In this document: positions 1 to 64,000 of the stretch, piece after piece
How positions within the stretch are numbered: position 1 is the first letter of the stretch
Layout of the letters: each line of letters opens with the position of its first letter
NCBI GenBank assembly: GCA_965228475.1
Contig: OZ245817.1
Location: 3,488,001-3,552,000, forward strand
DNA: 64,000 bases
Reading direction: 5' to 3'
DNA from: Myxococcota bacterium
GTDB lineage: Bacteria > Myxococcota_A > UBA9160 > JAFDDA01
The notes under the pieces: generated by a model
Told to the model about the DNA's origin: nothing
The model's database searches: none
What the model saw: only the letters and a program-made list of their open reading frames with translations
Translations under genes and position numbers: made by a program

Positions 1-1
1 G

Positions 2-433
2 ACGCTCGACCCCGCCGGGCTCGGTGAGGCGAGCTTCGACGCGATCGCCCTCTTCGCCGTCCTGCACCACGTGGCGGGGCGCGAGCGCCGGGAGGCGCTG
101 CTCGCGCGGCTCGCGGGTGCGCTCGAACCCGGCGGACACCTCGTCGCGACCGTGTGGCGCGCCGACGCCTTCGCGCGCTTCCGCGACAAGATCGTTCCGT
201 GGGAATCGTGCGAGGCACGGACCGGCATCCGGGTGAGCCCGGAGGAGGTCGAACCCGGCGACGTCCTGCTCCCCTGGAAACACGACCCGCGCGCGCTGCG
301 CTACTGCCACTTCCCGGACGAGGACGAGGCCAATGCGCTGGCCCGCGCAGCGGGCCTGCCCCTGCGCGAAGCCTTCGACGCCGACGGGCGCGAGGGCGCG
401 CTCAACCGCTACTGGGTGTTGGGACCCCGCTAG
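2..433 (+). CDS. Class I SAM-dependent methyltransferase, 5'-truncated by the window edge
   Basis: Frame is open from base 2: FDAIALFAVLHHV...ALEPGGHLVATVW, typical methyltransferase post-II/motif III segments. Confidence 0.75.
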   Translation, partial: TLDPAGLGEASFDAIALFAVLHHVAGRERREALLARLAGALEPGGHLVATVWRADAFARFRDKIVPWESCEARTGIRVSPEEVEPGDVLLPWKHDPRALRYCHFPDEDEANALARAAGLPLREAFDADGREGALNRYWVLGPR

Positions 434-3078
434 TCCTGGAGTGCCCGCAGGACTTCCGCCTCGTAGGCCTCGAGCGAGTCGTACATGCGGAAGGGAGCGC
501 CGGTCGCCGAGCGCTCGTCGGGCATCGGCAGCGCCCCGCTCTTGGCGAGCAGGTCCGCCAGCCACTCCTTCAGCGCGGCCGAGCCGCCCGAAGCGTCGGG
601 CACGAGCTTGCGCGGATCGAACCGGTCGCTGCGGAAGCGGACGATCTTGAGCGGCTGACCGTCGTCGGCGAGCCAGTTCGTCAGCAGGTCGATCAACACC
701 ACGGGCTTGGGCTTCAAACCGCGCACGCCCGCCACGGCGATGGCGTCGATGCGTTCGAGGCCGAGCGTCGCCTTGCCACGCTCCCCGACGTCGACGACCA
801 GCGCCTCGGCGTTCAGGCTCACGGGCATCGCATCCATGCGCTTCAACGGTCGGCGCGGGGGCGACGGCGCACCCGCATCCTCTTCCAACGGCTCGGGCGT
901 CAGCGCGACGAGCGGTTCCGGCTCGGGAGCCGCGACGGGTTCGGGCCGCTCCGGCTCCGCGGGCTCGGCGACGATCGGCTCGGGGAGCTCGAGCGAGGCC
1001 GGTTCCGGAATCGACGGCTCGGGCTCTGGCATGGGCTCGGGAGCGGACGGCGCGGCCGCTTGCGGTTCGAAGGGCAGCTCCGGCTCGGCCTCGAGATCGA
1101 TCGCCGTCGGATCGAGGGCACTCGGGTCCTCGTCGGCCGCGACGAAAGCAGGAGCGGCGTCGACTTCGGGCACGTCGAGGGCGGCGGATTCGTCGGCCGG
1201 CGCCTCGGCTCCGGGCGATGCGGGGGCATCGTCGAGAACGGAAGCCGGCAGGTCGCCCGTTTCCTCGGGCACCAGGTCGACCTCACCGTGCGAGAGCACC
1301 GCTTCGGGCGCCGGGCTCTCGGTCGGGACCTCCGCGCCGGGGACCGTCATGTCGTCGAGCTCGAAGGGCGCGGCGTTGAGCTCGTCCCCACCCGCCGCGG
1401 TGTCCTCCCGGACGACGGGTGCGGGGACGTCCTCTTCTCCGGCGGAGGCGGCCGGAGCCGGCTCGGCGAGCAGGTCTTCGTGCTCGTCCTCGTCGCCGCC
1501 CGCGTGGGCCTGGAGATCGAAACTGCTCTCGAAGAGCTGTCCGCCCGTCTGCTCGTTGGGATCGTCGGCGCTCGGCGCCGCAGGCGGGGGTGCCGCTTCA
1601 CCCCCTGCGCCGTGCTGCGCCACGAGGCGTTCGAGATCGGCACGCTCCTCGGGGCCGAGGTCCGGCGATGCGAGGGCCGCCTCGGCCGCGCGCAGCGCAA
1701 GGGAGGGATCGAGATCCTCGGCCACACGAGACGTTCTGTGGAGCACGGCGGCGGAGGGCTCCCCACAGTGGCCGTCGAGGATCCGCCCGATCGAGAACTT
1801 CGCGAGGTCGAACTCGCCCGTCTCCATCAAGAAGCCCGCGATGCGAACCTCGAGCGTGGCGTCCACACGGGCGCCGGGCGCGCGCTGGGTGACCTCGCCC
1901 CAGTGGGTGACGGCCAGGGCCTTCTGCCCGGATCCGACCTCGTCGCGCAGCACCCGAAGCAGGGCGCCCGCGGCGTCCTCCGGGCGGCCGACGGCGCTCG
2001 CCACGTCCCAGAAGGCCAGGCAGGCGTCGCGGTTTCCGGGCTGGCTGGCCACTTCGCCGGCCAGCAGCTCGAAGGCCTCCTCGTCGCAGCCCTTCTCGCG
2101 CGCCTCGAGGGCCTGGTCGAGCACGGGGTTCGATTGCTTCGTGCGCTTCTCTTCGAGCGCCGGGTGGATGAAGCGTTCCTCGATCCGGGTGGCCCGCAGG
2201 ATCGCCGCGAAACCGACGCCCCAGACGAGGCCGCTCGCGTGCACCCAGGTGGCAAACTCGGCGCCCGGCGGTTCGATCCCGGGAGCGCCGTGCTTCAGGA
2301 CGTAGTCGACGCCGAGGTAGGTGGCGCCGTAGATCGGGAGCGCCACCCAGCCCTTCGCGGTGAACTTCCCGCCGAAGGGCGGGATGTAGAAGTACCGGAA
2401 GCGGATCGGCGTTCCGGCGAAACGGATCAGGAAGGCCCCGGCCAGGGCCGCGGCGATGCCCGAGGCGCCACCGAGGGCGCCCCCCTCCGGGTCGAGCAGG
2501 GCGTAGCCCGCCGCCGCGGCGGCTGCGGCGCTGACCACGAAGACGGCATAGATCGCGCGCCCCCAGACCTCTTCGAGGAAGAGGCCCGCGAGCAGCACGA
2601 GCACGAGGTTCGCGACGAGATGGAGCCATCCCTCGTGGGCCAGGACGTAGGAGACGATCGTGGCGTCCGGGTCTTCGAGCGTGCTCGGGAAGAAGCCGAG
2701 CCGGAAGAACGAGTGCGCGTCCATCGTGTCGTAGAGTTCGTCGACCATCGCGTCGAACTCCACCTGGTCGTGGTGGACGACGAAGTCCGGGATCGGCGGG
2801 GAGCTGGATGCGGCGTGCCGCGCGCGGAATTCCTGGACCGTCGCCGCGACCCGTTCGGCGCCGAGCAGGTAGGCGAGATCCGCGTCGACCTTCACCCAGG
2901 GACGGACGGCGTAGAAATCCCAAACCGTCTCGAGCTGGACTTCGGTCTTGGCGTCGACCTCGGCGTCGGTCGTGCGGTTCACGAAGAACGCGACCGAGCA
3001 CGCCGCGAGGAGGAGGAGGGTCACCCACGGAAAGCGGCGGGTGCCACGGGCTTCTTCGTTCAGCGGGATGACGATCAC
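430..3078 (-). CDS. Rhomboid-family intramembrane serine protease with long C-terminal extension
   Basis: FPWVT, HEGWLHLVAN, GASG (catalytic Ser) and VHASG (catalytic His), followed by a helical region and an acidic/Pro-rich linker. GTG start at 3078 inferred; ORF is open to 3171. Confidence 0.8.
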   Translation of the reverse strand: MIVIPLNEEARGTRRFPWVTLLLLAACSVAFFVNRTTDAEVDAKTEVQLETVWDFYAVRPWVKVDADLAYLLGAERVAATVQEFRARHAASSSPPIPDFVVHHDQVEFDAMVDELYDTMDAHSFFRLGFFPSTLEDPDATIVSYVLAHEGWLHLVANLVLVLLAGLFLEEVWGRAIYAVFVVSAAAAAAAGYALLDPEGGALGGASGIAAALAGAFLIRFAGTPIRFRYFYIPPFGGKFTAKGWVALPIYGATYLGVDYVLKHGAPGIEPPGAEFATWVHASGLVWGVGFAAILRATRIEERFIHPALEEKRTKQSNPVLDQALEAREKGCDEEAFELLAGEVASQPGNRDACLAFWDVASAVGRPEDAAGALLRVLRDEVGSGQKALAVTHWGEVTQRAPGARVDATLEVRIAGFLMETGEFDLAKFSIGRILDGHCGEPSAAVLHRTSRVAEDLDPSLALRAAEAALASPDLGPEERADLERLVAQHGAGGEAAPPPAAPSADDPNEQTGGQLFESSFDLQAHAGGDEDEHEDLLAEPAPAASAGEEDVPAPVVREDTAAGGDELNAAPFELDDMTVPGAEVPTESPAPEAVLSHGEVDLVPEETGDLPASVLDDAPASPGAEAPADESAALDVPEVDAAPAFVAADEDPSALDPTAIDLEAEPELPFEPQAAAPSAPEPMPEPEPSIPEPASLELPEPIVAEPAEPERPEPVAAPEPEPLVALTPEPLEEDAGAPSPPRRPLKRMDAMPVSLNAEALVVDVGERGKATLGLERIDAIAVAGVRGLKPKPVVLIDLLTNWLADDGQPLKIVRFRSDRFDPRKLVPDASGGSAALKEWLADLLAKSGALPMPDERSATGAPFRMYDSLEAYEAEVLRALQD

Positions 3079-3251
3079 GACGCGGCGTTTCCAGGAATGT
3101 GCTCGACTCGAGACATGCTGCTCCCCGAGACGCAGCCCTGCATGCAAGGCCGCCGTCCCTACGGGGTTCAACGGATGAACGGCCTCGCTCCTGAAGGATC
3201 TTCAGGACGAACTGGGGCACCGGAGCCTCGGGGAAAACCCCGAGAGGCCCA

Positions 3252-4613
3252 TCACTCCCCGGGCAGCGCGCCGGCCAGACCCGCGCCTGCCACGAGCAGC
3301 TCCCGGGCGGCGCCCGGCGCAAAGGTCGACATGAGAACTTCGTAGTGGTGCGCGGCGTTCGGCGCGGTGAAGCGCCGCGGGTGCGGCAGGTAACGCAACC
3401 AGCCTCCGACGTTCGAGAGGAGCGCCGAGCCGGGCGCCCTCCCCTCTTTCCAGTCCAAGCCGACCTCGGCCGTGGCTTCGGCCGGCAGCCCGAGCCAGCG
3501 GGCATCGCCCAGACGCAGGACGCGGACTTCGACGCGCGCCCGCAGCCCGCCGGCCAGGCGCGGCGCCGTCCGCTCCCGCACGAACAGCCGCGCACTCGCG
3601 AGCCGCTCGCGCCGCTCTTCGATCGGCAGGCTCGGGTCGAGTTCCTGCTCGAGGGCGAAGACCTCGGAGACACGCAGCGGCGCGGCGGCATCGCGTCCGA
3701 AGGCGAGCGCGGCGTCGCGGCGGCGGGCATCGACCCGCGCAGCGTGACCGGCCTCGCCGTCCTCGGCGCCGTGGACCGGCAGCTCGACCTCGGTGCAGCG
3801 GGCGGCGACGGGGAGTTCGCCGGGCTCGGCCCGCGCGACGGCCTCCCGCACGGCGAGCCCGACCTCCAGGCCGAGTTCCCGGACGGCGTCCATGCCGGCG
3901 CCGAGGCTCTGCCCGGGCACCGCGAGGTCCTGCAGCCCGCGCGTCCTCGGGTCGACGTCCGCGTGGGCGCCCAGCAGGAAGAGCGGCACCGCGCCGGGGT
4001 GGGCTTCGCGAACCGTCGCCGCCGCGGCGCCCGGCCAATCCGCGGACCAGGCCAGATTCTCGTGCCCCAGCACCGTCGGGTGCGTGCCGTGGACGAAGCC
4101 CACGGCGCGGGTCACGCCGGCTTCGTCGTCGATGCGCAGCACGACCACCTCCGGGTCGACGGCGCCGTCGGCCTCGCGGCGGTTGCGCCCGATCGAGACC
4201 CGGGCCGAGCCGAACCCCGCCTTCGCCGCGAAGGCACCGTCGACCGCCCGGGCGGCGGCCTCCTCCGCCGCATCGAAGAGCGGTGCGGCGAACTCCGGGG
4301 CCGCGGCTCCGGACAGGACGGCGGCGATCCCGGTCTCCGGCCCGGAGTGGGTGTGCGTGGCCGCGACCCAGACCTCGCCCGGTGCGAGACCCGTCCGCGC
4401 GGCCACCCGCTCCGCCAGGGCCCGGGCCTGGGGAACGGAGACCAGGCAGACCTCGAGCTGGACGAGCAGCACGCGTCCACCGTTCTCGAGGTAGAGCGCC
4501 CGGGCGTGGAGCGGATCCGCCAGGGCCTCGGCGGTTCCTTCGCGCGCGCCGTAGCCCATCATCGGGATTCCGAGCGGAAGCTCGAAGGGGATCTCCGCGG
4601 TACCGGCGCGCAT
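3252..4613 (-). CDS. Neutral/alkaline ceramidase N-terminal-domain family hydrolase
   Basis: PMMGYGAR, DPLHARAL, ATHTHSGP, HPTVL, SADWPG motifs; start at 4613 or 4631. Confidence 0.75.
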   Translation of the reverse strand: MRAGTAEIPFELPLGIPMMGYGAREGTAEALADPLHARALYLENGGRVLLVQLEVCLVSVPQARALAERVAARTGLAPGEVWVAATHTHSGPETGIAAVLSGAAAPEFAAPLFDAAEEAAARAVDGAFAAKAGFGSARVSIGRNRREADGAVDPEVVVLRIDDEAGVTRAVGFVHGTHPTVLGHENLAWSADWPGAAAATVREAHPGAVPLFLLGAHADVDPRTRGLQDLAVPGQSLGAGMDAVRELGLEVGLAVREAVARAEPGELPVAARCTEVELPVHGAEDGEAGHAARVDARRRDAALAFGRDAAAPLRVSEVFALEQELDPSLPIEERRERLASARLFVRERTAPRLAGGLRARVEVRVLRLGDARWLGLPAEATAEVGLDWKEGRAPGSALLSNVGGWLRYLPHPRRFTAPNAAHHYEVLMSTFAPGAARELLVAGAGLAGALPGE

Positions 4614-4677
4614 GCCAGCGGTGTAGCTCATCCCCGCGGACGCTACCCTCGCGCTCGCCGACAAGAGGAGTCCCCCG

Positions 4678-5826
4678 ATGCGCCGAACGCTCTTCGAAGA
4701 AGAACACGATCTATTCCGCGACCAGGTCCGCCGCTTCATCGCGGACGAGCTCGAACCCAAGATCGAAGGCTGGAACGCCAAGGGCATGAGCGACCGGGAG
4801 AGCTGGCTCCGCGCCGGCGAAGCGGGATACCTCGGCGCCTGCGTTCCGGAAGCCTACGGCGGCGCGGGCGCCGATTTCACCTACGACGCGATCATCATGG
4901 AAGAGATGGCCTACGCCCGGGCCCACGGCATGATGATCTCGCTCCACTCGGACATCTGCCTCCCCTACCTCCTGGCATTCGGGAGCGAGGAGCAGAAGCA
5001 GAAGTACGTCCCCGGCTGCGTCAGCGGCGAGGTCCTTCTCGGCATCTGCATGACCGAGCCGGCCGCGGGCTCGGACCTCCAGGGCATCCAGACCCGCGCC
5101 GTCCGCGACGGCGACGGCTGGGTCCTGAACGGCGCGAAGACCTTCATCAGCAACGGCCAGATCGGCGACCTCTTCATCGTCGTCGCCAAGACCGATCCGA
5201 GCGCCGAGAAGGCATCGCGCGGGATCAGCCTGTTCCTGGTCGACGCCGACACGCCGGGCTTCGTGCGCGGGCAGAAGCTCGACAAGCTCGGCCTGCGCGG
5301 GCAGGACACGAGCGAGATCTTCTTCCAGGACTGCCGCATCCCGGCCTCGGGCCTGCTCGGCGAAGAAGGCCGCGGCTTCTACATGCTGATGGACAAGCTC
5401 CAACAGGAGCGGATCTGCATCGCCGTGGCCTCGATGGCCTCGTGCCGGCGCTCCCTCGACGACACGCTCGAATACGTGAAGGAGCGCAAGGCCTTCGGCC
5501 AGCCGATCGGCCAGTTCCAGAACACGCAGTTCCTGCTCGCGGACCTCGCCACCCAGGTGGAAGTGGGGCAGACCTTCGTCGACGGACTCGTCGGCGCGCA
5601 CGTCCGCGGCGAAGACGTGGTGAGTGAAGCGAGCATGGGCAAGTGGTGGGCGAGCGACCTGCAGAAGCGCGTGGCGGCAGAATGTCTGCAGCTTCACGGC
5701 GGCTACGGCTTCATGAACGAGTACCCGATCTCGACGGACTACGCGGATGCAGCCGTTCAATCCATCTACGCGGGAACGAACGAGATCATGAAGCGGATCA
5801 TCGCGCGCCGGCTCGGGCTCGGGTAA
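4678..5826 (+). CDS. Acyl-CoA dehydrogenase
   Basis: MTEPAAGSDL, LNGAKTFISNG, QLHGGYG, IYAGTNEIM; RBS GAGGAG. Confidence 0.95.
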   Translation: MRRTLFEEEHDLFRDQVRRFIADELEPKIEGWNAKGMSDRESWLRAGEAGYLGACVPEAYGGAGADFTYDAIIMEEMAYARAHGMMISLHSDICLPYLLAFGSEEQKQKYVPGCVSGEVLLGICMTEPAAGSDLQGIQTRAVRDGDGWVLNGAKTFISNGQIGDLFIVVAKTDPSAEKASRGISLFLVDADTPGFVRGQKLDKLGLRGQDTSEIFFQDCRIPASGLLGEEGRGFYMLMDKLQQERICIAVASMASCRRSLDDTLEYVKERKAFGQPIGQFQNTQFLLADLATQVEVGQTFVDGLVGAHVRGEDVVSEASMGKWWASDLQKRVAAECLQLHGGYGFMNEYPISTDYADAAVQSIYAGTNEIMKRIIARRLGLG

Positions 5827-5847
5827 AAGGGGCTCGGGCTCGGGTAA
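5810..5847 (+). repeat. 17-bp direct duplication of the acyl-CoA dehydrogenase 3' end
   Basis: GGCTCGGGCTCGGGTAA at 5810-5826 and 5831-5847, separated by AAGG. Confidence 0.9.
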
Positions 5848-5891
5848 GCGGAAACACTCAAGGGCCCCGCCGTTTCTCCGATGCGCCTCGG

Positions 5892-6563
5892 GTGTTTGCC
5901 GAAGTCTCGGAGCCCGACGTCCTCGTCGCGGACCCGGAGCGCATCGTCGTCGAGAGCTGCGCGGCCGGGACCCCCGCCGTCGTGACGCTGCGCGAGCGAA
6001 GCGGCGGCGTGCGGGGTTGCTTCAGCGCCTTTCGCCGCGGCGAGATCGAGATCGAACTGGCCGACCCGGCGCCGGAGCTCCCGGAGGGCGCCGCCTGCCA
6101 CGTCGCCTTCCTGCGTCGCGGCCAGGCCGTCTTCTTCGAAGCCCCGCTCCTCCGCCTCGAGGAGAACTCGGGCCGGAGCTTTCTCTGGCTTCCGCTCCCG
6201 GAGTGCATCACCGAGGAGTTCGCGCGCGGCGCCTTCCGCGTCCCCGCGGACGACGAGGCCGCCGACGTCACGATCGTGCTCGACGACGGCTCGCCCGCGG
6301 CCGCACGCCTCGCGAACCTCTCGCTCACGGGAGCGCTCGTCGAGTTCACCGAAGCGATGCCCGCCCTCTTCCCGGAGCAGGTCCTCGAGCTCCACCTGCC
6401 GATCGACGGGAACCCGGTCCGGCTGGCCGCCGTCGTGCGCCGGCTCGACGCGACCTCCGCCGCCTTCTCCTTCCCGGACGCCGTCTCGGACGGCCTCGAG
6501 AACCCCGTCCGCCGCGCCGTGGCGGCCCTCGAGCGCAGCTGGCACGCACGCCTGCGACGCTGA
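5892..6563 (+). CDS. PilZ-domain (YcgR-like) putative c-di-GMP receptor
   Basis: RGAFR (RxxxR) and NLSLTG (D/NxSxxG) motifs after an N-terminal beta domain; start uncertain. Confidence 0.7.
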   Translation: MFAEVSEPDVLVADPERIVVESCAAGTPAVVTLRERSGGVRGCFSAFRRGEIEIELADPAPELPEGAACHVAFLRRGQAVFFEAPLLRLEENSGRSFLWLPLPECITEEFARGAFRVPADDEAADVTIVLDDGSPAAARLANLSLTGALVEFTEAMPALFPEQVLELHLPIDGNPVRLAAVVRRLDATSAAFSFPDAVSDGLENPVRRAVAALERSWHARLRR

Positions 6564-6635
6564 ACCCGAGCCATTCTTCGGCAACGCCCCTCGCGACGCG
6601 CGCCATGCTATTTCTGGCCGACGCGAAGGAGAGCC

Positions 6636-6998
6636 ATGCCCACCCGCCCGACGACCACCGCGGCCTACGTCTCCCGCATCGCCGCGAGCCGGCAGCCGGA
6701 CTTCACCGCCCTGCGAGACCTGGTGAAGCAAGCGCTTCCCAAAGCCCGCGAGACGATGTCCTACAAGATGCCGACGTACGAGATCGGGGAGGCCCGGGTC
6801 TGCGCGATCGCGGCCCAGGCGCGGCATTTCTCGCTCTACCTCTGCGAGAGCCCCGCCCTCGAGCGCCACCGCGGCGAGTTCGAACACCTCGACCTCGGCA
6901 AGGGTTGCATTCGCTTCCGCTCGTTCGACGATCTCCCGAAGGCGACGACGCGGAAGCTCCTGCGCGAAGCCGCGCGGGACGCCCGGGCGGACTCGTGA
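6636..6998 (+). CDS. DUF1801 (YdhG-like) protein
   Basis: ETMSYKMPTY, HFSLY, GKGCIRF; RBS AAGGAG. Confidence 0.85.
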   Translation: MPTRPTTTAAYVSRIAASRQPDFTALRDLVKQALPKARETMSYKMPTYEIGEARVCAIAAQARHFSLYLCESPALERHRGEFEHLDLGKGCIRFRSFDDLPKATTRKLLREAARDARADS

Positions 6999-7480
6999 GC
7001 CTCGAGGTCCACCGCGCCGACCTCTCGCGCGGCGATCACGCCGAAGCGATCGTCGCGCTGATCGACCACTACTCCCGCGACCCCATGGGCGACGAAGCGC
7101 CGCTGCCCGCGAAGATCCGGGAAGCGCTCGTGCCCGGCCTGCGGCACACGCCCCAGGCCCGCTGCTTCCTCGCGGCACGCGACGGCGAGTTCGTGGGCCT
7201 CGCCGTCTGCTTCCTCGGCTTCAACACCTTCGTCGCCCGCCCCGCACTCAACGTCCACGATCTCATCGTCGCGCCCGCGGCGCGGGGGGCCGGGATCGGC
7301 CGCCGCTTGATGGACGAAGCCGAGCGCGCGGCGCGCCAAGAGGGCTGCGCACGCATGACGCTCGAGGTCCGCGGCGACAACGCGCCGGCCATGGCCCTCT
7401 ACCGGAGCCTCGGCTTCGAGGGCGGCACCTTCAGCCCTCCGGCGCCGCACTACCTCTTCTGGAGCAAGGAACTCGCATGA
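6995..7480 (+). CDS. GNAT family N-acetyltransferase
   Basis: LNVHDLIVAPAARGAGIGRRLM, LEVRGDNAPAMALYRSLGF; GTGA overlap with the upstream stop. Confidence 0.9.
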   Translation: MSLEVHRADLSRGDHAEAIVALIDHYSRDPMGDEAPLPAKIREALVPGLRHTPQARCFLAARDGEFVGLAVCFLGFNTFVARPALNVHDLIVAPAARGAGIGRRLMDEAERAARQEGCARMTLEVRGDNAPAMALYRSLGFEGGTFSPPAPHYLFWSKELA

Positions 7481-8073
7481 AACTCTTCCACACGCCCCTC
7501 ACGCGCTCGGTCCGGATCCTCTGGCTCTTCGAGGAGCTCGGTCTGCCCTACGAGCTCGAGACCGTGGAGACGGTGGACCCCGTGGCCCGCCCGTTCGTGC
7601 AGAAGACGCCGACGGGCAAGGTGCCGACCCTCGAAGACGACGGTCTCGTGATGTTCGAATCGGGCGCGATCATCGAGTACGTGCTCGAACGGTACGGAGA
7701 AGGCCGGCTCGCCCCGGCGCCGGGGGACGCCCGGCGAGGCGAATTCCTCCAGTGGATGCACTTCGCGGAGTCGACGGCGATGGCCGGCCTCGGGCCCATC
7801 ATCTGGCACACGCGCTTCCGGGAGAACGCTGCGGAGATCCCGAGCGCCATCGCCGACTACCGCGGCTGGACCGATGCCGCCTTCGACGTGCTCGAACGGA
7901 CCCTCACCGGGCGCGAACACCTGCTCGGCGAGTTCAGCGCGGCGGACATCATGGTCGGCTACACCGCGCTCGCGGCGAAATCCTTCGACGTGCTCGGCGA
8001 GCGCCCCGCGCTCGAAGCCTACCTTGGCCGCCTCACGGCGCGCCCGGCCCTGCAGAAGGCCCTGACGCGCTAA
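7477..8073 (+). CDS. Glutathione S-transferase family protein
   Basis: TRSVRILWLFEELGLPYE, PTGKVPTL, ESGAI, FSAADI. Confidence 0.92.
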   Translation: MKLFHTPLTRSVRILWLFEELGLPYELETVETVDPVARPFVQKTPTGKVPTLEDDGLVMFESGAIIEYVLERYGEGRLAPAPGDARRGEFLQWMHFAESTAMAGLGPIIWHTRFRENAAEIPSAIADYRGWTDAAFDVLERTLTGREHLLGEFSAADIMVGYTALAAKSFDVLGERPALEAYLGRLTARPALQKALTR

Positions 8074-8492
8074 CCGTCGCGGTCGCCTTTCTCACGCCGG
8101 CCCTTCTCCGCGCGCCGCTCCTGCTCGGCCAGGAACGCCGCCACGGTGGCGCGCAGGTCGAGGGTGTCGACCTCGAGGGCGAAGGCCGTCGCCGCCGGCG
8201 GGTAGCCGAGGCGATAGTGCGAGCCGTCCGCCGTCCGCTCGAGGTGTCCGTAGTCGATGAGCCAGCGGCGAACCGTCACGTGGTCCGTGTCGATGGCCGG
8301 GGCGACGTCGCGGCTCCACGCCTGGAGCTCCTCGTTGATCTCGTGCTCGCTGTACTCGCGCGCCGCATCGAGCTGCATGCGGATGCTCTTCATGAGGATC
8401 TGGCGGTCGCGCGACTTGCGGGGGAAGCTGCGCGGCCCGCGGTCCGCGCCCAGTCGGAGCAGCCGCTCGGCGAACTCTTCGAGCGAGATCAT
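8070..8492 (-). CDS. DUF2087-like winged-helix protein
   Basis: FPRKSRDR...YSEHEINEEL...DHVTVRRWLIDYGHLERTADGSHY; ATGA overlap with the aminotransferase. Confidence 0.8.
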   Translation of the reverse strand: MISLEEFAERLLRLGADRGPRSFPRKSRDRQILMKSIRMQLDAAREYSEHEINEELQAWSRDVAPAIDTDHVTVRRWLIDYGHLERTADGSHYRLGYPPAATAFALEVDTLDLRATVAAFLAEQERRAEKGRREKGDRDG

Positions 8493-9643
8493 CGCCGGCC
8501 GAGCCGCCGGGCCAGGCGGCGCACCGCCTCCGCGACGTCGTCGGGCGGCGCGGCCGTGAAGCACAGCCGGACGTGGTTCTCGTAGCCGGCGCCGCAGGAG
8601 CCTCCGGGCGCGAGCAGGATGCCGTCTTCGAGACAGTCCTCGAGGAAGCCCCAGAGGCCGCGCTCGTCGAGGTGTTCCGAGACGTCGAGGAAGAGGAACG
8701 TCCCACCTTCGGGCGGCGCCAGGCCGAGCGCCTCGGCCGCGGACTCTCCGGCCTCTCGGTAGCGGGCGCGGGCATGGGCGACCCAGTCCGCCCCCTCGGC
8801 GAGCGCGGCCTCGGCGGCGAGCTGCCCGGCCGTCGGAGCGTGGTAGGCGGTGTGGGTGCCGACCTTGCGCGCGGCAGCGACCGCGTCCGCCGGCCCTGCG
8901 AGATACCCGACGCGGTTGCCGGCCATGCCGTAGGCCTTCGAGAACGAGAAGACCGAGAGCGTCCGCTCCGGCGCGAAGCGGCCGATCGAGACGTGCTCGC
9001 CGCGGTAGACGTAGTCTTCGTAGACCTCGTCGGAGAGCAGCCAGAGGTCTTCGCTGCGAGCCCACTCGGCCAGGGCCGCGAGCCAGCCCTCCGGGAGCAC
9101 CCGGCCCGTCGGGTTCGAGGGCGTCGAAACGTAGAGCGCCGCCGTCCGCTCGCTCGCGCGCTCCCGGACGCGGGCGACGGCGTCCTCGGCCGAGGTCGCG
9201 CGGTCGAAGAAGGGGACCTCGACCGCCTCGCCCCGGAAGGACTGCACGATCCCGCGGATCAGCGGCCAGAACGGGGAGAGGATCAGGACCTCCTCGCCGG
9301 GCGAGACCGTCGCGCCGACCGCGCAGGCGAGCGCACCGGTCGCGCCCGCGGTGACGAGCACGTTCTCCCGGCCGACGGCCAGCCCGTTGCGCTCGCGGAG
9401 CTTCTCGACGACGCCGTCGAGCAGACCCGGAATGCCCTGGGGATCCACGTAGCGGTGCATGCCCGGGTGGTCGGACTCGCAGAGGTCCTCCATCCGGGCG
9501 CCAGCGCAGGGCTCCATCCACGTGTCGCCCACGTGGAGGGGATAGATCGGGCCCTCGTGCGTGCGGATCCGGTCGGCCAGGGGCGAGAAGATCGCCCCGG
9601 GGATCGCTTCGACGGCGGGCGCCAGCCCGAGCTTGCGCGGCAT
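8489..9643 (-). CDS. PLP-dependent aminotransferase class I/II
   Basis: TPSNPTG, SDEVY, SFSKAYGMAGNRVGY. Confidence 0.93.
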   Translation of the reverse strand: MPRKLGLAPAVEAIPGAIFSPLADRIRTHEGPIYPLHVGDTWMEPCAGARMEDLCESDHPGMHRYVDPQGIPGLLDGVVEKLRERNGLAVGRENVLVTAGATGALACAVGATVSPGEEVLILSPFWPLIRGIVQSFRGEAVEVPFFDRATSAEDAVARVRERASERTAALYVSTPSNPTGRVLPEGWLAALAEWARSEDLWLLSDEVYEDYVYRGEHVSIGRFAPERTLSVFSFSKAYGMAGNRVGYLAGPADAVAAARKVGTHTAYHAPTAGQLAAEAALAEGADWVAHARARYREAGESAAEALGLAPPEGGTFLFLDVSEHLDERGLWGFLEDCLEDGILLAPGGSCGAGYENHVRLCFTAAPPDDVAEAVRRLARRLGRR

Positions 9644-9651
9644 CGGCGAAT

Positions 9652-9728
9652 TCTAGCGGCGTTGCGCGCGACGGGCGGTGGGGAGACGCTTCTCTAGCGG
9701 CGTTGCGCGCAGCGGGCGGTGGGGAGAC
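9652..9728. repeat. 36-bp direct repeat (41-bp period) in a divergent intergenic region
   Basis: TCTAGCGGCGTTGCGCGC(GA/AG)CGGGCGGTGGGGAGAC at 9652-9687 and 9693-9728. Confidence 0.9.
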
Positions 9729-9738
9729 ACTCCGCTCC

Positions 9739-10563
9739 GTGGCGCTCTCGGTCCTCAGCCTGAACCTCTGGCACGACGCCGGCCCCTGGCCCGAGCGCGC
9801 GAAGCGCATCCGGAGCTGGATCGACCGGCTCGACCCGGACCTGATCGGCTTCCAGGAGGTTCTCTCGGGGGAAGGCATCGACCAGGCCGCCGAGCTGCTC
9901 TCCGGCCGCGGCTTCCATCTGGATTTCGCGGCGGCGACCCCGCGCTTCGGCGACCGCGACGTCGCCTTCGGGAACGCCGTCGCCTCGCGCTGGCCGCTCG
10001 AGGATCGCGAGGTGCTCGCCCTGCCCTCCTCCGGCGACGGCGAAACCCGAACCGCCCTGTCCGTGATCGCCAAGGCGCCCTTCGGCCCCGTGGGCTTCAC
10101 CTGCACGCACCTGAACTGGCGCTTCCACCACGGCAACGTGCGCGAGCGCCAGGTCCTCGCCCTGGCCGAGTGGGTGCGCGCGCGGCGCCCGGCTGGCGGC
10201 TACCCGCCGATCGTGGTCGGCGACTTCAACGCCGAACCCGACGCTTCGGAGATCCGCTTCCTCTCGGGGCTCCGGGCCCTCGGCGGCCGCAGCGTCTACT
10301 TCGCGGACGCCTGGCGAACGGCGGGCGACGGGAGCGCGGGCATCACCTGGTCGAACCGCAACGACCACGCGCGCGAGTGGCTCGAGCCCGAACGCCGCAT
10401 CGACTACGTCTTCGTCGGCCCGCCGCACCACACCGGCCTCGGGCAGATCACCGGCTGCCGGGTCGTGTGCGACGACGTCGTGGACGGCATCTGGCCCTCG
10501 GACCACTTCGGCGTGTTCGCGGAGCTGCGCGACGAACCCCTTCCGGGGCGCGGCGGCGCGTGA
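9739..10563 (+). CDS. Endonuclease/exonuclease/phosphatase (EEP) family protein
   Basis: SLNLW, GFQEV, THL, GDFNA, RIDYVF, PSDHFGV. Confidence 0.92.
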   Translation: MALSVLSLNLWHDAGPWPERAKRIRSWIDRLDPDLIGFQEVLSGEGIDQAAELLSGRGFHLDFAAATPRFGDRDVAFGNAVASRWPLEDREVLALPSSGDGETRTALSVIAKAPFGPVGFTCTHLNWRFHHGNVRERQVLALAEWVRARRPAGGYPPIVVGDFNAEPDASEIRFLSGLRALGGRSVYFADAWRTAGDGSAGITWSNRNDHAREWLEPERRIDYVFVGPPHHTGLGQITGCRVVCDDVVDGIWPSDHFGVFAELRDEPLPGRGGA

Positions 10564-10571
10564 TCGACCGC

Positions 10572-11213
10572 TCAGGCGAGCGCGCGAAGCCCCGCCGCGA
10601 GGTCGGGCACGGCCTCGGCATGCGCGCGCGCGGCCTCCCACCAGGGCGGGCGCGGCCCGCCCTCCTCGACGAGCACCAGCCTCCGCACGCCGGCGATGAA
10701 CGGCTCGGCCCACCAGAGCGGCCGCGGGTCTCGCTCGGCCATCATGACGTAGGGATCCGCGTCCCCCTCGAAGGCCGCGACGCGCTCCGGGGACGGCACG
10801 ATGGGCCGGAAGTCCTCGAGGTCCGGCTCGGGGCCGCCCGCGGCGAGCCCCTCGCCCGGGAGGAGCAGACAGCCGGGCACGGACTCCGCGCGGGCCGCGG
10901 CGATCATCATCCCGTGCCAGGCGCCGAGGCCCGCGCCGGCGAGCACGGCCGTGCCGCCGATCGCGCGCAGGGCAAGATCCGTATCCGAGAGGAACCTCTC
11001 GTAGGAGTAGCAGCCGCCGCGCAGACGGGAGGACCCGCCGTGGCCCGAGAAGTCGAGAGCGAAGACGGGGCCGGGCCAGTCGTCGACGGCGTCGGGCCAG
11101 TCCGCGCTCGAACCGTAGAGCGCGTGGAGCAGCAGGAGCGGTGTGCCCTCCCCGGCGGTGCGTTCGTGGAGCGCGATCTCGCCCCGGCCGTTCTTCACCT
11201 TGCGTGCGCTCAT
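10572..11213 (-). CDS. Short alpha/beta-hydrolase-fold protein lacking the nucleophile Ser
   Basis: LLLLHAL, LDFSGHGGS; the elbow reads GAGLG instead of GxSxG. Confidence 0.75.
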   Translation of the reverse strand: MSARKVKNGRGEIALHERTAGEGTPLLLLHALYGSSADWPDAVDDWPGPVFALDFSGHGGSSRLRGGCYSYERFLSDTDLALRAIGGTAVLAGAGLGAWHGMMIAAARAESVPGCLLLPGEGLAAGGPEPDLEDFRPIVPSPERVAAFEGDADPYVMMAERDPRPLWWAEPFIAGVRRLVLVEEGGPRPPWWEAARAHAEAVPDLAAGLRALA

Positions 11214-12100
11214 GCGTCGAGCCAGTCGAGAAGCAGCCGCGCCGTCTCCTCGGGCTGTTCCATGTGGACGAAGTGGCCGGCCTCGGCGACGACCGCCTTT
11301 TCGAGGTTCGGCACGTGGGAGAGGCGTTCGCTGAGGAGCGGCTCGGGCAGCGGCCCCCAGGTATCGGGCTCCGAGCCCCAGATGGCGAGCATCGGCATCT
11401 CCAATCGCCCCCACGACACGCCGATGTGATCGGGCGTGAAGGGGCCGATGAAGCGGCCCATGGTCGGATCGTGTTTCCAGTGCCAGCCGTCGGCTTCGAG
11501 CCGCGCGGCGTGGAAGACGAAGAAGCGGAGCCACTCGCGCGAGAGGCGCGGGTTCTGGGCGAGCCGCCGCTCGACGAGATCCTCGAGACTCTCGTAGGGG
11601 CGCCAGGCCGCTCGCTCGATGCGGCGGTGGCGGGCGTCGAGGGAGTCCGCGAGGAGTTCGGGCAGGGGCACGTCGCCCTCGGGCTCCGCCGGCGGCCCGA
11701 AGCCGTCGATGTTCACGAGCTGGCGCACGAGCTCCGGGGCCACGCGCGCGGCGTCCGTCACCTGGCCGCCGCCCTTGCTGTGCCCGACCAGGTGGACCTT
11801 GCGGCCGAGGCTCCGCGCCACGGAGAGGATGTCGTGGATGTCGGCCGGCCAGGCGTAGGCGTCCGCCCAGCCGGAATCGCCGTGGCCCCGCGCATCGACC
11901 GCGACGACGCGGAAGCGCTCGGCCAGGAGCGGCCCGAGCACCGCGAAGCTGCGCGCGTGGTCCCACATGCCATGGGCCAGCACCACGGGCTGGGCCTCCG
12001 GGTCGCCCCATTCGAGGCAGTTCAGCTCGATGCCGGCCGAGGCGACGCGCCGCGTCCGCTCGGGCGGCGGCGTTCCGGGATAGTCGGGTGCTTCTTCCAC
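11210..12100 (-). CDS. Alpha/beta hydrolase
   Basis: AHGMWD, DARGHGDS, GHSKGG, GHFVHMEQPE; start at GTG 12100 or ATG 12148. Confidence 0.88.
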   Translation of the reverse strand: MEEAPDYPGTPPPERTRRVASAGIELNCLEWGDPEAQPVVLAHGMWDHARSFAVLGPLLAERFRVVAVDARGHGDSGWADAYAWPADIHDILSVARSLGRKVHLVGHSKGGGQVTDAARVAPELVRQLVNIDGFGPPAEPEGDVPLPELLADSLDARHRRIERAAWRPYESLEDLVERRLAQNPRLSREWLRFFVFHAARLEADGWHWKHDPTMGRFIGPFTPDHIGVSWGRLEMPMLAIWGSEPDTWGPLPEPLLSERLSHVPNLEKAVVAEAGHFVHMEQPEETARLLLDWLDA

Positions 12101-12146
12101 GGGAAGCGGGAGGATAGGCCGAACCGCCTTCGTTAGCCTTCCCGCC

Positions 12147-13340
12147 ATGGCCGATCCCGAGGACGCGAACCCCGAGAACGAATCCGGCGCACCGCCCGCC
12201 GAACAGACGACGGCGCAGGCGGACGCCGAGGATGCGGCAACGGAGGCCGGTGGAGGCGGGCTCTCGCCGACGCTCCTGCGCGTGGCCAAGGGCGCCGTGG
12301 CCGCCCTCGTCGTGGCCGGGCTCGTCGCCGGAGGCTTGCGCTACGCGAGCCGGAACGGCGAGTTCGAAGAACACGACGCCGAAGGCCGCCTCCTGCGGAC
12401 CTACGAACTCTCGGGCGGGGAACTCCACGGCCCGCGCATCGACTGGAACCCCGACGGCAGCAAGCGGCGCGAGGTCCACTGGAAGGAAGGCCTCCGCCAC
12501 GGGCCCGACATCCTCTACTGGCCCGACGGCAGCAAGCGGCGCGAGGGGGCCTGGGAAGCCGACCTGCCCGTCGGCACCTGGCGCACCTGGCACGGCAACG
12601 GAGCGCTCCAGAGCGAGGGCGCTTACTCGGACCGGGACGCCCGCGAGCCGGCGCGCCCGGCCGGCCCGTGGGTCACCTGGGACGCCGGCGGCACCAAGCT
12701 CTCGGAAGGCCGCTTCGTGAACGGCGAGAAGGACGGGCCGTGGGCACGCTTCTGGCCCAGCGGGAAGCCGCGCAGCCAGGGCCTCTGGGCCGCCGGGACG
12801 CAGGTCGGCAAGTGGAAGGTCTGGCACGAGAACGGGAACCTCGAATCCGAGGGGTCCTGGGCCGGCGGCAAGCGCGAAGGCCGCTGGGTCGAGTGGTACG
12901 CGGACGGCAGCAAGAAGTACGAGGGGAGCTACCGCGGGGGCGAAGCCGTCGGCGAGTGGACGCGCTGGTTCGAGAACGGAAACGTCCAGCTCCACACCGT
13001 CGAGTTCGGCAAGGACGGCAAGACCATCCGGGAAGTGAAGACCTTCTACCCGAACGGCGCCCCGCGCAGCGAGGAGCGCTACGCGGACCAGGTGCCCGAC
13101 GGCCCGAGCCGATCGTTCTACCCGGACGGGAGCCTGTTCGAGGAAGGCCGCTGGGTCGCGGGAGCCAAGGACGGCCCCTGGAAGATCTACGCCCAGGGCA
13201 GCGACGAGCCGAACGTCATCGAGTGGCGCTCGGGCGAGCGGATCACCCCGAACCAGAAGCGGCCCCGCAGCGGCTCGATGGGACATCCGCCCATCGTGCG
13301 CATGCCCGTCGAGTCCGAAGACCGCAACAAGTACGACTGA
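12147..13340 (+). CDS. Membrane-anchored MORN-variant repeat (YwqK-like) protein
   Basis: One hydrophobic helix followed by many W(Y/H)xNGxxxxEGxY/WxxG repeats. Confidence 0.85.
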   Translation: MADPEDANPENESGAPPAEQTTAQADAEDAATEAGGGGLSPTLLRVAKGAVAALVVAGLVAGGLRYASRNGEFEEHDAEGRLLRTYELSGGELHGPRIDWNPDGSKRREVHWKEGLRHGPDILYWPDGSKRREGAWEADLPVGTWRTWHGNGALQSEGAYSDRDAREPARPAGPWVTWDAGGTKLSEGRFVNGEKDGPWARFWPSGKPRSQGLWAAGTQVGKWKVWHENGNLESEGSWAGGKREGRWVEWYADGSKKYEGSYRGGEAVGEWTRWFENGNVQLHTVEFGKDGKTIREVKTFYPNGAPRSEERYADQVPDGPSRSFYPDGSLFEEGRWVAGAKDGPWKIYAQGSDEPNVIEWRSGERITPNQKRPRSGSMGHPPIVRMPVESEDRNKYD

Positions 13341-13362
13341 GGCTTCGGAGCGCCGGACGAGC

Positions 13363-13665
13363 TCAGGAGACGGAGACGAGCCGCTGGACGGTGGGCGGTT
13401 CGGCCGCCATGGGCGCGAGCGCTCCGACGGCGGACTGCAGCGACTCCTGCGCGAGGTGGGTCGCGAGCGCCTCCTCGCTCTCCCAGGTCTCGACCATCAC
13501 GAAGCGGCCCGGCTCGGCGATGTCCTGGCAGAGGTCGTACTCGATGCAGCCGGGCTCGCCGAGCGTCGGGGCGACCATCGTGCGCCGCGCGGCCTCGATG
13601 AAATCATCCACGCACTCGGGCTTGACGGCGAAACGCGCCACGACACGGACCTGACCCTTCGGCAT
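13363..13665 (-). CDS. Antibiotic biosynthesis monooxygenase (ABM) family protein
   Basis: VVARFAVKPE, EPGCIEYDL, FVMVETWESEEALATH. Confidence 0.9.
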   Translation of the reverse strand: MPKGQVRVVARFAVKPECVDDFIEAARRTMVAPTLGEPGCIEYDLCQDIAEPGRFVMVETWESEEALATHLAQESLQSAVGALAPMAAEPPTVQRLVSVS

Positions 13666-13703
13666 CCTGGACCTCCACGATCTTGGAGGGAGGAGTCTAC
13701 CCG

Positions 13704-14105
13704 ATGGAACCCGATGCCCTGCGCGCGCTCGACCGCGAGCGCTACGTGAGCCTGGTGACCTTTCGCCGCTCGGGCGCGGAGGTCGCAACGCCGGTCTGGT
13801 GGGCCCTCGCCGGCGACCGTTTCTACGTCTTCACCGAGGCGCGCTCGGGAAAGATGAAGCGCCTGCGCAACGACGCGCGCGTGCGCCTCGCCGGCTGCGA
13901 CGTCCGCGGCCGCGTCCACGGGAGCTACGTCGACGGCCGGGCTCGGACGGTCGAGGACGAGGCGACGATCGCCCGGGCGTACGAGGCGCTGCGGGCGAAG
14001 TACGGCTGGCAGATGCGGCTCACGGATGGGCTCTCCCGGCTGGCCGGCCGCTACGCGGGCCGGGCGATGCTCGAGATCGAGGTCACGGACGGACCGGCAG
14101 CTTGA
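13704..14105 (+). CDS. PPOX-class putative F420-dependent oxidoreductase
   Basis: YVSLVTFRRSGAEVATPVW, SGKMKRLRN, AKYG. Confidence 0.88.
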   Translation: MEPDALRALDRERYVSLVTFRRSGAEVATPVWWALAGDRFYVFTEARSGKMKRLRNDARVRLAGCDVRGRVHGSYVDGRARTVEDEATIARAYEALRAKYGWQMRLTDGLSRLAGRYAGRAMLEIEVTDGPAA

Positions 14106-14157
14106 TCGACTAGAGGTCCGGACTGGTTCAGGAATCGACTATCGATCCGGACCGATG

Positions 14158-14220
14158 AAAAAAACGATCGTATTTTTTTAAACAAACGATCTTGTGTTAT
14201 TTCAAGATCGATCATATTCT
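14158..14220. promoter_or_regulatory. AT-rich putative TetR operator/promoter
   Basis: Imperfect palindrome AAAAAAA-CGATCG-TATTTTTTT plus two related GATC-centred sites; TATTCT -10 box 7 nt before the ATG. Confidence 0.6.
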
Positions 14221-14227
14221 CTCGCCC

Positions 14228-14833
14228 ATGCGACGCTCCACCTCTCGCGAACGCCACGGAGACCGGCGCCGGCGGACCATCCTCGCCGCCGCGGCGGACC
14301 TCGCTACGGCCGAGGGCCTCGAGGGCCTGTCGATCGCCCGGCTCGCCCGGGCCGTGGGCCTCAGCAAGGGCGGCGTCGTCGCCCACTTCCCGTCCAAGGA
14401 AGAACTCCAGCTCGAGGTGATCGAGGCGGCGGCCGAGGCCTACGACCACCGGGTCTGGTCGCGCGACGCGGAGCCCGGCCTCGCGCGCACCGAAGCCTTG
14501 ATGGCCGCGTGGATCGATTTCATCGACGGCATCGAGTATCGCGGCGGGTGCTTCTTCGCGGCCGCCGCCGCCGAGTTCGGTGCGCGGCCGGGCGCCGTGC
14601 GCGACGCCATCGCACGCCACACCGAAGGCTGGACGCGCATCCTCGAGCGCGAACTCCGGACGGCCCTCCGCCAGGGCGAGCTCCGCGAAGGGTGCGACCC
14701 GCGCCTGCTCGCCTTCCAGCTCCACTCCCTCGTTCAGGAAGCGAACCAGCGCCGGACCCTGCTCGGCGACGAGGGGGCGTTCGACGACGCGCGCGCCCTC
14801 CTGGCGAGCCTCCTGGCCAACGCCCGCGCCTGA
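14228..14833 (+). CDS. TetR/AcrR family regulator
   Basis: ILAAAADL...GLSKGGVVAHFPSKEEL HTH; GGCFF in the C-terminal domain. Confidence 0.93.
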   Translation: MRRSTSRERHGDRRRRTILAAAADLATAEGLEGLSIARLARAVGLSKGGVVAHFPSKEELQLEVIEAAAEAYDHRVWSRDAEPGLARTEALMAAWIDFIDGIEYRGGCFFAAAAAEFGARPGAVRDAIARHTEGWTRILERELRTALRQGELREGCDPRLLAFQLHSLVQEANQRRTLLGDEGAFDDARALLASLLANARA

Positions 14834-14849
14834 AACCTAGGAGAACCCC

Positions 14850-15260
14850 ATGCACGATCCTCAACGCCTGCTCCGGAACAGCCTTCGCGCCAACGGCGCC
14901 TTCTCGACCCTTTCGGGTCTCGTCTTCGCCTTCGCGGGCGGCGCCGTGGCCCGAGCGATCGGCCTCGAAGCCGCCTGGCTCGTCCACGCAACCGGCATCG
15001 GCCTGCTCGGCTTCGCGGCCTACCTGTTCTACACGGCCTCGCGCCCCGAACTCGATACCGGCGTCGCCCTGCAGATCGTGTTCGCGGACCTCGCCTGGGT
15101 CGTCGGCACCCTGCCCGTCGTGTTCTTCGACGTGCTGAACCGGACGGGAACCCTCGGTGCCATCGCGATCGCCGACGTCGTCCTGCTGTTCGCCGTGCTC
15201 CAGTACGCCGGCGTGCGGCGGATCCGCGGGAGCGCGAGCGCTGCGGAGGGCGCGGCGTGA
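14850..15260 (+). CDS. Four-helix membrane protein of unknown function
   Basis: Hydrophobic segments; RBS AGGAG; directly follows the TetR gene. Confidence 0.75.
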   Translation: MHDPQRLLRNSLRANGAFSTLSGLVFAFAGGAVARAIGLEAAWLVHATGIGLLGFAAYLFYTASRPELDTGVALQIVFADLAWVVGTLPVVFFDVLNRTGTLGAIAIADVVLLFAVLQYAGVRRIRGSASAAEGAA

Positions 15261-15919
15261 AGCCGCCGCGACTCCTGCTGGCGGGCGCCGTCCTCCTCGG
15301 CGCGCCCGCGCTGCAGCTCGCCGCCGAGGCCGCGACGCGCTTCCCGGTCGGCCCCGCGCGGATGGCGACGCTCGCCGTCTGGCTCGTCGCCTGGGTGCCC
15401 CTGGTCCGCTTCGGCCTGGCCCGCGCGGACGGCCTGCCCGCTTCCCGGGCCGCGCGGGCCGGCGTCTTCGCGCTGGTGCCGCTGCTCGGCCTCGCACACG
15501 TCCTCGCGGGCGCTCGTTTCTCGGACGGCCCCTTCGGCCCCGTCCCGGGCGGCCCCCTGGCCGGACCCGTCGCGACCGAGCCGCACCCGGACTGGTCGAA
15601 GGCCCGCACCGCCCGCTACGCGGAGCTCGAAGTCCTTCCGGACCGGCCACGCAGCCTCGAAACGCTGGTGCTCGCCCGCGACGGCGTGCTCTACGTCGCG
15701 GCCAACATGCCGCGCAGCAAGCGCTGGCCGGGGCAGGTCCTGGCGGAGCCCCGCGTTCGGATCCGCGTCGGGGATCGCGTCTACGAAAGAAGCGCGTTGC
15801 GCGTCGAGGGCGCCGCGCACCGTGCGGCGCTGCTCGCCTCGATGAACGAGAAATACGGCTTCGACGTGTCGCTCGGCGGCGAGATCTGGTTCTTCGCCCT
15901 CGAACCCCGGCGTTCCTAG
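15257..15919 (+). CDS. Membrane-anchored hypothetical protein, C-terminal split-barrel (DUF2255/deazaflavin-oxidoreductase-like) domain
   Basis: N-terminal TM helices, GPVPGGPLAG, DGVLYV...W...PRVRIRVGDRVY...KYG. Confidence 0.6.
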   Translation: MKPPRLLLAGAVLLGAPALQLAAEAATRFPVGPARMATLAVWLVAWVPLVRFGLARADGLPASRAARAGVFALVPLLGLAHVLAGARFSDGPFGPVPGGPLAGPVATEPHPDWSKARTARYAELEVLPDRPRSLETLVLARDGVLYVAANMPRSKRWPGQVLAEPRVRIRVGDRVYERSALRVEGAAHRAALLASMNEKYGFDVSLGGEIWFFALEPRRS

Positions 15920-16806
15920 GCCGCCTGCAGGCCCTGTCCCGACTCGAACTCGGCGCGCATCTCGCGCGCGGTCTTCGTCGAGCCGTCCGGGCTCCAGCCC
16001 GGCGGGGCGAAGACGTAGCCGAGCGCGTCGTGCAGGCTCCGGGCCCGGCGCACGTCGCGGGCGATGGCCGCCCACTCGTGGAAGGCGATCGTCCACGGGT
16101 TGTAGGTCTCGAGATTCTTCGTGAGGCCGTAGGTGACGGGGGCGCGCTCGGGCTCGAACGTCCCGAAGAGCCGATCCCAGAGGATGAAGATCCCCGCGTG
16201 GTTGCGGTCGAGATACTCGACGTTCGTGCCGTGGTGCACGCGGTGGTGCGAGGGCGTATTGAACACCGCCTCGAACCAGCCGGGCAGCCGGTCGATGCGC
16301 TCGGTGTGGATCCAGAACTGGTAGAGCAGATTCACGGAGCCGACGGTGAGCAGCAGCATCGGGTCGAAGCCGAGCAGCGGCAGGGGCCAGTAGAAGAAGA
16401 GCTGCGTGAACCAGCCCGTCCACGTCTGGCGGAGCGCCGTCGAGAGGTTGTAGTGCTGGCTCGAGTGGTGGGTCACGTGGGCGGCCCAGAAGAAGCGCAC
16501 CTCGTGGCCCGCGCGGTGATACCAGTAGTAGACGAAGTCCTCGACGACGAGCGCCAGCAGGAACACGGCGATGCCGGTTCCGAGATCGAACAGGCGGTAC
16601 TCGTAGAGGGCGTAGAACAGCGCGAGCCGCACGCCCTTCGTCGCCAGGTTGATCGCGACGTTCCCGAGGCCCATCGAGAGGCTCGCCGCCGTATCGCGCA
16701 GGGCGTAGCCCTTGTCTTCCTTGCGGGCGCGAACGGTCGTCGCGATGGCCTCGACGACCATCAGCGTGATGAAGGCGGGAATCGCCAGGTGGGTGAGATC
16801 AGGCAT
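15916..16806 (-). CDS. Sterol desaturase/fatty-acid hydroxylase family di-iron membrane enzyme (alkylglycerol monooxygenase-like)
   Basis: His boxes HRAGH, HVTHH, WIH, HHRVHH; NLSTALRQ. Confidence 0.9.
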   Translation of the reverse strand: MPDLTHLAIPAFITLMVVEAIATTVRARKEDKGYALRDTAASLSMGLGNVAINLATKGVRLALFYALYEYRLFDLGTGIAVFLLALVVEDFVYYWYHRAGHEVRFFWAAHVTHHSSQHYNLSTALRQTWTGWFTQLFFYWPLPLLGFDPMLLLTVGSVNLLYQFWIHTERIDRLPGWFEAVFNTPSHHRVHHGTNVEYLDRNHAGIFILWDRLFGTFEPERAPVTYGLTKNLETYNPWTIAFHEWAAIARDVRRARSLHDALGYVFAPPGWSPDGSTKTAREMRAEFESGQGLQAA

Positions 16807-17413
16807 CGATCGTCTCTCCGGAGAGGGCGCGCCGGGCCAGGCCTTCGAGCAGCGCGAGGGTTCTGGGGATGGCCGGGTCGTTCGGGACGAGCAGCGCTCG
16901 GCCGCGCAGGCCCGAGTAGGCGTCGAGAATGAGGTCGAGCATGGGCGCCAGGTCGTCGACCTCCGGGAAGGACTCGCGCGCCAGGCGATGGACGTTCACC
17001 GAGTGCTGCTCGACGACCGGGAGGAGCGCCGCGAGCAGCGCACCGTCCGTGCGCGCCGCGACCTGCAGCTCGAGCGCCGCGGTCAACGCCGGATCGAGGA
17101 AGATCTCCCAGAGCAGCCCGAGCGCGGCGCGCACGCGGTCGGCCTCGGGCGGGAGCTGTGCGAAGCCCTTCTGGAAGCGCTCGGTCAAGCCGGCGTAGAG
17201 GTGCGCGACGGCGGCGGCCAGCAGCTGGTGGCGCGTCGGGAAGTGGTGCAGCTGCGCGCCGCGCGAGACGCCCGCCTCCTTCGCGACGGCCGTGGTCGTC
17301 GTCCCCGAGAACCCGTGCTCGACCAGGCACCGGATGGCGGCGTCAAGGATGCGCTCGCGGGTCAACGCGCTGCGCTCTTCCTGACTTCGGCGGGCGGTTC
17401 GTCTTGCCGGCAT
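16799..17413 (-). CDS. TetR/AcrR family regulator
   Basis: RSQEERSALTRERILDAA...AGVSRGAQLHHFPT. Confidence 0.93.
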   Translation of the reverse strand: MPARRTARRSQEERSALTRERILDAAIRCLVEHGFSGTTTTAVAKEAGVSRGAQLHHFPTRHQLLAAAVAHLYAGLTERFQKGFAQLPPEADRVRAALGLLWEIFLDPALTAALELQVAARTDGALLAALLPVVEQHSVNVHRLARESFPEVDDLAPMLDLILDAYSGLRGRALLVPNDPAIPRTLALLEGLARRALSGETIDA

Positions 17414-17437
17414 GGAGAGGAGTATCGGCGAAACGAT

Positions 17438-17489
17438 ACAAACAGTCAAGACTGATTGTTAAAATCTTCAAGTGTCTGATAGATTTTAA
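17438..17489. promoter_or_regulatory. Two inverted repeats, putative TetR operators
   Basis: ACAAACAGTC-AA-GACTGATTGT (17438-17459, one mismatch) and TTAAAATCT-N13-AGATTTTAA (17459-17489). Confidence 0.65.
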
Positions 17490-17590
17490 GTTTCCTGGAC
17501 GAACAGATCCCCGTGCTCTGACTCCCGGGAGCGTCGGCGACGGCCCGTGCTCGGTTGACCCGGCCCGAAAACTGAAACATGTTCCATCCC

Positions 17591-19603
17591 ATGAAGCGCC
17601 CCCCTCTTCGCCTCTCGGCCGTCCTTCCCGTCCTTCTCGCCGTCGCCTGGCTCGGCTGTGGCGAGGATCCGCCGCCGCCCGTGGAGATCGACTACGGGGG
17701 GCCGGTCGCCGAGTGGGAGCACGTCGGCGGCGACGCCGGCGGCATGCAGTACTCCCCGCTCCGCCAGATCACCGCCGAGAACGTGGGCTCCCTCGAAGTC
17801 GCCTGGACCTACCGCCACGGCGACATCTCCGACGGGAGCGACGGCAGCACCCGCACCTCCTTCAACGCCACGCCGATCGTGGTGGGCGACGGCCTCTACT
17901 TCTGCACCGGCATGAACCGCGTGATCGCCCTCGACGCAGAGACCGGCGAAGAGCGCTGGACCTTCGACCCGGAGCCGAAGCTCACCCAGCTGAAGGGGCC
18001 CTACCCGCGCGTGTGTCGCGGCGTGGCGCACTGGGAAGCCCCCGCGGCTTCGGGCGCCTGCAGCGCGCGCATCTTCACCGGCACGATCGACTCGGAGCTG
18101 ATCGCCCTCGACGCCGAGACGGGCGAACCCTGCGAAGACTTCGGCGCGAACGGCCGCGTCTCCCTGCGCGATGGCATCGACGCCGAAGACTGGGAGTACT
18201 ACCCGACGGCGGCACCCGTGGTGCTGCGCGACGTCGTCGTGATCGGCGCGCTCATCGCCGACAACCTGCGGAGCGACGCCCCGAGCGGCGTCGTGCGCGC
18301 CTTCGACGCGCGGACGGGCGAGCTCCGCTGGTCCTGGGACCCGGTGCCCCCGGGCTGGACCTGGCCCGAAGGATGGGGCGACCGCCCGCGCACCGACTAC
18401 ACGCCGGGCACGCCGAACGTCTGGACCTGGATGTCGGCGGACCCGGAACGGAACCTCGTCTTCGTCCCCACCGGCAACGCCTCGCCGGACTACTTCGCCG
18501 CGAACCGCCACGGCCTCGACCACTACTCGAGCTCCGTCGTCGCGCTCTGGGGCTCGACGGGGACGGTGATCTGGAACTTCCAGACCGTGCACAAGGACGT
18601 CTGGGACTACGACATCCCGGCCCGCCCGCAGCTCTTCCGCTTCGAGGGCGCGAACGGCCCCGTCGACGCCGTCGCCCAGATCACCAAGATGGGCCACCTC
18701 TTCCTGCTCGACCGCGAGAGCGGCCGCCCGCTCCACCCCGTCGAAGAGCGCCCCGTCCCCCAGAGCGACGTCCCCGGCGAGGTGCTCTCTCCGACCCAGC
18801 CCTTCCCGACCCACATCCCGCCGCTCCACCCGCCGGAGCTCACGCCCGACGACGCCTTCGGCTTCTCGCCCTGGGACCGCGGGAAGTGCCGCGAGATCAT
18901 CGAAGGCCTGCGCAGCGAGGGGCTCTTCACGCCGGCGAGCCTCGAGGGATCGATCCAGTACCCGGGCGCCGCCGGCGGCCCGAACTGGGGGAACATCGCC
19001 ATCGACCCGGAGAACCAGGTCGCCTTCGTGAACGGCATGCGCGTCCCCTCGGTGATCCAGCTGATCCCTCGCGAAGAATGGGATGCGATGGACGACAAGA
19101 CCGCCGCCTACCCGACCGAACTCTCGCCCATGGACGGCACGCCCTACGCCCTGCGCCGCGGCCCGCTGCTCTCGCCGCTCGGCGCCCCGTGCAACCCGCC
19201 GCCCTGGGGCACGCTCACCGCCGTCGACCTCGTCGCCGGCGAGATCCTCTGGGAGGTGCCCCTCGGCACCACGCGCGACCAGGCGCCCTTCCCGATCTGG
19301 TGGCTCCAGGGCGACGTCGGCGCGCCGAACCTCGGCGGCGCCATCGCGACCGCGGGCGGGCTCGTCTTCATCGGCGCCACCACCGACAAGTACCTGCGCG
19401 CCTTCGACGCGAAGACCGGCGAGGAGGTCTGGACCGAGCGCCTGCCCTTCACGGCCAACGCGACGCCGCTGACCTACCGGCTCCGGCCCGACGGCAAGCA
19501 GTTCGTGGCGGTGGCCGCCGGGGGCCACGGCTGGAGCGAGCCCGGGGACGCCGTGATCGCCTGGAGTCTCCGCGAGAAGGCCCCGGAGGCGACCCCGGAG
19601 TAG
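17591..19603 (+). CDS. PQQ-dependent dehydrogenase (glucose/quinate family), probable lipoprotein
   Basis: YSPLRQIT..NV..L..AW, CRGVAHW, HKDVWDYD, PPWGTLTAVD, TAGGLVF; signal peptide ending WLGC. Confidence 0.9.
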   Translation: MKRPPLRLSAVLPVLLAVAWLGCGEDPPPPVEIDYGGPVAEWEHVGGDAGGMQYSPLRQITAENVGSLEVAWTYRHGDISDGSDGSTRTSFNATPIVVGDGLYFCTGMNRVIALDAETGEERWTFDPEPKLTQLKGPYPRVCRGVAHWEAPAASGACSARIFTGTIDSELIALDAETGEPCEDFGANGRVSLRDGIDAEDWEYYPTAAPVVLRDVVVIGALIADNLRSDAPSGVVRAFDARTGELRWSWDPVPPGWTWPEGWGDRPRTDYTPGTPNVWTWMSADPERNLVFVPTGNASPDYFAANRHGLDHYSSSVVALWGSTGTVIWNFQTVHKDVWDYDIPARPQLFRFEGANGPVDAVAQITKMGHLFLLDRESGRPLHPVEERPVPQSDVPGEVLSPTQPFPTHIPPLHPPELTPDDAFGFSPWDRGKCREIIEGLRSEGLFTPASLEGSIQYPGAAGGPNWGNIAIDPENQVAFVNGMRVPSVIQLIPREEWDAMDDKTAAYPTELSPMDGTPYALRRGPLLSPLGAPCNPPPWGTLTAVDLVAGEILWEVPLGTTRDQAPFPIWWLQGDVGAPNLGGAIATAGGLVFIGATTDKYLRAFDAKTGEEVWTERLPFTANATPLTYRLRPDGKQFVAVAAGGHGWSEPGDAVIAWSLREKAPEATPE

Positions 19604-19650
19604 GCGCCTAAGCCATCGGGGGAAAAGGGTTTTTCGCCCCCGACCTTTGT

Positions 19651-19673
19651 GATACGATACGTCTCGTTATTGA
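19651..19673 (+). promoter_or_regulatory. Shared operator/promoter motif, copy A (upstream of ipdA)
   Basis: GATACGATACGTCTCGTTATTGA; 20/23 identical to 56118-56140. Confidence 0.7.
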
Positions 19674-19688
19674 TTTCCAGGGGGCTTC

Positions 19689-20546
19689 GTGGACAAGCGC
19701 ACGAGCGAGGCGGCAGTCGTCTCTGAAATCCGCGACGGCATGACCGTGGGCATCGGCGGTTGGGGCTCGCGCAGGAAGCCCATGTCCCTGGTGCGCGAGA
19801 TCCTGCGCTCGGATCTGAAGGATCTCACGATCGTCTCCTACGGCGGGCCGGACGTCGGCCTGCTGTGCAAGGCGGGCAAGGTCCGCCGCGTCGTCTACGG
19901 CTTCGTCTCCCTCGACTCGATCCCCCTCGAGCCGCACTTCCGTGCCGCGCGCCAGTCCGGCGCCGTCGAAGTGACCGAGCTCGACGAAGGGATGCTGCAG
20001 TGGGGCCTCTACGCCGCCGCCCTGCGACTGCCCTTCCTGCCGACGCGCTCGGGCATGGGCTCGGACGTCCTGAAGTACAACCCGGACCTGAAGCTCGTGC
20101 GCTCCCCCTACGACGACGGCGAGGAGCTCGTGGCCATGCCGGCGCTCCACCTCGACGTGGCGCTCATCCACATGAACCGCGCCGACGAGCGCGGGAACGG
20201 CCAGTACCTCGGCCCCGACCCCTACTTCGACGATCTCTACTGCATGGCCGCGAAGCGCCGCTTCATGTCCTGCGAGAAGATCGTTCCGACGGAAGACCTC
20301 GCGAAGGCCGGGCCGGCCCAGACGCTCGTCATCAACCGCACGATGATCGACGGCGTCGTCGAAGCGCCGGGCGGCGCGCACTTCACCGAGTGCCCGCCCG
20401 ACTACGAACGCGACGAAGCCTTCCAGAAGGAATACGCCATGACGGCCAAGGACCCGGACGATTGGCGGGCCTTCGAGGAGCGCTACCTCTCGCTCGCGAG
20501 CGAGGCCGACTACCAGGCGGCCGTCCGCGCCCGGAGCGGTTCGTGA
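19689..20546 (+). CDS. ipdA: IpdA, CoA-transferase-like ring-cleaving hydrolase alpha subunit (HIP catabolism)
   Basis: GIGGWGSRRKPMSLVR, YGFVSLDSIPLEPHFR, ELDEGM; operon context. Confidence 0.9.
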   Translation: MDKRTSEAAVVSEIRDGMTVGIGGWGSRRKPMSLVREILRSDLKDLTIVSYGGPDVGLLCKAGKVRRVVYGFVSLDSIPLEPHFRAARQSGAVEVTELDEGMLQWGLYAAALRLPFLPTRSGMGSDVLKYNPDLKLVRSPYDDGEELVAMPALHLDVALIHMNRADERGNGQYLGPDPYFDDLYCMAAKRRFMSCEKIVPTEDLAKAGPAQTLVINRTMIDGVVEAPGGAHFTECPPDYERDEAFQKEYAMTAKDPDDWRAFEERYLSLASEADYQAAVRARSGS

Positions 20547-21307
20547 GCGGCGCGACGCGAGCGGAGGTCTGCGTGACGGCGGTGGCCGACGCCTTCCGCG
20601 ACGACGGCGAGGCGCTCGCGAGCGCCTTCGGCTCGGTCCCCACCGTCGGCGTGCGGCTCGCCAAGCTGACCGACGCCCCCGACCTGCTGATGACCGACGG
20701 CATCGCCTACCTGCGCGGCGACGTCGCGAGCCTCTCGGGCGAGGACGCGCACGAGCCCGTCGTCGAGGGCTGGCTGCCCTTCCGCAAGGTCTTCGACCTG
20801 CTCTGGTCCGGGCGGCGACACGTGATCATGACCGCCAGCCAGATCGACCGCTTCGGCAACCACAACTTCGCCTGCATCGGCGACTACGCGAAGCCGAAGG
20901 CCCAGCTCCTCGGCATGCGCGGCGCGCCGGGCAACACGATCCACCACGCCACGAGCTACTGGGTGCCGAACCACAGCCCGAAGGTCTTCGTCGAAGAGGT
21001 CGACGTCGTCTCGGGCGTGGGCAACGACCGCGCGCGGGCTCTGGGCGAGGCCGGCTCGCGCTTCCACGATCTGCGGCGCGTGATCTCGAACCTCGCCGTC
21101 TTCGACTTCGCGCCCGAGGACGGCGCCATGCGCCTCGTCTCCGTTCACCCGGGCGTGAGCGTCGACGAGGTCGTCGAGCAGACGGGCTTCGCCCTGGACG
21201 TCGACGGTGACGTCCCCGAGACGCGGCTCCCGAGCGAATCCGAGCTCACCCTGATCCGCGAGCGCATCGACCCGCGCGGCTTCACCGGCCGCGAAGTCCC
21301 CGCCTGA
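20543..21307 (+). CDS. ipdB: IpdB, beta subunit
   Basis: TRAEVC, VEGWLPFRKVFD, RGAPGNT..HATSYWVPNHS; GTGA-coupled to ipdA. Confidence 0.88.
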   Translation: MSGATRAEVCVTAVADAFRDDGEALASAFGSVPTVGVRLAKLTDAPDLLMTDGIAYLRGDVASLSGEDAHEPVVEGWLPFRKVFDLLWSGRRHVIMTASQIDRFGNHNFACIGDYAKPKAQLLGMRGAPGNTIHHATSYWVPNHSPKVFVEEVDVVSGVGNDRARALGEAGSRFHDLRRVISNLAVFDFAPEDGAMRLVSVHPGVSVDEVVEQTGFALDVDGDVPETRLPSESELTLIRERIDPRGFTGREVPA

Positions 21308-21314
21308 GGCCCCC

Positions 21315-22376
21315 GTGACCTCTCCCCTCCACACCCCGCTCTGCGACCTGCTCGACGCGCGCTACCCGATCGTGCAGACGGGCATGGGCTGGGTGGCGAC
21401 ACCGGAGCTCGTGGCGGCGGTGAGCAACACCGGCGCCTTCGGCTTCCTCGCCGCGGCGACGATCCCGCCGGGCGAGGTCGAGGACGCGATCGTCCAGACC
21501 CAGGCGCTGACCGACCGCCCCTTCGGCGTGAACTTCCTGATGGACGCACCGGGCGCCGACGTCATCGTCGCGGCGCTGGTCCGCCAGGGCGTGAAGGCCG
21601 CCGGCTACAACCGGGCCCCGAGCGCGGAGCTCATCGGCACGCTCAAGGAGGCGGGCATCGTCTGCATCCCGACCTGCGGCGCCGTGAAGCACGCGGTGAA
21701 GGCCCAGAAGCTCGGTGCGGACGCCATCATCGTCCAGGGCGGTGAGGGCGGCGGGCACACCGGCTCCGTCCCGACCTCCCTGCTCGTCTCCGCCTGCGCC
21801 GACGCCGTCGACGTTCCGGTACTCGCCGCCGGCGGCTTCCGCGACGGCCGCGGGCTCGTCGCGGCCCTGGCCTTCGGCGCGGCCGGCGTCGCCATGGGCA
21901 CGCGCTTCCTGCTCACCAAGGAGAGCCCGGTTCCCGCGCGCACGACGGACCGCTACCTCGAGGCCGGCGTCGAGGACGTCACGGTGACGACGCGTATCGA
22001 CGGCCTGCCCCAGCGCGTGGTCACGAACGAACTCCTGCGGCGGCTCGAGGGCGCGAACCCCCTCGCCGCCTACTGGCTCGCCCTGCGCAATGCCCTCGCC
22101 CTACGCAAGGAAACGGGCGCGTCGCTCGTCGAACTCCTGCGCTCGGGCCTCGCCATGCGCCGGAACGAACGGCTCTCGCGCACGCAGATGCTCATGGCCG
22201 CCAACGCCCCGATGCTCGCGAAGCGGGCCATGACCGACGGCGACCCCATCGGGGGTTATCTGCCGAGCGGCACCGTCACCGGACTGATCGAGGACCGGCC
22301 GAGCTGCGCCGAGCTCGTGCAGCGCATCGTCACCGAAGCCGAGAAGACGCTCGGCCAGCTCTCGGGAGGCAACTGA
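21315..22376 (+). CDS. ipdC: IpdC-like enoyl-CoA reductase (nitronate monooxygenase family)
   Basis: PIVQTGMGWVA, QGGEGGGHTG, AAGGFRDGRGLVAALA; follows ipdAB. Confidence 0.85.
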   Translation: MTSPLHTPLCDLLDARYPIVQTGMGWVATPELVAAVSNTGAFGFLAAATIPPGEVEDAIVQTQALTDRPFGVNFLMDAPGADVIVAALVRQGVKAAGYNRAPSAELIGTLKEAGIVCIPTCGAVKHAVKAQKLGADAIIVQGGEGGGHTGSVPTSLLVSACADAVDVPVLAAGGFRDGRGLVAALAFGAAGVAMGTRFLLTKESPVPARTTDRYLEAGVEDVTVTTRIDGLPQRVVTNELLRRLEGANPLAAYWLALRNALALRKETGASLVELLRSGLAMRRNERLSRTQMLMAANAPMLAKRAMTDGDPIGGYLPSGTVTGLIEDRPSCAELVQRIVTEAEKTLGQLSGGN

Positions 22377-23158
22377 TGACCGGCACCAGCACCGCGCCCA
22401 TGACCGGCATTCGCACCGAGGTTTCGGGCGGCGTCGCCCAGCTCGTGATCGACAACCCGCCGGTGAACGCCCTCGGCGTGGCGGGCTGGCGCGCCTTCGC
22501 CGAAGCGATGACGGCGCTCGGCCTGCGCGAGGACGTGAACTGCGTCGTGATCCGTGCCGAAGGCCGCGGCTTCCAGGCGGGTGTCGACGTGAAGGAGCTC
22601 GCCGAGGACGGGACCAAGATCGTCGAGGTGAACCGCGGCTGCTACGACAGCTTCGCCGCCATCTACGACTGCCCGGTGCCCGTGATCTCGGCGGTCCACG
22701 GTTTCTGCCTCGGCGGCGGAATCGGCATCTCCGGCGCCTCGGACATCGTCGTGGCCTCCGAGGACGCGACCTTCGGCCTGCCCGAGATCGACCGCGGCGC
22801 CCTCGGCGCGGCGACGCACCTGATGCGCCTGGTCGGGATGCAGAAGACGCGGCGCATGCTCTACACCGGCGAATCGATCGACGCGCGCGAGATGCTGCGC
22901 CTCGGTGCCGTGGAATCCGTCGTCCCGCGCGAGAAACTCCTCGACGAAGCCATGGCCCTGGCCCGGAACATCGCCGGCAAGAGCCCGAAGGCGCTCCGCC
23001 TGGCGAAGTGGTCGCTCAACGGAATCGAGCTGCTCGACGTGAAGGAGAGCTACCGCTACGAGCAGGGCTTCACCCTCGAGCTCTACACCTCGCCGGACTC
23101 CCAGGAAGCCCGCGACGCCTTCGTCGAGAAGCGCGACGCGAAGTTCGAGCAGGATTGA
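22376..23158 (+). CDS. echA20: EchA20-like enoyl-CoA hydratase
   Basis: NPPVNAL, AGVDVKEL, LPEIDRGALGAATHL, SYRYEQGFT. Confidence 0.87.
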   Translation: MTGTSTAPMTGIRTEVSGGVAQLVIDNPPVNALGVAGWRAFAEAMTALGLREDVNCVVIRAEGRGFQAGVDVKELAEDGTKIVEVNRGCYDSFAAIYDCPVPVISAVHGFCLGGGIGISGASDIVVASEDATFGLPEIDRGALGAATHLMRLVGMQKTRRMLYTGESIDAREMLRLGAVESVVPREKLLDEAMALARNIAGKSPKALRLAKWSLNGIELLDVKESYRYEQGFTLELYTSPDSQEARDAFVEKRDAKFEQD

Positions 23159-23165
23159 GGCCGAG

Positions 23166-24335
23166 ATGGATCTCTCGTACAGCCCGTCACAGCAGGCCTT
23201 CCGCAAGGAAGCGCGCGCCTGGCTCGAAGCCAACGTGCCGAAGGAGCCCCTCGCGTCCTTCGATACGGAAGCCGGATTCGCCGCCCACCGCGCGTGGGAA
23301 GAGAAGCTCCACGCCGGCGGCTTCGCCATGGTGCCCTGGCCCGTCGAGTACGGCGGGCGCGGAGCGGACCTGCTCGAGTGGCTGGTCTTCGAAGAGGAGT
23401 ACTACCGCGCCGGCGCGCCGGGCCGCGTGAACCAGAACGGGATCTTCCTGCTCGGCCCGACCATCATGGAGTACGGGACGCCCGAGCAGAAGGCGCGCTT
23501 CCTGCCGAAGATGGCCTCGAGCGAGGAGGTCTGGTGCCAGGGTTGGAGCGAGCCGAACGCCGGGAGCGACATGGCCGCGATCCAGAGCACGGCCGTCCGC
23601 GACGGCGACTGCTTCGTCGTGAACGGCCAGAAGACCTGGGCCTCACGCGGCGCCTTCGCCCACTGGCTCTTCGGCCTCTTCCGTACGGACCCGGAAAGCA
23701 GCCGGCACCGCGGCCTCTCCTTCCTTCTCGTTCCACTCGATCTGCCGGGCATCACCGTGCGGCCCATCCAGAAGATCAACGGCAAGGCCGCCTTCGCCGA
23801 GGTCTTCTTCGACGACGTGCGCGTTCCCGCCGAACACCTGCTCGGCCCCGAGGGCGACGGCTGGAAGGTCGCCATGGCGACGGCCGGCTTCGAACGCGGC
23901 CTCATGCTGCGCAGCCCTGCGCGCTTCCAGAGCACCGCCGACCGCCTGCTGCGCCTCTACCGTGAGACCGTGGCGCGCGGCGACGCCGTCTCCCCGAGCC
24001 TCCGCGAGCGCGTCGCCCGCACCTGGATGGACGCCGAGGCGTACACGCTCAACACCTACCAGACCGTCTCGAAGCTCCTGGCCGGGGGCTCGATCGGCGC
24101 CGAGGCCAGCCTGAACAAGATCTTCTGGTCCGAGCTCGACGTCCGCATGCACGAGCTCGGCCTCGAGCTGCTCGGGCCGCGCGCGGAACTCCTGCCCGGA
24201 GCACCGGCCGCCGGCGACGTCGGAAGCTGGCTCGACGGCTTCATCTTCGCGCTCTCCGGCCCGATCTACGCCGGAACCAACCAGATCCAACGCAACATCA
24301 TCGCCGAGCGCATCCTCGGCCTGCCGCGGAAGTAG
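23166..24335 (+). CDS. fadE31: Acyl-CoA dehydrogenase, FadE31-like
   Basis: FEEEYYRAGAPGRVNQNGIFLLGPT, FERGLMLRSPARF, IYAGTNQIQRN. Confidence 0.8.
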   Translation: MDLSYSPSQQAFRKEARAWLEANVPKEPLASFDTEAGFAAHRAWEEKLHAGGFAMVPWPVEYGGRGADLLEWLVFEEEYYRAGAPGRVNQNGIFLLGPTIMEYGTPEQKARFLPKMASSEEVWCQGWSEPNAGSDMAAIQSTAVRDGDCFVVNGQKTWASRGAFAHWLFGLFRTDPESSRHRGLSFLLVPLDLPGITVRPIQKINGKAAFAEVFFDDVRVPAEHLLGPEGDGWKVAMATAGFERGLMLRSPARFQSTADRLLRLYRETVARGDAVSPSLRERVARTWMDAEAYTLNTYQTVSKLLAGGSIGAEASLNKIFWSELDVRMHELGLELLGPRAELLPGAPAAGDVGSWLDGFIFALSGPIYAGTNQIQRNIIAERILGLPRK

Positions 24336-24339
24336 CCCC

Positions 24340-25392
24340 ATGGACTTCGACTTCAGCGAAGACCAGCGCATGCTCCAGCAGACCGTCGCGGACTTCCTCG
24401 GCGGCGAGTGCCCACCCGAGCGCGTGCGCGCGGGCTGGGAGACGGAGACCGGGCGCGACGACGGCTTCTGGCGAAGCCTCGCCGAGATCGGCCTGCCCGG
24501 ACTGCTCGTCCCGGAAGAACATGGCGGCCTCGGCCTCGAGGAAACCGACCTCGTCCTCGCCCTCGAAGAGACGGGCCGCGTGGCACTCGCCGAGCCCGTC
24601 GTTCCGACGAGCGTCGGCGTGGGGATGCTGCGCGAGATCGGCGGCGACCTCGCCGCGAGCTGGCTGCCCCGCGTCGCCGAGGGAGAGGCCCGCCTCGCCG
24701 TCGGCCTTCCCGAGAGCCCCTTCGTCGCCGATGCCCATGTCGCCGGTCTCCTGCTGATCGCCTCCGAGGACGCCATCCACGCCATCCCGGGAAGCGAGGC
24801 CACGCTCGAGGCCCAGGCCTCGAACGACGGCTCGCAGCGTCTCTTCCGCGTGCAGCAAGGCAGCGGCGAGCTCGTCGCGACTGGCGACGACGCGCGAAAC
24901 CTCGCCCGCGCCGCCCTCGACCGCGGCGCCCTGTGCTGCGCCGCCGAAGCCCTCGGCGTGGCCGCGCGCTTGATCACCCTCGCCGCCGAGTACGCCGCCC
25001 AGCGCAACCAGTTCGGCGTCCCGATCGGGAGCTTCCAGGCCGTGAAGCATCTGCTGGCGGACGAGATGGTGAAGCTCGAGTACGCGCGCTCGCACGTCTA
25101 CCGCGCCGCCCACTCCGTGGCGAACGCCGCAGGCACCCGAGCGGCCGACGTCTCGATGGCCAAGCTCGCCGCCTGCGAAGCCGCGACCGAGGCCGCGAAG
25201 ACTTCGCTCCAGGTGCACGGCGCGATCGGATACACCTACGAGCAGGACGTGCACGTCTGGATGAAGCGGGCCTGGTCCCTCGACCTCGCCTACGGAACGA
25301 GCGTCTTCCACCGCGAGCGCCTGTGCAGCGCGGTGATCGACGGCACCCTCGAAGCACGCCCCTTCGGATACGAGCCGCCCGGCCTGAGTTAG
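24340..25392 (+). CDS. fadE32: Acyl-CoA dehydrogenase small subunit, FadE32-like
   Basis: Shortened ACAD with QFGVPIGSFQAVKHLLAD, LQVHGAIGYTYEQD; adjacent to fadE31. Confidence 0.75.
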   Translation: MDFDFSEDQRMLQQTVADFLGGECPPERVRAGWETETGRDDGFWRSLAEIGLPGLLVPEEHGGLGLEETDLVLALEETGRVALAEPVVPTSVGVGMLREIGGDLAASWLPRVAEGEARLAVGLPESPFVADAHVAGLLLIASEDAIHAIPGSEATLEAQASNDGSQRLFRVQQGSGELVATGDDARNLARAALDRGALCCAAEALGVAARLITLAAEYAAQRNQFGVPIGSFQAVKHLLADEMVKLEYARSHVYRAAHSVANAAGTRAADVSMAKLAACEAATEAAKTSLQVHGAIGYTYEQDVHVWMKRAWSLDLAYGTSVFHRERLCSAVIDGTLEARPFGYEPPGLS

Positions 25393-25417
25393 GCTTTCGC
25401 AGCGGCAAGGAGACCCC

Positions 25418-25858
25418 ATGGCGAAGAAGCGCGTCCCGGCCCAGGAGGGCTGGTTCACCCTCGAAGACGAGCCTCACCTGATCGGCCTGCGCGACAAGGA
25501 GAGCGGCTCCTGCTTCTTTCCGAAGGACGTCGCGATCTCGCGCGCGCCCGGCTACGCCGACGCCGAGCTCGAAGAAGTCGAGCTCTCGCGCACGGGCAAG
25601 CTCTGGTCCTGGACGACGAACCACTACGCGCCGCCCGAGCCCTACGTCTCGCCCGACCCGTTCGTGCCCTACACGGTGGCCGCGGTCGAGCTGAGCGTGG
25701 AGCGCATGGTGGTACTCGGCCAGCTCGACGACGGCGTCGACCTCGAGGCCCTCGAGGTCGGCCAGGAGATGGAGCTCGTGCTCGGCACCCTCTACGAGGA
25801 CGACGAGAACGAGTACATGGTGTGGAAGTGGCGCCCGGCGGGCGCGGAGGCCGCGTGA
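25418..25858 (+). CDS. DUF35 OB-fold acyl-CoA-binding protein
   Basis: LSRTGKLWSWTTNHYAPPEPY, VPYTVAAVEL, VGQEMEL; coupled to the thiolase-like gene. Confidence 0.85.
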   Translation: MAKKRVPAQEGWFTLEDEPHLIGLRDKESGSCFFPKDVAISRAPGYADAELEEVELSRTGKLWSWTTNHYAPPEPYVSPDPFVPYTVAAVELSVERMVVLGQLDDGVDLEALEVGQEMELVLGTLYEDDENEYMVWKWRPAGAEAA

Positions 25859-27045
25859 TGGTGGGCGAAGTCGCGATTCTCGGAGCGGGCATGCACCCCT
25901 GGGGCAAGTGGGGGCGGAACTTCGTCGAGTACGGCGCCCACGCCATCAAGGCGGCCCTCGCCGACGCCGGCCTCGAGTGGAAGGACGTCGAGTTCCTCGC
26001 CGCCGGCGAGACCATCCGCAACGGCTACCCGGGCTACGTCGCCGCCTCGAGCTTCTCCCAGGCGATGGGATTCCAGGGCATCCCGATCGCGAGCTGCTAC
26101 GCCGCCTGCGCCAGTGGGACCCAGGCCATCGAGGCCGCGCGCACGCGCATCCTCGCCGGCCTGTGCGACGTCGCGGTGGTCGCCGGTGCCGACACGACGC
26201 CGAAGGGTTTCCTCGCCCCGAACAAGGGCGAACGTCAGCTCGACCCGGACTGGCTGCGCTTCCGCCTGCTGGGCGCGACCAACCCGACCTACTTCGGCCT
26301 CTACGCACGACGGCGCATGGAGCTCTACGGCGCCGAGGAGCGGGACTTCGCGCGCGTGAAGGCCAAGAACAGCCGCGTCGGCGCGACCAACCCGAACGCC
26401 CGCTACAAGAAGGTCTTCACCGAGGACGAGGTGCTCGCTTCTGCGCTCGTGGCCGACCCGCTGCGCCTGTTCGAGATCTGCGCGACGAGCGACGGCGGCG
26501 CCGCCCTGGTGCTCACCTCGCTCGACTTTGCGCGCAAGCACGCCTCGGAGTTCGTGCGCATCGCCGGCGTCTCGACGGTCACCCCGACCTACCCGAACGT
26601 CGTCGTCGACATGCCGAACTTCGCGGCGGACTCGACCGTCGGCATCGCGGCGCCGGACCGCGGCTTCAAGGACTCGATCGCCTACGCCGCCTACGAGCAG
26701 GCCGGCCTCGGGCCCGAGGACATGTCCCTGGCCGAGGTCTACGACCTCTCCTCCGCCCTCGAGCTCGACTGGTACGAAGAGATCGGGCTGTGCAAGCGCG
26801 GCGAGGCCGAGCGCCTGCTGCGCGACGGCGCCACCGAGGTCGGCGGCCGCATCCCGGTGAACCCGAGCGGCGGTCTCGGCGCGTTCGGAGAGGCCGTGCC
26901 CGCCCAGGCGATCGCCCAGGTCTGCGAACTCACGTGGCAGCTGCGCGGCCAGGCCGGCGAGCGCCAGGTCGCCGGAGCCAAGGCCGGCATCACCGCGAAC
27001 CAGGGCCTGTTCGGCCACGGCTCGTCCGTCCTCTGTGTGAAGTAA
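25858..27045 (+). CDS. SCP2-type thiolase-like 'lipid-transfer protein'
   Basis: GMHPWGKW, AACASG, TSDGGAA, LAEVYD, VNPSGGL..FGEAVPAQA; TGATG coupling. Confidence 0.88.
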   Translation: MVGEVAILGAGMHPWGKWGRNFVEYGAHAIKAALADAGLEWKDVEFLAAGETIRNGYPGYVAASSFSQAMGFQGIPIASCYAACASGTQAIEAARTRILAGLCDVAVVAGADTTPKGFLAPNKGERQLDPDWLRFRLLGATNPTYFGLYARRRMELYGAEERDFARVKAKNSRVGATNPNARYKKVFTEDEVLASALVADPLRLFEICATSDGGAALVLTSLDFARKHASEFVRIAGVSTVTPTYPNVVVDMPNFAADSTVGIAAPDRGFKDSIAYAAYEQAGLGPEDMSLAEVYDLSSALELDWYEEIGLCKRGEAERLLRDGATEVGGRIPVNPSGGLGAFGEAVPAQAIAQVCELTWQLRGQAGERQVAGAKAGITANQGLFGHGSSVLCVK

Positions 27046-27054
27046 GGAGCGATC

Positions 27055-28206
27055 ATGCCCGAGGCCTACATCATCGATGCCGTCCGCACGCCCGTCGGAA
27101 AGCGCGGCGGCGGGCTCGCCACCGCCCACTCGGCGGATCTCGGCGCCCACGTGCTGCGCGCCCTCGTCGAGCGCACGGGTGTGGACGCCGGCGCCGTGGA
27201 GGACGTCGTGTTCGGCTGCTGCGACACCGTCGGCACCCAGGCCGGCGACATCGCACGCACCTGCTGGCTCGCCGCGGGGCTGCCCGAGCACGTGCCCGGC
27301 GTGACGATCGACCGCCAGTGCGGATCCTCCCAGCAGTCGGTCCACTTCGCGGCCCAGGGCGTCATGAGCGGGGTCCAGGATCTGGTGATCGCCGGCGGCG
27401 TCCAGAACATGAGCCAGATCCCGATCTCCTATGCCATGACGTCCGCCGAGCCGCTCGGCATGACGGACCCGTTCTCGGGCTCGAAGGGCTGGACGGAGCG
27501 CTACGGCACCCAGGAAGTCTCCCAGTTCCGCGGCGCCGAGATGATCGCGGAGAAGTGGGACGTCTCGCGCGAAGACATGGAAGCCTTCGCCCTGGCGAGT
27601 CACGAGCGCGCGCTCCGGGCCATCGACGAAGGGCGCTTCGCGAACGAGATCGTGCCCTACGGCGACGTCACGACGGACGAGGGCCCGCGGCGCGGCACGA
27701 GCCTCGAGAAGATGGCGAAGCTCGAGCCGCTCTCTCCGGGAGGACGGATCACCGCCGCCCTCGCGAGCCAGATCTCCGACGGAGCGACGGCGCTCCTCGT
27801 GGCTTCGGAGCAGGCCGTGAAGGACCACGGCCTTTCGCCGCGCGCCCGGATCCACCATCTCTCGGTGCGCGCCGACGACCCGATCTACATGCTCACCGCG
27901 CCGATCCCGGCGACGAAGCACGCTCTCGAGAAGACCGGCATGAAGCCCTCGGACATCGACCTGGTCGAGATCAACGAGGCCTTCGCCTCGGTCGTGCTCG
28001 CCTGGCAGAAGGAGACGGGCTGGGACCTCGACCGCGTGAACGTGAACGGCGGCGCGATCGCCCTCGGCCATCCGATCGGCGCGACGGGAACCCGGCTCAT
28101 GGCGACGCTCCTGAACGAGCTCGAGCGCACCGGCGGCCGCTACGGAATGCAGACCATGTGCGAGGGCGGTGGCCAGGCCAACGTCACGATCATCGAGAGG
28201 CTCTAG
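27055..28206 (+). CDS. fadA6: Acetyl-CoA acyltransferase (thiolase), FadA6-like
   Basis: [31 protein letters not shown]. Confidence 0.87.
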
Positions 28207-28208
28207 GA

Positions 28209-29111
28209 ATGGGAATCTGTGAAGACCGCGTCGTCATCGTGACCGGCGCCGCGCGCGGCATCGGGCGCGAGCACGCCCTGGCCTTCGCCCGCGAGGGCGC
28301 GAAGGTCGTCGTGAACGACATCGGCGTCGAGCTCGACGGCTCGGGCGGCGGCGAAGGCCCGGCCCACGAGGTCGCCGAGGCCATCCGCGCCGGGGGTGGC
28401 GAGGCGATCGTGAACGGCGCCGACGTCTCGAGCTGGGACGAGACCGGGGCCCTCGTGCGGCAGACCCTCGAGGCCTTCGGGCGGCTCGACGCCGTCGTCA
28501 ACAACGCCGGCTTCGTGCGCGATCGCATGTTCGTCTCCTGCAGCGAAGACGAGTGGGACGCGATCGTGAACGTCCACCTGAAGGGCCACTTCTGCCTCGC
28601 GCGCCACGCGGCCGAGCACTGGCGCAACGAGGCCAAGGCCGGGAACCCCGTCGACGCCCGCATCATCAACACGAGTTCGGGCGCCGGGCTCCAGGGCAGC
28701 ATCGGGCAGAGCAGCTACTCGGCCGCCAAGGCCGGCATCGCCACGCTCACCTTGATCCAGGCCGCGGAGATGGGCCGTTACGGCGTGACCGCGAACGCGA
28801 TCGCCCCCTCCGCCCGCACCCGCATGACGGAGGAGGTCTTCGCGGACATGATGAAGGCCCCCGACGAAGGCTTCGACGCGATGCACCCCGGGAACATCTC
28901 GCCCCTGGTCGTCTGGCTCGGGAGCGCGGAATCGAAGGAGGTGAGCGGCTGCGTGTTCGAAGTCGCGGGCGGCGAGATCTCGATCGCCGACGGCTGGCGG
29001 ACCGGCCCAAAGGTCGACAAGAACGCGCGCTGGGCGCCGGACGAGGTCGGCGCCGCCGTGCACGACCTGCTCGCGAAGCGCGTCGAGCCCCAGAAAGTCT
29101 ACGGCACCTAG
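28209..29111 (+). CDS. SDR oxidoreductase (Rv3548c/ScdE-like)
   Basis: TGAARGIG, NNAGFVRDRMF, NTSSGAGLQGSIGQSSYSAAK. Confidence 0.9.
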   Translation: MGICEDRVVIVTGAARGIGREHALAFAREGAKVVVNDIGVELDGSGGGEGPAHEVAEAIRAGGGEAIVNGADVSSWDETGALVRQTLEAFGRLDAVVNNAGFVRDRMFVSCSEDEWDAIVNVHLKGHFCLARHAAEHWRNEAKAGNPVDARIINTSSGAGLQGSIGQSSYSAAKAGIATLTLIQAAEMGRYGVTANAIAPSARTRMTEEVFADMMKAPDEGFDAMHPGNISPLVVWLGSAESKEVSGCVFEVAGGEISIADGWRTGPKVDKNARWAPDEVGAAVHDLLAKRVEPQKVYGT

Positions 29112-29118
29112 CGCTCCC

Positions 29119-30261
29119 ATGAACTTCGCCTTCACCGAAGAGCAGGAAGAGCTGCGCGAGACCGCGCGCGCCTTTCTCGAAGAGCACTCCGGCTCCGAGG
29201 CCGTGCGGGCTGCGATGGAGAGCGAGCTCGGCCATGACCCGGCGCTCTGGAAGCAGATCGGCTCGGAGCTCGGCTGGACGGCGGTGACGATCCCCGAGGC
29301 CCATGGCGGCCTCGGCCTCTCCTACGTGGAGCTGGTCGCACTCCTCGAGCCCATGGGTGAAGCGCTGCTCTGCTCCCCTTTTTTTTCGACCGTGGCGCTC
29401 GGCGCGAACGCCCTGCTGTGCGCCGGGACCGAGGAGCAGAAGGCGCGCTGGCTGCCGGGCATCGCCGAAGGAGAGACCCGCGCAACGCTCGCGGTCGCCG
29501 AGGACGCCGGAAGCTGGGCGCCCGAAGGCATCACCGCGACCTGGCGGCGCGAAGGCGACGGCTACCGGCTCTCCGGGACGAAGCGCTACGTGCTCGACGG
29601 CGCCTCGGCGGACCTGGTGCTCGTCGCAGCTCGGGCCGAAGGATCCCGGGGCGAGGACGGGCTCTCCCTCTTCGCGATCCCCGGCGCGGCCGACGGCCTG
29701 ATCCGCACGCCGCTCCCGACCCTCGACGCGACCCGGCGGCTCGCGGCGCTCGAACTCGACGACGTGGCGGTTCCAGCCGACGCCCGGCTCGGCGAAGAAG
29801 GTGCGGCGGCCCGGCCCCTGGCGCGGACGCTCGACCTCGCGGCCATCGCGCTCGCGGCCGAGCAGGTCGGCGGCGCCGAGCGCTGCCTCGCCGAGAGCGT
29901 CCGCTATGCCAAGGAGCGCGAACAGTTCGGGCGAGCGATCGGCTCCTTCCAGGCGCTGAAGCACAAGTGCGCGGACATGATGGTCGCCGTCGAGTCCGCG
30001 CGCTCGGCCGCCTACTACGCCGGCTGCATCGCCTCCGAAGACGCTTCCCCGGAGCTGCCCGCCGTTGCGGCCCTGGCCAAGGCCTGGTGCTCCGAGGCCT
30101 ACTTCCGCTGCGCCGCGGAATCGATCCAGATCCACGGCGGCGTCGGCATGACCTGGGAGTACGATTGCCACCTCTACTTCAAGCGCGCGCGCGGCGACGA
30201 GGCCTTCCTCGGAAGCCCCGACGAGCACCGCGAGCGCGTCGCGCAGGAGATCGGGCTCTAG
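29119..30261 (+). CDS. Acyl-CoA dehydrogenase small subunit, FadE33/IpdE2-like
   Basis: QFGRAIGSFQALKHKCADM, IQIHGGVGMTWEYDCHLYFKRA; lacks the large-subunit EPxxGSD motif. Confidence 0.75.
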   Translation: MNFAFTEEQEELRETARAFLEEHSGSEAVRAAMESELGHDPALWKQIGSELGWTAVTIPEAHGGLGLSYVELVALLEPMGEALLCSPFFSTVALGANALLCAGTEEQKARWLPGIAEGETRATLAVAEDAGSWAPEGITATWRREGDGYRLSGTKRYVLDGASADLVLVAARAEGSRGEDGLSLFAIPGAADGLIRTPLPTLDATRRLAALELDDVAVPADARLGEEGAAARPLARTLDLAAIALAAEQVGGAERCLAESVRYAKEREQFGRAIGSFQALKHKCADMMVAVESARSAAYYAGCIASEDASPELPAVAALAKAWCSEAYFRCAAESIQIHGGVGMTWEYDCHLYFKRARGDEAFLGSPDEHRERVAQEIGL

Positions 30262-30262
30262 C

Positions 30263-31042
30263 ATGGCGGTCACGATCGACTTCGCAGGGAAGGTCGCCCT
30301 CGTCACCGGCGGAGCCCGCGGCGTGGGGCGCGGGATCAGCGAGCGGTTCCTGGCCGCCGGGGCTGAGGTCGCCATCTGCGGCCGCAACGAGCCGGAGGCG
30401 CTGCCCGCCGCCGGGGGCCGGAGCGCCGTGTTCTTCGCTGCGGACGTCCGCGACCCGGAGCAGGTCGACGCCCTGGTCCGCGCCGTGGTGGAGCGCTTCG
30501 GCCGGCTCGACGTGCTCGTCAACAACGCCGGCGGCGCGCCGGCGGCGGAGGCCGCCACGGCTTCGCCGCGCTTCCACGAATCGATTCTCCGCCTGAACCT
30601 GACGGCGACGCTCCACTGCGCCCAGCGCGCGAACGCCGTCATGGCGGCCCAGCCCGAGGGCGGCTCCATCGTGAACATCGCGAGCGTGTCGGGGATGCGG
30701 CCCTCGCCCGGCACCGCGGCCTACGGCGCGGCCAAGGCGGGCGTGCTCTCGCTGACGCAGACGCTGGCCGTCGAGTGGGCCCCGAAGGTCCGCGTGAACG
30801 CCGTCACGGCGGGCATGATCCGCACCGAGCTCGCGCACCTGCACTACGGCGACGAGGCGGGCATCGCCTCCGTCGAATCCACCGTCCCGCTCGGACGCCT
30901 GGGGACGCCCGGCGACGTGGCGGACGCCTGCCTGTTCCTGGCTTCCCCGCTCGCGGCCTACGTGAGCGGCGCGAACCTGCTGCTGCACGGCGGCGGCGAG
31001 AAGCCGGCCTTCCTGGACGCCGCCAAGAACACCGAGCCCTGA
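30263..31042 (+). CDS. SDR oxidoreductase (Rv3549c-like)
   Basis: TGGARGVG, ASPRFHE, RPSPGTAAYGAAK, AVEWAPKVRVN. Confidence 0.9.
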   Translation: MAVTIDFAGKVALVTGGARGVGRGISERFLAAGAEVAICGRNEPEALPAAGGRSAVFFAADVRDPEQVDALVRAVVERFGRLDVLVNNAGGAPAAEAATASPRFHESILRLNLTATLHCAQRANAVMAAQPEGGSIVNIASVSGMRPSPGTAAYGAAKAGVLSLTQTLAVEWAPKVRVNAVTAGMIRTELAHLHYGDEAGIASVESTVPLGRLGTPGDVADACLFLASPLAAYVSGANLLLHGGGEKPAFLDAAKNTEP

Positions 31043-31060
31043 GGCCGCGGCCGGCCGCGC

Positions 31061-31390
31061 CTACTTCTTGGGGAGGCTCCGGGCGAACTCGAGGCCGCGC
31101 TCGATCCAGGTGTCGAGCTGCTTCGACGTCCGCACCCCGGGCGCCGAAACGAAGACCATGCCTTTCATCGGCCGGCCCGTGATGTCCATCGGGCGGGCAT
31201 GCTTCCGGGCCAGCGCCGCTTCGTGGGCGTCGGGCCCGACGCGGACCATCAGATCGTCCCGCGAGACGCCGCAGAACATGTTCCCGTTGGCGAGGAACGC
31301 CACGCCGCCGAACATCTTCTTCTCTTCGATCCCACGCCGGCGAGCGACCTTGCCGCGAATCCGCTCGGCGAGCTTCTCGTCGTAGGCCAT
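31061..31390 (-). CDS. TfoX/Sxy N-terminal-domain family protein
   Basis: MAYDEKLAERIR, EKKMFGG, PMDITGRPMKG, SLPKK. Confidence 0.88.
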   Translation of the reverse strand: MAYDEKLAERIRGKVARRRGIEEKKMFGGVAFLANGNMFCGVSRDDLMVRVGPDAHEAALARKHARPMDITGRPMKGMVFVSAPGVRTSKQLDTWIERGLEFARSLPKK

Positions 31391-31420
31391 GGCCCGCCCC
31401 TTCCGGTGGTGGAGACGAAC

Positions 31421-33166
31421 CTAGCGGCGTCGCGGCCGCCCGCCTCGTCCGCCGCGCGGGCCGTCGGAGGGCCCCCGCGAGCCGCCTTCCCGCCCGGAGC
31501 CGCCCGGACCGCTCGGGCCGCGCCCTCGCGAGCCGCTTCCGGAGTTGCGCGAGCGGGTCTCGGAACCGCGCGGGCCCCGGCGGCCCTGCCCGCGAGAACC
31601 CTCGTCGCGCGTCGAACCGGCGCTTCGGCCGCGCGAACCCTCGCCGCGCGTCGAACCGGCGCTTCGGCCGCGCGAACCCTCGCCGCGCGTCGAACCGGCG
31701 CTTCGCCCGCGCGAACTCTCGCCGCGCGTCGAACCGGCACCTCGTCCGCGCGAACCCTCGCCGCGCGTCGAACCGGCACCTCGTCCGCGCGAACCCTCGC
31801 TCTGCGGACCCCTGCGGCGAGACGCCTCGCCCCGCTCCGGCCGGTCGTCCCGCCCGCGCGTGCTGGCGCCGCGCCGGCCACGCGTCTCGCCCTCGGAGCC
31901 TCGGCTCCCCCGGGAGCCCGCGCTTCGGCCCCCGCCACCGGAGCGGCCGGAACCGTTGCGCTGCCGGCTGGAGGGCCGGCCGTTTCCGCGGCCGCGCCGC
32001 TCGCCGCTGCGCTCACGAGGCTCCTCGGGGCCCGGGTCGAAGCCTTCGACGGCGCGCCGCGGGATCTTCATCCCGATCATGCGCTCCGTCGCTCGGACCC
32101 AGCCGCGATCCTCCCCGGTCACGAAGGTGCAGGCGACGCCCTCGTTCTCGGAGCGGCCGGTCCGCCCGATCCGGTGCGTGTAGGCCTCGGGCGTGTTCGG
32201 CACGTCGAAGTTGATGACGTGGGAAACGCCGCGCACGTCGATGCCGCGGGCCGCGATGTCCGTCGCCACGAGCACGTGGTAGCGCCGCGAGCGGAAGCCG
32301 CTCATGGCCCGGTCGCGCTGGGCCTGGGACATGTTGCCCTGCAGCCCGACGGCGCGGTGTCCGGCCTTGTTCAGCTGGTCCGCCAGGCGCTTCGCGCGAT
32401 GCTTCGTCCGCGTGAAGACGATCGCGGAATCGCAGCCGTCCTCGCCCAGCAGCTGCTCGAGCAGGTCTCGCTTGCGGCCCTCCGCCACCGGAAAGAGCGC
32501 GTGATCGATGGTCGACGCCGGCGCCGTGTGCGCGAGTTCGACGACGTGCGGGTCGTCGAGCAGGTCGTCCGCGAGCCGGCGCACCTCCTTCGGCATCGTC
32601 GCCGAGAAGAGCAGGTTCTGCCGATCGTCCGGAAGCGCCGCGAGGATCCGGCGAACGTCGGGCAGAAAGCCCATGTCGAACATGTGGTCGGCCTCGTCGA
32701 GCACGAGCGTCTCGACGCCGTCGAGCCGCAGCAGGCGCTGGCCGAGCAGGTCGAGGACACGCCCCGGGCAACCGACCACGATCTCCGGCCGCGAGCGCAG
32801 GGCGTTGGCCTGGTTCCGCACGGAGACGCCGCCGAAGACGGTCGCCACCTTGAGGCGCGTGTACTTGGCGAGGGTCCGCATCTCGGCCGCGATCTGCGTC
32901 GCGAGCTCACGGGTCGGCGCGAGGACGAGGGCGCGCGGGCCCCGCCGACGATCGCGCTGGAGCCGGTCGAGGATCGGGAGCGCGAAGGCCGCCGTCTTCC
33001 CGGTGCCCGTCTGGGCGAGCCCGAGGACGTCGCAGCCGTCGAGGCTCGCGGGGATCGTCTCGGCTTGGATGGGCCGCGGCGTTTCGAAGCCAGCGGCGTG
33101 CAGGCCGCGCTCGAGGGTCTCGTCGAGGCCGAAACCTTCGAAAGCGGTGGAATCATCGAATGACAT
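31421..33166 (-). CDS. DEAD-box RNA helicase (RhlE-like) with RG-rich tail
   Basis: Q motif, AQTGTGKT, PTRELA, DEAD, SAT, ARGID, HRIGRTGR. Confidence 0.95.
   Translation of the reverse strand: MSFDDSTAFEGFGLDETLERGLHAAGFETPRPIQAETIPASLDGCDVLGLAQTGTGKTAAFALPILDRLQRDRRRGPRALVLAPTRELATQIAAEMRTLAKYTRLKVATVFGGVSVRNQANALRSRPEIVVGCPGRVLDLLGQRLLRLDGVETLVLDEADHMFDMGFLPDVRRILAALPDDRQNLLFSATMPKEVRRLADDLLDDPHVVELAHTAPASTIDHALFPVAEGRKRDLLEQLLGEDGCDSAIVFTRTKHRAKRLADQLNKAGHRAVGLQGNMSQAQRDRAMSGFRSRRYHVLVATDIAARGIDVRGVSHVINFDVPNTPEAYTHRIGRTGRSENEGVACTFVTGEDRGWVRATERMIGMKIPRRAVEGFDPGPEEPRERSGERRGRGNGRPSSRQRNGSGRSGGGGRSAGSRGSRGSEGETRGRRGASTRGRDDRPERGEASRRRGPQSEGSRGRGAGSTRGEGSRGRGAGSTRGESSRGRSAGSTRGEGSRGRSAGSTRGEGSRGRSAGSTRDEGSRGQGRRGPRGSETRSRNSGSGSRGRGPSGPGGSGREGGSRGPSDGPRGGRGGRPRRR
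31590..31799. repeat. 39-bp coding tandem repeat, about 5 copies
   Basis: Encodes GEGSRGRSAGSTR units in the helicase tail. Confidence 0.9.
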
Positions 33167-33462
33167 GAAAATGTGGATCTCCGCCCGACGCGCAGCGCGT
33201 GCAGAAGCTGCACGGGTTCACTGCACGGCCGGGCCGTACGTTTCCGACCCAGACAACAGCAAAGGGCAAGAGAGGTGGTTGGCGGCGCGACCTCTCGAGG
33301 GGTTGAGGTCCTGTTGTTCACCGCGTGGGGCTGACGCCCGATGGGAGGTGGTTAGCTCTTCCCGGTTTCGGCCGCCACCCGGCGCTTCTTGAGCGACGCC
33401 GACAAGGCCCCCCGGCCGGGCCCCCGAACGCAGTGGAAACGTGAGGCTTTCCGGTCCGCAGG

Positions 33463-36039
33463 CTAGAAGCGGGAAGCCTTCAGCTTGACGTCCGCCGCCT
33501 CCCAGGCCTTCGCGAAGCGGCGCTCGATGCCCTCGGCCTGGTCGTTCTTGCCCTGGGCCCGCATCGCCTGGGCCAGCCCGAACAGCGACCAGCCGTTCTC
33601 CGGGTTCTTCCGAAGATCCTGCCAGTAGACGGCCTCGGCCTCGTCGGCCCGGCCCGCCTTCAACAGGACGGCGCCGAGCGACTGGCGGACCGGGTAGAAC
33701 CAGTCCGGCGGCTCGGTGTAGTTGAGCTGGTCCTGGAGCAACACCGCACGGTGCAGGCTCGCGAGGGCGTCGCCAAAGCGCCCCTCTTCGGCGGCGATCT
33801 CCCCGAAGAGGATCGCGCTCGCCAGGCCGAGCAGCTGCTGGGCGTCGTTCGCTCCGACGATGCGATCCTTCAGGGCCGGCGAGCGCTGGAGCTTCGCCAG
33901 CGACGCGAACTCGAGGTTCGCAGCGTCGTAGTTCCCGAGCCGGGCGTAGGCCAGGCCCCGGGCGTAGTGGTGGATGCCCCAGGCGAAGGTCAGATCCCCC
34001 GGCGGCGGCGGCTCCGCGAGGACCTCCTGCCAGCGGCCGAAGCGGACCAGGGCGAAGTACGACGTCACCGGGAAGACCTGCGCGAACTCGGGCAGGTCCC
34101 GGATGTGCTCGATCGTCTTCTCGATCACCTTGCGCGAGGCGCGGATCGAGTCCTCGCTGCGGCCCTGGAGGCTCGTCGTCCACCAGTAGAAGTGGAGATT
34201 GTGCGGGTAGTAGGCCAGCGGGTAGATGCCCTGGGCCCGACACGTCGTGATGTACTCCTCGTCGGCCTGGATCGCCTTCTCGTTGGCGAGGGTCGCATCC
34301 GCATAGCGGCCGATGCGCGCGTAGATGTGAGAGGGCATGTGCTGGAGGTGGCCGGCGCCGGGTGCCGCATCGACCAGATCGTCCGCCGCGGCCTCGCCGA
34401 GCTCCGGGTGCGCGTACTCGGTGGTGTGGATGTAGAGGTGGTTCGCGCCCGGATGGCCCGGGTTGACGGCGCGCACGCCCTCGAGGACGCGAAGGATCGT
34501 CTTGGTGCGGTCGTAGGGCTTGAAGTCGGCCGTCCAGTAGTCCCAGGGCGAGAGGTTCATCAGGGATTCGGCGTAGAGCGTCGCGGCGTCCTGGTCCTTC
34601 GGGTCGGCCTCGTGGAGCTTGCCCATCGCCTCGGCATAGGCGGCGTCCAGGGCCGCGCGGTCCGGGTTGGCCTTGCCTGTGTAGCGGGCCGAGAGCGCCT
34701 TCACGTAGGCGCGCTCGCGCGCGCTTCCGTTCTTTGCGCGCTTGCGCGCCTCTTCGACGAGGGCGTGGGCGCGCGCTTCGTTGTCCGGGTCCATCGGTGC
34801 GTTGATGTTGGGACCGAGCACGAGCGCCTGGCCCCAGTAGCCCATGGGCGAATCGGGATCGAGACGGCTCACCTCCTGGAAGGAGCGCATCGCCTCCTTG
34901 TGGTTGAAGCCGTAGGCGAGGATCAGGCCCTGATCGAAGAAGAGCTGGGCCCGGCGCGAATCCGTCTGGATCGGATGGCTGTGGCTGCCGAGCGTCTGCA
35001 GCCGCGGCGCGATCTGGCCTTCGATGACGGGCGAAGTGACGTCCTGCGCTCCGGGCGCCGCACCGACCGGGGGTGCGGCTGCGGCGAGCGCAGCGAGACG
35101 GGCGGCTTCCTCCGCGGCGGCCTGCTCCGCAGCGAGGCGAGCAGCTTCCTCCGCGGCGGCCTGCTCCACTGCGAGACGGGCGGCCTGTTCCGCAGCGAGG
35201 CGCGCGGCTTCTTCCGCAGCGGCCTGCTCCGCAGCGAGGCGCGCGGCTACTTCCGCGGCGGCCTGCTCCGCAGCGAGACGTGCGGCTTCTTCCGCAGCGG
35301 CCTGTTCCGCTGCGAGGCGCGCGGCTTCCTCCGCGGCGGCCTGCTCGGCAGCGAGACGCGCAGCTTCTTCCGCGGCAGCCTGCTCCGCAGCGAGGCGGGC
35401 AGCTTCCTCCGCGGCAGCCTGCTCCGCAGCGAGACGGGCAGCTTCCTCCGCGGCAGCCTGCTCCGCAGCGAGACGTGCGGCTTCTTCCGCAGCAGCCTGC
35501 TCCGCCGCGAGACGCGCAGCTTCCTCCGCGGCGGCCTGCTCCGCAGCGAGGCGGGCAGCTTCCTCCGCGGCAGCCTGCTCCGCAGCGAGACGTGCGGCTT
35601 CCTCCGCGGCAGCCTGCTCCGCAGCGAGACGTGCGGCTTCTTCCGCAGCAGCCTGCTCCGCCGCGAGACGGGCAGCCTCCTCCGCAGCAGCCTGCTCCGC
35701 AGCGAGACGTGCGGCTTCTTCCGCAGCAGCCTGCTCCGCAGCGAGACGGGCAGCCTCCTCCGCAGCGGCCTGCTCCGCAGCCCTCCGTGCGGCTTCTTCC
35801 CGGGCGGCCAGCTCCTCGGCCATGCGAGCGGTCTCTTCCGCGGCGGCCCGTTCGGCGGCCAGGCGCGAAGCCTCTTCCGCGGCCTGACGGGAGCGCTCGG
35901 CCGGAGGACGCTCGGCCAGCGGCGGCCCCGGGATCGCCGGGAAGGGCCGCGGCAGCGGGGCGTCCAGGATGTCGTCCGCGCAACCCTGCACGAACGTGGC
36001 GGTAAGAAGGATGGCCAGGGCCATCGACGGCGAACGCAT
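33463..36039 (-). CDS. Putative lipoprotein: Ala/Glu/Arg repeat stalk plus TPR-containing domain
   Basis: Signal MALAILLTATFVQGC; repeats; AQLFFDQGL..YGFNH.EA, HPGANHLYIH, GHLQHMPSHIY, PENGWSLFGL. The ORF track's upstream extension is antisense shadow. Confidence 0.85.
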   Translation of the reverse strand: MRSPSMALAILLTATFVQGCADDILDAPLPRPFPAIPGPPLAERPPAERSRQAAEEASRLAAERAAAEETARMAEELAAREEAARRAAEQAAAEEAARLAAEQAAAEEAARLAAEQAAAEEAARLAAEQAAAEEAARLAAEQAAAEEAARLAAEQAAAEEAARLAAEQAAAEEAARLAAEQAAAEEAARLAAEQAAAEEAARLAAEQAAAEEAARLAAEQAAAEEAARLAAEQAAAEEAARLAAEQAAAEEAARLAAEQAAAEVAARLAAEQAAAEEAARLAAEQAARLAVEQAAAEEAARLAAEQAAAEEAARLAALAAAAPPVGAAPGAQDVTSPVIEGQIAPRLQTLGSHSHPIQTDSRRAQLFFDQGLILAYGFNHKEAMRSFQEVSRLDPDSPMGYWGQALVLGPNINAPMDPDNEARAHALVEEARKRAKNGSARERAYVKALSARYTGKANPDRAALDAAYAEAMGKLHEADPKDQDAATLYAESLMNLSPWDYWTADFKPYDRTKTILRVLEGVRAVNPGHPGANHLYIHTTEYAHPELGEAAADDLVDAAPGAGHLQHMPSHIYARIGRYADATLANEKAIQADEEYITTCRAQGIYPLAYYPHNLHFYWWTTSLQGRSEDSIRASRKVIEKTIEHIRDLPEFAQVFPVTSYFALVRFGRWQEVLAEPPPPGDLTFAWGIHHYARGLAYARLGNYDAANLEFASLAKLQRSPALKDRIVGANDAQQLLGLASAILFGEIAAEEGRFGDALASLHRAVLLQDQLNYTEPPDWFYPVRQSLGAVLLKAGRADEAEAVYWQDLRKNPENGWSLFGLAQAMRAQGKNDQAEGIERRFAKAWEAADVKLKASRF
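35095..35781. repeat. 39-bp coding tandem repeat (17 full units plus one 24-bp unit)
   Basis: Encodes AAEQAAAEEAARL with mostly synonymous variation between units. Confidence 0.95.
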
Positions 36040-36125
36040 GCGAAACCTCCGGGCGGCCAGTCTAGAACGGATGGGCCCCCGGAGTCGAACGGCGTTGCGT
36101 GGGATTGCGGCCGCGCTGCCGGTCT

Positions 36126-37592
36126 TTAGCGTGCGAGTTTCAGGTTGGTGTAGCGGGGGTCGTCGGTGACCTCCCGCTCGACCGCCGGAGCCAGCCAATC
36201 CGGCAACGCGGCCTCCTGGTCCACGGAGCGCAGCTCGACCTCCGCCAGCCAGAGCGGCCGATCGAGGAACTCGTCGATCTCCCAGACGAGGTCGCCGTCG
36301 GGCACGATGTGCCGCCGCTTGTGGATCCGGCAGCCCTCGGTCAGCGGCCAGAGCGTGTCGAAGACGCGCTCGGTGGTCGCCTCTTCGATCTCGATGCGCT
36401 CGATCCCGGCGCCCAGCTTGAGGGTCCGCACGAAGCGCGCTCCCGAAGGGCCCTCGGTGCGCCGCAGCCGTTCCCGGATGCGGTCGCCCGGCAGCCAGCC
36501 CTGGCGGATCTCGACGGTCTCCCGCAGCGCGGCCACCGGCGAGAAATCGACGGCGCCCCGAAGCAGGTATTTCCGCTCGATCTCGACGGGCGGACGCGCC
36601 GCCGCTTCGAGCTGGCTGGCGAACTCCTCGACGTCCTCGAGCAGCGCGGCCATGCCCCCGGCGAACCACTCCTCCTCGAGGCGACGGAAGTGAGCGTCCA
36701 TGCGCGCCTGCGCTCGGCGCGTCAGTTCGAGGAGCCCGGACCGCTCGCTCCGGCGTGCCTCGCGCCGCAGCGATTCTTCCTGGGCGCCGCGGGCGAGTTC
36801 GTGCAGCTGCCGGGCGCGCTCGGCCGCCGCGAGCTCGAGCGCGCCCCCGAGCTCTTCGCGCTGGACGTGGGCATCGTTGAGGTCGCCGAGCACGTCCTGG
36901 AGCCGCTTGCACCGCTTCACCAACGCGCGCGCCCCGGGGACGTAGTCCCGCGCCGGCTCGACGAGGTAGCGAAGGCGCTTCCCGGCGACCCGAGCGTCGT
37001 GGCAGCGCTGCATGTCGTCGATGCCCTGGATCCGCGAGAGGCCGGCGATCAGCTCCGCGGCGCTCCTCCGGGTCTCGGCCGCGAGTGCCTCGCCGAACAC
37101 CGGGCCCGCCTCGGGCTTCCCGAGGTGTTTGCGGACCGTGACCCGCTCGAGGCGCGGCACGAGCTCGGTGCGCAGCGCCTCGAAGCCTTCGCGGACGCCG
37201 CTGCGCGCGTGGGCGAGGCCCTCGGCCTTGCGCGCTTCGAGGCGGGCGACCCACCAGTCGTGACCCAGCCGGTGCGCGGGACTCAGACCCGGGCGTTCGC
37301 TCGCCAGCCACTCGAGGGCCACCTCGGCATCCCGGCCTCCGCCCGTCGAACGCTGGAGCGAAGCCAGCGCCCGCCGGTCCCGCTTGCGCACGCTCTTGCC
37401 GAGCGGCTTGCGCCAGGCCCGCAGCGCGCTGCGCGTGCGGCGCAGGGCCACACGGAAGTCGTGAAGGGCTTCGCTCTGGTTCGGGTCGTCGAGATCCTCG
37501 CCGCTCCGGGAAGCGTCCTCGAGCAGGGAGAGCACGACGAGGCGAGCCCCTTCCTCGGGCGATCGGACCAGCAAATCGGCGGGCAGGGCCAA
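36126..37592 (-). CDS. CHAD-CYTH fusion protein
   Basis: CHAD motifs HDFRVALRRTR, HDARVAGKRLRY, LQDVLGDLND; CYTH motifs EIERKYL, AEVEL; TTG start after GAGGAG. Confidence 0.88.
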   Translation of the reverse strand: MALPADLLVRSPEEGARLVVLSLLEDASRSGEDLDDPNQSEALHDFRVALRRTRSALRAWRKPLGKSVRKRDRRALASLQRSTGGGRDAEVALEWLASERPGLSPAHRLGHDWWVARLEARKAEGLAHARSGVREGFEALRTELVPRLERVTVRKHLGKPEAGPVFGEALAAETRRSAAELIAGLSRIQGIDDMQRCHDARVAGKRLRYLVEPARDYVPGARALVKRCKRLQDVLGDLNDAHVQREELGGALELAAAERARQLHELARGAQEESLRREARRSERSGLLELTRRAQARMDAHFRRLEEEWFAGGMAALLEDVEEFASQLEAAARPPVEIERKYLLRGAVDFSPVAALRETVEIRQGWLPGDRIRERLRRTEGPSGARFVRTLKLGAGIERIEIEEATTERVFDTLWPLTEGCRIHKRRHIVPDGDLVWEIDEFLDRPLWLAEVELRSVDQEAALPDWLAPAVEREVTDDPRYTNLKLAR

Positions 37593-37758
37593 GGCGGTGG
37601 TTGCTCCTCGTGTCGGGTGAACCGGAAAGGTAGGGACGCGAGCCCGGTCGGGCCAGCCGCGCCGCCGGCCCCGCGTCGAACGAAGTTTCTTCACCCAGGA
37701 ACCCGGCGACCCGATGCGGAGGGTTGCTAGCTTCGGGTCGCGTTCGCGGAGTGGACAC

Positions 37759-39180
37759 GTGAAGATCTACCTCGTCCGACATGCCAAGTCCGAGAAGCGA
37801 AACGGCTGGGACGGGCCGCTTCCGCTGCGGCCGCTCACGCCGCTCGGGCTCGAGCAGGCGCGCGCCCTCGCAGAGGAGCTCGCTGCGGATCACATCCCGC
37901 GCGTGCTCACCAGCCCCCACCTCCGCTGCCGGCAGACGATCGAACCCCTCGCCCAGCTCTGGGACAGCGGCGTCCAGCTCGATGAGCGCCTCGCGGAAGG
38001 AACGTCCCCGGCGAAGTCCCTCACGCTGCTCGACGAACTCGACGATCGCCCTGCCCTCATCTGCACCCACGGCGACGTGATCCAGAGCTGGATGGCCGAG
38101 CTGGAAGAGCGCGGGGCGACCCTCGACGGACCCTTCCGCTCCGAGAAGGCCTCCGTCTGGATCGTCGAGCAGGGCGAAGCGGGTGCGATCACCGCTCGCT
38201 ACCGGCCGGCGCCGGACATCAGCCAGGTCCTGGACGAACTTCCGGGCGAGTGCCTCGGCGTGCTCGACATGGGCAGCACTTCCTTCCGTGTGCTCGCGGC
38301 CGACATGACGCGTGCCGGCCGCATCCGCCCGATGGCCTCGGAGAAGCGCATGCTCCGGCTGGGCGCTGCCGTCGCCCGCTACGGCGAGATCCCCCAGGAG
38401 ATGGCGGACCGCACCGTCGAAGCCGCACGGGAGCTCGGCCTCGCGGCGAAGCAGGCCGGCGTGGAGCGCCTGTTCCCCGTCGGCACCGCCGCCCTGCGCG
38501 ACGCCGGCAACGGACGCTGGCTCGCCGAGCGCATCGGTCTCGCCCTCGGCCTGCCCGTGCGCGTGCTCGAGGGGGAGGAAGAAGGCCGCCTCGCCTTCGC
38601 GGCCTTCCGCCGCCGCGTCCTCATGCCGCCGGGAATCACGCTCGGCGCGGACCTCGGCGGCGGCAGCTTCCAGATCACCCTCGGCGACGAGAACGGCCCG
38701 GTGTGGTCGACGAGCTTCCCGATCGGGGTGACCCGACTCCAGCGCGAGTTCGTCGAGGGCGACCCGGTCCCCTCCGAGGCCGTGGTGGGCATCCGCGCGC
38801 GCGTCCGCGAAGCGCTCGAGCGCGCGAAGCCTCCGACCGCCTGGCCGCGCGATTGCGTCCTCGGCGGCGGCACCGCGCGCGCCATCGGCAAGCTCGCGCT
38901 CGCCCGGCGGGGCAAGCGGGCCGGAAGCACGGTGAACGGGCTCGTCCTCTCGGCGACGAGCCTGGCCGGGATGGCGGACGACCTGCTGCACGCGAACCAG
39001 GCCGAGCGCCTCTCGATGGCGGGGATGCACAAGCAGCGGGTCGACCTGCTGCCCGTGGGCGCGCTGATCCTCTCGACCGCGGCCGAGACGCTCGGACTCG
39101 ACGGCTTCCGCATCTGCGACTGGGGCCTGCGCGAAGGCGTGCTCCTCAGCGTGCGCGACGGCCAGCTCCGCATCCCCTAG
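37759..39180 (+). CDS. Histidine-phosphatase (SixA-like) domain fused to Ppx/GppA exopolyphosphatase domain
   Basis: N-terminal LVRHAK, TSP..RC.QT, CTHG; C-terminal DMGSTS, TAALRDA.N, GEEEGRL, DLGGGS, GLREG. Confidence 0.87.
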   Translation: MKIYLVRHAKSEKRNGWDGPLPLRPLTPLGLEQARALAEELAADHIPRVLTSPHLRCRQTIEPLAQLWDSGVQLDERLAEGTSPAKSLTLLDELDDRPALICTHGDVIQSWMAELEERGATLDGPFRSEKASVWIVEQGEAGAITARYRPAPDISQVLDELPGECLGVLDMGSTSFRVLAADMTRAGRIRPMASEKRMLRLGAAVARYGEIPQEMADRTVEAARELGLAAKQAGVERLFPVGTAALRDAGNGRWLAERIGLALGLPVRVLEGEEEGRLAFAAFRRRVLMPPGITLGADLGGGSFQITLGDENGPVWSTSFPIGVTRLQREFVEGDPVPSEAVVGIRARVREALERAKPPTAWPRDCVLGGGTARAIGKLALARRGKRAGSTVNGLVLSATSLAGMADDLLHANQAERLSMAGMHKQRVDLLPVGALILSTAAETLGLDGFRICDWGLREGVLLSVRDGQLRIP

Positions 39181-39195
39181 CGGAGGGGCGCCGGC

Positions 39196-39990
39196 CTACC
39201 AGGAAAGATCGAGGGTCTTGCGCATGACCGCCTCGAACTCGGCGTCGCCGAGCTTGGCGCGCGTGGCGAGCGTCGCCTCGGCATCGCTTCCGACCGGGAT
39301 GCGCAGGCGGTCGTCCTTGCCTTCGATGGAGTTCGCGATGGCCTCGCCCACGGCCTCCGGCCCGGGCCGCGGCCCGCCGAGGAGCTTGCCGTCGGTGCCG
39401 GACCAGAGCTCGTGCAGCTCGTCGTAGGGCGCTTCCTCGACGCCGTAGACCACGTTCTTGCCGCGCATCGCCGTATCGAAGTAGCCGGGCTCGACGAGCG
39501 CTGCGCGGATGCCGAAGTGTCCGACCTCGAGCTTCAGGGTCTCGGTGAGCGCCTCGAGGGCGAACTTCGAGGCGCTGTAGAACGCGCCGAGCGGCGTCCC
39601 CACGCGGCCCGAGACCGAGGAGACGTTGACGATCACGCCGCGGCCGCGTTCCCGCATGCCCGGGAGAACGGCCTGGGTCGTGCGCACGACGCCCCAGAAG
39701 TTCGTCTCGAACAGATCCCGGGCCGCTGCCTCGGGGACCTTCTCGACGGGGCCGCCCGCGTTGTTGCGGCCCGCGTTGTTCACGAGGCCGTCGAGCTCCC
39801 CGGCGGCGGCAAAGGCCGCGGCGACCGAGGCTTCGTCGTCGACGTCGAGGGCCAGGCGTTCGGCGACGTCGAGATCCGCGAGGGTCTCCGGACGGCGCGC
39901 CGTCGCCACGACGTCGTGACCCCGCGCGCTCAAGATCTCCGCGGCCGAGCGGCCGATTCCCGTGGAACAACCCGTGATCAAGACGCGCAT
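39196..39990 (-). CDS. SDR oxidoreductase
   Basis: LITGCSTGIG, NNAG, YSASK, VEPG. Confidence 0.92.
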   Translation of the reverse strand: MRVLITGCSTGIGRSAAEILSARGHDVVATARRPETLADLDVAERLALDVDDEASVAAAFAAAGELDGLVNNAGRNNAGGPVEKVPEAAARDLFETNFWGVVRTTQAVLPGMRERGRGVIVNVSSVSGRVGTPLGAFYSASKFALEALTETLKLEVGHFGIRAALVEPGYFDTAMRGKNVVYGVEEAPYDELHELWSGTDGKLLGGPRPGPEAVGEAIANSIEGKDDRLRIPVGSDAEATLATRAKLGDAEFEAVMRKTLDLSW

Positions 39991-40018
39991 GGGACTCCTC
40001 GCTGCGAGTGTTGGCGAA

Positions 40019-40963
40019 CTAGAACGAAAACGCTCCGAAGAGCGATGGGCGCCGGATCTCCACCGTATGGCCGATGGCCTCCGCTGCCGCACGCGCGGCG
40101 TCTTCGAAAGCGGTGAGGTCTTCCTCGTAGCGCGGCGCATCGGCGTTCGGGTCCGCGAGCGGCACGAAGAAGTCGTCGAAGTGCTGGGGAACGATCACCC
40201 GCGGACGCAGGGCCTCGACCAGGCGCTCGGCGAAATCCTCCGGGCCGCCGACCACCGACGTCAGCAGCACGTCCACGGTGACGCCCTCGGCCTTCAGGGC
40301 CTCGAGCGCCGGCGCGTGGTAGCCGGCGCTCGAGAGCAGGAAGAGGCGAAGACCCGAGGGACGATGGGTCACGAGATACCCGCGGGCGTCGCCGAGCTTG
40401 AAGGAGAGCGAGTGGATCGGCCCATCGGGCGGCTCCTCGACCGTGCCGGGCAGAGGCGGCTCACCGAAGAAGATCTCCGCGTGGCGGGATTCGACGACGC
40501 GAACGTCGAAGGCTCCGTGGCTCACCGTATCTCCCGGATCCGCCCGGCGCAGCTGCTCGGCCGGGACGCCGTAGCCCTCGGAGATGGCCACGGTCGTGCC
40601 ACTCCCGACGACCGTCGCGCCCGTCCGCTGCGCGAACCACGGCGCGTCGCCGAGATGGTCGAAGTGGCTGTGTCCGATCAGGATGAGATCGGCCCGGGCG
40701 AGCTCCGGCGCCGGGCTCCCGGCGGCGACGAGCGGCTCGAGCACGCTGGCGTCGGGCACGTAGCGGCGGAAGATCGTCCGCAGCCAGCCGGGCCGCGAGA
40801 GGTACGGGTCGTGGAGGATCGTGTCCTCGCCGGCCTCGATCGAGAAGCCCGCGACACCGAGCCAGCGCACGCGGACCTCGGCGGCGGCCGGCCCGGCCGG
40901 GAACCCCATCGACGCAGCGGCCAGAAGCGACAGGCAGGCAACGAGCAGGGGGCGGGGTGACAT
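40019..40963 (-). CDS. Secreted MBL-fold metallo-hydrolase
   Basis: Signal peptide, RWLGVAGF, HSHFDH, PQHFDDFF. Confidence 0.88.
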   Translation of the reverse strand: MSPRPLLVACLSLLAAASMGFPAGPAAAEVRVRWLGVAGFSIEAGEDTILHDPYLSRPGWLRTIFRRYVPDASVLEPLVAAGSPAPELARADLILIGHSHFDHLGDAPWFAQRTGATVVGSGTTVAISEGYGVPAEQLRRADPGDTVSHGAFDVRVVESRHAEIFFGEPPLPGTVEEPPDGPIHSLSFKLGDARGYLVTHRPSGLRLFLLSSAGYHAPALEALKAEGVTVDVLLTSVVGGPEDFAERLVEALRPRVIVPQHFDDFFVPLADPNADAPRYEEDLTAFEDAARAAAEAIGHTVEIRRPSLFGAFSF

Positions 40964-41064
40964 CGCGCGGATGCTACCGGGCCCGATCGAGGCGCGGCAA
41001 CCGGCCCCTGGGAACCCGGCCGGCGTGATACCCTCCGGCCGGGTCGGGGATTCGGAGAACGCGC

Positions 41065-42027
41065 ATGCCGCGCCGGACCTCTGCTGCCGCCCGGGCCCTC
41101 CCCTTCCTCGTCGCCCTCGCCGTGCTCGCGCCGGCCTCGGCCGAAGCCTTCGTGATCCTGAACTACCGCTTCGAGCCGTGCACCTTCCCCTGCACGCCCG
41201 AGGTCGATCTCGAACGCTCGCTCCGCGAAGCGCCGCGCTGGGACGCCGCGCCGGGAGCGCGCTCGACCCTCGCCGACGGGATCCAGGTCGGGGTCGCGAG
41301 CGGCTTCGCGGAGACGATGGCGGCCGACACCGGCCTCGACCCGGCGCTCCTCGAACGGGGGATCGTCGACGCCTTCGCCGCCTGGAGCACGCCGGAACTC
41401 TTCTTCGACATCACCTTCGATTCGACCCCGGGGACGAACGAGATCGACCTCTTCGCGACGGACTCCCGGATCGACCCGCTCTTCCAGGGCAACGGCTTCT
41501 CCGGGCTCGCCTTCACCTACCGCAGCAACCCCGCCCCGCGGACCCTCACGAGCGGCTCGGCCGGCATCGGGCGGGTCATCACCCGAGGCGAGGTCTTCCT
41601 CGCCTTCGATCGCCTGTGGCAATCCTTCGAGCTGTGGAAGCTCGCGGGGCTCCTCTTCGAGGAGGATCGCTTCGACCGCTACGTGAATCTCCTGATCCAC
41701 GAGATCGGGCACACGCTCGGGTTCGGTCACCCGAACGAGAACCCGGACCTGAACATCGACGACGACGGCGACCCGTTCACGGTCTTCGAACCCGACGACC
41801 CGCTGAACCCGTGGGTCGGGCTCTCCCTCTCGGACAACGTCGACCCGGACGCGATCATGCGCGGCGGCATCCCCATCGTGAACTTCCGCGAAGCCTTCAC
41901 CGCCACGGAACTCTACGCCGACGACCGCTCCGGCCTGAACCTCCTCTACCCGAGCGTGCCCGAGCCGCCGCTCGCCTGGCTCCTCGGGCTCGCGCTGCTC
42001 GGGATCCGGCGATCGCGACGGGCCTGA
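41065..42027 (+). CDS. PEP-CTERM-anchored metzincin (matrixin-like) zinc protease
   Basis: Signal peptide ASAEA, HEIGHTLGFGH, AIM Met-turn, C-terminal VPEP + TM + RRSRR. Confidence 0.85.
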   Translation: MPRRTSAAARALPFLVALAVLAPASAEAFVILNYRFEPCTFPCTPEVDLERSLREAPRWDAAPGARSTLADGIQVGVASGFAETMAADTGLDPALLERGIVDAFAAWSTPELFFDITFDSTPGTNEIDLFATDSRIDPLFQGNGFSGLAFTYRSNPAPRTLTSGSAGIGRVITRGEVFLAFDRLWQSFELWKLAGLLFEEDRFDRYVNLLIHEIGHTLGFGHPNENPDLNIDDDGDPFTVFEPDDPLNPWVGLSLSDNVDPDAIMRGGIPIVNFREAFTATELYADDRSGLNLLYPSVPEPPLAWLLGLALLGIRRSRRA

Positions 42028-42069
42028 GACGAGGTATCCTGCCGCCCGGCACGAACGCAGGAGACTTCC

Positions 42070-42528
42070 ATGGCCACGACCTTCGAAACGCCCCACGCCC
42101 TGCTCGACGCCATCGGCACCCAGCTCGGCGAGAGCGATGCCCTCGAGATCACCCAGGAGCGCATCAATCTCTTCGCCGACGCGACGGGCGACCACCAGTG
42201 GATCCACGTCGACCCGGAACGCGCAGCCAAGGGCCCCTTCGGCAAGCCGATCGCCCACGGCTACCTGACGCTCTCCCTCGCGAGCTACTTCCTGCCCCGC
42301 ATCATCACGGTGAAGGGCATCTCGATGGGCGTGAACTACGGAACCGAGAAGGTCCGCTTTCCGGCGCCGGTTCCCGTGGGCTCGAAGGTGCGCGCCAGCG
42401 CCGAGCTCGTGAACGCCGAAGAGATCAAGGGCTGCATCCAGGCCACGGTCCGGGTCACGATGACGGTGGAAGGCAACGACCGGCCCTCCTGCGTCGTCGA
42501 CACGATCAGTCGCTACTACCCGGCCTAG
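42070..42528 (+). CDS. MaoC-family dehydratase
   Basis: FADATGDHQWIHVD, IAHGYLTLSL, VRFPAPV. Confidence 0.92.
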   Translation: MATTFETPHALLDAIGTQLGESDALEITQERINLFADATGDHQWIHVDPERAAKGPFGKPIAHGYLTLSLASYFLPRIITVKGISMGVNYGTEKVRFPAPVPVGSKVRASAELVNAEEIKGCIQATVRVTMTVEGNDRPSCVVDTISRYYPA

Positions 42529-43627
42529 CCGGCGCCCGCTTCGGGGCACTGGGGACGCGTGCCCACGGACGGATCGTCACCGCGAGCGGCTCGTGGTCCG
42601 AGAGCGCCTCGCCCGTCGCCGGGTCGACGGCTTCGAAGACCGCCGGAGCGGCGACGCCGACCTTGCGGGTGAGGATCCAATCGATCCGCACCGGCACGCG
42701 GCGCGATCCGCCGCCTTCGACGCGCCGGACCGTGCCCTCCCCCAGGACGTTCGCCACTTCCCAGTCGAAGCCGGCGCTCCGGGCGCGCTCGAAGAGCGGC
42801 TCGTGGCGGACCGGACGCAACAGCCGCTCGGGATCCTCGGCGAGGGCCGGCTTCAGGTGCTCCGGGTCGAAGACGTGGGCCGTCGGCATCGACATCGTGT
42901 TGAGGTCCCCGGCGACGACGGCCGGAGCCCCCGGCGCATAGGCCTCGACGGCCTCGAGCAGGGCCGAGACCTGTTCGGCCCGGTGCGCCGGGTCCGTATG
43001 GCTCTCGAGATGGACGGCCGCGACGGTCACGTCGACGCCGCCGGCGCGGACGGTCCCGAGGACCGCCATGCGCCCGCCGACCCGGGGCTCACCGCGGGCG
43101 CCGTCGAACCACTCCCCGCCCTCGTCCAACCGCACGACGGCCGGGCGCGCGATCGGCAGGGCGCTCGTGATCGCTCCCCCGTGCAGCCCGCGCGCGTTCG
43201 ACTCCCCGGCGTGCCGTTCGCGCTCTTCGGGCCCACCGAGTCCCAGCTCGAGGAACTCGACGCCGTAGACGAAGCCGTGGCCGAGGGCGCCTGCGATCTC
43301 CCTCGCCGTATGGTGGTTTCCGGTGCGCGCCATCCCGACGTCGAGCTCGGAGAGCAGCGTGACGTTCGCGCCCGTCGCAGCGATCACGGCCGCACTCTGC
43401 GCCACGTGCCGCCCGCGCTCGAGGTTCCAGACGGCCAGCCGAAGCTCGCGCGGCTCGGCGAGGCGCGCGGGCGGCGGCGCCTGCTCGACGGCGCGGAACA
43501 CGCCGAGCGCTCCTTCGAGTTCCGCGTGGACACGGGCGCCGCGCGGGCCGGCGGCGATCCGCTCCCGCTCGGCCGGATCGACCGCCGGGAACTCGCCCAC
43601 GACCTCTTCGAAGATGCGCGCCGCCAC
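42506..43627 (-). CDS. EEP-family protein
   Basis: WNLERG, SELDVGMARTGN, VHLESH, AGDLNT, IDW, LSDH; start inferred. Confidence 0.85.
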   Translation of the reverse strand: MAARIFEEVVGEFPAVDPAERERIAAGPRGARVHAELEGALGVFRAVEQAPPPARLAEPRELRLAVWNLERGRHVAQSAAVIAATGANVTLLSELDVGMARTGNHHTAREIAGALGHGFVYGVEFLELGLGGPEERERHAGESNARGLHGGAITSALPIARPAVVRLDEGGEWFDGARGEPRVGGRMAVLGTVRAGGVDVTVAAVHLESHTDPAHRAEQVSALLEAVEAYAPGAPAVVAGDLNTMSMPTAHVFDPEHLKPALAEDPERLLRPVRHEPLFERARSAGFDWEVANVLGEGTVRRVEGGGSRRVPVRIDWILTRKVGVAAPAVFEAVDPATGEALSDHEPLAVTIRPWARVPSAPKRAPARPGSSD

Positions 43628-43983
43628 GGCGCGGAAAGCTAACGCGTCCCGGAGGGACGGACGCGAGAAGCCGCGAGGGGCGCGCACCACGCCTCTGCGG
43701 TGCATTCATTCGCACTCGCGCCCGGGCTCTGTTAGGTTCCCCGCGAAGGTCGTCCGATCGGTTCACAGCCGCTGGCCTGACCCGCCTGTCCTGTTTTCCT
43801 CTCGAATCAACCTTCCGCTGTTTCCGGCATGGGCTCTGGCCTCGAACCGCTTTGGCCTCGGCTTTGGCCCCGAGCTGGAAACGCGGGTTTCATCGCAACG
43901 GGACGCTTCGGACCGGACAGTCCGCGAGGAAGCGTCGCCACCGCCGTGCGGCGCCAGCGCCGAGCACGGCAAGGATCGAGAGT

Positions 43984-44262
43984 TTGAAGAAGCTTTACGT
44001 CGGAAACCTTCCTTTCAGCGTGGACGAGAACGAGCTGCGGGGCGTCTTCGAACGCTACGGCAGCGTCGAGTCGGTCGCGGTCATCACCGACCGGGAGACC
44101 GGCCGGCCGCGCGGCTTCGCTTTCGTCGAGATGTCCGAGGCGAGCGCCGCGGACGAGGCCATCCGGGCCCTCGACGGCAGCGACATGGGAGGCCGCAACC
44201 TGCGCGTCAACGAAGCGCAGGACAAGCGCCGCGGTGGCGGCGGAGGTGGCGGGCGCTACTAG
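43984..44262 (+). CDS. RRM RNA-binding protein with Gly-rich tail
   Basis: LYVGNL (RNP2), RGFAFVEM (RNP1), LRVNEA; TTG start. Confidence 0.93.
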   Translation: MKKLYVGNLPFSVDENELRGVFERYGSVESVAVITDRETGRPRGFAFVEMSEASAADEAIRALDGSDMGGRNLRVNEAQDKRRGGGGGGGRY

Positions 44263-44276
44263 CGCTCTCAGGATTC

Positions 44277-44323
44277 GCCCGGGAGGCCTGGCCTCCCGGG
44301 CCCCGGAGGCCCAGCCTCCGGGG
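44277..44323. other. Twin perfect GC hairpins between the RRM gene and the next ORF
   Basis: GCCCGGGAGGC-CTG-GCCTCCCGGGC and CCCCGGAGGC-CCA-GCCTCCGGGG; no U-tract. Confidence 0.7.
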
Positions 44324-44358
44324 AGTCGTCTGGTTCGGAATCTCGTCGGGGGGCAACC

Positions 44359-44568
44359 ATGGCACGTCGCAGCCGCATGTCGGTCCAGAAACGGAAGCGT
44401 GAACGGGACAAGGCCGAACGCGCCGCAATGAAGCGTGAGGGCCGCCTGCGCGATGACGAAGGGGCGGAAGGCTCGGGGAACGAGTCGGCCGTGGCCACCC
44501 ACGACGATCTCGAAGGCTACGGTTTGATCGTCGAGCCCGAAGACGTCGAAGAAGCGGAGCAGAAGTAG
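44359..44568 (+). CDS. Small protein with basic N-terminus and acidic C-terminus
   Basis: SVQKRKRERDKAERAAMKRE; G-rich RBS; plausible codon usage. Confidence 0.65.
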   Translation: MARRSRMSVQKRKRERDKAERAAMKREGRLRDDEGAEGSGNESAVATHDDLEGYGLIVEPEDVEEAEQK

Positions 44569-44569
44569 C

Positions 44570-44785
44570 GTGGCGGTCCCGGCCCGCCGCACGGAGCCCG
44601 CACGAGACGAACGCGTCGCGCCCAAGCGCGTGACGCAACTGGTCCCGTGCGATGGTCACGCCTTCGATCCGGACCTCGTCTGCCCCTGTGGCATCACCTG
44701 GTCCGAGCATCAGGCCACCCCGCGGGCCTGCACGCGGAGCGCCCAGCGCAACCGCGCGGGCGACGGCACCGGCGAAGACCGGTAG
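44570..44785 (+). CDS. Small Cys/His-rich hypothetical protein
   Basis: CDGH...CPCG..W.EH...C; high GC3; starts 1 nt after the preceding stop. Confidence 0.5.
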   Translation: MAVPARRTEPARDERVAPKRVTQLVPCDGHAFDPDLVCPCGITWSEHQATPRACTRSAQRNRAGDGTGEDR

Positions 44786-44794
44786 CCACCCCCT

Positions 44795-45661
44795 CTAGAC
44801 TTTCGAAATCACCTCGTCGCCGAAGCGGAGCATCGCATCTCGCTTCTGCGCGGGCGTGCTGGTCGGCCCGAGCGTGTAGCTGAAGGGCCAGCAGGTCGTG
44901 GCGGTCATGCCCTCGTCGCCGAGCTTGCGAAGCAGCTCGAGGTCCGGCGGCACCGTGAGCGGAACGATCGTCTCGAAGGGTTCGCCGCTGCGCCCCGCTT
45001 CCTCGCGAAGGCCGCGAAGCTGCTCGAGGATCCCGGGCACCTCGTCCGGGGCCTGGCCGGTGCCGATCCAGCCGTCGCCGAGCGCCGCGGCGCGCTTGAA
45101 GGCGGCCCGCGAGACGCCGCCGACGCAGATCGGCACGCCGACCCCGGGCGCCGGCGTCATCTGGAAGGAGCCGATCCGGAAGTGCTCGCCCCAGTGCTCG
45201 GACATCTCCCCCGTCCAGGCCTTGCGCATCACCTCGAACATCTCGTTCATGCGCTTGCCGCGGGTCTCGAACCGCACGCCGAGGGCGTCGTACTCCTCGC
45301 GGATCCAGCCGGCGCCGACGCCGAGCATCACGCGGCCGCCCGACATGCGCGCGACGTTGCCCACCGTCTTCGCCACCTCGAGCGGATGCCGGAGCGGCAG
45401 GATGTAGACCATCGTGCCGAAGCGCAGGCGCTCGGTGACCGCCGCCATCGCCGCGATGGTGGTCCACGGCTCCGGGAACGGCGAGTCGCCGTCGAAGGCG
45501 GGCTTCCCGTCGTCGGAGTACGGGTAGTGGGATTCGAGCTTCCCCGGAAAGAACAGGTGGTCTGAAAGGAGGACCCCCTCGAAGCCCGCCTCCTCGGCAC
45601 CGCGCGCGATGTCGAGGAGCTGATCGGGCTCGGCGAAGGACGCGACCTGCCAGAACTTCAT
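44795..45661 (-). CDS. LLM-class putative F420-dependent oxidoreductase
   Basis: AEEAGF..SDH, EPWTTIAAMAAVT, LRHP..VAK, GAGWIREEY. Confidence 0.9.
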   Translation of the reverse strand: MKFWQVASFAEPDQLLDIARGAEEAGFEGVLLSDHLFFPGKLESHYPYSDDGKPAFDGDSPFPEPWTTIAAMAAVTERLRFGTMVYILPLRHPLEVAKTVGNVARMSGGRVMLGVGAGWIREEYDALGVRFETRGKRMNEMFEVMRKAWTGEMSEHWGEHFRIGSFQMTPAPGVGVPICVGGVSRAAFKRAAALGDGWIGTGQAPDEVPGILEQLRGLREEAGRSGEPFETIVPLTVPPDLELLRKLGDEGMTATTCWPFSYTLGPTSTPAQKRDAMLRFGDEVISKV

Positions 45662-45669
45662 GGGGGCTC

Positions 45670-46455
45670 CTAGGGGTGTTGGCTCGAGACCGAGACGACC
45701 TCGCCCGTCATGTAGGACGAGTACCCGCTCGCGAGGAAGACGATCACGTTGGCGACCTCCCAGACCTCGGCGCCGCGGCCGAAGGCCTCGCGCGCCTCGA
45801 GCTCGTCGAGGAGCTCCTGGGGCGTCACCTTGGCGAGGAAGGGATGCGTGGCGAGGCTCGGGGCGACCGCGTTGATGCGCACGCCGTGCTCCGCCGCCTC
45901 GAGCGCCGAGCAGCGGGTCAATGCCATCACGCCGGCCTTGGCCGCCGCGTAGTGGGCCTGCCCCTTCTGCGCGCGCCAGCCGAGCACCGAGGCGTTGTTC
46001 ACGATCACGCCGGCGCCGCGCTCGATCATGTGCGGGAGCATCGCGCGCGTCATGCGGAAGGTCCCGGTGAGCGTGATCTCGAGGACGTCGTACCACTGGG
46101 CGTCCGTCATCTCGACGACGTTCGCGGTGCCGCCGAGGCCCGCGTTGTTCACCAGCACGTCGACGTGGCCGAGCTCCTCGATCGCGCCCGCGATGAGCGC
46201 CTGCACGCCCTCCTCTTCCCGGACGTTGCACAGACGGCTCGGGGGCGGCGCACCGGCCACCTCCGCGAGACGCTCGACGGCCTCCCCCAGCCGCCGCTCG
46301 TGGATGTCGCTCACCAACACGCGCGCGCCCTCTTCCAGGCAGCGCTTCGCGGTGGCGAAGCCGATCCCCGTCCCCGCCGCGGCGGTGACGAGGACGTTCT
46401 TCCCGGCGAGCAGGTCGTGCCCGGGCTCGTAGGGCGGCGGCGGTTGCGGGCTCAT
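45670..46455 (-). CDS. ipdF: IpdF-like SDR (HIP pathway)
   Basis: VLVTAAAGTGIGF, SDIHERRL, NNASVLGWRAQ, EVVSVSSQHP. Confidence 0.88.
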   Translation of the reverse strand: MSPQPPPPYEPGHDLLAGKNVLVTAAAGTGIGFATAKRCLEEGARVLVSDIHERRLGEAVERLAEVAGAPPPSRLCNVREEEGVQALIAGAIEELGHVDVLVNNAGLGGTANVVEMTDAQWYDVLEITLTGTFRMTRAMLPHMIERGAGVIVNNASVLGWRAQKGQAHYAAAKAGVMALTRCSALEAAEHGVRINAVAPSLATHPFLAKVTPQELLDELEAREAFGRGAEVWEVANVIVFLASGYSSYMTGEVVSVSSQHP

Positions 46456-46474
46456 GCGGTCCTCGCTGCGGAGT

Positions 46475-47671
46475 TCATGCGGGCCTCGGTTCGCGCGGCA
46501 GCCCGAGCGAACGCTCCGCGATGAGGTTGCGCTGGATCTGGTTCGTGCCCGCGTAGATCGTGTCCGAGCGGGTGAAGAGGAAGAGGCGCTGGAGCCGGGA
46601 GAGGCCGTCGGCGTCCGTCACTTCGGCCTCGGCGCCGAGCACGTCCATGGCGAGCTTGCCGAGCTCCCGGTGCCAGGTGGCCCAGAAGATCTTGGTGATC
46701 ATCGCGCCGCGCGGCGGCGCGGCATCGGCCGAGTGCGAGACCGTGCGCAGGGCGTTGTAGCGCTGGATGCGCAGGCCCATCCAGGCCTGGGCGATTCGCT
46801 GGCGGATCCGCGGGTCGCGGGCCTTGCCGTTGCGCTTCGCGATCTCGATCACCTGGTCGAGCTCGTTCTGGAAGAGCATCTGCTGGCCGAGCGTCGAGGC
46901 GCCGCGCTCGAAGGCGAGCGTCGCGTTCGCGACCTTCCAGCCGCCGTTCACCTCGCCGACGACGTTCTCGCGCGCGGTCCGCACGCCGTTGAAGAAGACC
47001 TCGCTGAACTCGCTGTCGCCGGTGATCTGGCGGATCGGGCGGATCTCGATGCCCTCGGCGTCCATCGGGACCAGCAGGTAGGAGATGCCGGCCTGCTTCG
47101 GCTTCGCCTCCGGGTCGGTCCGGCACAGCACGAAGCACCAGTCGCTCCACTGGGCCCAGGAGGTCCAAACCTTCTGGCCGTCGATCACCCACTCGTCGCC
47201 ATCGAGCACCGCGCGGGTCTGCACGTTCGCGAGATCCGAGCCCGCGTTCGGTTCGGAGTAGCCCTGGCACCAGAACTCCTTGCCCCTCAGGATCGGCGGA
47301 AGGAAGCGCCGCTTCTGCTCGTCGCTCCCGCAGAGCAGGACGGTCGGGCCGAGCAGCCCCTCACCGATGTGCCCCATTCGGCCGGGCGCGTGGGCGCGGG
47401 CGTACTCCTCGTAGAAGATCATTTGCTGGGAAAGCGGAAGGTCCCGGCCGCCGACGTCCGCGCCCGGAATCTCCCGGGGCCAGCCGAGGCCGATCCAGCC
47501 GGCCGCGCCAAGGGCGCGCTCGAAGGCCTTGCGCTCCTCGACGAAGGCGTGTTCGTCGCCGGGGCCGCCCCGGCCGCGCAGCTCGGCGAACTCGCCGGCC
47601 AGGGCGTGCTCGAGCCAGCCGCGCACCTCGCTTCGGAAGTCTTCGTCTTCCTTCGAGAATCGGACGTCCAG
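46475..47671 (-). CDS. fadE30: Acyl-CoA dehydrogenase FadE30/IpdE1-like; probable CTG start
   Basis: LRGRGGPGDEH, WCQGYSEPNAGSDLA, FERGASTLGQQ, FLFTRSDTIYAG; GGAGG-N7-CTG. Confidence 0.83.
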   Translation of the reverse strand: MDVRFSKEDEDFRSEVRGWLEHALAGEFAELRGRGGPGDEHAFVEERKAFERALGAAGWIGLGWPREIPGADVGGRDLPLSQQMIFYEEYARAHAPGRMGHIGEGLLGPTVLLCGSDEQKRRFLPPILRGKEFWCQGYSEPNAGSDLANVQTRAVLDGDEWVIDGQKVWTSWAQWSDWCFVLCRTDPEAKPKQAGISYLLVPMDAEGIEIRPIRQITGDSEFSEVFFNGVRTARENVVGEVNGGWKVANATLAFERGASTLGQQMLFQNELDQVIEIAKRNGKARDPRIRQRIAQAWMGLRIQRYNALRTVSHSADAAPPRGAMITKIFWATWHRELGKLAMDVLGAEAEVTDADGLSRLQRLFLFTRSDTIYAGTNQIQRNLIAERSLGLPREPRPA

Positions 47672-47727
47672 GGGAGAGCCTCCGCGGGCCCGCCCCCAGG
47701 GTTCGGGGCCGGGATCCGCGGAGGGAG

Positions 47728-47755
47728 AATACGATACGATACGATCCGTATGCAA
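47728..47755. promoter_or_regulatory. Shared operator/promoter motif, copy B (fadE30/fadD3 divergon)
   Basis: AATACGATACGATACGATCCGTATGCAA; ATACG-N8-CGTAT inverted arms. Confidence 0.65.
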
Positions 47756-47790
47756 GGCGCCCGGAGGCGCCCTGCGCCGCCGGAGGCCCC

Positions 47791-49359
47791 TTGGAATCCA
47801 CGATCCCCCGCCTGCTCTTCGCCTCGGCCGAGCGCTTCGGCGCTGCCCACGCCATCGAGGACGGCCCGACCACGCTCACCTTCCGCGAGCTCGCGGAGCG
47901 CAGCACCCGCGCTTGCCGGGCGCTCCTCGCCTTCGGCCTCGAACCCGGGGAGCGGGTCGCGATCTGGGCACCGAACCGTTGGGAGTGGGTCGTGGCCGCG
48001 CTCGGCGTGCAGATGGCCGGCGGCGCGATCGTCACCCTGAACACACGCTACAAGGGCAGCGAAGCGGCCTACCAAATTCGCAAGTGCCGCACGCGCGTGC
48101 TGTTCACCGTCGGCGAGTTCCTCGACTTCCGCTACGTAGACGCCCTGGCCGAGCAGGACGTGCCGGCCCTCGAGCGCATCGTCACCTTCGACGGCGATGC
48201 GGCCGGGGCGCAGTCCTTCGAGGCCTTCCTCGCCGAGGGCGACGCGGTCCCGGCCGAGGCCGCCCGCGAGCGCGCGCTCTCCGTCGATCCGGAGGACGTC
48301 GCGGACCTGATCTTCACCTCGGGCACCACCGGCCACCCGAAGGCCGTGATGGCCACGCACCACCAGAACCTGCGGAGCTTCGAGGTGTGGAGCACCGTCG
48401 TCGGCCTGCGCGAAGGCGACCGCTACCTGATCGTGAACCCGTTCTTCCATTCCTTCGGGTACAAGGCCGGCTGGCTCGCCTGCCTGATGATGGGCGCGAC
48501 CGCCCTGCCCCACCCGGTCTTCGACGTGGGCCAGGTGCTCGAACGCATCGGCAAGGAGCGCATCACGGCGATCCCGGGCGCGCCGAGCCTCTACCAGTCC
48601 CTGCTCGCCCACCCGGACTACGCGCGATTCGACCTCTCGAGCCTGCGCCTCGCGGTGACCGGCGCCGCGCCGATCCCCGTCGAACTGATCGAACGCATGC
48701 GCACGGAGCTCGGCTTCGAGACCGTCGTGACGGCCTACGGCTTGACCGAAGCGACGGGCACCGTCTCCATCTGCGACCCGACGGACGACCCGGAGACGAT
48801 CTCGACGACCTCCGGCAAGCCCATCCCCGACATCGAGGTGAAGTGCGTCGACGAAGCGGGCCGTGAAGTTCCGCGCGGCGAGCCGGGCGAGATCTGGGTG
48901 CGCGGCTACAACGTCATGAAGGGCTACTTCGAGGACGAAGCCGCCACGCGCGAGGCGATCGACCCGGAGGGCTGGCTCCACACCGGTGACATCGCCACGA
49001 TGGACGAGCGCGGCTACCTGACCATCACCGACCGCCTGAAGGACATGTTCATCATGGGCGGCTTCAACTGCTATCCGGCGGAGATCGAGAGCCTGCTCTT
49101 CGAGATGCCGGGCGTCGCCCAGGCCGCGGTGATCGGCGTCCCGGACGAGCGCATGGGCGAGGTCGGCATGGCCTTCGTCGTCCCGAACGCCGGCGCCGAG
49201 CTCGACGAGGCCGGGGTCGTCGCCTGGGCACGCGAGCACATGGCGAACTTCAAGGTGCCCCGGCACGTCGCGATCCTCGAAGCGCTGCCGATGAACCTCT
49301 CGGGCAAGGTGCTGAAGAACGAGCTGCGCGAGGAAGCGGCGCGCCGGCTCGGGGCCTGA
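47791..49359 (+). CDS. fadD3: FadD3-like acyl-CoA (HIP-CoA) synthetase
   Basis: NTRYKG.EA, FTSGTTGHPK, NPFFHSFGYKAG, GGFNCYPAEIE; divergent from fadE30-ipdF as in mycobacteria. Confidence 0.83.
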   Translation: MESTIPRLLFASAERFGAAHAIEDGPTTLTFRELAERSTRACRALLAFGLEPGERVAIWAPNRWEWVVAALGVQMAGGAIVTLNTRYKGSEAAYQIRKCRTRVLFTVGEFLDFRYVDALAEQDVPALERIVTFDGDAAGAQSFEAFLAEGDAVPAEAARERALSVDPEDVADLIFTSGTTGHPKAVMATHHQNLRSFEVWSTVVGLREGDRYLIVNPFFHSFGYKAGWLACLMMGATALPHPVFDVGQVLERIGKERITAIPGAPSLYQSLLAHPDYARFDLSSLRLAVTGAAPIPVELIERMRTELGFETVVTAYGLTEATGTVSICDPTDDPETISTTSGKPIPDIEVKCVDEAGREVPRGEPGEIWVRGYNVMKGYFEDEAATREAIDPEGWLHTGDIATMDERGYLTITDRLKDMFIMGGFNCYPAEIESLLFEMPGVAQAAVIGVPDERMGEVGMAFVVPNAGAELDEAGVVAWAREHMANFKVPRHVAILEALPMNLSGKVLKNELREEAARRLGA

Positions 49360-49367
49360 ACCGCTCG

Positions 49368-50879
49368 GTGGCGGACGGGGCCCTCGATACGTCGAGTCTC
49401 TGGCGGCTCGTCGAGACGCGCGCGGCCACGACCCCCGAAGCGCTCTTCGCCGTCGACGAGGCCGGCCGCGCCCTCACCTTCGCCGAGTACCACGAGCGCG
49501 CGCTCGGCGTCGCCGCCGCCCTCCACGCCGAAGGGCTCTCCTCCGGCGACGTCGTGTCCTGGCAGCTCCCGACGAACCTCGAAGCCCTGATCCTCTCCGC
49601 GGCCCTCGCCCGCGTCGGCGCCGTGCAGAACCCGATCCTCCCGATCTATCGCCAGCGCGAGGTCGGCTTCGTCGTGAGGCAGGCGGGCGCGAAGCGCCTC
49701 GCCGTCCCCGAGACGTTCCGCGGCTTCGCCCACGGCGCGATGGCGCGTGCGATCGCGGAGGACCTCCCCGGCCTGGAGCCGTGGATCGTCGGCGAGACGC
49801 TCCCCACGGGCGACCCGTCGAGCCTTCCGCCGTACGAAGCCCCCGGGCCGCGCGACACCCGCTTTCTCTTCTACACGTCGGGAACCACGGCGGATCCGAA
49901 GGGCGCCCGGCATTCGGACGCGACGCTGCTGGCGGTCGGCCGCGCTCTACACGAACGGCTCGCACTCGAGAGCGACGATCGCATCGCCCTCGTCTTTCCT
50001 TTCACCCACGTCGGCGGCGTCGGCTGGCTGCTCGCAGGGCTCCTTGCCGGCTGCGCGCAGATCGTGATTCCGACCTTCGGACCGGAGGCGATCTCGGTGC
50101 TGGCCCGCCACGGCGTCACCCAGGGAACGGCGGGCACGGCCTTCCACCAGGCCTACCTCGCCGCCCAGCGCGAGCGCGGCGGGGAACCGGTCTTCCCGCG
50201 CATCCGCACCTTCCCCGGCGGCGGCGCCCCGAAACCTCCCGCCCTGCACTACGAGATCAAGCGCGAGCTCGGCGGCGCCGGCATCGTCTCCGGCTACGGC
50301 CTCACCGAATGCCCCATCGCGACCATGGGCGCCGCCGACGACCCGGACGAGCGCCTCGCCGAAACCGAAGGCCGCGCCACCCGCGGCGTCGAGATCCGCA
50401 CGAGCCCCGAAGGCGAGATCCGCCTGAAGGGCCCGCAGCTCTGCCTCGGCTACCTCGACCCTGCCCTCGACGCCGCCGCCTTCGACGAAGCGGGCTTCTT
50501 CAAGACCGGCGACCTCGGCCACCTCACCGAGGACGGCTACCTCGTCGTCACCGGGCGACTGAAGGACGTCATCATCCGCAAGGGCGAGAACATCAGCGCC
50601 AAGGAGATCGAAGACCTCCTGCACGAGCACCCGAAGGTCGCGGAGTGCGCGGTCGTCGGCCTGCCCGACCCCGCGAGCGGCGAACGCGCCTGCGCCGTGG
50701 TGGTCGCCTCGGATCCGAGTTCGCCCCTCTCCTTCGAAGAGATGGAGAGCTTCCTCCGCGAGCGCGAGCTGATGACCCAGAAGATCCCGGAGCAGCTCGA
50801 GACCCTCGACGTGCTCCCCCGGAACCCGACGGGCAAGGTCCTGAAGCATGCGCTCCGGGAACGCTTCGAGCGCGCCTAG
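49368..50879 (+). CDS. AMP-binding acyl-CoA ligase
   Basis: YTSGTTADPKG, GYGLTE, TGD, IIRKGENISAKEIE. Confidence 0.9.
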   Translation: MADGALDTSSLWRLVETRAATTPEALFAVDEAGRALTFAEYHERALGVAAALHAEGLSSGDVVSWQLPTNLEALILSAALARVGAVQNPILPIYRQREVGFVVRQAGAKRLAVPETFRGFAHGAMARAIAEDLPGLEPWIVGETLPTGDPSSLPPYEAPGPRDTRFLFYTSGTTADPKGARHSDATLLAVGRALHERLALESDDRIALVFPFTHVGGVGWLLAGLLAGCAQIVIPTFGPEAISVLARHGVTQGTAGTAFHQAYLAAQRERGGEPVFPRIRTFPGGGAPKPPALHYEIKRELGGAGIVSGYGLTECPIATMGAADDPDERLAETEGRATRGVEIRTSPEGEIRLKGPQLCLGYLDPALDAAAFDEAGFFKTGDLGHLTEDGYLVVTGRLKDVIIRKGENISAKEIEDLLHEHPKVAECAVVGLPDPASGERACAVVVASDPSSPLSFEEMESFLRERELMTQKIPEQLETLDVLPRNPTGKVLKHALRERFERA

Positions 50880-51679
50880 CCGGAGGTGGAAGCGGCGGGG
50901 TGCTGCTTCGCGTGCCGCTCGGCCGCGAGCTTGCTCTGGTAGCCCGACTGCAGGACGTCGACGAGGACCATCACGACCACGGCGAAGTAGAAGGTCGACT
51001 TCGCCATGGGCTCCACGGCGTAGCCGAGGAGCTTCAGGTGGGCGACGTGGCCGCCCTCCCCGAGCAGCACCACGCCGACGATCAGCAGGATGAACAGGCC
51101 GAGCACCTCGTACTTCCGGTTCTTCTCGATGAACTCGGAGACCTGGTCGGCCAGGAGCAGCATGGCGATGCCCGAGGATACGATCGCGATGGCGAGGACC
51201 GCGAAGACCTGGGTGATCGCCAGCGCCGAGAGGATCGAATCGAACGAGAAGATCAGGTTCATGGTGACGATGAGCGCCACCACCTGTGCGGCCGACTTCG
51301 CCGACCGGTCGCGATCCTTCTCGAGATGCTCGATGGCGAGCAGGTGACTGATCTCCTTGATGGCCGTGTACATCAGGAACGCACCGCCCAGCAGGAAGAC
51401 CACGGACGCGAAGTTGAACGCGCCCTCGAAGACGCCTTCCCAGCGCAGCTCGAACCACACGCCGGTGAACCGGTCGAGCAGGTTCATGATCAGGAACAGG
51501 AGCACCACCCGCAGCCCGACGGCAATCAGGATGCCCCAGCGGCGCACGGCGGCCTGGGAGCCCTCGGGCGCGCGCTGCGACTCGATCGAGATGTAGAGCA
51601 GGTTGTCGAAACCGAGGACGGCCTGGAGGAAGATCAGCATCCCCAGGTTGGCCGCGTTCTCCAGCGTAAACAGATCCAT
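50876..51679 (-). CDS. TerC family membrane protein
   Basis: LQAVLGFDNLLYI, NLIFSFDSILSA. Confidence 0.9.
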   Translation of the reverse strand: MDLFTLENAANLGMLIFLQAVLGFDNLLYISIESQRAPEGSQAAVRRWGILIAVGLRVVLLFLIMNLLDRFTGVWFELRWEGVFEGAFNFASVVFLLGGAFLMYTAIKEISHLLAIEHLEKDRDRSAKSAAQVVALIVTMNLIFSFDSILSALAITQVFAVLAIAIVSSGIAMLLLADQVSEFIEKNRKYEVLGLFILLIVGVVLLGEGGHVAHLKLLGYAVEPMAKSTFYFAVVVMVLVDVLQSGYQSKLAAERHAKQHPAASTSG

Positions 51680-51833
51680 GGTCCACCGCCCTTCTTGGGC
51701 CGCGGATTCTAACCACAGGGCGCGGGCTTCGGGAAGTGGCGAATGCCGGGTGACGCTTTTCACGCAGGCCGCATTGACGAGACGGGACCCGCCCGTCCAG
51801 GCCGGGCTGCCCCGCTATGCGAAGGAGACCACC

Positions 51834-52079
51834 ATGGACCTCTTGATCCTCCTGCTCACCGGCCTCGTGATCGGGGCTCTCGCCAAGTTCCTGATGCCGG
51901 GCGACGACCCGGGCGGAATCATCGTGACCACGCTGCTCGGCATCGCCGGCGCCTTCGTCGGCGGCTTCGCCTCCTCGGCCGTAGGCCTCGAGATGGGCGG
52001 CGTCGGCAACATGCTCGCCGCCATCGCGGGCGCCATGCTGCTGCTCGCGGGCTACCGCGTGGTGGCCGGGAAGCGCTGA
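51834..52079 (+). CDS. GlsB/YeaQ/YmgE (transglycosylase-associated) membrane protein
   Basis: GLVIGALAKFLMPGDDPGGIIVTTLLGIAGAFVGG; RBS AAGGAG. Confidence 0.9.
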   Translation: MDLLILLLTGLVIGALAKFLMPGDDPGGIIVTTLLGIAGAFVGGFASSAVGLEMGGVGNMLAAIAGAMLLLAGYRVVAGKR

Positions 52080-52083
52080 GGCC

Positions 52084-52905
52084 CTACAGGTTCATCTGCT
52101 TCGGCGGGCGGACGACGATCTGCTCGACGTTGACCTGGATGGGCTGGGTCACGGCGTAGTAGACGGATTCGGCGACGTCGGTGGGGTCACAGAGCATCTG
52201 GGAAAGCTGGTTCTGGAGCTTCTCGAAGACCTCGTCGGGCAGCTTCTCCCCTTGTTTCACCTCGACGTCGATGCCCGTCATCTTGGTGAAGCCCTGGAGG
52301 AACTCGGGGGCGAAGTTGCGTGCGAAGTTGGTCGCGATGGCGCCCGGCATCACGGTGCAGACGCGGATCGAATCCTCTTCGAGCTCCTCGCGCAGGGTCG
52401 AGCTGATCGCGTTGACCGCGTGCTTGGTCGAGCCGTAGACGCCGGAGTTCGAGCGGAGCGCCGCGACCGAGGAGACGTTGACGATGTGGCCGTCGCTCTC
52501 GGTCTCGCGCATGGCCTTGACCGCGGCCTGGCAGCCGGCGAGCAGCGCGATGACGTTCACGTCGAACATCTCCTGCCATTCCTCAGGGTCGGCCTCGGTG
52601 ATCTTGCTCGGGTAGGAGAGCCCGGCGTTGTTCACCATGATGTCGAGGCGCCCGGTGCCGTCGGCGACCTCGGCGACGAGTTCCTGGAGCCGCGCCGTAT
52701 CGCGCACATCCATGGCCTGAACGCTCGCGCGGCCGCCCGCTTCCTCGATCACCTTCTGGGAGGCTTCCATCGGCGCCGCGCTGCGGCCGACGAGCACCAC
52801 GCGCGCTCCGGCGCGGCCGAGCCGCTCGGCGATGGCGCGGCCGATCCCGCTGCTGGCTCCGGTGACGATCGCGGTCTTGCCGACGAGGGCGGGGGCTTCG
52901 CTCAT
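52084..52905 (-). CDS. SDR oxidoreductase
   Basis: TGASSGIG, NNAG, YGSTK. Confidence 0.92.
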   Translation of the reverse strand: MSEAPALVGKTAIVTGASSGIGRAIAERLGRAGARVVLVGRSAAPMEASQKVIEEAGGRASVQAMDVRDTARLQELVAEVADGTGRLDIMVNNAGLSYPSKITEADPEEWQEMFDVNVIALLAGCQAAVKAMRETESDGHIVNVSSVAALRSNSGVYGSTKHAVNAISSTLREELEEDSIRVCTVMPGAIATNFARNFAPEFLQGFTKMTGIDVEVKQGEKLPDEVFEKLQNQLSQMLCDPTDVAESVYYAVTQPIQVNVEQIVVRPPKQMNL

Positions 52906-52961
52906 GGGGTCCTCCGAATGGGCGGGCGCGAGATCCAGCTCGTTCGCGAGAGCGGAGGGTA

Positions 52962-53552
52962 TCAGGTCTCGGCGAGCAGGCTCCGAACGGCCTGCGCGAT
53001 GCTGCGCTTCGTACCTTCGAGGGGCAGGCCCTGATGCACCCGCAGATGATCGAAGGTCTCGAAGGAGAGGAGCGCATCGAGTGCCGCGATCAACTCGGGC
53101 GAAGCGCCCTCGAGCTCCGGCGCAAATGCGGCCCGCATCTGCTCCCGGAGCTGCGCCCGGGTCTCCCGGTCGCGCTCGCGGTCTTTCGGGAGCGGCCGGG
53201 CCGAACGCAGCACGGCGCGCCGGAGGGGTCTCACGATCTCCGCGGCCTCCGCCCGGCGGTCGACGAGGTCCGCCACGCGGTCGGCGAGGTCCCCCTCGAA
53301 CGGTCCGCGCAGGAGGATCGGGGCGACCTGGCCGCGCACGTGTGCGGTGACCGCCTCGCTCATCCCGTCGAGATCCCCGAAGTGGCGGAAGAGCGTGCTC
53401 AGGCTGACCCCGGCCTCAGCGGCGATCCGCTCGGCCGTGATCTCGATCTCCGGGTTCGAGAGCGCGCGCACGACCGCCTCGATCATCCGCTCCCGGCTCC
53501 GCTGGGAGCGGAGATGGCGGCCATCCTCGCGGCCCGGAGTGCTATCGGACAC
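52962..53552 (-). CDS. TetR/AcrR family regulator
   Basis: DGRHLRSQRSRE, IAAEAGVSLSTLFRHF. Confidence 0.9.
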   Translation of the reverse strand: MSDSTPGREDGRHLRSQRSRERMIEAVVRALSNPEIEITAERIAAEAGVSLSTLFRHFGDLDGMSEAVTAHVRGQVAPILLRGPFEGDLADRVADLVDRRAEAAEIVRPLRRAVLRSARPLPKDRERDRETRAQLREQMRAAFAPELEGASPELIAALDALLSFETFDHLRVHQGLPLEGTKRSIAQAVRSLLAET

Positions 53553-53570
53553 GGTATCCCCCCGGGAAAT

Positions 53571-53619
53571 TGAGATATTGCTTCACTTGGATCATATTAT
53601 GAGATATTGACTGTCAATA
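53571..53619. promoter_or_regulatory. Putative TetR operator region
   Basis: TGAGATATTG direct repeat (53571, 53600) and palindrome TATTGAC-T-GTCAATA (53605-53619). Confidence 0.65.
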
Positions 53620-53644
53620 ACTTGATACTTCCCTGGAGGATCTC

Positions 53645-54397
53645 ATGCGGCCCAAGATAGTGAAATGTCGCCCCGGCTTCTGGCTCGTGCTCCTGTTCGC
53701 CCTGGCCCCGGCCCCCGCTTCGGCCATGGGCTTCAACTTCGAGATGCGGCAGCTGCTGCCCGGGATCAACCCCATCGCCCGCGACGTCTACGCGTGCGAG
53801 ACCTGCACCCTCGAACAGTTCGAGGCGATCCCCGTCCCGGCGGGCTGGGAGAAGGCCCCGGCGCGGACGCAGCTCTTCTCGAGCGCCATCAACCTCGGCT
53901 CGCCGGACAACGGCGTGCCGACCTCGATCGACTTCGTTCCCGACGTCCCGGGCAACGAGTTCGAGTACGTGGCCCGGGTGCTCTCGGGCACCGTCGTCGG
54001 GTTCGACCTGGGCCTCGGCCCGCTCGCGATCGCCCAGGTCCAGCGCGACGTCGAGTTCACCTACGACGCGGGCTCGGTGATCCACGAGGTCATCGACCCG
54101 ACCGGCGAGCGCTACATCCTCTTCACCTTCGACTTCGCACTCTCGGAATCGACCTACGACCTGATGGCCGAGGATTCGCTGGCGGCGCTCGCCCTGCCCG
54201 CGGGCTGGACCTACGAAAGCAGCACCCTCAGCGAGGCCCTCGTGTTCGATTCGGACGGGCTCGCCACGGTGTTCTCTCAAGGAGGCATCGCGAGCTGGCA
54301 GCGCTACGCCGGGGTGCCCGAGCCGTCGGCTGCGGCCTTGGCCCTGGCCGCCGCGATCGGGTTCGCGACGCTCACTCGCCGAGGAACTCGCGCGTGA
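53645..54397 (+). CDS. PEP-CTERM surface protein of unknown function
   Basis: Signal peptide PASA, CETC, C-terminal VPEPSAAALAL...RR. Confidence 0.82.
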   Translation: MRPKIVKCRPGFWLVLLFALAPAPASAMGFNFEMRQLLPGINPIARDVYACETCTLEQFEAIPVPAGWEKAPARTQLFSSAINLGSPDNGVPTSIDFVPDVPGNEFEYVARVLSGTVVGFDLGLGPLAIAQVQRDVEFTYDAGSVIHEVIDPTGERYILFTFDFALSESTYDLMAEDSLAALALPAGWTYESSTLSEALVFDSDGLATVFSQGGIASWQRYAGVPEPSAAALALAAAIGFATLTRRGTRA

Positions 54398-54995
54398 ACG
54401 CGGCGAGGGCGCGGCTCGCGTCGTCGCTGGCTTCGAGCCCGGCGAGCGTGCCCTCGCGATCCGCCGGCGAGCGGTTCTGGCCGAGCTTGAACTTGGCTTC
54501 GACCCGCTCGACGGGCAGCTCGAAGGCGACGATCGCGCGGCGCATCGCGCGGGCGTACTCCTCGGGCAGGTCCGGCCGCCAGCGGTCGGGCCTGCCCCCC
54601 TCGTAGCGCTCCACCATGGCGTCGAGCATCGCGGCCTTTCGCGAGTCGTCCTCGAGCACGCGCGGGTTCCCATGGGCATGCACGACGGCGTAGTTCCAGG
54701 TCGGCACCGCGGGCATCTTCGCGTACCAGGCCGGCGAGACGTAGGCGTGGGGGCCGTGGAAGATCGCGAGCGCCGGGGTGGCACCGTCGAAGCGTTCGCG
54801 GATGGGGTTGTTGCCCGCGACGTGCCCGACCAGGGTGCCCCACCCCTCCCCTTCACCGCGCTCGAGCACCAGCGGCACGTGGGCCACCTCGACGCCGTCC
54901 GCGCCCGCGGAGACCAGCGTCGCGAAGTCGTAGCGATCGATGAAGCGCAGGAGCGTTTCGCGGTCGTGGACGTCGAAGGCCGGCGGAACGTACAT
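54372..54995 (-). CDS. PaiB-like FMN-binding split-barrel protein
   Basis: MYVPPAF, GPHAYVSPAWY, VPTWNY, KFKLGQNR. Confidence 0.92.
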   Translation of the reverse strand: MYVPPAFDVHDRETLLRFIDRYDFATLVSAGADGVEVAHVPLVLERGEGEGWGTLVGHVAGNNPIRERFDGATPALAIFHGPHAYVSPAWYAKMPAVPTWNYAVVHAHGNPRVLEDDSRKAAMLDAMVERYEGGRPDRWRPDLPEEYARAMRRAIVAFELPVERVEAKFKLGQNRSPADREGTLAGLEASDDASRALAAFTREFLGE

Positions 54996-55003
54996 GGCGG
55001 CCG

Positions 55004-55408
55004 TCAATCCTCTCGCGACGATTGCGGGAACTGCGGCAGGTCGTCACCGATCTCGACCCAACCGGCCTTCGACGCGACGAAGATGTGGGCATCGACCCGG
55101 ACGTCGGCGTCGTCTTCGAGCGTGCCGAGCGCAACGTCGACGAGGTCCGGGGTGCGAGCATCCGCGAAGAGGAGTTTCGCGCCGCAGACGCCGCAGAAAG
55201 ACCGGGTCACGCGCTCCGAAGAGGGGTAGTGGGCGAGGCGGTCCTCGCCGGCCTCGAACACGAGCGCCTCCCGGGTGACGGAGCCATACGTGCCGAAGGC
55301 CGAGCCGTGTCCCTTGCGGCACATCGAACAGTGGCAGTGGGTCACCCGCGAGAACGGCTCGGCGACGCGGTAGCGGATGGCTCCGCAAAGGCAGCTTCCT
55401 CGGGCCAT
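55004..55408 (-). CDS. GFA (glutathione-dependent formaldehyde-activating) family protein
   Basis: GSCLCG, CHCSMCRK, FCGVCG. Confidence 0.92.
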   Translation of the reverse strand: MARGSCLCGAIRYRVAEPFSRVTHCHCSMCRKGHGSAFGTYGSVTREALVFEAGEDRLAHYPSSERVTRSFCGVCGAKLLFADARTPDLVDVALGTLEDDADVRVDAHIFVASKAGWVEIGDDLPQFPQSSRED

Positions 55409-55448
55409 GGGCCGAGGGTATCGCTTCGGGCAGCGAGGCGAAGTCTCG

Positions 55449-56039
55449 CTAGGCGCTGCGCAGGCCCTTCAGGGCGAGATCGACGATCGGGGCCACCATC
55501 TTCGGCTGGAGCTTCGCGCCGGTGAAGAACAGGCGGACGGCGATCGGGCCGACGATCAAGTCGGCGGCGAGCTCGAGGTCGAGCCCCTTCGGGAGTTCGC
55601 CGCGGGCGACGCCGCGCTCGAGGGCGGCGGTCAGCGGGCGGCGCCTGCCCTTCAGCACCGGGTCGAAGAGCTCGGAGAAGGTGTCGTTGTGAGCGCGCTC
55701 CCCGGCCAGGCTCGGGAGGACCGTGGCCAGGGGTGTCGCGTTGAAGAGCTGGAGGTAGCCGCGCAGCATGGCCTTCAGGTCTTCGGCGAGATCGCCGGTA
55801 TCGGCGTCTTCGAGCCGCGGGAGGCCGCCGAACGCCTCGACCACGAGGGGGAGCTTCGAGGGCCAACGCCGGTAGATCGTGGCCTTCCCGACCCCCGCAC
55901 GCTGGGCCACGCCTTCGACGGTCAGGGCCGAGAAGCCGACCTCGGAGAGCAGCTCGAGGGTGGCGTCGAGGATGGCCTGATGGGCCTCCTCGCTCCGGGG
56001 CCGCCCCGCGCTACCACTGGGACCATTCGCCTCTGCCAC
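55449..56039 (-). CDS. TetR/AcrR family regulator, candidate steroid-regulon repressor
   Basis: GRPRSEEAHQAILDATLELL...AGVGKATIYRRWPSK. Confidence 0.93.
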   Translation of the reverse strand: MAEANGPSGSAGRPRSEEAHQAILDATLELLSEVGFSALTVEGVAQRAGVGKATIYRRWPSKLPLVVEAFGGLPRLEDADTGDLAEDLKAMLRGYLQLFNATPLATVLPSLAGERAHNDTFSELFDPVLKGRRRPLTAALERGVARGELPKGLDLELAADLIVGPIAVRLFFTGAKLQPKMVAPIVDLALKGLRSA

Positions 56040-56117
56040 GTCGATTCCTCAATCAGGGCGGTCACTTGCCTGCGAAAGGCGGGGTCCGAGAAGGGGCTCC
56101 CCCCACCGTCGCATTAC

Positions 56118-56140
56118 GATACTATACGTTCCGTTATTGA
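56118..56140 (+). promoter_or_regulatory. Shared operator/promoter motif, copy C
   Basis: GATACTATACGTTCCGTTATTGA between the TetR gene and the flavoprotein operon. Confidence 0.7.
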
Positions 56141-56172
56141 ACGTCACCCACCCATCCGAGGGGCGCACCCGC

Positions 56173-57831
56173 ATGGCCAGCCAGCCGGCGAACTGGGATC
56201 TCGAGACTGACGTGGTGGCCGTGGGCTCGGGCCTGGCCGGCCTGACCGCGGCCATCGTCGCCCACGACCAGGGCAAGGAAGCCGTGGTGCTCGAGAAGGC
56301 ACCGAAGCTCGGTGGCCTGTGCGCCTACGGCGGCGGCGAGGTCTTCTGCCCGAATGGCCGCCACATGAAGGGCATCGGCCAGGACGACAGCGACGAGGCG
56401 GCGGCGGCCTACTTCGATTTCCTCGGCGCGGGCTTCAACGACGCGGCCCTCACCGGGAAGCTCCTCGCCCACTACCGCGAAGCCCTCGAGTACGTCGAGG
56501 ACAAGGCCGGCGTGCCGTGGGAGGCCGTCGACGGGCTGCACGATTACTACTACCCGGATGCGCCGGGCTCGGGCACCGGCCGCTACCTCGCGGTGAAGCT
56601 CTTCGACGGTGCGCAGCTCGGCGAGTGGCAGACGAAGACCTGGGCGATGTCGCCGCACCTCCCGCCCGGCCTCACGCACCGCGAGATGTACGAGTGGGGC
56701 GGCCTCGCGAACGTCACCCAGTGGAACTACGAACTCCTCGGCGAGCGCGCGGCCACGGATCAGCGGAGCTTCGGCCCCGGCATGATGGGCTGGTTCGTGA
56801 AGGCCGCGGTGGTCGATCGCGGCATCGCCGCCCACGTGGAGACGCCGGTGCGCGAGCTCGTCGTCGAAGACGGCCGCGTCCTCGGCGTGCGCGCCGAGAA
56901 GGACGGGCGCGACTTCTTCGTGCGCGCGCGCGCGGGCGTGCTCCTCGCCATCGGCGGCTACGACCACAACAAAGAGATGGCCACGATGTACGAGGAGTGG
57001 CACGAGTGGAACTCCTCCACCCAGCCCTACTTCCACGGCGACCACCTCGTCATGGGCGGCGAGATCGGCGCGGACATCGCGAGCGTCCCGCCCCAGAACC
57101 TCGCCATGTTCTACGGCTACAACATCCCCGGCGAGGAGCACGACGGCGTGCCGCTCTTCCGCTCGAGCTGGGAATGCGGTTGCCCCCATGCCATCTGGGT
57201 GAATCAGGCGGGCGAGCGCTTCACGGACGAGTCCTTCTACAAGGACTACCAGCCGCGCATCCGCCAGCTCGACGGGCGCACCCAGAGCTTCCCGAACCGC
57301 CAGCCGTACCTCGTCTTCGACGGCAACTACCGCGAGCGCTACCCGCTCGGCTCCTACGCCCCGGGCATGGACATCCCGGAAGAGCTGGCCGTCTCGGCCG
57401 GTTCCGTGCGAGAACTCGCCGAGAAGTGCGGCATCGACGCGGACAGCCTCGAGCGCACCCTCGCCGAGTTCAACCAGCACGCCGCCGAGGGCAAGGACCC
57501 GAAGTTCGACATGGGGCACTTCCCCTGGACCCAGGGGCTCGCGGGCGACCCGAACTACCCGAACCCGAACGTCGGAGTCGTCGACAAGCCGCCCTTCTAC
57601 GCCGTGAAGCTCCGGCCCGTCGGCGTCGGCATCAACAGCCACGGCCTGCGCACCAACACCGACGGCCAGGTGATGCACGTGCGCGGGCACGCCATCCCGG
57701 GCCTCTACGCCGCGGGCATCTCCGCCGCGCTGCTCGATCTCGGCGGCGGCTACCAGAGCGGCACGTCGAACATGCGCGCCATCACCTGGGGCTACCTGGT
57801 CGGCCGGCACATGGCCCAGGGCAAGGCCTGA
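56173..57831 (+). CDS. FAD-dependent oxidoreductase, 3-ketosteroid dehydrogenase-like
   Basis: VGSGLAG, LEKAPKLGG, DYYYPDAPG, VNQAGERFTDES, IPGLYAAG. Confidence 0.8.
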   Translation: MASQPANWDLETDVVAVGSGLAGLTAAIVAHDQGKEAVVLEKAPKLGGLCAYGGGEVFCPNGRHMKGIGQDDSDEAAAAYFDFLGAGFNDAALTGKLLAHYREALEYVEDKAGVPWEAVDGLHDYYYPDAPGSGTGRYLAVKLFDGAQLGEWQTKTWAMSPHLPPGLTHREMYEWGGLANVTQWNYELLGERAATDQRSFGPGMMGWFVKAAVVDRGIAAHVETPVRELVVEDGRVLGVRAEKDGRDFFVRARAGVLLAIGGYDHNKEMATMYEEWHEWNSSTQPYFHGDHLVMGGEIGADIASVPPQNLAMFYGYNIPGEEHDGVPLFRSSWECGCPHAIWVNQAGERFTDESFYKDYQPRIRQLDGRTQSFPNRQPYLVFDGNYRERYPLGSYAPGMDIPEELAVSAGSVRELAEKCGIDADSLERTLAEFNQHAAEGKDPKFDMGHFPWTQGLAGDPNYPNPNVGVVDKPPFYAVKLRPVGVGINSHGLRTNTDGQVMHVRGHAIPGLYAAGISAALLDLGGGYQSGTSNMRAITWGYLVGRHMAQGKA

Positions 57832-57836
57832 GCCCG

Positions 57837-58436
57837 GTGGCGGAAGCCGACTACACCACCACCGCGAAGCTCCCGCGCGAGCTCATCTGGGACTTCGTGA
57901 AGGACATGGACAACTTCGCGCCGTTCTTCATGGGCTACCAGGAGCACACCCAGGAGAGCGAGACCGAATCGCTCTGGGTGCTGAAGGGCGACCTCGGCGC
58001 CATGACACGCCTCCTGAAGTTCAAGGTCGACATCACCGAGTGGAACGGCCCCGAGCGCGTGACGTTCACCCTGAAGGGCCTGAACGAGCCGATGACCGGC
58101 GAGGGCAGCTTCGAGATGATGCCCTACGAAACGGCCGAGCAGGCTGCGGCGGTTCCGGCCGAGGCACCCGCCGCGAAGAACCCCCTCGCCCGCTTCTTCG
58201 AGCGGGTCTTCCGATTCTTCTTCCAGCTCGTGCGCGGCACGCCCGAGCGCGCCGAGAGCGCCGACGCCGGACCGGCCGCGGGTACGACGCGCATCCAGTT
58301 CCGCCTGAAGGTCGACCCGGGTGGCCCGATGGCACCCATGATCAACGCCATGATCAAGCCGCTCATGCCGAGCTTCGCCGAGGATTTCGCCGGCAAGCTC
58401 GTCGGACACCTCGAGCAGCAGCATGGCTCGAACTAG
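57837..58436 (+). CDS. CoxG/SRPBCC family protein
   Basis: IWDFVKDMDNFAP..GY, W.LKGD.G, GPMAPMINAMIKP. Confidence 0.75.
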   Translation: MAEADYTTTAKLPRELIWDFVKDMDNFAPFFMGYQEHTQESETESLWVLKGDLGAMTRLLKFKVDITEWNGPERVTFTLKGLNEPMTGEGSFEMMPYETAEQAAAVPAEAPAAKNPLARFFERVFRFFFQLVRGTPERAESADAGPAAGTTRIQFRLKVDPGGPMAPMINAMIKPLMPSFAEDFAGKLVGHLEQQHGSN

Positions 58437-58451
58437 CGAGGAGCATCACCG

Positions 58452-59636
58452 ATGGTGAAGTACAACCCCTTCGACCCCGAAGTCCAGCGCGGCGACACGC
58501 TCGAGGTCTACCGCCAGATGCGCGACGAAGCGCCCTGCTACTACATCGAGGAGTACGACGCCTGGGCACTCTCGCGCTTCCACGACATCTGGGAGGCCTC
58601 CCAGGATACGGAGCACTACACGGCGACGAAGGGGACGACGTCCTCCCACGTGCTGACGAAGGTCCAGCCCGTGACGCCGATGCTCAACCTGATGGATCCG
58701 CCCCAGCACACCCAGCTCCGGCGCGAGATCCGGAAGTTCTTCATGCCCGCGCGCGCGCGGAAGCTCGAGCCGTGGATCCGCGACATCGCCGCCGGCTGCC
58801 TCGACGCCAGGCGCGAAGCCGGAAGCCTCGACATCGTCGGCGACTTCGCGGCTCAGGTCGCGACCAAGGCCGCCTGCGAGGTCAACGGCTTCCCGAAGGA
58901 AGATGGCGACCTGCTGACGGAGCTCGTGCGCCGCTTCTTCGAGCGCGACCCGGAAGTCGAAGGCATGACGGAGGACGCCCTCGCCGCCATGAACGAGCTG
59001 TTCGCCTACTTCATGGAGCTCACCCAGAAGGTCCGGAAGCAGGCCGGCGAGATGACGGTCGTGAAACTGCTGACGGAGATCGAGATCGACGGCGAGAAGC
59101 TCGACGACATGGCGATCGGCTCCCACCTCTCGATGCTGATCATCGGCGGCGCCGAGACCTTCCCGAAGGTCTTCGCCAACCTGATCCGGCGGCTCGGCGA
59201 GCACCCGGACGCGCGCGCGAAGTGCAAGAAGGACCCGTCGCTCATCCCGGACGCCTTCATGGAGGGCCTGCGCTACGACATGCCGACGCAGTTCCTCTGC
59301 CGCACGGTCACGAAGGAACACGAGATCCACGGCGAGAAGCTGAAGCCCGGCCAACCGATCCTCTACCTCTACCCCTCCGCCAACCGGGACCCGCGCGAGT
59401 TCGATTCGCCCGACACCTTCGACATCGAGCGCCGCGCGCCGCGGATCCTCTCCTTCGGCCACGGGACCCACTCCTGCATCGGGCTGCACGTCGCCAAGAT
59501 GGAAGGCCGCATCTGCCTCGAGGAGACGCTGAAGCGGATTCCGGACTACGAGGTCCTGATGGATCAGGCCGACCGGCTCGTGACGGACTTCGTCCAGGGC
59601 TACGCGAAGCTTCCCGTCTCGTTCCAGCCCTTCTAG
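58452..59636 (+). CDS. Cytochrome P450
   Basis: DPPQHT, GGAET, EGLR, SANRD, FGHGTHSCIG. Confidence 0.95.
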   Translation: MVKYNPFDPEVQRGDTLEVYRQMRDEAPCYYIEEYDAWALSRFHDIWEASQDTEHYTATKGTTSSHVLTKVQPVTPMLNLMDPPQHTQLRREIRKFFMPARARKLEPWIRDIAAGCLDARREAGSLDIVGDFAAQVATKAACEVNGFPKEDGDLLTELVRRFFERDPEVEGMTEDALAAMNELFAYFMELTQKVRKQAGEMTVVKLLTEIEIDGEKLDDMAIGSHLSMLIIGGAETFPKVFANLIRRLGEHPDARAKCKKDPSLIPDAFMEGLRYDMPTQFLCRTVTKEHEIHGEKLKPGQPILYLYPSANRDPREFDSPDTFDIERRAPRILSFGHGTHSCIGLHVAKMEGRICLEETLKRIPDYEVLMDQADRLVTDFVQGYAKLPVSFQPF

Positions 59637-59639
59637 GGC

Positions 59640-60401
59640 GTGACCGGTCTCGCGGAACCCGCGATCGGCGGCGCGGTGGTCTCGCTGGTCGAGCCCCACG
59701 CCGGGCAGGCCCGGGCTTTCCACCGCTGGTACGAGCGCGACCACTTCCATGCCGGCTGCATGGCCGGCCCCGGGTTCTTCGCGGGCCGGCGCTACGTCGC
59801 GACGACGGAGGTCGCCGGTTCTCGGGAACCGGCCTGCGCGTGGCCGGGCGACCCGAAGCGCGGCCGGTTCCTCGCGCTGTACTGGCTCGCCCGGGGCGCG
59901 GAAGAGGAAGCCATCGACTGGTCGATCGAGCGCTTCCACGCCCTGCGCGCGGCCGGGCGCATCTTCCGAGAAGCCGATCTGGTCCACGGAGGCTTCTACG
60001 CCTTCGACGGCGCCCTCGCCCGCGACGCCGACGGCGTCCCCGCCACGCTCGCCCTCGACCACGACTTCGCCGGCGTCGCGATGACGCTCGTCGAGACCCA
60101 TGACCGCGAAGCGCTCCGCGCGTGGTTCGCCGCCGAGTTCACGCGCGGGCCGGTCGCCCTCTCCGTCGGACTCGCGCCGCGGCCGCGGCCCCCGGGCGCG
60201 ATCCACGCCGCCGACCCCGCCGCCTACCCGGACCGTATGGCCTGGTTCCACTTCCTCGACGAACCGCCCGCCGCGGCCTGGCCCGATCACGCTGCAGCAC
60301 TCGGGGCACGCCTCGGCGACCCGGCCCTCGGCCGCTGCGTCTTCTCCGCCGCCTTCCTCCCGACGGTGCCCGGCACCGATCGCCACGTGGAAGAGGGCTA
60401 G
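59640..60401 (+). CDS. Hypothetical protein (possible EthD-like barrel)
   Basis: LVEPH...FHRWYERDHFHAG, FLPTVPGTD; in operon. Confidence 0.6.
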   Translation: MTGLAEPAIGGAVVSLVEPHAGQARAFHRWYERDHFHAGCMAGPGFFAGRRYVATTEVAGSREPACAWPGDPKRGRFLALYWLARGAEEEAIDWSIERFHALRAAGRIFREADLVHGGFYAFDGALARDADGVPATLALDHDFAGVAMTLVETHDREALRAWFAAEFTRGPVALSVGLAPRPRPPGAIHAADPAAYPDRMAWFHFLDEPPAAAWPDHAAALGARLGDPALGRCVFSAAFLPTVPGTDRHVEEG

Positions 60402-60406
60402 CGGCG

Positions 60407-61312
60407 TTGTCCGGGAAACCGCTCGCGCTCTCGATCCTCGTCTCCGGCCTCGACCGGCTCTTCGGATCGGACCTCGCACGGCTCCTCGAACTCTCCCGCG
60501 CGGCCGACGCGGCCGGCATCGACCAGCTGGTCCTGCCGGACCACCTGGCGATCGGGACCAGAACGGACCGCTACCCGTATGGCCGGTTTCCCCTTCCGGT
60601 CGAGGAGCCCTGGCTGGAACCGCTCACCGCCCTCGCAGCGATCGCGGGCGCGACCGGGCGGATCCGGCTCGGCACCGGGATCCTGATCGCACCGCTTCGC
60701 CCGGCGCTCCTGCTCGCCAAGACCGCGGCCACCCTCGACGTGCTCTCGCAGGGCCGCCTCGACCTCGGGATCGGAACGGGCTGGCAGCGCGAGGAGTTCG
60801 ACGGCGCCGGGGTCCCCTTCGCCGGCCGGACCGCACGCATGGACGACACGGTCCGTGCCTGCCGCGCGCTCTGGCGCTTCACGCCGGCGAGCTTCTCTTC
60901 GGAGACGGTCTCCTTCCGCGAGCTGCGCTGCCTGCCGCGCCCCGTCCAGCCGGGCGGCCCGCCGATCTGGATCGGCGGCGCCCTCACCGAGGGCAACCTC
61001 GCGCGGCTCGTCGAGTACGGCACGGGCTGGCTCCCGATCGCAGAGAGCGACGAGGCGTGGGCCGCCGGGCGGGATCGAGCCCGCAGCGCCTTCGAGGGCG
61101 CCGGACGCAACCCCGACGACCTGGGCCTTCGCGCGCCCCTGGCCGCAAAGCTCGCGGCCGACGGAAGGATCGACCTCGATGCCACCCTCGCGGAACTGCC
61201 CCGGCTTCGGGCCCTCGGGGCGACCGCGGTCTCGATCCCCCTCGCGCGCTTCATCGCCCGGCCCGAGGAAGCGCCGGCCTTCTTCGAACGCCTCTCTCGG
61301 GCCGAGCGCTAG
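60407..61312 (+). CDS. LLM-class putative F420-dependent oxidoreductase
   Basis: PDH, EPLTALAAIAGAT, LAKTAATLDVLSQGRL, GTGWQREEF; start inferred. Confidence 0.88.
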   Translation: MSGKPLALSILVSGLDRLFGSDLARLLELSRAADAAGIDQLVLPDHLAIGTRTDRYPYGRFPLPVEEPWLEPLTALAAIAGATGRIRLGTGILIAPLRPALLLAKTAATLDVLSQGRLDLGIGTGWQREEFDGAGVPFAGRTARMDDTVRACRALWRFTPASFSSETVSFRELRCLPRPVQPGGPPIWIGGALTEGNLARLVEYGTGWLPIAESDEAWAAGRDRARSAFEGAGRNPDDLGLRAPLAAKLAADGRIDLDATLAELPRLRALGATAVSIPLARFIARPEEAPAFFERLSRAER

Positions 61313-61336
61313 CCCGTATACTGCGAGCCCGAACCC

Positions 61337-62668
61337 ATGCCCTCCTCCCCGACGACCCCCGCGACGACTCCGGCGACGAACGCCGCACCGCCCAGTTCCC
61401 GCTACGCCGCCTACGCGCTCGTCGTCCTGTTCGTCGTGTACGTCTTCAACTTCGTCGATCGCCAGGTGCTCTCGATCCTGATCCAGCCGATCCAGGAGGA
61501 GCTCGGCGTCTCCGACACGGCCATGGGTCTGCTCGCCGGCCCCGCCTTCGCGATCTTCTACACCCTGGCCGGCGTCCCCATCGCGCGCTGGGCGGACACG
61601 GGCTCGCGCCGCAACGTCATCGTCTTCTCGCTCTCGCTGTGGAGCCTGATGACGGCGGCTTCGGGCTTCGCCCGCAACTACGCGATGCTCGCCCTGGCCC
61701 GCATCGGCGTCGGTGCGGGGGAGGCCGGCGGCACGCCGCCTTCGCACTCGCTCCTCTCGGACTACTTCCCGCCCGAACGCCGTGCGACCGCCCTGGCGCT
61801 CTACGGCAACGGCATCTACATCGGCTCGGGCCTCGGCATCATGGCGGGCGGCCTGCTCGAGCAGTACTTCGGCGACTGGCGAAACGCCTTCTTCGCCGTC
61901 GGCCTGGCGGGTCTCCCGCTCGCCGTGCTCGTCTACTTCACGATCCGCGACGTGCCGCGCGGGGTGAACGACCCCCCGCGCAGCGTGGATGACGATCGCC
62001 CCGCGGCCGACGCGGCCGACGAGACCTTCTTCAGCGTGATGCGCTTCCTCTTCTCGAAGCGCGCCTTCGCCTGGCTGGTGACCGGCGCCTGCTTCAAGGC
62101 GATCGCGGGCTACGCCGTCCTGACCTGGGGCGCGGTCTTCCTCGGCCGCGTCCACGGCATGGACCGCGCGGAGATCGGCGCACTCTTCGGCCCGACGATC
62201 ATGATCGGCGGATGCGTCGGGGTGAGTCTCGGCGGCTGGCTCGCGGACCGCCTCGGCGCGCGGGACGCCCGCTGGTACATGCGCATGCCCGCCATCCTCT
62301 CGGTGATCGCGCTTCCCCTGGCCCTCGGCTTCGCCCTCGCGCCGGACAAGCGGACGGCGATCGCGTGCTTCGTGCCCTTCTACGCCCTGGCGAACATGTA
62401 CGTCGGGCCGCTCTGGTCGACCGCCCAGAACCTCGCCCGGCCGAGCATGCGCGCAACGGCTTCCGCGGTGCTGCTCTTCATCTTGAACATCTTCGGCCTC
62501 GGCCTCGGGCCCTTCCTGGTCGGCCTCGGCAACGACCTGCTGGCCGAGCGCTACGGCGCGCTCTCGGTCCGCTACTCCCTCGTCGCGGTGCTGCTGCTCT
62601 CGGCCGCGGCCTGCGTCCCCTTCTGGCTGGGTTCGAACCACCTGCGGAAGGAGCTCGCGGATGTCTGA
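61337..62668 (+). CDS. MFS transporter (spinster-like)
   Basis: NFVDRQVLSIL, ARIGVGAGEAG, SLLSDYFPPERRA. Confidence 0.92.
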   Translation: MPSSPTTPATTPATNAAPPSSRYAAYALVVLFVVYVFNFVDRQVLSILIQPIQEELGVSDTAMGLLAGPAFAIFYTLAGVPIARWADTGSRRNVIVFSLSLWSLMTAASGFARNYAMLALARIGVGAGEAGGTPPSHSLLSDYFPPERRATALALYGNGIYIGSGLGIMAGGLLEQYFGDWRNAFFAVGLAGLPLAVLVYFTIRDVPRGVNDPPRSVDDDRPAADAADETFFSVMRFLFSKRAFAWLVTGACFKAIAGYAVLTWGAVFLGRVHGMDRAEIGALFGPTIMIGGCVGVSLGGWLADRLGARDARWYMRMPAILSVIALPLALGFALAPDKRTAIACFVPFYALANMYVGPLWSTAQNLARPSMRATASAVLLFILNIFGLGLGPFLVGLGNDLLAERYGALSVRYSLVAVLLLSAAACVPFWLGSNHLRKELADV

Positions 62669-62712
62669 CCGGGTCGCCGCGAACGAGATCACGAACCTCT
62701 GACGGGAGAACC

Positions 62713-63498
62713 ATGTCCTTCGAGAACCTGCTGTATGAAGTCGATGCCGGCGTCGCGCGGATCGCGCTGAACCGCCCGAAGGCGGCCAACGCCATCGATC
62801 TCGCGACGGCGCGGGAGCTGATGGAGGCCGCGCTCGCCGCGGACGAAGATCCGGCCGTGCGCGCGGTGCTCGTCACGGGCGAGGGCAAGATGTTCTGTGC
62901 GGGGGGCGATCTCGGATCCTTCCGCAGCGTCGGCGACGGCGTCCCGGCTCTGCTGAAGGAGATCACGACCTACCTGCACGCCGCGATCTCCCGCTTCGCG
63001 CGGATGCGCGCCCCGGTCATCGCCGCGGTGGACGGCGCGGCGGCCGGGGCCGGCTTCAGCCTGGTCTGCGGCATGGACCTCGTGCTCGCTTCCCCGAACG
63101 CCCGCTTCACGATGGCCTACACCCAGGTCGGCCTCGCTCCCGACGGCAGCTCGAGCTACTGGCTCCCGCGCATCATCGGCCTGCGCCGGACGGCGGAGCT
63201 CATGCTCACGAACCGCCGGCTCTCCGCGGAGGAGGCGCAGGCGTGGGGCATCGTGAACCGGATCGTCGCCGAGAGCGTCGAGGACGAGGCACTCGCCCTC
63301 GCGAAACAGCTCGCCGCCGGCCCGACGGAATCCTTCGGCCTCGTGAAGAAGCTCCTGCTCGCGACCGGCAACAACGGGCTCGAGACCCAGATGGAGCTCG
63401 AGAGCCACGCGATCTCCGACGCCGCACGCACCGACGACGCGAAGGAAGGCATGGCCGCCTTCTTCGAGAAGCGAACGCCGACCTACCAGGGACGCTAG
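62713..63498 (+). CDS. Crotonase-fold enoyl-CoA hydratase/isomerase (PaaG-like)
   Basis: LNRPKAANA, FCAGGDL, GAAAGAG, GLAPDG. Confidence 0.9.
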   Translation: MSFENLLYEVDAGVARIALNRPKAANAIDLATARELMEAALAADEDPAVRAVLVTGEGKMFCAGGDLGSFRSVGDGVPALLKEITTYLHAAISRFARMRAPVIAAVDGAAAGAGFSLVCGMDLVLASPNARFTMAYTQVGLAPDGSSSYWLPRIIGLRRTAELMLTNRRLSAEEAQAWGIVNRIVAESVEDEALALAKQLAAGPTESFGLVKKLLLATGNNGLETQMELESHAISDAARTDDAKEGMAAFFEKRTPTYQGR

Positions 63499-63506
63499 GA
63501 GCCGAC

Positions 63507-64000
63507 ATGTCACGACTCGAAGGCAAGATTGCGATCATCACGGGCTCCGCCCGCGGAACGGGCGAGACGACGGCCCGCCTGTTCGCCGCGGAGGGCGCGC
63601 GCGTCACCATCGCCGACGTGAACCGGGAGGGCGGCGAATCCGTCGCGCAGGACCTCGGCGACGCGGCGCTCTTCGTGGAGACCGACGTCACGTCGGAGGC
63701 GTCCTGGGCGAACTGCGTCGAGGCGACGCGGAAGCACTTCGGCGCGCCGCCGAACGTCCTGGTGAACAACGCCGCGCTCCTGCATCTGGCGGCCCTCGAA
63801 GACACTGAAGGCGCCGATCTCGAGCGACTCCTGCGGGTGAACACGATGGGCGCCTTCCACGGCATCCGCGCGGTGCTGCCGGGCATGAAGGAGACCGGCG
63901 GCGGCTCGATCGTCAACGTCTCCTCGATCGACGGGCTCGCGGCCAAGAACGGCGTCGCGGCCTACGCGACCACGAAGTGGGCCTTGCGCGGCCTCTCGAA
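63507..64000 (+). CDS. SDR (3-alpha/20-beta-hydroxysteroid dehydrogenase-like), 3'-truncated by the window edge
   Basis: MSRLEGKIAIITGSARGTG, NNAA, NVSS, YATTKWALRG; RBS AGGAG; absent from the ORF track because there is no stop in the window. Confidence 0.88.
   Translation, partial: MSRLEGKIAIITGSARGTGETTARLFAAEGARVTIADVNREGGESVAQDLGDAALFVETDVTSEASWANCVEATRKHFGAPPNVLVNNAALLHLAALEDTEGADLERLLRVNTMGAFHGIRAVLPGMKETGGGSIVNVSSIDGLAAKNGVAAYATTKWALRGLS

Follow-up and report, generated by a model that had tools for sequence, protein, structure and literature searches.

The described regulators that lie closest to the one studied here are KstR2, EdcR and Ms6564. KstR2 (Rv3557c) of mycobacteria and rhodococci is a TetR repressor with a 14-bp operator, AnCAAGnnCTTGnT, and orthologues of more than 50% identity; in mycobacteria its sites lie in the promoter of the ipdAB operon, at fadE30/fadD3 and in its own promoter (PMC3068626), and the HIP gene families concerned are those found here (PMC5380842). 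EdcR (EGO55_13520) of Caenibius tardaugens, which has a homologue in Croceicoccus estronivorus MH-B5, is a steroid-pathway repressor that controls two edc operons, the HIP genes forming a separate cluster (PMC8700777, PMC7793797). Ms6564 of M. smegmatis, for which the palindrome ACGAGACG-N3-CGTCTCGT has been footprinted, has been described as broadly activating DNA-repair genes and not as a steroid-pathway repressor (PMC3273814), and its structure, PDB 4JL3, is that of a dimer-of-dimers binder (PMC4150764). Regulators of steroid catabolism outside the actinobacteria are few, the list having been called very short (PMC8700777), and the kstR2 row in Table 1 of PMC5380842 has no entry for Comamonas or S. 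denitrificans.

Here we analysed a stretch of 64,000 nucleotides from a Myxococcota bacterium (the window), for which a sequence-only reading had proposed one operator shared by three loci and read by an adjacent, autoregulated TetR protein other than KstR2. The sites, their conservation and the cognate protein family lend this proposal sequence-level support, and sites A, B and C are very probably bound by the neighbouring TetR, a relative of EdcR. As with KstR2, the predicted sites precede the ipdAB operon, fadE30/fadD3 and the regulator gene; the differences lie in the C-terminal family, the phylum, an operator of 21 bp instead of 14 bp and a wider regulon.

Predicted operator sites and the genes behind them

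The starts given for sites A, B and C, namely 19651, 47733 and 56118, were confirmed, and A and C show 3 mismatches in 23 positions, in keeping with the 20/23 identity claimed. Their core, GATACnATACGnnnCGT, occurs three times in the whole genome (5,006,157 bases, 70.5% GC), at A, B and C and nowhere else. The unit that they share is a 21-bp palindrome, TACGATACG-N3-CGTATCGTA, which begins 2 bases downstream of the strings first given; each of the three sites also has a weaker second register, shifted 5 bp upstream (Table 1). A palindromic matrix from A–C found five genome sites of at least 20 bits and none in a 2-Mb order-4 Markov simulation. The second register at 5 bp was present at 55 of 102 sites, compared with a mean of 15 (maximum 25) in 300 controls, and promoter hexamers adjoining the sites may partly account for it.

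Table 1. Predicted operators, the regulator gene and the genes under its proposed control in the window
Feature	Position	Strand	Remarks
Operator A	19648..19673		palindrome 19653-19673, second register 19648-19668; 16-40 bp before ipdA; 19.3/16.5 bits (held-out matrix)
Operator B	47730..47755		palindrome 47735-47755, second register 47730-47750; between divergent fadE30 and fadD3; 21.3/19.8 bits (held-out matrix)
Operator C	56115..56140		palindrome 56120-56140, second register 56115-56135; between divergent tetR and KstD-like gene; 18.9/14.3 bits (held-out matrix)
TetR repressor	55449..56039	-	196 aa; TetR_N + TetR_C_11 (PF16859); proposed operator reader
HIP (steroid C/D-ring) operon	19689..31042	+	
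ipdA	19689-20546	+	HIP operon
ipdB	20543-21307	+	HIP operon
ipdC-like	21315-22376	+	HIP operon
echA20-type hydratase	22376-23158	+	HIP operon
acyl-CoA dehydrogenase	23166-24335	+	HIP operon
acyl-CoA dehydrogenase	24340-25392	+	HIP operon
OB-fold/lipid-transfer pair	25418-27045	+	HIP operon
fadA6-type thiolase	27055-28206	+	HIP operon
SDR	28209-29111	+	HIP operon
acyl-CoA dehydrogenase	29119-30261	+	HIP operon
SDR	30263-31042	+	HIP operon
fadE30 locus	44795..47626	-	
luciferase-like oxidoreductase	44795-45661	-	fadE30 locus
ipdF-type SDR	45670-46455	-	fadE30 locus; PRK07831, 446 bits vs cut-off 336
fadE30-like acyl-CoA dehydrogenase	46475-47626	-	fadE30 locus; name inferred from position
fadD3 (HIP-CoA ligase family)	47791-49359	+	PRK07656, 745 bits vs cut-off 657
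second CoA ligase	49368-50879	+	
tetR-divergent operon	56173..64000	+	
KstD-like flavoprotein	56173-57831	+	tetR-divergent operon
SRPBCC/CoxG-like protein	57837-58436	+	tetR-divergent operon
cytochrome P450	58452-59636	+	tetR-divergent operon
protein without assigned family	59640-60401	+	tetR-divergent operon
luciferase-like oxidoreductase	60407-61312	+	tetR-divergent operon
MFS transporter	61337-62668	+	tetR-divergent operon
enoyl-CoA hydratase-like	62713-63498	+	tetR-divergent operon; named from sequence only
SDR-like	from 63507	+	tetR-divergent operon; runs past window end; named from sequence only

Names in the HIP operon were assigned by family and gene order; the NCBIfam equivalogs PRK07938, PRK07801, PRK07856 and PRK06059 all score above cut-off, and the first gene matches PDB 6CO6/6CON, which we take to be IpdA, at E 1e-104 or better. 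Of the three loci called steroid-catabolic, the third is only presumptively so, its KstD-like gene reaching 306 bits where the cut-off is 789.

The sequence-only reading had also seen in each site a TAnnAT hexamer resembling a -10 element. TAnnnT hexamers are indeed present in the arms, and before g3192 the best -10 in relatives falls inside the left arm (position 6 of the site in 6/7). At the other two loci scored it lies elsewhere, where the palindrome ends on its downstream side or slightly beyond: at positions 21-26 before ipdA (10/14) and at position 22 before the acyl-CoA dehydrogenase gene g3160 (13/18). In general, the left-arm hexamer does not serve as the -10. No sigma-70 promoter was found when the regions of A, B and C were scanned with the consensus. 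That the motif is merely a promoter element, either -10 context or the promoter of a dedicated sigma factor, we regard as highly improbable: it is palindromic, it occurs in only 8 of 4,448 upstream windows, its position relative to -35 and -10 varies between loci, and it equals a footprinted TetR operator. The plain -10 explanation was rejected on the rarity among upstream windows, the lack of a sigma-70 consensus promoter and the variable placement of the -10.

The neighbouring TetR as probable reader of the sites

The TetR gene is, as had been claimed, divergent from site C, and its product is the sole TetR_C_11 protein above cut-off in the genome (PF16859, 89.3 bits vs 32); 21 of 30 relatives have an orthologue (66-86% identity). 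The recognition helix of the TetR is almost identical to the one in PDB 4JL3, and its own promoter carries the ACGnnACG-N3-CGTnnCGT palindrome of the TetR_C_11/Ms6564 type. The operator type is therefore already known and not new, as it nearly equals the footprinted Ms6564 site, and dimer-of-dimers binding would fit the 5-bp second register; the match to Ms6564 totals 56 bits and is weak beyond the DNA-binding domain. Of 61 distant relatives of the TetR in other phyla (35-47% identity), 29 have the same motif no more than 350 bp away; being common to the whole subfamily, the motif is by itself no sign of steroid sensing.

In C. estronivorus MH-B5 the best match is the EdcR homologue, at 40% identity over 190 residues without gaps and with the same TetR_N and TetR_C_11 domains; other members of the TetR_C_11 subfamily likewise reach 35-47%. 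The window TetR came out as sister clade to EdcR with a support of 92 in a quick tree and a weak 80/76 in a careful one (36/104 rows). The operator core C-nn-TAC-N5-GTA-nn-G is common to the published EdcR palindrome, the two operators differing in their inner part (G-N3-C versus nAnTn); the EdcR operator itself, TnnCnnTACnAnTnGTAnnGnnA, gave no match with up to one mismatch, and the region upstream of edcR in MH-B5 scores just 2.7 bits. A P450 gene often adjoins the regulator in both systems. The protein had been taken for an independently recruited KstR2 analogue; kinship with EdcR is the better reading.

The NF033703 (KstR) model matched the DNA-binding domain only, at 37.8 bits against a cut-off of 280. 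No KstR2-named chain appears among the best 60 of its 73 PDB matches, and 2IBD, which we take to be R. jostii KstR2, matches at 24 bits. The protein carries TetR_C_11 and not TetR_C_24, presumably the C-terminal domain of KstR2. The reported absence of the KstR2 site was borne out, AnCAAGnnCTTGnT having no exact match in the genome and no one-mismatch match in the window (motif of PMC3068626). One exact KstR-like 14-mer lies at position 17573 of the window, 1 of 32 in the genome. A true KstR2 orthologue binding these regions, the case raised against the proposal, was not identified (best TetR_C_24 match 39 bits, unlinked; no KstR2 motif), and KstR2 or KstR as the reader was rejected on family scores, PDB matches and the missing motif. 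The other TetR proteins of the window, at 14192-14833 (TetR_C_13), 16799-17365 and 52962-53486, were set aside as belonging to other families or yielding no C-terminal family match.

Conservation and reach of the predicted regulon

With a held-out matrix, trained on 27 sites of which none lay upstream of ipdA, fadE30 or tetR, sites were found in 9 of the 4,448 upstream windows of the home genome. Eight score at least 17 bits, all in the six regulon regions, and three of these contain training sites; the motif is thus not scattered over unrelated promoters, an outcome that the earlier reading had named as refuting it. With the same matrix, 16 of 20 relatives have a site ahead of ipdA (at least 15.9 bits) and 14 of 21 have one at fadE30; for tetR, the site lies no more than 300 bp away in 14 of 21, and three more have it one gene further up. 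When the matrix was built from A, B and C alone, 18 of 22 relatives had a site ahead of g3160, and 8 of 15 had one in the 1.5 kb preceding g3193. These counts are not independent, because the relatives are kin. In keeping with a cognate pair, ipdA and fadE30 are present in G011 (99% complete), TetR_C_11 is absent and neither gene has a site. On the opposite side, among TetR-bearing relatives the fadE30 site is missing in four (G004, G008, G019, G026), the ipdA site in two (G017, and G019 with a weak 9.3 bits), and three (G012, G027, G030) have no site within 2.5 kb of tetR.

Two genomes also count against the assignment: G016 (88% complete, 980 contigs) has sites at three loci and no TetR_C_11 was found, and G025 has a 35% paralogue only, with a site before g3160 and none before ipdA or fadE30. 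They would suit a scheme in which the TetR binds its own promoter (C) alone and A and B are read by some other protein, for instance a KstR2 orthologue; the genome encodes dozens of TetR proteins, and autoregulatory sites in relatives differ slightly (one arm ACGGAACG). We consider this scheme very unlikely, since there is no second TetR_C_11 protein above cut-off, the PDB matches of the best TetR_C_24 protein (E 1e-7 or better) include no KstR2-named chain, the KstR2 motif is absent, and a matrix built without C finds C just as one built from A–C finds the rest.

The predicted regulon extends beyond the three loci of the sequence-only reading, three further sites lying outside the window, at C1:3577414, C1:3613465 and C1:3629036. 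The first two head operons homologous to beta-oxidation genes of the edc (estrogen) cluster, and the third precedes a UbiA-family gene. Five collinear OpA genes of C. estronivorus MH-B5 have their best matches (39-69%) in g3192-g3196, likewise collinear, and g3160/g3161, g3158, g3157, g3156 and g3186 match OpB/OpA genes (31-53%); no site was found in this genome at the EdcC-like g3186 or at g3178/g3179. As with EdcR, then, sites head homologous beta-oxidation operons, whose control we predict; the difference is that one set of sites here serves these and the HIP genes. Since homologues of edc A/B-ring beta-oxidation genes are also covered, the regulon is not confined to the C/D-ring (HIP).

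A narrower version of our preferred reading would make the TetR a functional KstR2 analogue whose inducer, like the effector of KstR2, is HIP-CoA, or else a closely related CoA ester from the C/D-ring route, the edc-like operons being feeders. The sites at the three KstR2-type positions and the predominance of fadD3 and CoA-ester enzymes in the regulon suit it, and we hold it possible, if somewhat doubtful: the C-terminal family is not that of KstR2, the strongest sites (25-33 bits, in the training set) are at edc-like and UbiA-like genes whereas the HIP genes have 19-21 bits, an end-of-pathway inducer would have to turn on its own upstream steps, and EdcR, the nearest characterized relative, senses free estrone/estradiol (PMC8700777).

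The proposed switch and the missing ring-A step

We think it highly probable that the TetR reads the 21-bp operator, represses six promoter regions and is released by a steroid-type inducer. The sites, their rarity and conservation, and the families of genes and regulator were established directly; binding, repression, a two-dimer mode and a steroid substrate we infer. Without inducer, the repressor would occupy the promoters, either taking up the -35/-10 spacer or masking the -10 itself; in many cases two dimers would bind, offset by 5 bp and on opposite sides of the helix. The regions so shut would be those of the ipdAB operon, of the divergent fadE30 and fadD3 operons, of tetR with the divergent KstD-like/P450 operon, and of the two edc-like operons and the UbiA-family gene outside the window. 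A steroid or a ring-opened steroid intermediate would bring about release, HIP-CoA being one candidate among others, and removal of the A/B-ring remnant and breakdown of the C/D-ring would therefore be switched on together.

A known enzyme for the opening of ring A was not detected in this genome, whether an EdcB/HsaC/TesB dioxygenase, HsaA, the Mo-dependent AtcA or a LigB type: EdcB (at E 1e-15), LigB and MoCoBD_1 gave no matches, and the best scores were 64 bits of 366 for TIGR03213 and 132 bits of 450 for HsaA. The complete aerobic estrogen, 9,10-seco and anaerobic 2,3-seco routes, each sought with these queries, were accordingly not found. Unlike the EdcR system, this one has no EdcB, no close EdcA (31-32% at best) and no close EdcT; an EdcB-like gene occurs in only 3 of 21 TetR-bearing relatives, and a true HsaA in 5 of 31 genomes, two of them TetR-bearing. 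Three KshA-like Rieske genes are distant matches. Removal of C19 as formaldehyde by the P450, considered for a GFA gene behind tetR and a Fae gene near site D, outside the window, was given up, as neither gene was found beside the regulon in the relatives' loci.

The missing enzymes, together with KstD-like, KshA-like and P450 genes that are merely distant matches, might indicate a non-steroid alicyclic or terpenoid substrate degraded by steroid-like enzymes. This we judge unlikely, given a full set of HIP-pathway families above curated cut-offs, the strength of the IpdA match and the description of HIP genes as common to steroid degraders (PMC5380842). More speculatively, and we put this forward as a tentative idea with the odds against it, a steroid pathway present throughout the uncultured Myxococcota order may combine an EdcC-like decarboxylating step, edc-type beta-oxidation and the HIP route with an undescribed opening of ring A, for which the divergent KstD-like/SRPBCC/P450/luciferase-like operon would be the prime candidate, the repressor sensing a new steroid intermediate. 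A tamer alternative is that these bacteria scavenge steroid acids whose rings others have opened and which those others release; the presence of a CoA-transferase and of CoA ligases among the regulon genes would fit this.

This kind of gene switch is familiar; a description of its wiring here, which would place A/B-ring and C/D-ring genes under one switch, was not found, nor did the open literature yield a paper on this regulator or on steroid regulation in this order. Across an uncultured order of Myxococcota, the regulator seems to govern steroid breakdown in its later steps, which marks the members of the order as probable consumers of steroids or seco-steroids. Since operator, cognate protein and conserved targets are all in place, the proposal is testable at once in a heterologous host. 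The regulon points to candidate genes for the missing ring-A step, and the repressor may, like EdcR before it, provide a new steroid-sensing part for biosensors.

The palindromic sites at home and among relatives

The sequence-only reading had proposed three related operators, A before ipdA, B between fadE30 and fadD3, and C beside the tetR gene. Its strings are all present where it placed them, and its likeness of 20 in 23 between A and C holds, with three positions differing. The palindrome unit is TACGATACG-N3-CGTATCGTA, and the core shared by A, B and C occurs three times in the whole genome (5.0 Mb, 70.5% GC). With a matrix built from these three, five sites reach at least 20 bits genome-wide, and none did so in a 2-Mb Markov control. 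Beyond A–C these are D and F, with E a sixth site at 17 bits; all three are intergenic, 25–85 kb past the window end and 35–111 bp from a gene end in our own gene calls, which also supply the g-numbers. The earlier reading had seen no KstR2 site, and a search with the KstR2 motif, as given by Kendall et al. (PMC3068626), likewise found none.

Positions of sites and features in the window, the home genome (G000, contig C1) and a relative
Feature	Position	Strand	Locus handle and coordinates
Site A, palindrome start	window 19653		
Site B, palindrome start	window 47735		
Site C, palindrome start	window 56120		
Site D	C1:3577414		
Site E	C1:3613465		
Site F	C1:3629036		
tetR	window 55449-56039	-	
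GFA-family gene	window 55004-55408	-	
KstR-like palindrome	window 17573-17586		
TetR gene beside the KstR-like palindrome	window 16799-17365		
RRM gene and two short ORFs	window 43984-44785		
AT-rich stretch	C1:3577425-3577495		
Fae-family gene	C1:3580081-3580602		
g3193	C1:3614403-3616972		L084:10403-12972
1,279-aa protein gene	C1:3633562-3637401	-	L085:11562-15401
EdcB-like dioxygenase gene	G025:C56:2053-2982		L200

A held-out matrix, trained on 27 sites of which none was upstream of ipdA, fadE30 or tetR, gave at least 14 bits in 9 of 4,448 home upstream windows, eight of them representing the six regions. Scanned across genome and relatives, as the sequence-only reading had suggested, the motif is rare at home and recurs before the same genes. 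With a limit of 300 bp, ipdA has a site in 16 of 20 relatives (missing in G011, G017 and G025, weak in G019), fadE30 in 14 of 21 (missing in G004, G008, G011, G019, G025 and G026; 12.8 bits with a cut flank in G018) and tetR in 14 of 21, the other tetR loci having the site one gene further up (three), being cut by a contig end (one) or having none (three); these genomes are kin, and the counts are not independent trials. A matrix restricted to A, B and C places a site before g3160 in 18 of 22 relatives (two are cut; in the two misses the g3193 block stands upstream of g3160 on one strand with it) and within 1.5 kb before g3193 in 8 of 15. A blind pattern search gave about 130 matches, and the 40 chosen for follow-up pointed mostly to the same operons and, in some genomes, also to g3189/g3188 and CoA ligases; about a quarter of these 40 had no strong site or no gene start nearby. 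Presence of regulator and site is concordant in G011, discordant in G016 and partly discordant in G025.

A consensus scan found no strict sigma-70 promoter at A, B or C. Among relatives, where -35 and -10 elements were predicted from sequence, the palindrome before g3160 and ipdA takes up the spacer: the -35 ahead of it is TTTAC(A/T)-like, and the -10 adjoins its downstream end. Before g3192 the palindrome covers the -10 behind TTGACG in five of seven cases. That one motif takes two positions relative to these elements argues for an operator used for repression. A second register, 5 bp off, accompanies each of A, B, C and D. Of 102 sites pooled across the relatives, 55 show it, while controls with flanks and spacer redrawn averaged 15 and never exceeded 25; this would fit two dimers on opposite DNA faces, and promoter hexamers adjoining the site may add to the count.

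Upstream of D, between g3161 and g3160, a very AT-rich stretch may hold the site of a second regulator. Inside the window, an exact KstR-like 14-bp palindrome stands between a divergent TetR gene and a PQQ dehydrogenase gene, and is probably the own site of that TetR or due to chance.

The proposed regulator and its kin

The proposed reader of the sites has TetR_N and TetR_C_11 domains and is the sole TetR_C_11 protein over the cut-off in the genome. The claim that it is not KstR2 was borne out by domain-family and PDB comparisons, in which we took one Pfam family and one PDB entry to represent KstR2; KstR was ruled out by profile comparison. Its closest relatives (66–81% identical) are mostly labelled Myxococcota or Deltaproteobacteria, with one UBA9160 and a few other labels, which suggests an uncultured order of Myxococcota. 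Of 30 genomes related at the level of this order, 21 carry a single-copy orthologue, a 22nd match being a 35% paralogue.

One of the best PDB matches, 4JL3, has an almost identical recognition helix. According to the text available for each paper, this is Ms6564, a dimer of dimers on DNA at about 180 degrees (PMC4150764), with the footprinted palindrome ACGAGACG-N3-CGTCTCGT (PMC3273814). The motif recurs near relatives of the window TetR: 14 of 19 close ones and 29 of 61 distant ones have it no more than 350 bp away. From the likeness to Ms6564 in helix and palindrome, and from the motif near TetR relatives, the TetR and the palindrome are predicted on subfamily grounds to be a cognate pair; given that footprint and the same motif near relatives, the operator type is already known.

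Croceicoccus estronivorus MH-B5 (L021) holds one distant match to the TetR. The genes around this match have the order of the OpA operon of the estrogen-degradation (edc) cluster, as described in the accessible part of PMC7793797, and the published EdcR palindrome is present, which together identify an EdcR homologue. EdcR is a TetR_C_11 repressor of the edc operons released by estrone and estradiol (PMC8700777, available text). The window TetR and the MH-B5 homologue share 40% identity without gaps, and in trees their groups come out as weakly supported sisters (92 in a quick tree of 104 rows; 80/76 in a careful tree of 36 chosen rows, the long row L195 excluded). When the ligand-binding half is compared, actinobacterial relatives (77 bits) score just below the EdcR homologue (79 bits).

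Proposed target operons and neighbouring genes

Site E precedes g3192-g3196, five genes that are the best matches to, and run in the order of, the OpA genes for a hydroxyacyl-CoA dehydrogenase (55%), an HMG-CoA-synthase-like protein (46%), a thiolase (69%), a BadI-like hydrolase (52%) and a hydratase (39%). D precedes g3160-g3156 (an acyl-CoA dehydrogenase, a family III CoA-transferase, a pair of MaoC-like proteins and another dehydrogenase), which are 31–52% identical to OpB/OpA genes, the transferase excepted. The comparisons for both operons covered 50 kb of the MH-B5 genome. Between these operons, g3186 encodes an EdcC-like oxidoreductase (53%) that shares a contig with D- and E-type operons in several relatives; held-out matrix scoring gave it no site in the home genome. 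F stands before a UbiA-family gene, a homologue of which lies within 10 kb of TetR in 2 of 19 loci.

The g3193 product is a fusion in which a ChsH2-type zinc-ribbon/OB domain is attached to an HMG-CoA-synthase/FabH-like one, and the thiolase gene comes next, a pair reminiscent of PhlABC and of archaeal thiolase/HMG-CoA synthase scaffolds. PMC7793797 assigns no pathway step to the edc counterpart of g3193. Amid P450 and CoA-ligase genes, a 1,279-aa protein combines FGGY kinase, 2-hydroxyacid dehydrogenase, SCP2 sterol-transfer and class II aldolase domains.

The third locus likely has a steroid role. The gene beyond C is KstD-like, under the cut-off; its best structure match is 7P18, a 3-oxosteroid 1-dehydrogenase, and the protein has tyrosines at the positions aligned to 118, 363 and 536, which we take to be catalytic. 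The P450 there is 31% identical to EdcA, and its tetR-side orthologues in relatives are among the best EdcA matches (31–36%). At home a GFA-family gene comes directly after tetR and a Fae-family gene is close to D; in the loci of relatives neither was observed next to the regulon. By eye, homologues of g4189/g4190 (sulfotransferase-like and unknown), unlinked to TetR at home, adjoin it in L001, L004, L007, L008, L017 and others. Behind the fadE30 operon, an insertion comprises a small gene for an RRM RNA-binding protein along with two short ORFs.

Ring-A opening and relation to known systems

We found no EdcB-like gene in the home genome or in 18 of 21 TetR-bearing relatives, and no HsaC/TesB, HsaA, Mo-hydroxylase or LigB in the home genome (one contig, 96% complete), where KshA-like genes are distant ones only. 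There are two readings: enzymes of an undescribed kind open ring A, or ring-opened acids are imported by the cell. Such acids are released and need CoA re-activation (Ibero et al., PMC7793797, available part), and the regulon encodes a CoA-transferase and ligases. A complete aerobic route may exist elsewhere in the order, since G025, a relative lacking an orthologue of the TetR, combines an EdcB-like dioxygenase (46%) with a true HsaA and with the P450 most like EdcA (39%).

A 2026 comparative preprint mentions neither Myxococcota nor TetR. An EdcR-like protein joined to edc-type operons and to those for HIP, the steroid C/D-ring remnant, in Myxococcota was not found in our literature search, which ran over paper listings, the papers cited above and passages of PMC12882949, PMC8085986 and PMC5380842; supplementary data could bear on gene distributions. 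A TetR repressor of steroid catabolism is of a known kind, and the comparative evidence gives good support to the view that this regulon, with its predicted sites, is real.
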